DNA of 64,000 bases. Origin: Squalus acanthias (Eukaryota). Of this stretch, positions 1 to 64,000 are shown piece after piece; position 1 is the first letter of the stretch, and the number at the start of each line of letters is the position of its first letter. A program made the position numbers and the translations under genes. The notes beneath the pieces were generated by a model. That model had not been told where the DNA came from. It made no database searches and worked only from the letters and a program-made list of their open reading frames with translations. The stretch is from assembly GCA_030390025.1 (NCBI GenBank), contig CM059445.1, positions 20,522,001-20,586,000 of the forward strand, written 5' to 3'.

Positions 1-2676
1 AGGGAATATCCAGAGTCACTAACACTCCCTTATGATCAGGGAATATCCAGAGTCACTAAACACTCCCTTATGAACAGGAATATCCAGAGTCACTAACACT
101 CCCTATGATCAGCAATATCCAGAGTCACTAACACTCCCTTATGATCAGCAATATCCAGAGTCACTAACACTCCCTTATGATCAGGAATATCCAGAGTCAC
201 TAACACTCCATTTGATCAGGGAATATCCAGAGTCACTAACACTCCCTTATGATCAGGGAATATCCAGAGTCACTAACACTCCCTTATGATCAGGGAATAT
301 CCAGAGTCACTAACACTCCCTTATGATCAGGAATATCCAGAGTCACTCACACTCCCTTATGATCAGGAATATCCAGAGTCACTAACACTCCCTTATGATC
401 AGGAATATCCAGAGTCACTAACACTCCCTTATGATCAGGAATATCCAGAGTCACTAACACTCCCTTATGATCAGGAATATCCAGAGTCACTAACACTCCC
501 TTATGATCAGGAATATCCAGAGTCACTAACACTCCCTTATGATCAGGGAATAACCAGAGTCACTAACACTCCCTTATGATCAGGAATATCCAGAGTCACT
601 AACACTCCCTTATGATCAGGAATATCCAGAGTCACTAACACTCCCTTATGATCAGGAATATCCAGAGTCACTAACACTCCCTTATGATCAGGGAATATCC
701 AGAGTCACTAACACTCCCTTATGATCAGGAATAGCCAGAGTCACTAACACTCCCTTATGATCAGGAATATCCAGAGTCACTAACACTCCCTTATGATCAG
801 GAATATCCAGAGTCACTAACACTCCCTTATGATCAGGAATATCCAGAGTCACTAACACTCCCTTATGATCAGGAATATCCAGAGTCACTAACACTCCCTT
901 ATGATTAGGAATATCCAGAGTCACTAACACTCCCTTATGATCAGGAATATCCAGAGTCACTAACACTCCCTTATGATCAGGAATATCCAGAGTCACTAAC
1001 ACTCCCTTATGATCAGGAATATCCAGAGTCACTAACACTCCATTATGATCAGGAATATCCAGAGTCACTAACACTCCCTTATGATCAGGAATATCCAGAG
1101 TCACTAACACTCCCTTATGATCAGGGAATATCCAGAGTCACTAACACTCCCTTATGATCAGGAATATCCAGAGTCACTTACACTCCCTTATGATCAGGAA
1201 TATCCGGAGTCACTAACACTCCCTTATGATCAGGAATATCCAGAGTCACTAACACTCCCTTATGATCAGGAATATCCAGAGTCACTAACACTCCCTTATG
1301 ATCAGGAATATCCAGAGTCATTAACACTCCCTTATGATCAGGGAATATCCAGAGTCACTAACACTCCCTTATGATCGGGGAATATCCAGAGTCACAAACA
1401 CTCCTTATGATCAGGAATATCCAGAGTCACTAACACTCCCTTTGATCAGGAATATCCAGAGTCACTACACTCCCTTATGATCAGGAATATCCAGAGTCAC
1501 TAACACTCCCTTATGATCAGGAATATCCAGAGTCACTAACACTCCCTTATGATCAGGAATATCCGGAGTCACTAACACTGCCTTATGATCAGGACTATCC
1601 AGAGTCACTAACACTCCCTTATGATCAGGAATATCCAGAGTCACTAACACTCATTATGATCAGGAATATCCGGAGTCACTAACACTGCCTTATGATCAGA
1701 TATCCAGAGTCACTAACACTCCTTATGATCGGGGAATATCCAGAGTCACTAACACTCCCTTATGATCAGGAATATCCAGAGTCACTAACACTCCCTTATG
1801 ATCAGGGAATATCCAGAGTCACTAACACTCCCTTATGATCAGGGAATATCCAGAGTCACTAACACTCCCTTATGATCGGGGAATATCCAGAGTCACTAAC
1901 ACTCCCTTATGATCAGATAATATCCAGAGTCACTAACACTCCCTTATGATCAGGAATATCCTGAGTCACTAACACTCCCTTATGATCAGGGAATATCGAA
2001 AGTCACTAACACTCCCTTATGATCAGGAATATCCAGAGTCACTAACACTCCCTTATGATCAGATAATATCCAGAGTCACTAACACTCCCTTATGATCAGG
2101 AATATCGAGAGTCACTAACACTCCCTTATGATCAGATAATATCCAGAGTCACTAACACTCCTTTATGATCGGGGAATATCCAGAGTCACTAACACTCCCT
2201 TATGATCAGGGAATATCCAGAGTCACAAACACGCCCTTATGATCAGGAATATCCAGAGTCACTAACACTCCCTTATGATCAGGAATATCCAGAGTCACTA
2301 ACACTCCCTTATGATCAGGAATATCCAGAGTCACTAACACTCCCTTATGATCAGGAATATCCAGAGTCACTAACACTCCCTTATGATCAGGAATATCCAG
2401 AATCACTAACACTCCCTTATGATCAGGGAATATCCAGAGTCACTAACACTCCCTTATGATCAGGGAATATCCAGAGTCACTAACACTCCCTTATGATCAG
2501 GAATATCCAGAGTCACTAACACTCCCTTATGATTGGGGAATATCCGGAGTCACTAACACTCCCTTATGATCCGGGAATATCCAGAGTCTTAACACTCCCT
2601 TATGGTCGGGGAATATCCAGAGTCACTAACACTCCCTTATGATCAGGAATATCCAGAGTCTCTAACACTCCCTTAT

Positions 2677-4289
2677 AGATACATAGATACATAGAAAATA
2701 GGAGCAGGAGTAGGCCATCCGGCCCTTCGAGCCTGCTCCGCCATTTAATGAGATCATGGCTGATCCTCCAATTCAGTATCCCGTCCCCGCCTTCTCTCCG
2801 TAACCCTTAACCCCTTTTGCCTGTAGAAATATATCTAATTCCCTCTTAAATATATTTAATGAGCTGGCGTACACTGCCCTCTGTGGCAATGAGTTCCACA
2901 GGTTCACCACCCTCTGAGTGAAGAAATTCCACCTCATTTCTGTCCTAAATGGTTTAGCCCTTATCCTTAAATTATGTCCTCTAGTTCTGTTCTCACCCGC
3001 CAAGGGAAACATTCCTTCTGCATCTAGTCTGTCTAGACCTGTCAGAATTTTATACACTTCTATGAGGTCCCCTCTCAATCTTCTAAACTCCAGTGTGTAC
3101 ATCCCTAAACTACATAGTCTCTCCTCATAGGTCAATCCCGCCATTCCTGGTATCAGCCTGGTGAATCGCCGCTGCACCCCCTCCATGGCAAGAACATCTT
3201 TCCTCAGATGAGGCGACCAAAACTGTACACAGTACTCGAGGTGTGGTCTCACCAGTGCCCTGTACAGCTGCAGCAAGGTATCCCTGTTCCTGTATTCCAA
3301 CCCTTTTGCTATGAAGGCCAGCATACCGTTTGCCTTCTTGACCGCCTGTTGCACCTGCATGCTCGCCTTCAGTGACTGGTGTACAAGAACACCCAGGTCT
3401 CTCTGTACTTCCCCCTCTCCCAATTTATTGCCATTTAAATAATAATTTGCCCTCCCGTTCCTGCACCCAAGGTGGATAACTTCGCACTTGTCCACATTAT
3501 AGTGCATCTGCCATTTATCCGCCCAATCACCCAGTCTGTCCAAATCGCTCTGGAGCTTCCTGGTCTCCTCCTCTGAGCCCACCCCCCCTCCTAGTTTAGT
3601 GTCGTCTGCAAATTTGGAAATGCTGCATCCGACTCCCTGATCCAGGTCATTAATGTAAATTGTGAACAGCTGGGGACCCAGGACAGATCCCTGTGGTACC
3701 CCACTTGTTACTGCCTGCCATTCAGAAAATGAGCCGTTTATTCCAACTCTCTGTTTTCTATCTGACAGCCAGTTCTCTATCCACGTCAATACTTTCCCCT
3801 TTATCCCATGAGCTTCAATTTTCCCTGCTAATCTTTTATGTGGGACCTTATCGAAGGCCTTTTGGAAGTCCAGGTACACCACATCTACTGGCTCTCCCCC
3901 ATCTATTTTACCAGTTACTCCCTCAAAAAATTCCAATAGATTAGTCAAGCACGATTTACCCTTTGTAAATCCATGTTGACTCTGTCCTATCCTGTCCCCA
4001 TTTGCTAAGTGCTCCGCTATTTCATCCTTAATGATGGACTCCAGCATTTTGCCCACAACTGATGTAAGGCTTACAGGTCTGTAATTACCTGCTTTTTCCC
4101 TACCCCCCTTTTTGAATAGTGGGGTAACGTTAGCTACCCTCCAATCCATGGGCACTGTTCCCGAGTCTAATGAATTCTGAAAAATCATACTTAGTGCATC
4201 CGCTATCTCTAGGGCCACCTCCTTCAGCACCCTAGGATGCATGTTATCAGGCCCTGGGGATTTGTCCGCCTTCAATCCCTTGAGCTTCC
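2677..4289 (-). mobile_element. 5'-truncated CR1-clade LINE (copy 1) with an uninterrupted RT and C-terminal ORF2 and intact 3' UTR/tail
   Basis: ORF 2773-4308(-): KSPGPD, NYRPVSLTS, DFQKAFDKVPH, SGVPQGSVLGP, KFADDTKL, LYRALVRPHLEY, RTRGH; (CATAGATA)n tail at 2677-2697 on +; flanked by a duplicated satellite segment. Confidence 0.95.
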
Positions 4290-7200
4290 TATCCAGAGTC
4301 TCTAACACTCCCCTTATGATCGGGGAATATCCAGAGTCACTAACACTCCCTTATGATGAGGGACTATCCAGAGTCACTAACACTCCCTTATGATCAGGGA
4401 ATATCCAGAGTCACTAACACTCCCTTATGATCAGGAATATCCAGAGTCACTAACACTCCCTTATGATCAGGAATATCCAGAGTCACTAACACTCCCTTAT
4501 GATCAGGAATATCCAGAGTCACTAACACTCCCTTATGATCAGGGAATATCCAGAGTCACTAACACTCCCTTATGATCAGGAATATCCAGAGTCACTAACA
4601 CTCCCTTATGATCAGGAATATCCAGAGTCACTAACACTCCCTTATGATCAGGGAATATCCAGAGTCACTAACACTCCCTTATGATCAGGGAATATCCAGA
4701 GTCACTAACACTCCCTTATGAACAGGGAATATCCAGAGTCACTAACACTCCCTTATGAACAGGGAATATCCAGAGTCACTGACACACCCTTATGAACAGG
4801 GAATATCCAGAGTCACTAACACACCCTTATGATCAGGGAATATCCAGAGTCACTAACACTCCCTTATGAACAGGGAATATCCAGAGTCACTAACACTCCC
4901 TTATGAACAGGGAATATCCAGAGTCACTAACACTCCCTTATGAACAGGGAATATCCAGAGTCACTAACACTCCCTTATGATCAGGGAATATCCAGAGTCA
5001 CTAACACTCCCTTATGAACAGGGAATATCCAGAGTCACTAACACTCCCTTATGATTAGGGTATAACCAGAGTGACTAACACTCCCTTATGATCAGGAATA
5101 TCCAGAGTCACTGACACTCCCTTATGATCAGGAATATCCAGAGTCACTAACACTCCCTTATGAACAGGGAATATCCAGAGTCACTAACACTCCCTTATGA
5201 TCAGGGAATATCCAGAGTCACTAACACTCCCTTATGAACAGTGAATATCCAGAGTCACTAACACTCCCTTATGATCAGCAATATCCAGAGTCACTAACAC
5301 TCCCTTATGATCAGCAATATCCAGAGTCACTAACACTCCCTTATGATCAGGAATATCCAGAGTCACTAACACTCCATTTTGATCAGGGAATATCCAGAGT
5401 CACTAACACTCCCTTATGATCAGGGAATATCCAGAGTCACTAACACTCCCTTATGATCAGGGAATATCCAGAGTCACTAACACTCCCTTATGATCAGGGA
5501 ATATCCAGAGTCACTAACACTCCCTTATGATCAGGAATATCCAGAGTCACTAACACGCCCTTATGATCAGGGATATCCAGAGTCACTGACACTCCCTTAT
5601 GATCAGGAATATCCAGAGTCACTAACACGCCCTTATGATCAGGGAATATCCAGAGTCACTAACACTCCCTTATGATCAGGAATATCCAGAGTCACTAACA
5701 CTCCCTTATGATCAGGAATATCCAGAGTCACTCACACTCCCTTCTGATCAGGAATATCCAGAGTCACTCACACTCCCTTATGATCAGGAATATCCAGAGT
5801 CACTAACACTCCCTTATGATCAGGAATATCCAGAGTCACTAACACTCCCTTATGATCAGGAATATCCAGAGTCACTAACACTCCCTTATGATCAGGAATA
5901 TCCAGAGTCACTAACACTCCCTTATGATCAGGAATATCCAGAGTCACTAACACTCCCTTATGATCAGGGAATAACCAGAGTCACTAACACTCCCTTATGA
6001 TCAGGAATATCCAGAGTCACTAACACTCCCTTATGATCAGGAATATCCAGAGTCACTAACACTCCCTTATGATCAGGAATATCCAGAGTCACTAACACTC
6101 CCTTATGATCAGGGAATATCCAGAGTCACTAACACTCCCTTATGATCAGGGAATATCCAGAGTCACTAACACTCCCTTATGATCAGGGAATATCCAGAGT
6201 CACTAACACTCCCTTATGATCAGGAATATCCAGAGTCACTAACACTCCCTTATGATCAGGAATATCCAGAGTCACTAACACTCCCTTATGATCAGGAATA
6301 TCCAGAGTCACTAACACTCCCTTATGATAGGAATATCCAGAGTCACTACACTCCCTTATGATCAGGAATATCCAGAGTCACTAACACTCCCTTATGATCA
6401 GGAATATCCAGAGTCACTAACACTCCCTTATGATCAGGAATATCCAGAGTCACTAACACTCCCTTATGATCAGGAATATCCAGAGTCACTAACACTCCCT
6501 TATGATCAGGAATATCCAGAGTCACTCACACTCCCTTATGATCAGGGAATATCCAGAGTCACTAACACTCCCTTATGATCAGGAATATCCAGAGTCACTT
6601 ACACTCCCTTATGATCAGGAATATCCGGAGTCACTAACACTCCCTTATGATCAGGAATATCCAGAGTCACTAACACTCCCTTATGATCAGGGAATATCCA
6701 GAGTCACTACACTCCCTTATGATCAGGAATATCCAGAGTCACTAACACTCCCTTATGATCAGGAATATCCAGAGTCACTAACACTCCCTTATGATCGGGG
6801 AATATCCAGAGTCACTAACACTCCCTTATGATCAGGGAATATCCAGAGTCACTAACACTCCCTTATGATCAGGAATATCCAGAGTCACTAACACTCCCTT
6901 ATGATCAGGAATATCCAGAGTCACTAACACTCCCTTATGATCAGGAATATCCAGAGTCACTAACACTCCCTTATGATCAGGAATATCCGGAGTCACTAAC
7001 ACTGCCTTATGATCAGGGACTATCCAGAGTCACTAACACTCCCTTATGATCAGGGAATATCCAGAGTCACTAACACTCATTATGATCAGGAATATCCGGA
7101 GTCACTAACACTGCCTTATGATCAGGAATATCCAGAGTCACTAACACTCCCTTATGATCGGGGAATATCCAGAGTCACTAACACTCCCTTATGATCAGGA

Positions 7201-8105
7201 ATATCCAGAGTCACTAACACTCCCTTATGATCAGGGAATATCCAGAGTCACTAACACTCCCTTATGATCAGGGAATATCCAGAGTCACTAACACTCCCTT
7301 ATGATCGGGGAATATCCAGAGTCACTAACACTCCCTTATGATCAGATAATATCCAGAGTCACTAACACTCCCTTATGATCAGGAATATCCTGAGTCACTA
7401 ACACTCCCTTATGATCAGGGAATATCGAAAGTCACTAACACTCCCTTATGATCAGGAATATCCAGAGTCACTAACACTCCCTTATGATCAGATAATATCC
7501 AGAGTCACTAACACTCCCTTATGATCAGGAATATCGAGAGTCACTAACACTCCCTTATGATCAGATAATATCCAGAGTCACTAACACTCCTTTATGATCG
7601 GGGAATATCCAGAGTCACTAACACTCCCTTATGATCAGGGAATATCCAGAGTCACAAACACGCCCTTATGATCAGGAATATCCAGAGTCACTAACACTCC
7701 CTTATGATCAGGAATATCCAGAGTCACTAACACTCCCTTATGATCAGGAATATCCAGAGTCACTAACACTCCCTTATGATCAGGAATATCCAGAGTCATT
7801 GACACTCCCTTATGATCAGGAATATCCAGAATCACTAACACTCCCTTATGATCAGGGAATATCCAGAGTCACTAACACTCCCTTATGATCAGGGAATATC
7901 CAGAGTCACTAACACTCCCTTATGATCAGGAATATCCAGAGTCACTAACACTCCCTTATGATTGGGGATATCCGGAGTCACTAACACTCCCTTATGATCC
8001 GGGAATATCCAGAGTCTTAAACACTCCCTTATGGTCGGGGAATATCCAGAGTCACTAACACTCCCTTATGATCAGGAATATCCAGAGTCTCTAACACTCC
8101 CTTAT

Positions 8106-9718
8106 AGATACATAGATACATAGAAAATAGGAGCAGGAGTAGGCCATCCGGCCCTTCGAGCCTGCTCCGCCATTTAATGAGATCATGGCTGATCCTCCAA
8201 TTCAGTATCCCGTCCCCGCCTTCTCTCCGTAACCCTTAACCCCTTTTGCCTGTAGAAATATATCTAATTCCCTCTTAAATATATTTAATGAGCTGGCGTA
8301 CACTGCCCTCTGTGGCAATGAGTTCCACAGGTTCACCACCCTCTGAGTGAAGAAATTCCACCTCATCTCTGTCCTAAATGGTTTAGCCCTTATCCTTAAA
8401 TTATGTCCTCTAGTTCTGTTCTCACCCGCCAAGGGAAACATTCCTTCTGCATCTAGTCTGTCTAGACATGTCAGAATTTTATACACTTCTATGAGGTCCC
8501 CTCTCAATCTTCTAAACTCCAGTGTGTACATCCCTAAACTACATAGTCTCTCCTCATAGGTCAATCCCGCCATTCCTGGTATCAGCCTGGTGAATCGCCG
8601 CTGCACCCCCTCCATGGCAAGAACATCTTTCCTCAGATGAGGCGACCAAAACTGTACACAGTACTCGAGGTGTGGTCTCACCAGTGCCCTGTACAGCTGC
8701 AGCAAGGTATCCCTGTTCCTGTATTCCAACCCTTTTGCTATGAAGGCCAGCATACCGTTTGCCTTCTTGACCGCCTGTTGCACCTGCATGCTCGCCTTCA
8801 GTGACTGGTGTACAAGAACACCCAGGTCTCTCTGTACTTCCCCCTCTCCCAATTTATTGCCATTTAAATAATAATTTGCCCTCCCGTTCCTGCACCCAAG
8901 GTGGATAACTACGCACTTGTCCACATTATAGTGCATCTGCCATTTATCCGCCCAATCACCCAGTCTGTCCAAATCGCTCTGGAGCTTCCTGGTCTCCTCC
9001 TCTGAGCCCACCCCCCCTCCTAGTTTAGTGTCGTCTGCAAATTTGGAAATGCTGCATCCGACTCCCTGATCCAGGTCATTAATGTAAATTGTGAACAGCT
9101 GGGGACCCAGGACAGATCCCTGTGGTACCCCACTTGTTACTGCCTGCCATCAGAAAATGAGCCGTTTATTCCAACTCTCTGTTTCTATCTGACAGCCAGT
9201 TCTCTATCCACGTCAATACTTTCCCCTTTATCCCATGAGCTTCAATTTTCCCTGCTAATCTTTTATGTGGGACCTTATCGAAGGCCTTTTGGAAGTCCAG
9301 GTACACCACATCTACTGGCTCTCCCCCATCTATTTTACCAGTTACTCCCTCAAAAAATTCCAATAGATTAGTCAAGCACGATTTACCCTTTGTAAATCCA
9401 TGTTGACTCTGTCCTATCCTGTCCCCATTTGCTAAGTGCTCCGCTATTTCATCCTTAATGATGGACTCCAGCATTTTGCCCACAACTGATGTAAGGCTTA
9501 CAGGTCTGTAATTACCTGCTTTTTCCCTCCCCCCCTTTTTGAATAGTTGGGGTAACGTTAGCTACCCTCCAATCCATGGGCACTGTTCCCGAGTCTAATG
9601 AATTCTGAAAAATCATACTTAGTGCATCCGCTATCTCTAGGGCCACCTCCTTCAGCACCCTAGGATGCATGTTATCAGGCCCTGGGGATTTGTCCGCCTT
9701 CAATCCCTTGAGCTTCCT
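8106..9718 (-). mobile_element. CR1-clade LINE (copy 2), near-identical to copy 1, frameshifted by several 1-bp indels
   Basis: Same truncation point, tail and flanks as 2677-4289, offset 5429 bp; ORF broken into 8202-9011, 9166-9483 and 9512-9703. Confidence 0.95.
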
Positions 9719-12700
9719 TATCCAGAGTCTCTAACACTCCCTTATGATCGGGGAATATCCAGAGTCACTAACACTCCCTTATGATGAGGGACTATCCAGA
9801 GTCACTAACACTCCCTTATGATCAGGGAATATCCAGAGTCACTAACACTCCCTTATGATCAGGAATATCCAGAGTCACTAACACTCCTTATGATCAGGAA
9901 TATCCAGAGTCACTAACACTCCCTCATGATCAGGAATATCCAGAGTCACTAACACTCCCTTATGATCAGGAATATCCAGAGTCACTAACACTCCCTTATG
10001 ATCAGAATATCCAGAGTCACGAACACTCCCTTATGATCAGGAATATCCAGAGTCACTAACACTCCCTTATGATCAGGAATATCCAGAGTCACTAAACACT
10101 CCCTTATGATCAGAAAATCCAGAGTCACTAACACTCCCTTATGATCAGGAATATCCAGAGTCACTAACACTCCCTTATGATCAGGAATATCCAGAGTCAC
10201 TAACACTCCCTTATGATCAGGAATATCCAGAGTCACTAACACTCCCTTATGATCAGGAATATCCAGAGTCACTAACACTCCCTTATGATCAGGAATATCC
10301 AGAGTCACTAACACTCCCTTATGATCAGGAATATCCAAGAGTCACTAACACTCCCTTATGATCAGGAATATCCAGAGTCACTACACTCCCTGATGATCAG
10401 GAATATCCAGAGTCACTAACACTCCCTTATGATCAGGAATATCCAGAGTCACTAACACTCCCTTATGATCAGGAATATCCAGAGTCACTAACACTCCCTT
10501 ATGATCAGGAATATCCAGAGTCACTAACACTCCCCTTATGATCAGGAATATCCAGAGTCCACTAACACTCCCTTATGATCAGGAATATCCAGAGTCACTA
10601 ACACTCCCTTATGATCCGGGATATCCAAGTCACTAACACTCCCTTATGATCAGGAATATCCAGAGTCACTAACACTCCCTTATGATCAGGAATATCCAGA
10701 GTCACTAACCACTCCCTTATGATCAGAATATCCAGAGTCACTAACACTCCCTTATGATCGGGAATATCCAGAGTCACTAACACTCCCTTATGATCAGGAA
10801 TATCCAGAGTCACTAACACTCCCTTATGAACAGGAATATCCAGAGTCACTAACACTCCCTTATGATCAGGAATATCCAGAGTCAGTAACACTCCCTTATG
10901 ATCAGGAATATCCGGAGTCACTAACACTCCCTTATGATCAGGGAATATCCAGAGTCACTAACACTCCCTTATGATCAGGAATATCCAGAGTCACTAACAC
11001 TCCCTTATGATCAGGAATATCCAGAGTCACTAACACTCCCTTATGATCAGGAATATCCAGAGTCACTAACACTCCCTTATGATCAGGAATATCCAGAGTC
11101 ACTAACACTCCCTGATGATCAGGAATATCCAGAGTCACTAACACTCCCTTATGATCAGGAATATCCAGAGTCACTAACGCTCCCTTATGATCAGGAATAT
11201 CCAGAGTCACTAACACTCCCTTATGATCAGGGAATATCCAGAGTCACTAACACTCCCTTATGATCGGGGAATATCCAGAGTCACTAACACTCCCTTATGA
11301 TCGGGGAATATCCAGAGTCACTAACACTCCCTTATGATCAGGAATATCCAGAGACACTAACACTCCCTTTTGATCAGGAATATCCAGAGTCACTAACACT
11401 CCCTTAAGATCAGGAATATCCAGAGTCACTAACACTCCCTTATGATCAGGGAATATCCAGAGTCACTAACACTCCCTTATGATCAGGAATATCCAGAGTC
11501 ACTAACACTCCCTTATGATCAGGAATAAAGAGACACTAACACTCCCTTATGATCAGGAATATCCAGAGTCACTAACTCTCCCTTATGATCAGGGAATATT
11601 GAGAGTCACTAACACTCCCTTATGATCAGGGAATATCGAGAGTCACTAACACTCTCTTATGATCAGGAATATCCAGAGTCACTAACACTCCTTATGATCA
11701 GGAATATCCAGAGTCACTAACACTCCCTTATGATCAGGGAATATCCAGAGTCACCAACACTCCCTTATGATCGGGGAATATCCAGAGTCACTAACACTCG
11801 CTTATGATCAGGAATATCCAGAGTCACTAACACTCCCTTATGATCAGGAACATCCAGAGTCACTAACACTCCCTTATGATCAGGAACATCCAGAGTCACT
11901 AACACTCCCTTATAATCAAGGAATATCCAGAGTCACTAACACTCCCTTATGATCAGGAACATCCAGAGTCACTAACACTCCCATATGATCAGGAATATCC
12001 AGAGTCAGTAAACTCCCCTTATGATCAGGAACATCCAGAGTCACTAACAAACTCCCTTATGATCAGGAATATCCAGAGTCACGAACACTCCCTTATGATC
12101 AGGAACATCCAGAGTCACTCACACTCCCTTATGATCAGGAATATCCAGAGTCACTAACACTCCCTTATGATCAGGAACATCCAGAGTCACTAACACTCCC
12201 TTATGATCAGGAATATCCAGAGTCACTAACACTCCCTTATGATCAGGAACATCCAGAGTCACTAACACTCCCTTATGATCAGGAATATCCAGAGTCACTA
12301 ACACTCCCTTATGATCAGGGAATATCCAGAGTCACTAACACTCCCTTATGATCAGGAATATCCAGAGTCAATAAAACTTTCATTGTGTTCAGGAATATCC
12401 AGAGTCACTAACACTCCCTTATGATCAGGGAATATCCAGAGTCACTAACACTCCCTTATGATCAGGAATATCCAGAGTCACTAACACTCTCTTATGATCA
12501 GGAATATCCAGAGTCACTTACACTCCCTTATGATCAGGAATATCCAGAGTCACTAACACTCTCTTATGATCAGGAATATCCAGAGTCACTAACACTCCCT
12601 TATGATCAGGGAATATCCAGAGTCACTAAAACTCCCTTATGATCAGGAATATCCAGAGTCACTAACACTCCCTTATGATCAGGGAATATCCAGAGTCACT

Positions 12701-15700
12701 AATACTCCCTTACGATCAGGAATATCCAGAGTCACTAATACTCCCTTATGATCAGGGAATATCCAGAGTCACTAATACTCCCTTATGATCAGGGAATATC
12801 CAGAGTCACTAATACTCCCTTACGATCAGGAATATCCAGAGTCACTAATACTCCCTTATGATCAGGAATATCCAGAGTCACTAAACACCTCCTTATGATC
12901 AGGAATATCCAGAGTCACTAACACTCCCTTATGATCAGGAATATCCAGAGTCACTAACACTCCCTTATGATCAGGAATATCCAGAGTCACTAACACTCCC
13001 TTATGATCAGGAATATCCAGAGTCACTAACACTCCCTTATGATCAGGAATATCCAGAGTCACTAACACTCCCTTATGATCAGGAATATCCAGAGTCACTA
13101 ACACTCCCTTATGATCAGGAATATCCAGAGTCACTAACACTCCCTTATGATCAGGAATATCCAGAGTCACTAACACTCCCTTATGATCAGGAATATCCAG
13201 AGTCACTAACACTCCCTTATGATCAGGAATATCCAGAGTCACTAACACTCCCTTATGATCAGGAATATCCAGAGTCACTAACACTCCCTTATGATCAGGA
13301 ATATCCAGAGTCACTAACACTCCCTTATGATCAGGAATATCCAGAGTCACTAACACTCCCTTATGATCAGGAATATCCAGAGTCACTAACACTCCCTTAT
13401 GATCAGGAATATCCAGAGTCACTAACACTCCCTTATGATCAGGAATATCCAGAGTCACTAACACTCCCTTATGATCAGGAATATCCAGAGTCACTAACAC
13501 TCCCTTATGATCAGGAATATCCAGAGTCACTAACACTCCCTTATGATCAGGAATATCCAGAGTCACTAACACTCCCTTATGATCAGGAATATCCAGAGTC
13601 ACTAACACTCCCTTATGATCAGGAATATCCAGAGTCACTAACACTCCCTTATGATCAGGAATATCCAGAGTCACTAACACTCCCTTATGATCAGGAATAT
13701 CCAGAGTCACTAACACTCCCTTATGATCAGGAATATCCAGAGTCACTAACACTCCCTTATGATCAGGAATATCCAGAGTCACTAACACTCCCTTATGATC
13801 AGGAATATCCAGAGTCACTAACACTCCCTTATGATCAGGAATATCCAGAGTCACTAACACTCCCTTATGATCAGGAATATCCAGAGTCACTAACACTCCC
13901 TTATGATCAGGAATATCCAGAGTCACTAACACTCCCTTATGATCAGGAATATCCAGAGTCACTAACACTCCCTTATGATCAGGAATATCCAGAGTCACTA
14001 ACACTCCCTTATGATCAGGAATATCCAGAGTCACTAACACTCCCTTATGATCAGGAATATCCAGAGTCACTAACACTCCCTTATGATCAGGAATATCCAG
14101 AGTCACTAACACTCCCTTATGATCAGGAATATCCAGAGTCACTAACACTCCCTTATGATCAGGAATATCCAGAGTCACTAACACTCCCTTATGATCAGGA
14201 ATATCCAGAGTCACTAACACTCCCTTATGATCAGGAATATCCAGAGTCACTAACACTCCCTTATGATCAGGAATATCCAGAGTCACTAACACTCCCTTAT
14301 GATCAGGAATATCCAGAGTCACTAACACTCCCTTATGATCAGGAATATCCAGAGTCACTAACACTCCCTTATGATCAGGGAATATCCAGAGTCACTAACA
14401 CTCCCTTATGATCAGGAATATCCAGAGTCACTAACACTCCCTTATGATCAGGAATATCCAGAGTCACTAACACTCCCTTATGATCAGGAATATCCAGAGT
14501 CACTAACACTCCCTTATGATCAGGAATATCCAGAGTCACTAACACTCCCTTATGATCAGGAATATCCAGAGTCACTAACACTCCCTTATGATCAGGAATA
14601 TCCAGAGTCACTAACACTCCCTTATGATCAGGAATATCCAGAGTCACTAACACTCCCTTATGATCAGGAATATCCAGAGTCACTAACACTCCCTTATGAT
14701 CAGGAATATCCAGAGTCACTAACACTCCCTTATGATCAGGAATATCCAGAGTCACTAACACTCCCTTATGATCAGGAATATCCAGAGTCACTAACACTCC
14801 CTTATGATCAGGAATATCCAGAGTCACTAACACTCCCTTATGATCAGGAATATCCAGAGTCACTAACACTCCCTTATGATCAGGAATATCCAGAGTCACT
14901 AACACTCCCTTATGATCAGGAATATCCAGAGTCACTAACACTCCCTTATGATCAGGAATATCCAGAGTCACTAACACTCCCTTATGATCAGGAATATCCA
15001 GAGTCACTAACACTCCCTTATGATCAGGAATATCCAGAGTCACTAACACTCCCTTATGATCAGGAATATCCAGAGTCACTAACACTCCCTTATGATCAGG
15101 AATATCCAGAGTCACTAACACTCCCTTATGATCAGGAATATCCAGAGTCACTAACACTCCCTTATGATCAGGAATATCCAGAGTCACTAACACTCCCTTA
15201 TGATCAGGAATATCCAGAGTCACTAACACTCCCTTATGATCAGGAATATCCAGAGTCACTAACACTCCCTTATGATCAGGAATATCCAGAGTCACTAACA
15301 CTCCCTTATGATCAGGAATATCCAGAGTCACTAACACTCCCTTATGATCAGGAATATCCAGAGTCACTAACACTCCCTTATGATCAGGAATATCCAGAGT
15401 CACTAACACTCCCTTATGATCAGGAATATCCAGAGTCACTAACACTCCCTTATGATCAGGAATATCCAGAGTCACTAACACTCCCTTATGATCAGGAATA
15501 TCCAGAGTCACTAACACTCCCTTATGATCAGGAATATCCAGAGTCACTAACACTCCCTTATGATCAGGAATATCCAGAGTCACTAACACTCCCTTATGAT
15601 CAGGAATATCCAGAGTCACTAACACTCCCTTATGATCAGGAATATCCAGAGTCACTAACACTCCCTTATGATCAGGAATATCCAGAGTCACTAACACTCC

Positions 15701-18700
15701 CTTATGATCAGGAATATCCAGAGTCACTAACACTCCCTTATGATCAGGAATATCCAGAGTCACTAACACTCCCTTATGATCAGGAATATCCAGAGTCACT
15801 AACACTCCCTTATGATCAGGAATATCCAGAGTCACTAACACTCCCTTATGATCAGGAATATCCAGAGTCACTAACACTCCCTTATGATCAGGAATATCCA
15901 GAGTCACTAACACTCCCTTATGATCAGGAATATCCAGAGTCACTAACACTCCCTTATGATCAGGAATATCCAGAGTCACTAACACTCCCTTATGATCAGG
16001 AATATCCAGAGTCACTAACACTCCCTTATGATCAGGAATATCCAGAGTCACTAACACTCCCTTATGATCAGGAATATCCAGAGTCACTAACACTCCCTTA
16101 TGATCAGGAATATCCAGAGTCACTAACACTCCCTTATGATCAGGAATATCCAGAGTCACTAACACTCCCTTATGATCAGGAATATCCAGAGTCACTAACA
16201 CTCCCTTATGATCAGGAATATCCAGAGTCACTAACACTCCCTTATGATCAGGAATATCCAGAGTCACTAACACTCCCTTATGATCAGGAATATCCAGAGT
16301 CACTAACACTCCCTTATGATCAGGAATATCCAGAGTCACTAACACTCCCTTATGATCAGGAATATCCAGAGTCACTAACACTCCCTTATGATCAGGAATA
16401 TCCAGAGTCACTAACACTCCCTTATGATCAGGAATATCCAGAGTCACTAACACTCCCTTATGATCAGGAATATCCAGAGTCACTAACACTCCCTTATGAT
16501 CAGGAATATCCAGAGTCACTAACACTCCCTTATGATCAGGAATATCCAGAGTCACTAACACTCCCTTATGATCAGGAATATCCAGAGTCACTAACACTCC
16601 CTTATGATCAGGAATATCCAGAGTCACTAACACTCCCTTATGATCAGGAATATCCAGAGTCACTAACACTCCCTTATGATCAGGAATATCCAGAGTCACT
16701 AACACTCCCTTATGATCAGGAATATCCAGAGTCACTAACACTCCCTTATGATCAGGAATATCCAGAGTCACTAACACTCCCTTATGATCAGGAATATCCA
16801 GAGTCACTAACACTCCCTTATGATCAGGAATATCCAGAGTCACTAACACTCCCTTATGATCAGGAATATCCAGAGTCACTAACACTCCCTTATGATCAGG
16901 AATATCCAGAGTCACTAACACTCCCTTATGATCAGGAATATCCAGAGTCACTAACACTCCCTTATGATCAGGAATATCCAGAGTCACTAACACTCCCTTA
17001 TGATCAGGAATATCCAGAGTCACTAACACTCCCTTATGATCAGGAATATCCAGAGTCACTAACACTCCCTTATGATCAGGAATATCCAGAGTCACTAACA
17101 CTCCCTTATGATCAGGAATATCCAGAGTCACTAACACTCCCTTATGATCAGGAATATCCAGAGTCACTAACACTCCCTTATGATCAGGAATATCCAGAGT
17201 CACTAACACTCCCTTATGATCAGGAATATCCAGAGTCACTAACACTCCCTTATGATCAGGAATATCCAGAGTCACTAACACTCCCTTATGATCAGGAATA
17301 TCCAGAGTCACTAACACTCCCTTATGATCAGGAATATCCAGAGTCACTAACACTCCCTTATGATCAGGAATATCCAGAGTCACTAACACTCCCTTATGAT
17401 CAGGAATATCCAGAGTCACTAACACTCCCTTATGATCAGGAATATCCAGAGTCACTAACACTCCCTTATGATCAGGAATATCCAGAGTCACTAACACTCC
17501 CTTATGATCAGGAATATCCAGAGTCACTAACACTCCCTTATGATCAGGAATATCCAGAGTCACTAACACTCCCTTATGATCAGGAATATCCAGAGTCACT
17601 AACACTCCCTTATGATCAGGAATATCCAGAGTCACTAACACTCCCTTATGATCAGGAATATCCAGAGTCACTAACACTCCCTTATGATCAGGAATATCCA
17701 GAGTCACTAACACTCCCTTATGATCAGGAATATCCAGAGTCACTAACACTCCCTTATGATCAGGAATATCCAGAGTCACTAACACTCCCTTATGATCAGG
17801 AATATCCAGAGTCACTAACACTCCCTTATGATCAGGAATATCCAGAGTCACTAACACTCCCTTATGATCAGGAATATCCAGAGTCACTAACACTCCCTTA
17901 TGATCAGGAATATCCAGAGTCACTAACACTCCCTTATGATCAGGAATATCCAGAGTCACTAACACTCCCTTATGATCAGGAATATCCAGAGTCACTAACA
18001 CTCCCTTATGATCAGGAATATCCAGAGTCACTAACACTCCCTTATGATCAGGAATATCCAGAGTCACTAACACTCCCTTATGATCAGGAATATCCAGAGT
18101 CACTAACACTCCCTTATGATCAGGAATATCCAGAGTCACTAACACTCCCTTATGATCAGGAATATCCAGAGTCACTAACACTCCCTTATGATCAGGAATA
18201 TCCAGAGTCACTAACACTCCCTTATGATCAGGAATATCCAGAGTCACTAACACTCCCTTATGATCAGGAATATCCAGAGTCACTAACACTCCCTTATGAT
18301 CAGGAATATCCAGAGTCACTAACACTCCCTTATGATCAGGAATATCCAGAGTCACTAACACTCCCTTATGATCAGGAATATCCAGAGTCACTAACACTCC
18401 CTTATGATCAGGAATATCCAGAGTCACTAACACTCCCTTATGATCAGGAATATCCAGAGTCACTAACACTCCCTTATGATCAGGAATATCCAGAGTCACT
18501 AACACTCCCTTATGATCAGGAATATCCAGAGTCACTAACACTCCCTTATGATCAGGAATATCCAGAGTCACTAACACTCCCTTATGATCAGGAATATCCA
18601 GAGTCACTAACACTCCCTTATGATCAGGAATATCCAGAGTCACTAACACTCCCTTATGATCAGGAATATCCAGAGTCACTAACACTCCCTTATGATCAGG

Positions 18701-21700
18701 AATATCCAGAGTCACTAACACTCCCTTATGATCAGGAATATCCAGAGTCACTAACACTCCCTTATGATCAGGAATATCCAGAGTCACTAACACTCCCTTA
18801 TGATCAGGAATATCCAGAGTCACTAACACTCCCTTATGATCAGGAATATCCAGAGTCACTAACACTCCCTTATGATCAGGAATATCCAGAGTCACTAACA
18901 CTCCCTTATGATCAGGAATATCCAGAGTCACTAACACTCCCTTATGATCAGGAATATCCAGAGTCACTAACACTCCCTTATGATCAGGAATATCCAGAGT
19001 CACTAACACTCCCTTATGATCAGGAATATCCAGAGTCACTAACACTCCCTTATGATCAGGAATATCCAGAGTCACTAACACTCCCTTATGATCAGGAATA
19101 TCCAGAGTCACTAACACTCCCTTATGATCAGGAATATCCAGAGTCACTAACACTCCCTTATGATCAGGAATATCCAGAGTCACTAACACTCCCTTATGAT
19201 CAGGAATATCCAGAGTCACTAACACTCCCTTATGATCAGGAATATCCAGAGTCACTAACACTCCCTTATGATCAGGAATATCCAGAGTCACTAACACTCC
19301 CTTATGATCAGGAATATCCAGAGTCACTAACACTCCCTTATGATCAGGAATATCCAGAGTCACTAACACTCCCTTATGATCAGGAATATCCAGAGTCACT
19401 AACACTCCCTTATGATCAGGAATATCCAGAGTCACTAACACTCCCTTATGATCAGGAATATCCAGAGTCACTAACACTCCCTTATGATCAGGAATATCCA
19501 GAGTCACTAACACTCCCTTATGATCAGGAATATCCAGAGTCACTAACACTCCCTTATGATCAGGAATATCCAGAGTCACTAACACTCCCTTATGATCAGG
19601 AATATCCAGAGTCACTAACACTCCCTTATGATCAGGAATATCCAGAGTCACTAACACTCCCTTATGATCAGGAATATCCAGAGTCACTAACACTCCCTTA
19701 TGATCAGGAATATCCAGAGTCACTAACACTCCCTTATGATCAGGAATATCCAGAGTCACTAACACTCCCTTATGATCAGGAATATCCAGAGTCACTAACA
19801 CTCCCTTATGATCAGGAATATCCAGAGTCACTAACACTCCCTTATGATCAGGAATATCCAGAGTCACTAACACTCCCTTATGATCAGGAATATCCAGAGT
19901 CACTAACACTCCCTTATGATCAGGAATATCCAGAGTCACTAACACTCCCTTATGATCAGGAATATCCAGAGTCACTAACACTCCCTTATGATCAGGAATA
20001 TCCAGAGTCACTAACACTCCCTTATGATCAGGAATATCCAGAGTCACTAACACTCCCTTATGATCAGGAATATCCAGAGTCACTAACACTCCCTTATGAT
20101 CAGGAATATCCAGAGTCACTAACACTCCCTTATGATCAGGAATATCCAGAGTCACTAACACTCCCTTATGATCAGGAATATCCAGAGTCACTAACACTCC
20201 CTTATGATCAGGAATATCCAGAGTCACTAACACTCCCTTATGATCAGGAATATCCAGAGTCACTAACACTCCCTTATGATCAGGAATATCCAGAGTCACT
20301 AACACTCCCTTATGATCAGGAATATCCAGAGTCACTAACACTCCCTTATGATCAGGAATATCCAGAGTCACTAACACTCCCTTATGATCAGGAATATCCA
20401 GAGTCACTAACACTCCCTTATGATCAGGAATATCCAGAGTCACTAACACTCCCTTATGATCAGGAATATCCAGAGTCACTAACACTCCCTTATGATCAGG
20501 AATATCCAGAGTCACTAACACTCCCTTATGATCAGGAATATCCAGAGTCACTAACACTCCCTTATGATCAGGAATATCCAGAGTCACTAACACTCCCTTA
20601 TGATCAGGAATATCCAGAGTCACTAACACTCCCTTATGATCAGGAATATCCAGAGTCACTAACACTCCCTTATGATCAGGAATATCCAGAGTCACTAACA
20701 CTCCCTTATGATCAGGAATATCCAGAGTCACTAACACTCCCTTATGATCAGGAATATCCAGAGTCACTAACACTCCCTTATGATCAGGAATATCCAGAGT
20801 CACTAACACTCCCTTATGATCAGGAATATCCAGAGTCACTAACACTCCCTTATGATCAGGAATATCCAGAGTCACTAACACTCCCTTATGATCAGGAATA
20901 TCCAGAGTCACTAACACTCCCTTATGATCAGGAATATCCAGAGTCACTAACACTCCCTTATGATCAGGAATATCCAGAGTCACTAACACTCCCTTATGAT
21001 CAGGAATATCCAGAGTCACTAACACTCCCTTATGATCAGGAATATCCAGAGTCACTAACACTCCCTTATGATCAGGAATATCCAGAGTCACTAACACTCC
21101 CTTATGATCAGGAATATCCAGAGTCACTAACACTCCCTTATGATCAGGAATATCCAGAGTCACTAACACTCCCTTATGATCAGGAATATCCAGAGTCACT
21201 AACACTCCCTTATGATCAGGAATATCCAGAGTCACTAACACTCCCTTATGATCAGGAATATCCAGAGTCACTAACACTCCCTTATGATCAGGAATATCCA
21301 GAGTCACTAACACTCCCTTATGATCAGGAATATCCAGAGTCACTAACACTCCCTTATGATCAGGAATATCCAGAGTCACTAACACTCCCTTATGATCAGG
21401 AATATCCAGAGTCACTAACACTCCCTTATGATCAGGAATATCCAGAGTCACTAACACTCCCTTATGATCAGGAATATCCAGAGTCACTAACACTCCCTTA
21501 TGATCAGGAATATCCAGAGTCACTAACACTCCCTTATGATCAGGAATATCCAGAGTCACTAACACTCCCTTATGATCAGGAATATCCAGAGTCACTAACA
21601 CTCCCTTATGATCAGGAATATCCAGAGTCACTAACACTCCCTTATGATCAGGAATATCCAGAGTCACTAACACTCCCTTATGATCAGGAATATCCAGAGT

Positions 21701-24700
21701 CACTAACACTCCCTTATGATCAGGAATATCCAGAGTCACTAACACTCCCTTATGATCAGGAATATCCAGAGTCACTAACACTCCCTTATGATCAGGAATA
21801 TCCAGAGTCACTAACACTCCCTTATGATCAGGAATATCCAGAGTCACTAACACTCCCTTATGATCAGGAATATCCAGAGTCACTAACACTCCCTTATGAT
21901 CAGGAATATCCAGAGTCACTAACACTCCCTTATGATCAGGAATATCCAGAGTCACTAACACTCCCTTATGATCAGGAATATCCAGAGTCACTAACACTCC
22001 CTTATGATCAGGAATATCCAGAGTCACTAACACTCCCTTATGATCAGGAATATCCAGAGTCACTAACACTCCCTTATGATCAGGAATATCCAGAGTCACT
22101 AACACTCCCTTATGATCAGGAATATCCAGAGTCACTAACACTCCCTTATGATCAGGAATATCCAGAGTCACTAACACTCCCTTATGATCAGGAATATCCA
22201 GAGTCACTAACACTCCCTTATGATCAGGAATATCCAGAGTCACTAACACTCCCTTATGATCAGGAATATCCAGAGTCACTAACACTCCCTTATGATCAGG
22301 AATATCCAGAGTCACTAACACTCCCTTATGATCAGGAATATCCAGAGTCACTAACACTCCCTTATGATCAGGAATATCCAGAGTCACTAACACTCCCTTA
22401 TGATCAGGAATATCCAGAGTCACTAACACTCCCTTATGATCAGGAATATCCAGAGTCACTAACACTCCCTTATGATCAGGAATATCCAGAGTCACTAACA
22501 CTCCCTTATGATCAGGAATATCCAGAGTCACTAACACTCCCTTATGATCAGGAATATCCAGAGTCACTAACACTCCCTTATGATCAGGAATATCCAGAGT
22601 CACTAACACTCCCTTATGATCAGGAATATCCAGAGTCACTAACACTCCCTTATGATCAGGAATATCCAGAGTCACTAACACTCCCTTATGATCAGGAATA
22701 TCCAGAGTCACTAACACTCCCTTATGATCAGGAATATCCAGAGTCACTAACACTCCCTTATGATCAGGAATATCCAGAGTCACTAACACTCCCTTATGAT
22801 CAGGAATATCCAGAGTCACTAACACTCCCTTATGATCAGGAATATCCAGAGTCACTAACACTCCCTTATGATCAGGAATATCCAGAGTCACTAACACTCC
22901 CTTATGATCAGGAATATCCAGAGTCACTAACACTCCCTTATGATCAGGAATATCCAGAGTCACTAACACTCCCTTATGATCAGGAATATCCAGAGTCACT
23001 AACACTCCCTTATGATCAGGAATATCCAGAGTCACTAACACTCCCTTATGATCAGGAATATCCAGAGTCACTAACACTCCCTTATGATCAGGAATATCCA
23101 GAGTCACTAACACTCCCTTATGATCAGGAATATCCAGAGTCACTAACACTCCCTTATGATCAGGAATATCCAGAGTCACTAACACTCCCTTATGATCAGG
23201 AATATCCAGAGTCACTAACACTCCCTTATGATCAGGAATATCCAGAGTCACTAACACTCCCTTATGATCAGGAATATCCAGAGTCACTAACACTCCCTTA
23301 TGATCAGGAATATCCAGAGTCACTAACACTCCCTTATGATCAGGAATATCCAGAGTCACTAACACTCCCTTATGATCAGGAATATCCAGAGTCACTAACA
23401 CTCCCTTATGATCAGGAATATCCAGAGTCACTAACACTCCCTTATGATCAGGAATATCCAGAGTCACTAACACTCCCTTATGATCAGGAATATCCAGAGT
23501 CACTAACACTCCCTTATGATCAGGAATATCCAGAGTCACTAACACTCCCTTATGATCAGGAATATCCAGAGTCACTAACACTCCCTTATGATCAGGAATA
23601 TCCAGAGTCACTAACACTCCCTTATGATCAGGAATATCCAGAGTCACTAACACTCCCTTATGATCAGGAATATCCAGAGTCACTAACACTCCCTTATGAT
23701 CAGGAATATCCAGAGTCACTAACACTCCCTTATGATCAGGAATATCCAGAGTCACTAACACTCCCTTATGATCAGGAATATCCAGAGTCACTAACACTCC
23801 CTTATGATCAGGAATATCCAGAGTCACTAACACTCCCTTATGATCAGGAATATCCAGAGTCACTAACACTCCCTTATGATCAGGAATATCCAGAGTCACT
23901 AACACTCCCTTATGATCAGGAATATCCAGAGTCACTAACACTCCCTTATGATCAGGAATATCCAGAGTCACTAACACTCCCTTATGATCAGGAATATCCA
24001 GAGTCACTAACACTCCCTTATGATCAGGAATATCCAGAGTCACTAACACTCCCTTATGATCAGGAATATCCAGAGTCACTAACACTCCCTTATGATCAGG
24101 AATATCCAGAGTCACTAACACTCCCTTATGATCAGGAATATCCAGAGTCACTAACACTCCCTTATGATCAGGAATATCCAGAGTCACTAACACTCCCTTA
24201 TGATCAGGAATATCCAGAGTCACTAACACTCCCTTATGATCAGGAATATCCAGAGTCACTAACACTCCCTTATGATCAGGAATATCCAGAGTCACTAACA
24301 CTCCCTTATGATCAGGAATATCCAGAGTCACTAACACTCCCTTATGATCAGGAATATCCAGAGTCACTAACACTCCCTTATGATCAGGAATATCCAGAGT
24401 CACTAACACTCCCTTATGATCAGGAATATCCAGAGTCACTAACACTCCCTTATGATCAGGAATATCCAGAGTCACTAACACTCCCTTATGATCAGGAATA
24501 TCCAGAGTCACTAACACTCCCTTATGATCAGGAATATCCAGAGTCACTAACACTCCCTTATGATCAGGAATATCCAGAGTCACTAACACTCCCTTATGAT
24601 CAGGAATATCCAGAGTCACTAACACTCCCTTATGATCAGGAATATCCAGAGTCACTAACACTCCCTTATGATCAGGAATATCCAGAGTCACTAACACTCC

Positions 24701-27700
24701 CTTATGATCAGGAATATCCAGAGTCACTAACACTCCCTTATGATCAGGAATATCCAGAGTCACTAACACTCCCTTATGATCAGGAATATCCAGAGTCACT
24801 AACACTCCCTTATGATCAGGAATATCCAGAGTCACTAACACTCCCTTATGATCAGGAATATCCAGAGTCACTAACACTCCCTTATGATCAGGAATATCCA
24901 GAGTCACTAACACTCCCTTATGATCAGGAATATCCAGAGTCACTAACACTCCCTTATGATCAGGAATATCCAGAGTCACTAACACTCCCTTATGATCAGG
25001 AATATCCAGAGTCACTAACACTCCCTTATGATCAGGAATATCCAGAGTCACTAACACTCCCTTATGATCAGGAATATCCAGAGTCACTAACACTCCCTTA
25101 TGATCAGGAATATCCAGAGTCACTAACACTCCCTTATGATCAGGAATATCCAGAGTCACTAACACTCCCTTATGATCAGGAATATCCAGAGTCACTAACA
25201 CTCCCTTATGATCAGGAATATCCAGAGTCACTAACACTCCCTTATGATCAGGAATATCCAGAGTCACTAACACTCCCTTATGATCAGGAATATCCAGAGT
25301 CACTAACACTCCCTTATGATCAGGAATATCCAGAGTCACTAACACTCCCTTATGATCAGGAATATCCAGAGTCACTAACACTCCCTTATGATCAGGAATA
25401 TCCAGAGTCACTAACACTCCCTTATGATCAGGAATATCCAGAGTCACTAACACTCCCTTATGATCAGGAATATCCAGAGTCACTAACACTCCCTTATGAT
25501 CAGGAATATCCAGAGTCACTAACACTCCCTTATGATCAGGAATATCCAGAGTCACTAACACTCCCTTATGATCAGGAATATCCAGAGTCACTAACACTCC
25601 CTTATGATCAGGAATATCCAGAGTCACTAACACTCCCTTATGATCAGGAATATCCAGAGTCACTAACACTCCCTTATGATCAGGAATATCCAGAGTCACT
25701 AACACTCCCTTATGATCAGGAATATCCAGAGTCACTAACACTCCCTTATGATCAGGAATATCCAGAGTCACTAACACTCCCTTATGATCAGGAATATCCA
25801 GAGTCACTAACACTCCCTTATGATCAGGAATATCCAGAGTCACTAACACTCCCTTATGATCAGGAATATCCAGAGTCACTAACACTCCCTTATGATCAGG
25901 AATATCCAGAGTCACTAACACTCCCTTATGATCAGGAATATCCAGAGTCACTAACACTCCCTTATGATCAGGAATATCCAGAGTCACTAACACTCCCTTA
26001 TGATCAGGAATATCCAGAGTCACTAACACTCCCTTATGATCAGGAATATCCAGAGTCACTAACACTCCCTTATGATCAGGAATATCCAGAGTCACTAACA
26101 CTCCCTTATGATCAGGAATATCCAGAGTCACTAACACTCCCTTATGATCAGGAATATCCAGAGTCACTAACACTCCCTTATGATCAGGAATATCCAGAGT
26201 CACTAACACTCCCTTATGATCAGGAATATCCAGAGTCACTAACACTCCCTTATGATCAGGAATATCCAGAGTCACTAACACTCCCTTATGATCAGGAATA
26301 TCCAGAGTCACTAACACTCCCTTATGATCAGGAATATCCAGAGTCACTAACACTCCCTTATGATCAGGAATATCCAGAGTCACTAACACTCCCTTATGAT
26401 CAGGAATATCCAGAGTCACTAACACTCCCTTATGATCAGGAATATCCAGAGTCACTAACACTCCCTTATGATCAGGAATATCCAGAGTCACTAACACTCC
26501 CTTATGATCAGGAATATCCAGAGTCACTAACACTCCCTTATGATCAGGAATATCCAGAGTCACTAACACTCCCTTATGATCAGGAATATCCAGAGTCACT
26601 AACACTCCCTTATGATCAGGAATATCCAGAGTCACTAACACTCCCTTATGATCAGGAATATCCAGAGTCACTAACACTCCCTTATGATCAGGAATATCCA
26701 GAGTCACTAACACTCCCTTATGATCAGGAATATCCAGAGTCACTAACACTCCCTTATGATCAGGAATATCCAGAGTCACTAACACTCCCTTATGATCAGG
26801 AATATCCAGAGTCACTAACACTCCCTTATGATCAGGAATATCCAGAGTCACTAACACTCCCTTATGATCAGGAATATCCAGAGTCACTAACACTCCCTTA
26901 TGATCAGGAATATCCAGAGTCACTAACACTCCCTTATGATCAGGAATATCCAGAGTCACTAACACTCCCTTATGATCAGGAATATCCAGAGTCACTAACA
27001 CTCCCTTATGATCAGGAATATCCAGAGTCACTAACACTCCCTTATGATCAGGAATATCCAGAGTCACTAACACTCCCTTATGATCAGGAATATCCAGAGT
27101 CACTAACACTCCCTTATGATCAGGAATATCCAGAGTCACTAACACTCCCTTATGATCAGGAATATCCAGAGTCACTAACACTCCCTTATGATCAGGAATA
27201 TCCAGAGTCACTAACACTCCCTTATGATCAGGAATATCCAGAGTCACTAACACTCCCTTATGATCAGGAATATCCAGAGTCACTAACACTCCCTTATGAT
27301 CAGGAATATCCAGAGTCACTAACACTCCCTTATGATCAGGAATATCCAGAGTCACTAACACTCCCTTATGATCAGGAATATCCAGAGTCACTAACACTCC
27401 CTTATGATCAGGAATATCCAGAGTCACTAACACTCCCTTATGATCAGGAATATCCAGAGTCACTAACACTCCCTTATGATCAGGAATATCCAGAGTCACT
27501 AACACTCCCTTATGATCAGGAATATCCAGAGTCACTAACACTCCCTTATGATCAGGAATATCCAGAGTCACTAACACTCCCTTATGATCAGGAATATCCA
27601 GAGTCACTAACACTCCCTTATGATCAGGAATATCCAGAGTCACTAACACTCCCTTATGATCAGGAATATCCAGAGTCACTAACACTCCCTTATGATCAGG

Positions 27701-30700
27701 AATATCCAGAGTCACTAACACTCCCTTATGATCAGGAATATCCAGAGTCACTAACACTCCCTTATGATCAGGAATATCCAGAGTCACTAACACTCCCTTA
27801 TGATCAGGGAATATCCAGAGTCACTAACACTCCCTTATGATCAGGAATATCCAGAGTCACTAACACTCCCTTATGATCAGGAATATCCAGAGTCACTAAC
27901 ACTCCCTTATGATCAGGAATATCCAGAGTCACTAACACTCCCTTATGATCAGGAATATCCAGAGTCACTAACACTCCCTTATGATCAGGAATATCCAGAG
28001 TCACTAACACTCCCTTATGATCAGGAATATCCAGAGTCACTAACACTCCCTTATGATCAGGAATATCCAGAGTCACTAACACTCCCTTATGATCAGGAAT
28101 ATCCAGAGTCACTAACACTCCCTTATGATCAGGAATATCCAGAGTCACTAACACTCCCTTATGATCAGGAATATCCAGAGTCACTAACACTCCCTTATGA
28201 TCAGGAATATCCAGAGTCACTAACACTCCCTTATGATCAGGAATATCCAGAGTCACTAACACTCCCTTATGATCAGGAATATCCAGAGTCACTAACACTC
28301 CCTTATGATCAGGAATATCCAGAGTCACTAACACTCCCTTATGATCAGGAATATCCAGAGTCACTAACACTCCCTTATGATCAGGAATATCCAGAGTCAC
28401 TAACACTCCCTTATGATCAGGAATATCCAGAGTCACTAACACTCCCTTATGATCAGGAATATCCAGAGTCACTAACACTCCCTTATGATCAGGAATATCC
28501 AGAGTCACTAACACTCCCTTATGATCAGGAATATCCAGAGTCACTAACACTCCCTTATGATCAGGAATATCCAGAGTCACTAACACTCCCTTATGATCAG
28601 GAATATCCAGAGTCACTAACACTCCCTTATGATCAGGAATATCCAGAGTCACTAACACTCCCTTATGATCAGGAATATCCAGAGTCACTAACACTCCCTT
28701 ATGATCAGGAATATCCAGAGTCACTAACACTCCCTTATGATCAGGAATATCCAGAGTCACTAACACTCCCTTATGATCAGGAATATCCAGAGTCACTAAC
28801 ACTCCCTTATGATCAGGAATATCCAGAGTCACTAACACTCCCTTATGATCAGGAATATCCAGAGTCACTAACACTCCCTTATGATCAGGAATATCCAGAG
28901 TCACTAACACTCCCTTATGATCAGGAATATCCAGAGTCACTAACACTCCCTTATGATCAGGAATATCCAGAGTCACTAACACTCCCTTATGATCAGGAAT
29001 ATCCAGAGTCACTAACACTCCCTTATGATCAGGAATATCCAGAGTCACTAACACTCCCTTATGATCAGGAATATCCAGAGTCACTAACACTCCCTTATGA
29101 TCAGGAATATCCAGAGTCACTAACACTCCCTTATGATCAGGAATATCCAGAGTCACTAACACTCCCTTATGATCAGGAATATCCAGAGTCACTAACACTC
29201 CCTTATGATCAGGAATATCCAGAGTCACTAACACTCCCTTATGATCAGGAATATCCAGAGTCACTAACACTCCCTTATGATCAGGAATATCCAGAGTCAC
29301 TAACACTCCCTTATGATCAGGAATATCCAGAGTCACTAACACTCCCTTATGATCAGGAATATCCAGAGTCACTAACACTCCCTTATGATCAGGAATATCC
29401 AGAGTCACTAACACTCCCTTATGATCAGGAATATCCAGAGTCACTAACACTCCCTTATGATCAGGGAATATCCAGAGTCACTAACACTCCCTTATGATCA
29501 GGAATATCCAGAGTCACTAACACTCCCTTATGATCAGGAATATCCAGAGTCACTAACACTCCCTTATGATCAGGAATATCCAGAGTCACTAACACTCCCT
29601 TATGATCAGGAATATCCAGAGTCACTAACACTCCCTTATGATCAGGAATATCCAGAGTCACTAACACTCCCTTATGATCAGGAATATCCAGAGTCACTAA
29701 CACTCCCTTATGATCAGGAATATCCAGAGTCACTAACACTCCCTTATGATCAGGAATATCCAGAGTCACTAACACTCCCTTATGATCAGGAATATCCAGA
29801 GTCACTAACACTCCCTTATGATCAGGAATATCCAGAGTCACTAACACTCCCTTATGATCAGGAATATCCAGAGTCACTAACACTCCCTTATGATCAGGAA
29901 TATCCAGAGTCACTAACACTCCCTTATGATCAGGAATATCCAGAGTCACTAACACTCCCTTATGATCAGGAATATCCAGAGTCACTAACACTCCCTTATG
30001 ATCAGGAATATCCAGAGTCACTAACACTCCCTTATGATCAGGAATATCCAGAGTCACTAACACTCCCTTATGATCAGGAATATCCAGAGTCACTAACACT
30101 CCCTTATGATCAGGAATATCCAGAGTCACTAACACTCCCTTATGATCAGGAATATCCAGAGTCACTAACACTCCCTTATGATCAGGAATATCCAGAGTCA
30201 CTAACACTCCCTTATGATCAGGAATATCCAGAGTCACTAACACTCCCTTATGATCAGGAATATCCAGAGTCACTAACACTCCCTTATGATCAGGAATATC
30301 CAGAGTCACTAACACTCCCTTATGATCAGGAATATCCAGAGTCACTAACACTCCCTTATGATCAGGAATATCCAGAGTCACTAACACTCCCTTATGATCA
30401 GGAATATCCAGAGTCACTAACACTCCCTTATGATCAGGAATATCCAGAGTCACTAACACTCCCTTATGATCAGGAATATCCAGAGTCACTAACACTCCCT
30501 TATGATCAGGAATATCCAGAGTCACTAACACTCCCTTATGATCAGGAATATCCAGAGTCACTAACACTCCCTTATGATCAGGAATATCCAGAGTCACTAA
30601 CACTCCCTTATGATCAGGAATATCCAGAGTCACTAACACTCCCTTATGATCAGGAATATCCAGAGTCACTAACACTCCCTTATGATCAGGAATATCCAGA

Positions 30701-33700
30701 GTCACTAACACTCCCTTATGATCAGGAATATCCAGAGTCACTAACACTCCCTTATGATCAGGAATATCCAGAGTCACTAACACTCCCTTATGATCAGGAA
30801 TATCCAGAGTCACTAACACTCCCTTATGATCAGGAATATCCAGAGTCACTAACACTCCCTTATGATCAGGAATATCCAGAGTCACTAACACTCCCTTATG
30901 ATCAGGAATATCCAGAGTCACTAACACTCCCTTATGATCAGGAATATCCAGAGTCACTAACACTCCCTTATGATCAGGAATATCCAGAGTCACTAACACT
31001 CCCTTATGATCAGGAATATCCAGAGTCACTAACACTCCCTTATGATCAGGAATATCCAGAGTCACTAACACTCCCTTATGATCAGGAATATCCAGAGTCA
31101 CTAACACTCCCTTATGATCAGGAATATCCAGAGTCACTAACACTCCCTTATGATCAGGAATATCCAGAGTCACTAACACTCCCTTATGATCAGGAATATC
31201 CAGAGTCACTAACACTCCCTTATGATCAGGAATATCCAGAGTCACTAACACTCCCTTATGATCAGGAATATCCAGAGTCACTAACACTCCCTTATGATCA
31301 GGGAATATCCAGAGTCACTAACACTCCCTTATGATCAGGGAATATCCAGAGTCACTAACACTCCCTTATGATCAGGAATATCCAGAGTCACTAACACTCC
31401 CTTATGATCAGGAATATCCAGAGTCACTAACACTCCCTTATGATCAGGAATATCCAGAGTCACTAACACTCCCTTATGATCAGGAATATCCAGAGTCACT
31501 AACACTCCCTTATGATCAGGAATATCCAGAGTCACTAACACTCCCTTATGATCAGGAATATCCAGAGTCACTAACACTCCCTTATGATCAGGAATATCCA
31601 GAGTCACTAACACTCCCTTATGATCAGGAATATCCAGAGTCACTAACACTCCCTTATGATCAGGAATATCCAGAGTCACTAACACTCCCTTATGATCAGG
31701 AATATCCAGAGTCACTAACACTCCCTTATGATCAGGAATATCCAGAGTCACTAACACTCCCTTATGATCAGGAATATCCAGAGTCACTAACACTCCCTTA
31801 TGATCAGGAATATCCAGAGTCACTAACACTCCCTTATGATCAGGAATATCCAGAGTCACTAACACTCCCTTATGATCAGGAATATCCAGAGTCACTAACA
31901 CTCCCTTATGATCAGGAATATCCAGAGTCACTAACACTCCCTTATGATCAGGAATATCCAGAGTCACTAACACTCCCTTATGATCAGGAATATCCAGAGT
32001 CACTAACACTCCCTTATGATCAGGAATATCCAGAGTCACTAACACTCCCTTATGATCAGGAATATCCAGAGTCACTAACACTCCCTTATGATCAGGAATA
32101 TCCAGAGTCACTAACACTCCCTTATGATCAGGAATATCCAGAGTCACTAACACTCCCTTATGATCAGGAATATCCAGAGTCACTAACACTCCCTTATGAT
32201 CAGGAATATCCAGAGTCACTAACACTCCCTTATGATCAGGAATATCCAGAGTCACTAACACTCCCTTATGATCAGGAATATCCAGAGTCACTAACACTCC
32301 CTTATGATCAGGAATATCCAGAGTCACTAACACTCCCTTATGATCAGGAATATCCAGAGTCACTAACACTCCCTTATGATCAGGAATATCCAGAGTCACT
32401 AACACTCCCTTATGATCAGGAATATCCAGAGTCACTAACACTCCCTTATGATCAGGAATATCCAGAGTCACTAACACTCCCTTATGATCAGGAATATCCA
32501 GAGTCACTAACACTCCCTTATGATCAGGAATATCCAGAGTCACTAACACTCCCTTATGATCAGGAATATCCAGAGTCACTAACACTCCCTTATGATCAGG
32601 AATATCCAGAGTCACTAACACTCCCTTATGATCAGGAATATCCAGAGTCACTAACACTCCCTTATGATCAGGAATATCCAGAGTCACTAACACTCCCTTA
32701 TGATCAGGAATATCCAGAGTCACTAACACTCCCTTATGATCAGGAATATCCAGAGTCACTAACACTCCCTTATGATCAGGAATATCCAGAGTCACTAACA
32801 CTCCCTTATGATCAGGAATATCCAGAGTCACTAACACTCCCTTATGATCAGGAATATCCAGAGTCACTAACACTCCCTTATGATCAGGAATATCCAGAGT
32901 CACTAACACTCCCTTATGATCAGGAATATCCAGAGTCACTAACACTCCCTTATGATCAGGAATATCCAGAGTCACTAACACTCCCTTATGATCAGGAATA
33001 TCCAGAGTCACTAACACTCCCTTATGATCAGGAATATCCAGAGTCACTAACACTCCCTTATGATCAGGAATATCCAGAGTCACTAACACTCCCTTATGAT
33101 CAGGGAATATCCAGAGTCACTAACACTCCCTTATGATCAGGAATATCCAGAGTCACTAACACTCCCTTATGATCAGGAATATCCAGAGTCACTAACACTC
33201 CCTTATGATCAGGAATATCCAGAGTCACTAACACTCCCTTATGATCAGGAATATCCAGAGTCACTAACACTCCCTTATGATCAGGAATATCCAGAGTCAC
33301 TAACACTCCCTTATGATCAGGAATATCCAGAGTCACTAACACTCCCTTATGATCAGGAATATCCAGAGTCACTAACACTCCCTTATGATCAGGAATATCC
33401 AGAGTCACTAACACTCCCTTATGATCAGGAATATCCAGAGTCACTAACACTCCCTTATGATCAGGAATATCCAGAGTCACTAACACTCCCTTATGATCAG
33501 GAATATCCAGAGTCACTAACACTCCCTTATGATCAGGAATATCCAGAGTCACTAACACTCCCTTATGATCAGGAATATCCAGAGTCACTAACACTCCCTT
33601 ATGATCAGGAATATCCAGAGTCACTAACACTCCCTTATGATCAGGAATATCCAGAGTCACTAACACTCCCTTATGATCAGGAATATCCAGAGTCACTAAC

Positions 33701-36700
33701 ACTCCCTTATGATCAGGAATATCCAGAGTCACTAACACTCCCTTATGATCAGGAATATCCAGAGTCACTAACACTCCCTTATGATCAGGAATATCCAGAG
33801 TCACTAACACTCCCTTATGATCAGGAATATCCAGAGTCACTAACACTCCCTTATGATCAGGAATATCCAGAGTCACTAACACTCCCTTATGATCAGGAAT
33901 ATCCAGAGTCACTAACACTCCCTTATGATCAGGAATATCCAGAGTCACTAACACTCCCTTATGATCAGGAATATCCAGAGTCACTAACACTCCCTTATGA
34001 TCAGGAATATCCAGAGTCACTAACACTCCCTTATGATCAGGAATATCCAGAGTCACTAACACTCCCTTATGATCAGGAATATCCAGAGTCACTAACACTC
34101 CCTTATGATCAGGAATATCCAGAGTCACTAACACTCCCTTATGATCAGGAATATCCAGAGTCACTAACACTCCCTTATGATCAGGAATATCCAGAGTCAC
34201 TAACACTCCCTTATGATCAGGAATATCCAGAGTCACTAACACTCCCTTATGATCAGGAATATCCAGAGTCACTAACACTCCCTTATGATCAGGAATATCC
34301 AGAGTCACTAACACTCCCTTATGATCAGGAATATCCAGAGTCACTAACACTCCCTTATGATCAGGAATATCCAGAGTCACTAACACTCCCTTATGATCAG
34401 GAATATCCAGAGTCACTAACACTCCCTTATGATCAGGAATATCCAGAGTCACTAACACTCCCTTATGATCAGGAATATCCAGAGTCACTAACACTCCCTT
34501 ATGATCAGGAATATCCAGAGTCACTAACACTCCCTTATGATCAGGAATATCCAGAGTCACTAACACTCCCTTATGATCAGGAATATCCAGAGTCACTAAC
34601 ACTCCCTTATGATCAGGAATATCCAGAGTCACTAACACTCCCTTATGATCAGGAATATCCAGAGTCACTAACACTCCCTTATGATCAGGAATATCCAGAG
34701 TCACTAACACTCCCTTATGATCAGGAATATCCAGAGTCACTAACACTCCCTTATGATCAGGAATATCCAGAGTCACTAACACTCCCTTATGATCAGGAAT
34801 ATCCAGAGTCACTAACACTCCCTTATGATCAGGAATATCCAGAGTCACTAACACTCCCTTATGATCAGGAATATCCAGAGTCACTAACACTCCCTTATGA
34901 TCAGGAATATCCAGAGTCACTAACACTCCCTTATGATCAGGAATATCCAGAGTCACTAACACTCCCTTATGATCAGGAATATCCAGAGTCACTAACACTC
35001 CCTTATGATCAGGAATATCCAGAGTCACTAACACTCCCTTATGATCAGGAATATCCAGAGTCACTAACACTCCCTTATGATCAGGAATATCCAGAGTCAC
35101 TAACACTCCCTTATGATCAGGAATATCCAGAGTCACTAGCACTCCCCTTATGATCAGGGAATATCCAGAGTCACTAACACTCCCTTATGATCAGGGAATA
35201 TCCAGAGTCACTAACACTCCCTTATGATCAGGAATATCCAGAGTCACTAACACTCCCTTATGATCAGGAATATCCAGAGTCACTAACACTCCCTTATGAT
35301 CGGGGAATATCCAGAGTCACTAACACTCCCTTATGATCAGGGAATATCCAGAGTCACTAACACTCCCTTATGATCAGGGATATCCAGAGTGACTAACACT
35401 CCCTTATCATCAGGGAATATCCAGAGTCACTAACACTCCCTTATGATCAGGGATATCCAGAGTGACTAACACACCCTTATGATCGGGGAATATCCAGAGT
35501 CACTAACACTCCCTTATGATCAGGGAATATCCAGAGTCACAAACACTCCCTTATGATCAGGAATATCCAGAGTCACTAACACTCCCTTATGATCAGGAAT
35601 ATCCAGAGTCACTAACACTCCCTTATGATCAGGAATATCCAGAGTCACTAACACTCCCTTATGATCAGGGAATATCCAGAGTCACTAACACTCCCTTATG
35701 ATCAGGAATATCCAGAGTCACTAACACTCCCTTATGATCAGGGAATATCCAGAGTCACTAACACTCCCTTATGATCAGGAATATCCAGAGTCACTAACAC
35801 TCCCTTATGATCAGGAATATCCAGAGTCACTAACACTCCCTTATGATCAGGAATATCCAGAGTCACTAACACTCCCTTATGATCAGGAATATCCAGAGTC
35901 ACTAACACTCCCTTATGATCAGGAATATCCAGAGTCACTAACACTCCCTTATGATCAGGAATATCCAGAGTCACTCACACTCCCTTATGATCAGGAATAT
36001 CCAGAGTCACTAACACTCCCTTATGATCAGGGAATATCCAGAGTCACTAACACTCCCTTATGATCAGGAATATCCAGAGTGACTAACACTCCCTTATGAT
36101 CGGGGAATATCCGGAGTCACTAACACTCCCTTATGATCGGGGAATATCCGGAGTCACTAACACTCCCTTATGATCAGGGAATATCCAGAGTCACTAACAC
36201 TCCCTTATGATCGGGGAATATCCAGAGTCACTAACACTCCCTTATGATCAGGAATATCCAGAGTCTCTAACACTCCCTAATGATCGGGGAATATCCAGAG
36301 TCTCTAACACTCCCTTATGATCAGGGAATATCCAGAGTCACTAACACTCCCTTATGATCAGTGAATATCCAGAGTCACCAACACTCCTTTTGATCAGGAA
36401 TATCCAGTCACTAACACTCCCTTATGATCAGGAATATCCAGAGTCACTAACACTCCCTTATGATCAGGAATATCCAGAGTCACTAACACTCCCTTATGAT
36501 CAGGAATATCCAGAGTCACTAACACTCCCTTATGATCAGGAATATCCAGAGTCACTAACACTCCCTTATGATCAGGAGTATCCGGAGTCACTAACAGTCC
36601 CTTATGATCAGGGAATATCCACAGTCACTAACACTCCCTTATGATCAGGAATATCCAGAGTCACTAACACTCCCTTATGATCAGGAATATCCAGAGTCAC

Positions 36701-39700
36701 TAACACTCCCTTATGATCAGGAATATCCAGAGTCACTAACACTCCCTTATGATCAGGGAATATCCAGAGTCACTAACACTCCCTTCTGATCAGGAATATC
36801 CAGAGTCACTAACACTCCCTTATGATCAGTGAATATCCAGAGTCACGAACACTCCCTTATGATCAGGAATATCCAGAGTCACTAACACTCCCTTATGATC
36901 AGGAATATCCAGAGTCACTAACACTCCCTTATGATCAGGAATATCCAGAGTCACTAACACTCCCTTATGATCAGGAATATCCAGAGTCACTAACACTCCC
37001 TTATGATCAGGAATATCCAGAGTCACTAACACTCCCTTCTGATCAGGAATATCCAGAGTCACTAACACTCCCTTATGATCAGGAATATCCGGAGTCACTA
37101 ACACTCCCTTATGATCAGGAATATCCAGAGTCACTAACACTCCCTTATGATCAGGAATATCCAGAGTCACTAACACTCCCTTATGATCAGGGAATATCCA
37201 GAGTCACTAACACTCCCTTATGATCAGGAATATCCAGAGTCACTAACACTCCCTTCTGATCAGGAATATCCAGAGTCACTAACACTCCCTTATGATCGGG
37301 GAATATCCAGAGTCACTACCAGTCCCTTATGATCAGGGAATATCCAGAGTCACTAACACTCCTTATGATCAGGAATATCCAGAGTCACTAACACTCCCTT
37401 ATGATCAGGAATATCCAGAGTCACTAACACTCCCTTATGATCAGGAATATCCAGAGTCACTAACACTCCCTTATGATCAGGGAATATCCAGAGTCACTAA
37501 CACTCCCTTATGATCAGGAATATCCAGAGTCACTAACACTCCCTTATGATCAGGAATATCCAGAGTCACTAACACTCCCTTATGATCAGGGAATATCCAG
37601 AGTCACTAACACTCCCTTATGATCAGGAATATCCAGAGTCACTAACACTCCCTTATGATCAGGGAATATCCAGAGTCACTAACACTCCCTTATGATCAGG
37701 AATATCCAGAGTCACTAACACTCCCTTATGATCAGGGAATATCCAGAGTCACTAACACTCCCTTATGATCAGGGAATATCCAGAGTCACTAACACTCCCT
37801 TATGATCAGGAATATCCAGAGTCACTCACACTCCCTTATGATCAGGAATATCCAGAGTCACTAACACTCCCTTATGATCAGGAATATCCAGAGTCACTAA
37901 CACTCCCTTATGATCAGGAATATCCAGAGTCACTAACACTCCCTTATGATCAGGAATATCCAGAGTCACTAACACTCCCTTATGATCAGGAATATCCAGA
38001 GTCACTAACACTCCCTTATGATCAGGAATATCCAGAGTCACTAACACTCCCTTATGATCAGGAATATCCAGAGTGACTAACACTCCCTTATGATCGGGAA
38101 TATCCGGAGTCACTAACACTCCCTTATGATCAGGAATATCCAGAGTCACTAACACTCCCTTATGATCAGGAATATCCAGAGTCACTAACACTCCCTTATG
38201 ATCGGGGAATATCCGGAGTCACTAACTCTCCCTTATGATCAGGGAATATCCAGAGTCACTAACACTCCCTTATGATCGGGAATATCCAGAGTCACTAACA
38301 CTCCCTTATGATCAGGAATATCCAGAGTCACTAACACTCCCTTATGATCGGGAATATCCAGAGTCACTAACACTCCCTTATGATCAGGAATATCCAGAGT
38401 CACTAACACTCCCTTATGATCAGGAATATCCAGAGTCACTAACACTCCCTTATGATCAGGGAATATCCAGAGTCACTAACACTCCCTTATGATCAGGAAT
38501 ATCCAGAGTCACTAACACTCCCTTATGATCAGGAATATCCAGAGTCACTAACACTCCCTTATGATCAGGGAATATCCAGAGTCACTAACACTCCCTTATG
38601 ATCAGGAATATCCAGAGTCACTAACACTCCCTTTTGATCAGGAATATCCAGAGACACTAACACTCCCTTATGATCAGGGAATATCCAGAGTCACTAACAC
38701 TCTCTTATGATCAGGAATATCCAGAGTCACTAACACTCCCTTATGATCAGGAATATCCAGAGTCACTAACACTCCCTTATGATCAGGAATATCCAGAGTC
38801 ACTAACACTCCCTTATGATCAGGGAATATCGAGAGTCACTAACACTCCCTTATGATCAGGAATATCCAGGGTCACTAACACTCCCTTATGGTCAGGAATA
38901 TCCAGAGTCACTAACACTCCCTTATGATCAGGAATATCCAGAGTCACTAACACTCCCTTATGATCAGGAATATCCAGAGTCACTAACACTCCTTATGATC
39001 AGGAATATCCAGGGTCACTAACACTCCCTTATGATCAGGGAACATCCAGAGTCACTAACACTCCCTTATGATCAGGAATATCCAGAGTCACTAACACTCC
39101 CTTATGATCAGGAATATCCAGAGTCACTAACACTCCCTTATGATCAGGAATATCCAGAGTCACTAACACTCCCTTATGATCAGGAACATCCAGAGTCACT
39201 AACACTCCCTTATGATCAGGAATATCCAGAGTCACGAACATTCCCTTATGATCAGGAATATCCAGAGTCACTAACACTCCCTTATGATCAGGAATATCCA
39301 GAGTCACTAACACTCCCTTATGATCAGGAATATCCAGAGTCACTAACAGTCCCTTATGATCAGGAATATCCAGAGTCACTAACACTCCCTTATGATCAGG
39401 AATATCCAGAGTCACTAACACTCCCTTATGATCAGGAATATCCAGAGTCACTAACACTCCCTTATGATCAGGAATATCCAGAGTCACTAACACTCCCTTA
39501 TGATCAGGGAACATCCAGAGTCACTAACACTCCCTTATGATCAGGGAATATCCAGAGTCAGTAACATTCCCTTATGATCAGGAATATCCAGAGTCACTAA
39601 CACTCCCTTATGATCAGGGAATATCCAGAGTCACTAACACTCCCTTATGATCAGGAATATCCAGAGTCACTAACACTCCCTTATGATCAGGGAATATCCA

Positions 39701-41662
39701 GAGTCACTAACACTCCCTTATGATCAGGAATATCCAGAGTCACTAACACTCCCTTATGATCAGGGAATATCCAGAGTCACTAACACTCCCTTATGATCAG
39801 GAATATCCAGAGTCACTAACACTCCCTTATGATCAGGAATATCCAGAGTCACTAACACTCCCTTATGATCAGGGAATATCCAGAGTCACTAACACTCCCT
39901 TATGATCAGGGAATATCCAGAGTCACTAACACTCCCTTATGATCAGGAATATCCAGAGTCACTAAAACTCCCTTATGATCGGGGAATATCCAGAGTCACT
40001 AACACTCCCTTATGATCAGGAATATCCAGAGTCACTAAAACTCCCTTATGATCAGGAATATCCAGAGTCACTAAAACTCCCTTATGATCGGGAATATCCA
40101 GAGTCACTAACACTCCCTTATGATCAGGAATATCCAGAGTCACTAACACTCCCTTATGATCGGGGAATATCCAGAGTCACTAACACTCCCTTATTATCAG
40201 GAATATCCAGAGTCACTAACACTCCCTTATGATCAGGAATATCCAGAGTCACTAACACTCCCTTATGATCAGGGAATATCCAGAGTCACTAACACTCCCT
40301 TATGATCAGGAATATCCAGAGTCACTAACACTCCCTTATGATCAGGGAATATCCAGAGTCACTAACACACCTTATGATCAGGGAATATCCAGAGTCAGTA
40401 ACATTCCCTTATGATCAGGAATATCCAGAGTCACTAACACTCCCTTATGATCAGGGAATATCCAGAGTCACTAACACTCCCTTATGATCAGGAATATCCA
40501 GAGTCACTAACACTCCCTTATGATCAGGGAATATCCAGAGTCACTAACACTCCCTTATGATCAGGAATATCCAGAGTCACTAACACTCCCTTATGATCAG
40601 GGAATATCCAGAGTCACTAACACTCCCTTATGATCAGGAATATCCAGAGTCACTAACACTCCCTTATGATCAGGAATATCCAGAGTCACTAACACTCCCT
40701 TATGATCAGGGAATATCCAGAGTCACTAACACTCCCTTATGATCGGGGAATATCCAGAGTCACTAACACTCCCTTATGATCAGGAATATCCAGAGTCACT
40801 AAAACTCCCTTATGATCGGGGAATATCCAGAGTCACTAACACTCCCTTATGATCAGGAATATCCAGAGTCACTAAAACTCCCTTATGATCAGGAATATCC
40901 AGAGTCACTAAAACTCCCTTATGATCGGGGAATATCCAGAGTCACTAACACTCCCTTATGATCAGGAATATCCAGAGTCACTAACACTCCCTTATGATCG
41001 GGGAATATCCAGAGTCACTAACACTCCCTTATTATCAGGAATATCCAGAGTCACTAACACTCCCTTATGATCAGGAATATCCAGAGTCACTAACACTCCC
41101 TTATGATCGGGGAATATCCAGAGTCACTAACACTCCCTTATTATCAGGAATATCCAGAGTCACTAACACTCCCTTATGATCAGGAATATCCAGAGTCACT
41201 AACACACCTTTATGATCAGGGAATATCCAGAGTCACTAACACTCCCTTATGATCAGGAATATCCAGAGTCACTAACACTCCCTTATGATCGGGGAATATC
41301 CAGAGTCACTAACACTCCCTTATGATCAGGAATATCCAGAGTCACTAACACTCCCTTATGATCAGGGAATATCCAGAGTCACTAACACTACCTTTTGATC
41401 GGGGAATATCCAGAGTCACTAACACTCCCTTATGATCAGGAATATCCAGAGTCGCTAACACTCCCTTTTGATCAGGAATATCCAGAGTCACTAACACTGA
41501 CTTATGATCGGGGAATACTTATGCCATAAATTCATAATTTGTCACTCAACTGGAGGGATTTTATTATTTAAGTGATGTAAATCTGACACGCTGCAATTTT
41601 GATAATCATGAACTATCAGAGTCCGACCTGATCGTAATGCCCCCAAGATGCAGAATCCTTAC

Positions 41663-41956
41663 CGTACACCGCAATGGAAACACTATAAATCTTTGGTGGA
41701 ACTGATGGATATTCCTCAAAGTCTGCTGTGCAGACGAATTCCATCAATCCAGTCTCTTGTGGTGCCCATGCTGTTGTTGCCGAGACAGTATTGGAATTTT
41801 GTCCCGTTCTTACTGAATCCAGTTCTTCACCATCCTGAGACCATCTTACTCTCATCTTCTCAGCAGGATAGACGTTTGGGACCTCACATGTTAACGTGAC
41901 CTCTTGCTTCACTTCTGTGGGGCCTTGGTCAAGGATTCTCGGAGTATCTGGAAAAG
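41663..41956 (-). CDS. ICAM/VCAM-like adhesion protein, exon 4 (Ig domain 3); the gene presumably continues beyond the left edge of the window
   Basis: Acceptor ttcttgtgtgcgttgcAG, donor G|GTAAGG, 294 nt, phase 1-1. Encodes (S)FPDTPRIL..VTLTCEVPNVYPAEKMRVRW..EFVCTADF..SIAVY, with the Ig C-W-C pattern and an ICAM-type YSFP junction. Confidence 0.9.
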
Positions 41957-42634
41957 CTGCAACGCACACAAGAAATTCATTTCATTTTGATTTGCTGTGC
42001 TGTGTTTCAGTTACTCATGGACAGAGCGGAAAACAGACCAGTACTGCTATTGCCCAATTCACACATCGCAGGAGTCCATCACACCAGCCCACTGTGAGAC
42101 AACTGGAGCCATCACCAGGAGGTCACATACTTTATTTTTGAAATTAATTCAGGCAGCCCAAGTATCTAACTCTGCTTCTTTTGCTCCAGCCACTAGGAGT
42201 GGAACAGGCTGATGCACTCACTCATTTACCTACACTGTCATCTTTACTTGCATCTGCCTACAACATCCCAGTTGAGGCTGAGACTTCAGTGTGGGTGATT
42301 ATGGGTGTAAATCTTTCAAGTTATTTTGTTCTCCCTAGAACTGCATCGAGAGAATGGCTGATCTGCTCCTTGACCACCACCTCTACTGACCATAAGAGGT
42401 GTGCAAGAGCTGCCAGGTGAGTTTCCTTCAGACATGCCCGTCACTGTTTGGAAGTATCTGGCTGTCATCTGGCAAAAGCAGCAGAGTGGTGATAATAAAT
42501 TCAATATGTGGGCCATCCTGGACATAAACACACTTTGCACCAATTTGTTTGTTGCACGAGAGCAATCTACTGGAGTCTATAATTAAGGATAGAGTGACTG
42601 AACACCTTGAAAATTGTCAGCTGATCAGAGAGAG

Positions 42635-42900
42635 CCGGCATGGATTGTAAAGGGTCGGTCATACCTGATGAACCTGATTGAATTTTTTGAAGACATGACT
42701 CAAGTAGTGGACAGGGGAATGTCTATGGATGTTATTGATATGGACTTCCAGAAGACCTTTGATAAAGTCCCTTATAAGAGATTGTTAGCTAAAGTTGAAG
42801 CTCATGGAATTGAAGGCAAATTATTGACCTGGTTAGGAAATTGGCTGAGCGGCAGGAGACAGAGAGTCGGGATAATGGGCAGGTTTTCTAATTGGCAGGA
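42635..42900 (+). mobile_element. CR1 LINE RT fragment
   Basis: ORF 42614-42943: NLIEFFED, DFQKTFDKVPYKRL, WLGNWLSGRRQRV. Confidence 0.85.
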
Positions 42901-42904
42901 TATT

Positions 42905-43445
42905 GGGGAAAGGCCAATTTTACTAAGCTCAGATGTGATTTAGCAAAAGTGGACTTGAAACAGCTACTTGAAGGTAAATCAGTGTCAGAGCAGTGGAAGT
43001 CATTCAAGGAGGAGATAGTGAGGGCTCAGAACAAATATGTTCCCTCAAAGAAAAAGGGTGGGTGGGACTCCCAGATCTAGGGCCCTTTGGATGTCAAGGA
43101 GCATACAGAGTCGGATCAGGAAAAAATAGGGAAGCTTTTGTCAGATACTGAGAGCTCAATACCGCAGAAAGCCTAGAGGAGTATAGAAAGTGCAGGGGTG
43201 AAATTAGGAAAGCAAAGAGAGTGCATGAAAAAATATTGGAAAGTAAAATCATGGAAATCCCAAAGATGTTTTTTTAAATACACAAAGAGCAAGAGGATAA
43301 CTAAGGAAAGAGTGGGGCCTATTAGAGACCAAAAGGGTAACCTGTGTGGAGGCAGAAGGCATGGGTTTGGTTCTTAATGAATACTTTGCGTCTGTCTTCA
43401 CAAAAGAGAGGGACGATGCAGACATTGTAGTTGAGGAGACTGAAA
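42905..43445 (+). mobile_element. CR1 LINE ORF2 fragment (linker between endonuclease and RT), decayed
   Basis: KANFTKLRCDLAKVD..EQWKSFKEEI and LNEYFASVFTKE motifs; 43276-43440 is homologous to 43859-44030. Confidence 0.8.
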
Positions 43446-43569
43446 GATGTGCAGATAATTTACAGTTGCACTTTGGAGAAGTGAGAAAGCTGCCTATTTG
43501 CAGGAGGGCCCAACATGAACAATTTTTATCCAACAGATTTTGAATCAGGGGAGGAGACCTGTAATGACA

Positions 43570-43791
43570 CGGCGCTACCTGCTGACGCGCGTGGCGCTGC
43601 TGCACGTAGCGCCGTGAAATTCAGTAGTAGCGCCCCAAGCAGCAGGTGGAGCGTTTCCAGTAGCGCCACACCTCCTGCTTGGCGCCCTACTGTTGAATTT
43701 ATGCCAGAAGGGTGCTAACTTTTTTGGGGCGCTAAAATTAGCGTCCCAGCCACGTTTGTGCCCCAAAATGGGCACCACCCAATTTTTCCCC
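43570..43791. mobile_element. Probable terminal fragment of a non-autonomous DNA transposon
   Basis: CpG-rich patch with repeated GGCGCTA/TAGCGCC motifs ending in CCCAATTTTTCCCC; only one end is visible. Confidence 0.35.
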
Positions 43792-46006
43792 CTATGCCCC
43801 CTAGTTCTAGACTCCCCAGCCAGGGGAAACAATTTCTCAGCATCTACCCTGTCAATCCAAATACATAAAGAGCAAGAGGATAACTAAGGAAGGAGTAGGG
43901 CCTATTAGAGACCAAAAAGGTAACCTGTGCGTGGAGGCGGAAGACGTGGGTATGGTTCTTAATGACTACTGTGCGTCTGTCTTCACAGAAGAGAAGGACG
44001 ATGCAGACATTGTAGTTAAGGAGGAGGAGTGTGAAATATTAGTTGGGATAAACATAGAAAGAGAGGTAGTATTAAGAGGTTTAGCATCTTTGAAAGTAGA
44101 TAAATCACCAGGCCCGGATGAAATGTATCCCAGGCTGTTAAGAGAGGCAAGGGAGGAAACAGCGGAGGCTCTGACCATCATTTTCCAATCCTCTCTGGCT
44201 ACAGGTTTGGTGCTAGAGGACTGCAGGACTGCTAACATTGTGCCATTCTTTAAAAAGGGAGAAAGGGATAGACCGAGTAATTACAGGCCAGTCAGCCTAA
44301 CCTCGGTGGTGGGCAAATTACTGGAAAAAATTCTGAGGGACAGGATATAAATCATCATTTAGAAAGTCACGGATTAATCAAGGACAGTCAGCATGGATTT
44401 GTTAAGGGAAGGTCATGTCTGACTAACTTGACTGAATTTTTTGGAAGAGGTAACAAGGAGGGTCGATGAGGGTAGTGCATTTGATGTGGTCTACATGGAT
44501 TTTAGCAAGGCTTTTGATAAGGTCCCACATGGCAGGTTGGTCAAAAAAGTAAAAGCCCTTGGGATTCAAGGCAAAGTGGCAAGTTGGATCCAAAATTGTC
44601 TCAGTGGCAGAAAGCAAAGGGTAATGATCGAAGGGTGTTTTTGTGATTGGAAGGCTGTTTCCAGTGGGGTTCTGCAGGGCTCAGTACTTGGTTCCTTGCT
44701 TTTTGTGGTATATATCAGTGATTTAGACTTCAATGTAGGGGGCATGATTAAGAAGTTTGCAGATGATACAAAAATTGTCCATGTGGCTGATAATGAAGAA
44801 GAAAGCTGCAGACTGCAGGAAGATATCAACAGACTGGTCAGGTGGGCAGAAAAGTGGCAAATGGAATTCAATCCAGAGAAGTGTGAGGTAATGCATTTGG
44901 GGAGGGCTAACAAGTAAAGAGAATACACATTAAATGGTAGGACATTGAGAAGTGTAGAGGAACAGAGGGACCTTGGAGTGCATGTCCACAGATCTCTGAA
45001 GGTAGCAAGACAGGTAGATAAGGTGGTTAAGAAGGCATACGGGATACCTTCCTTTATTAGCTGAGGCATAGAATATGAGAGCAGGGAGGTTCTGCTTGAA
45101 CTGTATAAAACACTAGTTAGGCCGCAGCTAGAATACTGCGTACAGTTCTGGTCACCACATTACAGGAAAGATGTGTTTGCACTAGAGGATGTACAGAGGA
45201 GATTTACCAGGATGTTGCCAGGACTGGAGAATTTTAGCTCTGAGGAAAGATTGGATAGGCTGGGGTTGTTTTCTTTGGAACAGAGGAGGCTGAGGGGAGA
45301 CTTAATTGAGGTGTATAAAATTATGAGGGGCCTGGATAGAGTGGATAGGAAGGATCTATTTCCCTTAGCAGAGAGGTCAATAACCAGGGGGCATAGATTT
45401 AAAGTAATTGATAGAAGGATAAGAGGGGATTTGAGGAGAATTTTTTTCACCCAGAGGGTGGTGGGGGTCTGGAACTCACTGCCTGAAAGGGTGGTAGAGG
45501 TAGAAACCCTCATCACATTTAAAAAGTACTTGGATATGCACTTGAAGTGTCGTAACCTGCAGGGCTACGGACCAAGAGCTGGAAAGTGGGATTAGGGTGG
45601 ATAGCACGGACACGATGGGCCGAATGGCCTCCTTCTGAGCTGTAAATTTCTATGATTCTGATCCCCCCTCAGAATCTTATATGTTTCAATGAGATCACCT
45701 CTCGTTCTTCTAAACTCCAGAGAGTATAGGCCCAATCTACTCAATCTCTCCTCATAGGACAACCCTCTCATCCCAGGAATCAATCTAGCGAACCTTCCTT
45801 GCACCGCCTCTAAGGCATGTATGTCCTTCCTTAGTTACAGAGACCAAAATTGTGCACAGTACCCCAGGTGTGGTCTCACCAAAGCCCTGTACAATTGTAG
45901 CAAGACTTCCTTACTCTTGTACTCCAGCCCCCTAGCAATAAAGGCCAAAATGCCACTTACCTTCCGAATTGCTTGCTGTACCTGCATGCTAACCTTCTGT
46001 GTTTCT
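43792..46006 (-). mobile_element. Older CR1 fragment split in two (43792-43858 and 45661-46006) by a younger plus-strand CR1
   Basis: Left piece encodes MFPLAGESRTRGH; right piece encodes SMQVQQAIRK..LYRALVRPHL..LYSLEFRR..LIETYKILRG; the pieces are contiguous in CR1 order. Confidence 0.85.
43859..45660 (+). mobile_element. 5'-truncated CR1 LINE, decayed RT region plus 3' UTR
   Basis: ORF fragments 43931-44350, 44441-44917 (KFADDTK) and 45173-45595; 3' end GGGCCGAATGGCCTCCTTCT...TTCTATGATTCT. Confidence 0.92.
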
Positions 46007-46137
46007 GGTATGGATAAACCAGGAGCCAATGATAAGATTATCCCTATATTGCTTCCCATTGTTTATTTGTTACTAATTATAGATATTTAACCCATTCTGA
46101 AAAAGAGGAAAGCCTTTATTGCTCAAGTGGAACTTAC

Positions 46138-46452
46138 AGTAAGTTTGCAGAGTCACCGAGGAGTTTGTGATTGGTTTTGTGGCGTTAGAGCCCAAGTCCA
46201 CTTCTGCCAAGCAGGTGTAATCCTTTCCGTCATCTGACATACTTGCAGTGAAATTGAAGACATTCCTCAATCTTTGATCATCATCCGGGAAACCTGGTTC
46301 GTCTGTGGAAACACTCTGAACAATCTCACTCCCTCTCAGCCATGTGAGTATGAGCTTATTGTTTGGATAGACCCTCGGACCAGTGCACTCCAGACTATAT
46401 GTTTTGTTAACTTCCAGCACTTCAGGAGGTGAAGTAATGTTTAACTCTCGAT
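46138..46452 (-). CDS. ICAM/VCAM-like adhesion protein, exon 3 (Ig domain 2)
   Basis: Acceptor cctcctttaacAG, donor T|GTAAGT, 315 nt, phase 1-1. Encodes (N)RELNITSPPEVLEVNKTYSLECTGPRVYP..LILTWLRGSE..DDGKDYTCLAEVDL..VTLQTY, a typical ICAM/VCAM D2. Confidence 0.92.
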
Positions 46453-47022
46453 CTGTTAAAGGAGGATCACAGTTAACAGAATTCACTGAAACAATCTGTA
46501 TCTGAACACTACCTGTTCCACTCCTCCTTCCACTCAACACACGTATTTTCACTCAGCATGAAAATAGTCTCTGTGTACAATAAAAGTTATCCCAACCACA
46601 AATGTGCCTGTGGTCTAATGCGCCCCATGAAAGTTCTGCTTCGGTGATTCTCTTCAATCTGCACTTAGCCAAGAGCATTGACCTGGCTGGCACCCTGATC
46701 AAAAACACTGAATAATGGGTATGTACTCAAATTGGCACAATGCGACTAGTGGTGTCCCCCAGGGATCTATACTGGGGCCTCAGCTTTTCACTATACTTAT
46801 CAATGACTTAGATGAAGGAATAGAGAGCCGTATATCTAAATATGCTGATAATACCAAGTTACGTGGCACAGTAAATAGTGTAAACAGGAGCAAAAAGTTG
46901 CAAAGGGACATTAATAGATTAAATCAGTGTGGCAGATGGAGTTTAATGTGGGGAAGTGTGAGGTCATCCACTTTGGACCTAAGAAAGAGAGATTCGAGTA
47001 TTCTCTAAATGGTGAGAGAGCA

Positions 47023-48544
47023 GAAAGCAGAGTATGTGAGTAAAGGGTCGCTATTCACAGTGGCAGAAGGTGGGTAGTGGTGTTCCACAAGGATCAGTGC
47101 TGGGACCACTGCTGTTCACAATTTACATTAACGGTTTAGACTTTGGAATCAAAAGCACAATTTCTAAATTTGCAGATGACACCAAATTGGGGGGGATAGT
47201 CAATACTGAGGAGAACTGCAACAAATTACAAGAAGACATGAATAAACTTGCAGAATGGGCATATAATTGGCAAATGAATTTCAACACAGATAAATGTGAG
47301 GTATTACATTTTGGTAAGAAAAGTAAGGAGGTCACATATTACTTGGGAAATAGGAATCTAAGTGGGGTAGATGAGCAAAGGGATCTGGGAGTACAAATGC
47401 ACAAATCACTAAAAGTAGTGACACACATTAACAAGGCCATAAAAAAAGCAAACCAGGCACTAGGGTTTATTTCTAGAGGGATAGAATTGAAAAATAGTGA
47501 AGTTATGCTAAACTTGTATCGAACCTTGGTTAGACCACACTTGGAGTACTGCGTACAGTTCTGATCGCCATATTATAGAAACATAGAAACATAGAAACAT
47601 AGAATCTAGGAGCAGGAGTAGGCCATTCGGCCCGTCGAGCCTGCTCCACCATTCAATACGATCATGGCTGATCATCCAAATCCAGTACCCCGTCCCTGCT
47701 TTAATCCCCACAGTACACATATCCCACCCTACCCCCGTAACCCCACGTATTTAATTCCCCCTAACATATCCCATCCTATCCCCATAACCCCACATATTTA
47801 ATCCCCCCCGAACACTAAGGGTCAATTTATCATAGCCAAATCAACCTAACCCGCACATTTTTGGACTGTGGGAGGAAACCGGAGCACCCGGAGGAAACCC
47901 ACGCAGACACGGGGAGAATGTGCAAACTCCACACAGACAGTCACCCTAGGTCAGGTTCGAACCCGGGTCCCTGGCGCTGTGAGGCACCAGTGCTAACCAC
48001 TATGCCACCGTGTTGCCCGTATGATCGTAAAAAGGATACAGAGGCACTGGAGAGGGTGCAGAGAAGATTTACAAGGATGATACCAGAAATGCGAGGGTAT
48101 ACATATCAGGAAAGGATGAACAGGCTGGGTCTCTTTTCTCTTGAAAAAAGAAGGCTGAGGAGTGACCTAATAGAGGTCTTTAAATACATGAAAGGTTTTG
48201 ATAGAGTGGATAGAGAGAGAGTGTTTCCACTTGTGGGGAAGAGCATAACTAGAGGCCATCAATATAAGATAGTCACCAAGAAATCCAATAGGGAATTCAG
48301 AAGAAACTTCTTTACCCAGAGAGTGGTGAGAATGTGGAACTCGCTACCACAGGGAGTGGTTGAAGCGAATTGTATGGATGCATTTAAGGGGAGGCTAGAC
48401 AAGCATCTGAGGGAGAAGGGAATAGAGGGTTATGCTGATAGAGTTAGATGAGGAAAGACGGGAGGAGGCTCGTGTGGAGCATAAACACCGCATGGACTGG
48501 TTGGGCCGAATGTTTCCGTGCCGTATATCCTATGTAATCCTATG
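47023..48544 (+). mobile_element. Middle CR1 fragment (~47023-47580 and ~48025-48544), split by a SINE
   Basis: ORF 47070-47564 (GVPQGSVLGP, KFADDTKL, LVRPHLEYCVQF) continues after the SINE as KDTEALERVQRRFTRM..; tail ATCCTATGTAATCCTATG. Confidence 0.88.
47577..48019 (-). mobile_element. tRNA-derived V-SINE (HE1-like) with CR1-derived 3' tail
   Basis: Minus-strand head GGTGGCATAGTGGTTAGCACT..GGGTTCGAACC (A/B boxes); V-domain TGTGTGGAGTTTGCACATTCTCCCCGTGTCTGCGTGGGTTTCCTCCGGGTGCTCCGGTTTCCTCCCACAGTCCAAA; CR1 3' end with (CATAGAAA)n on +. Confidence 0.9.
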
Positions 48545-49455
48545 AACTGTGAAGGAGCAGAGAGATTTAGGAGTCCAAGTACAGAAATCACTAAAAGCTA
48601 GTGCATAGGTACAAAAAATAATTTAAAAAGCTAATGGAATGTTGGCCTTTAGCTCAAGGGGGCTGGAATACAAAGGGGTGGAAGTGATGTTATATAAAGC
48701 TCTGGTTAGACCCCATTTAGAGCACTGTGTTCAGTTCTGGGCACCACACCTCAGGAAGGATTGGCCTTGGAGGGTGTTCTGTGCAGATTCACCAGAATTA
48801 TACCAGGGCTAAAAGGGTTAAATTATGAGGACAGGTTGCACAGACTAAGCATATTCCCTTGAGTATAGAAGATCTAATTGAGGTGTTTAAGATGGTTAAA
48901 GGATTTGATAGGGCAGATAGAGAGAAACTATTTCCTGTGGTGATGGAGTCCAGAACAAGGGGCATAACCTTAAAATTAGAGCTAGGATGTTCAGGGGTGA
49001 GATCAGGAATCACTTCTTGACACAAAGGGTGGTGGAAATCTGGAACTCTGTCTGCCCAAAAGCTGTTGAGGCTGGGGGTCAATTGAAAATTTCAAAACTG
49101 AGATTGATAGATTTTTGTTGGCCAAGGGTATTAAGGGTTACGGAACCAAGGCGGGTGGATGGAGTTAGGATACAGATCAGCTATAATCTCATTGAATGGC
49201 AGAACAGGAATAAGGGGCTGAACGGCTTATTCCTATTCCTATGCCTTGTCTTAAGGTCCAAGATAAAAACTAACATTTTTTGTAATACATCCTAAGAGAT
49301 GGTTTTAATGTTCCATATTATGAAGCTGAGTTGTTGAAATAGATCAAGTCAGGGAACATTCCTTAACCCAGAGGATTCTAAAGTTAACCCAGTGATGCAG
49401 TGCATTGGTGTACCAACACCTTACACTATGAAATGGCAGCATACGAGTTCATACC

Positions 49456-50505
49456 TGTAATATATGTGGGTCGAACAAATGATGGACAGAGACACCAGTT
49501 ACTAGTCCATTTGTTTGCTTTACTAGGCCAGAGCGAACTGAGCATGCTCATACTAAACCATGTGACAAACCATGTGATAATACATTACACTGCTTTACCC
49601 CTTAAAAAAAATGCACAGATTCTCCTCTCAAATACAACAAAACTATGGTCCCACCTTTCCCAACATTACATGTACCACATAACAAAAACTTCTGGCTTTT
49701 TTTCTTTTAAATCAACTACAAATGCTACAAATGAACTACAAATCCAGTTTAATAACAGGTTTGCGGAGCCTTCCTGATCTCCTTACAAAAGGTTTTGGTG
49801 TTGAACCAATTTTCGGGCTGCTTAACTCGAGTTTCTCAACAATGTCTTCAAACGACACATCCTTCGCTTTCCCTGGCGCGAGTAGGTTTGTCAACGTTCC
49901 GTAGACAACTGGCCCGATCTCCGTTAGAAAAATTGCTTTTTATGTTCACCAATTACTTTATTTTGAGCTTGAACATTCTCATCTGCTCCTTCGGTCTCAA
50001 TAATGTTATTGGCCCTAAAAAACATCTCCATCCGCTCAATGTAAGAACTGAATGGTTCGTGAGCTCGGTCATACATGCCGAGGCTTCCGATGAATCCCGT
50101 AGGCACGGCCCTGATTGTCCCGATCCCGTTGAACAGAGACTCAGCCGCTACCTGTGTACCTGTGAGAATCAACACCACTGTTGCTGTGTATAAATACACA
50201 CGAAGGCGAAGCACAGACAATTCTGCATCAGCATTAACAGTAAAACATTGCAAAAATAATTCAGTTTAGGTGTCACAAATTCACCTTAAACTTTTCCACT
50301 TGAAGATTGAACACGGTATCCTTCCATGATCCCTAAACATGGCTTTGGGATCCCAACCTCATTGCCAAAAATGTAATATATGTGGGTGGAACAAATGAAA
50401 AACAGAGATACCAGTTGCTAGTTCATGAGCTTGCTTTACCAGGCCAGAGCGAACTGAGCATGCTCATACTAAACCATGTAACAAACCATGTGATAATACA
50501 ATACA
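49456..50505 (-). mobile_element. Internally deleted Ty3/Gypsy-type LTR element (134-bp LTRs at 49456-49589 and 50372-50505, PBS, PPT, gag N-terminal remnant)
   Basis: Two equal-length TG..CA direct repeats; minus-strand PBS TGGCAATGAGGTTGGGAT next to the right LTR; purine tract AAGGGGTAAAGCAG next to the left LTR; gag-like FSSYIERMEMFFRANNI. Confidence 0.88.
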
Positions 50506-50507
50506 AT

Positions 50508-50645
50508 CAGAGTTCCAATTCAGCGATTTTGTTGCTAGATTTAGCGACTTTTCATTTCATCCAGCGACATTTTTTTGCGTTTAGCGACATAGCGTAAATT
50601 TGGCGATTTTATGCAAAATCTAGCGACAAATTTGGCGACTTTTGT
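50508..50645. mobile_element. Possible DNA-transposon terminal remnant with reiterated TAGCGAC/TGGCGA(C/T) subterminal motifs
   Basis: About seven (A/G)GCGA(C/T) motifs in 140 bp, as typical of subterminal repeats; no partner end seen. Confidence 0.35.
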
Positions 50646-50714
50646 AATTAATCACAAATAATATAATAAGCAATTTTAATCAATTTTAAAAGAAAAATAA
50701 GAGTTTTCACTTAC

Positions 50715-50990
50715 TGTATACTATGACCACCTTTTTCTCCTCCTTCAGCTGTTTACTGTCTGATAAACAGGTTACACTGCAAGGTGCTGCAAAATCCCAT
50801 TCCTGGACACTCGCGAAATAGTCTGTGGACCAGTTAGTACCATGTGTTTTGTTCGGATGTATCCCTGGTTTATATTCCACAGCTATTGTTGAATTTGCAC
50901 ATGTTGTACGGCACATCACCTCCAGAGAGTCTCCAAATTCCACAGCTGAGGGGTTTGTGTCGATCCAAACCTCAAATCCAGTCACGTTTG
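50715..50990 (-). CDS. ICAM/VCAM-like adhesion protein, exon 2 (N-terminal Ig domain 1, ICAM_N type)
   Basis: Acceptor tttctttccctggcAG, donor A|GTAAGT, 276 nt, phase 1-1. FEVWIDTNPSAVEFGDSLEVMCRTTC..WDFAAPCSVTC..VVIVY has the two CxxxC motifs of ICAM/VCAM/MAdCAM D1. Confidence 0.93.
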
Positions 50991-51144
50991 CTGCCAGGGA
51001 AAGAAATCACAGTAAATACAGGGATATGGAACCCATTCATTTTCTTATTTTCTAACTACCCCAATAAACAGGACTCTTTTAAAAAAAGGATACCTATTCT
51101 GTGTTAGTTCCCTCACCCCACCCCTTGCTGTTACAGCACCAATA

Positions 51145-51955
51145 AGGAAGAAAGACTTGCATTTCTACAGCATCTTTCACGACCAGCGGATGTCCCAAAG
51201 TGCTTTACAGCCAATGAAGTACTGTCACTGTTGTAATGTGGGAAACACGGCAGCCAATTTGCGCACAGCAAGCTCCCACAAACAGCAATGTTATAATAAC
51301 CAGATAATCTGTTTTTATTGATATTGAGGGATAAATATTGGCCAGGACACCAGGGAGAACTCCCCTGCTCTTCTTCGAAATAGTGCCGTGGAATCTTTTA
51401 CGTCCACCTGAGGGAGCAGACGAGGCCTCAGTTTAATGTCTCATTCGAAAGACGGCACCTCCAACAGTGCAACGCTCCCTCAGTACTGCCCCTCGGACAG
51501 TGCAGCACTCCCTCAGTACTGCCCCTCCGACAGTGCAGCGCTCCCTCAGTACTGACCCTCCGACAGTGCGGCGCTCCCTCAGTACTGCCCCTCCGACAGT
51601 GTGGCGCTCCCTCAGTACTGCCCATCCGACAGTGCGGCGCTCCCTCAGTACTGCCCCTCCGACAGTGCGGCTCTCCCTCAGTACTGCCCCTCCGACAGTG
51701 CGGCGCTCCCTCAGTACTGCCCCTCCGACAGTGCGGCTCTCCCTCAGTACTGCCCCTCCAACAGTGCAACGCTCCCTCAGTACCGCCCCTCCAACAGTCC
51801 CTCAGTACTGCCCCTCTGACAGTGTGGTGCTCTCTCAGTACGGCACTGGGAGTGTCAGCCTAGATTTTTGTGCTCTAGTCTCTGGAGTGGGATTTGAACC
51901 CACAACCTTCTGACTCAGAGGCGAGCGTGCCGCCCACTGAGCCACAGCTGACACT
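51145..51955 (-). mobile_element. tRNA-derived Deu-domain SINE (SacSINE1-like)
   Basis: Minus-strand head GTGGCTCAGTGGG..GGGTTCAAATCCCACTCC; Deu-like core GGAGGTGCCGTCTTTCGAATGAGACATTAAACTGAGGCC; tail ..AAATGCAAGTCTTTCTT. Confidence 0.8.
51457..51845. repeat. 33-bp minisatellite expanded inside the SINE (~11-12 units)
   Basis: Tandem CTCCCTCAGTACTGCCCCTCCGACAGTGCGGCG. Confidence 0.95.
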
Positions 51956-53707
51956 GGTATATAGCAGCCTATTTCCATACAACATCCATTAAAATGTAAA
52001 TGTTTTGCCTTACAATTACTGGCTTCTCTTGTTCACACGTATCAAATATTTTCAATCAGAATCAACCTATAATGACAACCAATGTGCTGTAACAGGGGAG
52101 ATCTTAGCTGACCACCTGTGCTGAACTTTCTTTTGAGGAGGTGACATCCCAAGTTAATGAAGAATACATTTTACGTAATGGGGGAAATTTTCTTCTATTT
52201 GCATTCACTGAGCATCCAAGAAGCGCAGTGCACCTCAGATGTGATGCGTGTAGGAGGGGGCAGCTGCATTTATTCCCTCTTGGAGCCTTTGAAATAACTG
52301 ATAGTAGCTCCAGGCAGAGGCCCTCCCTCTGACTGGACCATGCACCTAAACATTGGACAGGAAATCCCAGAGCTTCTGCTGGCCTCAGCCTTGGAGAGTT
52401 GCAGCCAGAAGGCTTTGAGTGCTTTAAATTGAGGGAGGAAGTGGTAAAAAATTGAAATACAAAGCTGCCTGCATTATCTTCCGCCTGCCCTTCGGACCTC
52501 CGCAGATCTCCGGTCCACCTGGTCTGCTGGCAGACCATAGCATCAACTTTCATCAAGCACCCCAAAGCTTGGGCACCCAACAGTCGTAGGAATCAGAGCA
52601 AGAATCTAGAGGCTGGGCAAGTCCTTTTCTACCTCGTTGGAAAAGGTATACTGGGTCCATGCCTACGACACCCACAGGCCCAGTTGGGTCCAGTGAGAAA
52701 CGCAGGAAATCTCAGGGCAATGGAAGCAGACTTGATATAGGAATATTCTGCCCCTTTTTCCACTTCCATTGGTCTGGAGAATGTCAGCTCTCCAGATGCA
52801 GGCAAGAGGAAACCACCCCCACCCCTATTCCAGTGTACCTGGACTCCAAAAGCCCTCTCAGGACAGCAGCATATGCCAGACCTTCAGCCTTGCCCCTCAG
52901 AGGACACCAGGCTGCCTCGGATCAGAGATGCAGCCAGCAGAATACGAGCAGCCACCCACCTCCCTCCACACAGGCCCTTGAGGAGGTTGTGCCTAGAAGC
53001 ACTAGAAAAGGTAAAAAATGCAGGTGTAGCCACCCAGGGAAGCACAGTCTTAGGAAAAAGTAGGGAGGCTTGTGTGCATTTTGTACATTGTTGTAGCAGA
53101 ACAGAATGTGCACTTGTGCTGTGGTTTATTATTTATAGAGGTTAGAGTCATACAGGAAAGGGTATTTTTAATGGAAGTGGACATCGGGCAGCTTTTAGAA
53201 AAAGTTGCCAATCCACAAATGGCAGTTTTACATCCAGACAGCAAGTTGAAAATCTACCCCAATGTAGGATACAATCTAGAGCTTCTCTTCCCTTTCCTAG
53301 CACACAAAACAATAAACCTGGTAGAAGAGAATAGTAACCATGAACTGACTGAAGTACTTCCTACATTTATCACATGGCAAAATAATGTTAGAAATGCACC
53401 AAATGTAGTACCGATTTAAGGTACATTCCTGAATGAAACTAATCTCTGACTACTTGCCTGTGTTTTTTTTCATTTCTCTCTTCCTCACCATTATTTTGGT
53501 AGAAATATAAAACAATGCTAAATTTCTATTTCCTATTGTGAAACTGAAACCATCCAATCTGACAGGAAAGCAGTAACGGTGAATCACAAAATAAAAGGAA
53601 CAGTAACAGATATCATTTTAAACTGTACAGATGTGAATACCATATAAAGCTATTTGAGTCTATGTAAATAATTATCTATTACTTATATTTAAAAGCACTT
53701 TACCTAC

Positions 53708-64000: not shown

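Follow-up and report, generated by a model that had tools for sequence, protein, structure and literature searches.

The locus described here raises the question of how an immune adhesion gene comes to hold an intron filled with one tandem repeat, and whether that repeat serves the gene or is tolerated by it. The window is a stretch of 64,000 nucleotides of the shark Squalus acanthias (GCA_030390025.1, CM059445.1, positions 20,522,001 to 20,586,000; chromosome C22 below). An earlier note, made from its letters, had taken positions 1 to 41662 for the intron of an immune adhesion gene, and this was borne out for a gene of ICAM type, whose downstream Ig, transmembrane and cytoplasmic exons were located 58-68 kb left of the window. 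The window itself holds no transmembrane exon, and exon 4 ends in phase 1 with a canonical donor, both as the note had stated.

The window gene, called gene A in the following, is an intact shark ICAM-like gene of 8 exons with a spliced open frame of 676 aa. All of its introns have AG/GT boundaries and are in phase 1; introns 1 to 7 measure 2717, 4262, 4181, 99662, 3703, 2792 and 2182 bp. The gene spans about 122 kb (121.5 kb) as assembled, a figure limited by the size of a gap inside it. Pfam returned ICAM_N with 24.6 bits (cut-off 21) and ICAM1_3_5_D2 with 34.5 bits (cut-off 27.5), the PDB matches were ICAM-2 and ICAM-5, and exon 1 agreed with the N-terminus of the shark ICAM-like model P0021 at 75% identity over 28 aligned positions. 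The predicted type I membrane layout was recognized by eye in the 676-aa frame, whose N-terminus is hydrophobic and which has another hydrophobic stretch, of approximately 24 residues, near the C-terminus. Judged by its N-terminal ICAM domain and further Ig domains, gene A would belong to the ICAM1/3/4/5 type of adhesion genes, an assignment to a class that leaves a one-to-one match with a mammalian ICAM aside. A candidate kappaB site matching the consensus lies at -197 from the ATG (53964-53974) and a GAS-like site at -162. Motifs of both kinds are present in the promoters of gene A and of its paralogue B, and at the level of such motifs the inducibility assumed in the earlier note is plausible.

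Table 1. Features of gene A, its intron 4 and the array of paralogue B. Plain positions refer to the window, positions with C22 to the chromosome.
Feature	Position	Strand	Remarks
Gene A promoter motifs	53931..53974	-	motif match only
Gene A exon 1 coding part, signal peptide	53708..53777	-	70 nt, phase 1
Gene A exon 2, Ig domain 1	50715..50990	-	Pfam ICAM_N
Gene A exon 3, Ig domain 2	46138..46452	-	closest solved relatives ICAM-2, ICAM-5
Gene A exon 4, Ig domain 3	41663..41956	-	Pfam ICAM1_3_5_D2; 294 nt, phase 1; donor GT at 41662
Window part of intron 4	1..41662	-	
Unique start of intron 4	41518..41662	-	145 bp; in-frame read-through stop and AATAAA at 41560-41565
Variant-rich right edge of array	35101..41517	.	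80/172 units exact
Near-perfect array core	12801..35100	.	610/619 units exact
Array left portion	1..12800	.	5.43-kb higher-order duplication, raised single-base indel noise
Second copy of LINE insertion	8106..9718	-	99.6% identical to first (2677..4289), same junctions
5'-truncated LINE in array	2677..4289	-	RVT_1, 504-aa open frame; duplicated monomer variant flanks both sides
Scaffold gap in intron 4	C22:20513229-20513428		200 N; 8.6 kb left of window
Further array left of gap	C22:20464954-20513228		48 kb with four copies of 4.3-kb LINE
Gene A exon 5	C22:20463713-20464000		left of window
Gene A exon 6	C22:20459722-20460009		left of window
Gene A exon 7	C22:20456642-20456929		left of window
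Gene A exon 8, transmembrane segment and tail	C22:20454248-20454459		left of window
Paralogue B array	C22:20420945-20422366		39 copies; left of gene A

Intron 4 of gene A (G000:C22:20464001-20563662) is 99,662 bp long as scaffolded, compared to 2.2-4.3 kb for the other introns of the gene, so that the minimum of 41 kb given earlier has grown to roughly 100 kb. No single sequence spans the gap inside it, and the true length may differ. The intron holds approximately 2,170 copies of a 36/37-bp unit together with six LINE copies that were multiplied alongside. Within the window, about 1,059 monomers form an array with a TRF score of 67,340, which ends at 41517, 145 bp past the exon 4 donor, and runs off the left edge, in agreement with the earlier description. 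The centromere-scale homogeneity ascribed to more than 1,000 monomers holds for the core of about 22 kb (approximately 12.8-35.1 kb), where the longest exact run comprises 372 units; elsewhere 35-54% of the units are exact. This core reflects a recent sweep or a consensus artefact, and may be partly artefact. Nor is the array uninterrupted in the window, since two LINE fragments of 1,613 bp break it, the second of which likely arose by tandem duplication. A coding role of the monomer was discarded, as two of its six reading frames are open, which is unremarkable at 12 codons.

All 1,691 exact matches to the unit in the genome fall into the ICAM gene cluster. When up to 3 mismatches are allowed in 30, the matches number 2,073, again all within the cluster and all on one strand. 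With 0 matches for the reversed control pattern and the TRF score given above, the array is not a product of chance. At the same tolerance, no copy was found outside the cluster, unlike the many loci or chromosomes over which a centromeric or genome-wide satellite family is spread; the 36-bp minisatellite is private to the ICAM cluster. The next-largest array in the introns of the cluster measures 3.4 kb, far less than that of intron 4. Neither an exon nor a LINE could be retained as the origin of the unit: the best match to non-array DNA of the cluster reached 24.3 bits, within the shuffle range of 20.3-28.2, and among the printed matches to the inserted LINEs there were only 8-nt ones. The unit may derive from an old, diverged LINE source.

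Paralogue B is a further member of this cluster, in which at least six gene-like units are spread over 454 kb. Its array contains 55-fold fewer copies of the unit than that of A, and its intron 4 measures 8.5 kb compared to 99.7 kb (12-fold). The flanks of the array match between the two genes, on the exon-5 side at 97-99% identity with an identical junction, and the unit was therefore present before the last duplication or conversion of A and B. Exons 3-5 are near-identical between them; exon 4 has only two genomic copies, and in each shark species the paralogues have been homogenised in this exon. Two simpler accounts of the pair were rejected. B is no false duplicate of A, since the first domains are only 64% identical, the tails differ and an additional Ig exon is present in B. 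Nor do both form a single long gene, as A ends in a stop and a separate candidate signal exon and promoter motifs were identified for B. Support for the join across the gap comes from five shark models (P0021, P0005, P0020, P0016 and P0064) that score clearly higher against the tail of A than against that of B, four of which also resemble A in the first domain; a tail tree gave no A clade.

Runs X6, X7 and X8 were treated as transcript-like on the basis of spliced ends, and X2 is DNA (organism A, sample S2). The contig comparison covered exon 4 of gene A and the adjacent start of the intron, and spliced ends were found at 41663 and 41956. The junction from 41663, proposed earlier as a check, was recovered once: contig X7-14 (600 nt) shows the window letter at 4/4 sites that distinguish A from B and follows the genome precisely as far as 41663, where it continues with the sequence of exon 5. 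Its 30 letters past the junction are identical in A and B, and the assignment to A rests in effect on site 41689, because the B-flank contig of X2 bears the A letters at the other three sites and exon 4 is homogenised within the species. One of the three transcript-like runs (X7) is thus of A type, X8 and X6 being of B type. With this one contig, gene A is likely still spliced across the array. A read-through transcript terminating at the stop noted at 41616 (TGA at 41616-41618) was set aside; none of the three runs has a contig over 41532-41646, an absence that carries no weight as evidence.

In X2, the flank contig was of B type only, which does not imply that A is absent, as contigs drop variants. 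The monomer words occurred at high depth, and a large array is thus not confined to this assembly. Relative to the exon-4 contig, the consensus contig was 338 times as deep, whereas the same words number 1,373 in the assembly, or 763 if the core is left out; depth does not equal copy number. Together with the 55-fold difference between the paralogues, this hint from one second DNA sample points, if weakly, towards the highly polymorphic array length that had been suggested.

We consider it probable that intron 4 is filled by a cluster-private 36-bp minisatellite that was expanded in A by repeated unequal exchange and is tolerated and spliced out, not selected. The array likely owes its size to runaway duplication in place, on a chromosome prone to repeats, and not to a role as a timing device. 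LINEs were inserted in it and then multiplied with the surrounding monomers in blocks of 5.4 kb and 10-14 kb; unequal crossing-over or conversion would account for this, and the copy likeness of 99.6-99.95% would make it recent. As one contig links an exon 4 of A type to exon 5, Pol II would have to cross the array. Pol II proceeds at 1-3.5 kb/min. A crossing of 100 kb would cost about 30-100 min compared to 2-8 min for B, and such a delay in the transcription of A is likely a by-product of array length. The driver would be a general tendency of C22 towards local array growth, parallel to that of the homologous dot chromosome in birds. Tandem repeats make up 21% of C22 (65.5 Mb) compared to 2% of C1-C4, the largest chromosomes, and arrays of at least 1 kb were found in 7/20 evenly spaced 10-kb samples of C22 but in 0/20 on C1-C4 (Fisher p 0.008). 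Of two other arrays on C22, one is represented by a 32-mer with 242 matches, all forward and the first 100 at one place, and the other by a 28-mer with 994 forward and 726 reverse matches, which is probably not a single array. Most introns of the ICAM cluster hold only short arrays or none, and the background array rate alone fails to account for an array as large as that of intron 4. The neutrality of the array is what we infer from this context.

Among the alternatives, a distortion by the assembly seems rather unlikely, be it that the animal has a real but much shorter array, with the perfect core of 22 kb over-extended or homogenised in the consensus, or that the gap joins halves of two paralogues. 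The 200-N gap lies within the array, the X2 depth ratio stays below the assembled word copies, and the stretch between gap and core has 0.29 odd indels per unit, compared to 0.002 in the core and 0.035 at the exon-4 edge, which is typical of a thin long-read tail. However, the variant-rich, LINE-marked array alone amounts to approximately 49 kb towards exon 5 and, with the core excluded, to approximately 28 kb towards exon 4, the two sides of the gap carry different LINE markers with apparently no overlap, and the assembly contains neither a third exon 4 nor an unplaced array. Homogeneous cores with variant edges are also what is expected of real arrays.

It is improbable that the array hampers A through stalling or an early end of transcription, be it in the LINEs or at an AATAAA that lies 98 nt into intron 4, leaving a secreted three-domain form or little product while B acts instead. 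All downstream exons of A are intact and the A-type contig of X7 is spliced to exon 5; the AATAAA near the donor is at chance level (0.12 of shuffles), and another one trails the exon-3 donor. What such a failure could draw on is the read-through of 14 codons in frame to a stop, followed by AATAAA, in both A and B, the two of three transcript-like runs of B type, and the 16 AATAAA on the sense strand of the intron.

The earlier note had proposed that array length could set induction delay or expression level. Such a timer or rheostat, with a selected array whose length delays or lowers the induced A mRNA relative to B, would fit the shared kappaB/GAS-like motifs at a 12-fold difference in intron 4 length, the intron delay discussed for genes of 10-80 kb (PMC11207136) and the length-expression associations of human VNTRs (10.1101/2020.12.16.423078). 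We find it hard to credit, as the expansion is private and of recent date, the sister gene, whose promoter is similar, holds 39 copies, large unrelated arrays are common on C22, and the depth hint speaks for another sample with a shorter array. Very improbable is an action by sequence, in which a putative Rel-homodimer-type site per monomer would place about 2,000 sites in an NF-kappaB-type target as a sink or clustered enhancer: there are 2,065 sense-strand matches to NGGRN(A/T)TTCC (a Rel-type consensus cited in PMC2193138), only 0.3% of shuffled monomers have one, and the monomer site is one base off the human ICAM-1 kappaB site (PMC3320982), but the motif was spotted post hoc in a test of a single motif family, uncorrected for others, it does not fit the classical GGGRNWYYCC consensus, and among the papers listed for the 10-mer with NF-kappaB none names it a kappaB site by title or abstract start.

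As it stands, the locus remains one large array among many on C22. A far-reaching version, which we regard as quite unlikely, would see here a giant shark form of the intronic 'sequence stuttering' of avian dot chromosomes (Hron et al. 2026, PMC12954441) on the chicken chromosome 30 linkage group, in which a length-polymorphic 100-kb Rel-type array makes one of two kappaB/GAS-driven sisters switch on later or shift between membrane and secreted forms; array alleles would then tune leukocyte adhesion. The locus does suggest that stuttering, although described as almost restricted to birds, goes far back in this linkage group and reaches about 100 kb in sharks. With near-identical exons 3-5, similar motifs and a 55-fold difference in array size, A and B also offer a natural side-by-side test of an intron-delay effect, readable by single-base RNA differences.

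Compared to the ICAM1/3/4/5 cluster, at 19p13.2 in human, and to automated shark 'ICAM-like/VCAM1-like' models, the locus has in common the ICAM_N first domain, the ICAM1_3_5_D2 match, one Ig domain per phase-1 exon, the linkage to CDC37 and a kappaB motif near the start. It differs as a shark-specific tandem cluster with domains homogenised within each species. CDC37 lies 0.9 Mb from the locus (first exon at C22:19.63 Mb), as expected for synteny, and a second marker, the Ribosomal_L4 family for MRPL4, was dropped, as it was not found on C22 and hit C12 and C23 only. In chicken, ICAM5-CDC37 is on the dot chromosome 30 (10.64898/2026.07.26.740788), and by this linkage the shark locus is its putative homologue. 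Among the papers listed, none deals by title and abstract start with this locus or with a shark ICAM intron filled by satellite. Simple tandem repeat content rises on shorter shark chromosomes (PMC10620051), and C22 is likewise richer than C1-C4; the passages on that trend concern whole chromosomes and not single intronic arrays.

The avian stuttering shares with intron 4 a locally born tandem unit of tens of bases that fills a single intron between intact exons, a chr30-homologous location and a large length difference between related copies, here 55-fold between paralogues. For length variation within the species, which is extensive in the avian case, there is the X2 depth ratio below the assembly count, depth not being copy number. 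C22 is repeat-rich but 65.5 Mb long, and most cluster introns are little affected, one of the seven introns of A being hugely expanded. The shark units are far more regular, have 42% GC, include LINEs and are not exon-derived, an origin that is optional in PMC12954441, and approximately 99 kb compare to exon-stutter spans of 0.1-23.6 kb (median 1.75 kb). According to its text, stuttering was not found outside birds and gerbils; 'shark' and 'ICAM' gave 0 matches there and in one supplementary file, and the 115-gene list in the figure supplements may include ICAM genes.

The resemblance to Drosophila Y fertility genes claimed earlier extends to an intron of mostly tandem repeat that Pol II has to pass on its way to the exons beyond. 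The Drosophila genes are larger than 4 Mb, with expression over a spermatocyte stage of 80-90 h (Fingerhut et al. 2024, PMC11207136), whereas gene A, at 121.5 kb as assembled and with a gap size open to change, is more than 30-fold shorter. Gene A would need no special programme: several introns of human dystrophin are longer than 100 kb (PMC11207136). Nearer precedents are the chicken stuttering and the human VNTRs, whose length associates with expression at many loci (Garg et al., 10.1101/2020.12.16.423078). Large human VNTRs share a single-locus minisatellite-type unit, copy-number differences and possible cis effects on expression, and the shark array differs in its macrosatellite size range and its higher-order blocks carrying LINEs. 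By these comparisons, intron 4 is likely best read as a tolerated, oversized expansion of the intronic VNTR or avian 'sequence stuttering' type and not as a Drosophila Y programme.

The analysis covered the window (C22:20522001-20586000) with 290 kb of sequence on its left and 100 kb on its right, and the eight exons of gene A, the ICAM-like gene on the minus strand, were joined by script into a stop-free frame of 676 aa. The downstream exons that the earlier note had sought to the left were found there as Ig, transmembrane, and tail exons, and its local coordinates were right, with the array edge 145 bp beyond the exon-4 donor, exon 4 in phase 1, and a stop at 41616. The introns measure 2717, 4262, 4181, 99662, 3703, 2792, and 2182 bp, intron 4 being 23 times as long as the next longest. 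The giant satellite-filled intron is therefore real, and larger than first described, since the length of >41 kb understated the full 99,662 bp. Searches of titles and abstract starts found no literature on this locus.

Features of gene A, its array, and its paralogues (bare numbers are window positions)
Feature	Position	Strand	Remarks
Exon 1	53708-53777	minus	phase 1, canonical splice sites
Exon 2	50715-50990	minus	phase 1, canonical sites; Pfam ICAM_N match
Exon 3	46138-46452	minus	phase 1, canonical sites; PDB matches ICAM-2, ICAM-5
Exon 4	41663-41956	minus	phase 1, canonical sites; Pfam ICAM1_3_5_D2 match
Exon 5	C22:20463713-20464000		left of window
Two further Ig exons	C22:20459722-20460009, 20456642-20456929		after exon 5
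Transmembrane and tail exon	C22:20454248-20454459		last of gene A
LINE fragments	2677-4289, 8106-9718		1,613 bp each, inside window array
Partial first-domain exon copies	C22:20357150-20357311, 20289560-20289721, 20236514-20236675		possible relics

Homologues of exon 3 comprise 72 proteins from 142 candidates (identity up to 87%), all species-named ones coming from sharks, rays, or chimaeras, and the exon-4 tree places gene A beside Pristiophorus and Heptranchias proteins. Inducible expression is plausible, because gene A and its sister paralogue, gene B, each carry a kappaB consensus match and a GAS-like site no more than 225 bp from the ATG. A 21-bp G-rich array (5.4 kb) begins 344 bp upstream of the gene A ATG, about 150 bp past the kappaB motif, and is followed by a 19-bp array (window 54121-60375 for both); with a GC skew near +1, the former possibly has a G-quadruplex-prone strand. 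By eye, two similar direct repeats of ~130 bp (TG...CA) surround ~790 bp in intron 2 (~49456-50500) and look like a small non-autonomous LTR element, while the minus strand of 62011-64000, adjoining N stretches, resembles an LTR retrotransposon at its integrase end. The membrane-proximal Ig exon occurs twice, 3.08 kb apart and with one amino-acid difference, in a 2.1-kb block 98% alike (C22:20455785-20460975), which is either a true exon duplication or an assembly duplicate.

Tandem Repeats Finder reported a single 36-bp array at 3-41517 of the window, and the whole array spans C22:20464954-20563517, with 78.5 kb of monomers in ~2,170 copies. It is broken within the window by two LINE fragments that the earlier note had missed, and farther left, it holds four copies of a 4.3-kb LINE (esterase ORF1, endonuclease-RT ORF2), the last cut by a 200-N gap midway along the array at C22:20513229-20513428. 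The copy examined (L006:5992-9941; C22:20487864-20492140) has open ORF1 (320 aa) and ORF2 (1,004 aa) and, like its three sisters, is antisense to the gene, array duplication having brought the number to four. For either LINE, the copies have their junctions in common and main blocks that are 99.6-99.95% alike, so each LINE inserted once and was then multiplied together with neighbouring monomers, the multiplied blocks measuring 10-14 kb and 5.43 kb. We read this pattern as the signature of unequal exchange. Homogeneity on a centromere scale holds for the core (window ~12.8-35.1 kb; 610/619 units exact) but not for the exon-4 edge (80/172) or the stretch from gap to core (171/484). The unit is private to the ICAM-like cluster, which contains all 1,691 exact matches in the genome; at up to three mismatches, 2,037 of 2,073 lie in gene A and 36 in gene B. 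Elsewhere in the 454 kb of cluster DNA, exons included, nothing matched the unit above shuffle level.

Gene B was recognized by a second exon 4, 98.6% identical and 141 kb to the left; it differs from gene A in its first domain (64%), an additional Ig exon, and its tail. Its intron 4 of 8,477 bp holds 39 copies of the unit between the same flanks (97-99% identical on the exon-5 side), so the repeat seed is older than the most recent duplication or conversion, and the 55-fold copy difference has built up since then. Shark exon-4 sequences group by species, which shows that the cluster has been homogenised repeatedly. At C22:20232001-20616445, at least six tandem ICAM-like units have their domains shuffled into different sets, yet the exons that they share are near-identical, which points to gene conversion being frequent; one Ig exon of gene B, for example, recurs with 100% identity in a paralogue at 20.27 Mb. 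In three paralogues, the first-domain exon is followed about 350 bp downstream by a partial second copy of itself, possibly an exon-stutter-like relic.

We consider it probable that a minisatellite born in intron 4 was enlarged in gene A through unequal exchange, its chromosome being one where such arrays grow readily, and that it is tolerated, since exons and splice sites are untouched. Distortion by the assembly is an unlikely alternative. The array halves beside the gap have one orientation and differing LINE markers. Against the tail of gene A, five of the 72 homologues reach clearly higher scores than against that of gene B, and four of the five also have an A-like first domain, which, as far as automated models go, supports the scaffold join; the tail tree left the A-tail group without resolution. 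In X2, a DNA run from another sample, the consensus monomer contig stood at depth 5,950 and the exon-4 contig at 17.6; their ratio, 338, is no copy number. In the assembly, those monomer words occur 1,373 times (763 without the core), and these figures, as ratios to exon 4, would be halved should A and B be merged in the exon-4 contig. We take this as showing a large array in that sample too and, weakly, as suggesting either a shorter array there or an over-assembled core.

That transcription ends early, or yields a secreted three-domain form, is distinctly improbable. Reading through the exon-4 donor reaches a TGA at 41616-41618, but the intronic AATAAA (41560-41565) does not exceed chance expectation.

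Four of 21 listed runs, none recorded as RNA, were aligned to 41440-42100, three being called transcript-like from spliced ends. Contigs of X7 and X8 break off at 41663, the loose letters matching the exon-5 start, and those of X8 and X6 at 41956, matching the exon-3 end. The X7 contig has the window letter at all four sites separating A and B in the assembly, so the junction looked for at 41663 was found for A-type exon 4 in one of three transcript-like runs, the loose exon-5 letters being alike for both genes and the origin of exon 5 not separable. X8 and X6 carry B's letter at 41689, the one site that tells A from gene B as it appears in X2, X6, and X8, and also in the exon-3 end. Monomer-like contigs at 41440-41509 occur in all three runs, and the unit is common to a second species label because the run from organism B is among them; pre-mRNA and DNA carry-over are indistinguishable here.

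At polymerase speeds of 1-3.5 kb/min, transcription through 99.7 kb would last 28-100 min, and through the intron of gene B 2-8 min. Such a lag is likely a by-product, nothing here indicating selection for it, and a selected timer seems quite implausible. Least credible is a sink for Rel factors: the array has 2,065 sites that fit the Rel-homodimer consensus, and such a site turns up in 0.3% of shuffled monomers, but the reading is post hoc.

Twenty 10-kb samples of chromosome C22, taken in 3-Mb steps outside the cluster, averaged 21% tandem repeat vs 2% in twenty samples of C1-C4, and arrays of at least 1 kb occurred in 7/20 vs 0/20 (Fisher p 0.008; Mann–Whitney p 0.027). Three C22 samples were wholly array, each with its own unit, and six of the seven array-bearing ones lay within the first 30 Mb. 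Samples at 38-56 Mb are macrochromosome-like, and C22 may have formed when a repeat-rich homologue of a microchromosome fused with another piece. CDC37 lies 0.9 Mb from gene A; a second synteny marker family, Ribosomal_L4 (for MRPL4), had no match on C22. In chicken, the ICAM5-ZGLP1-FDX2-RAVER1-TYK2-CDC37 block is placed on chromosome 30 (10.64898/2026.07.26.740788), described as a dot chromosome (PMC9974502). The value of the locus lies in this link and in the built-in control that gene B provides.

Among sharks, simple tandem repeats are reported as more abundant on shorter chromosomes (PMC10620051), and whale shark introns as long and LINE-rich (10.1101/443036). The likeness to Drosophila Y genes drawn in the earlier note does not carry far: those genes exceed 4 Mb, and human dystrophin has introns >100 kb (PMC11207136), so intron size alone requires no special programme. 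The closest precedent is the sequence stuttering of chicken dot chromosomes, in which locally arisen tandem units, each tens of bases long, stay within one intron, reported by its authors from birds and gerbils only, with exon-stutter spans of up to 23.6 kb (PMC12954441). Intron 4 of gene A shares its local origin and lacks the optional exon-derived unit; on length variation within a species, the observations are the 55-fold difference between paralogues and the X2 depth ratio. The array works like stuttering and is at most a putative member of that class.
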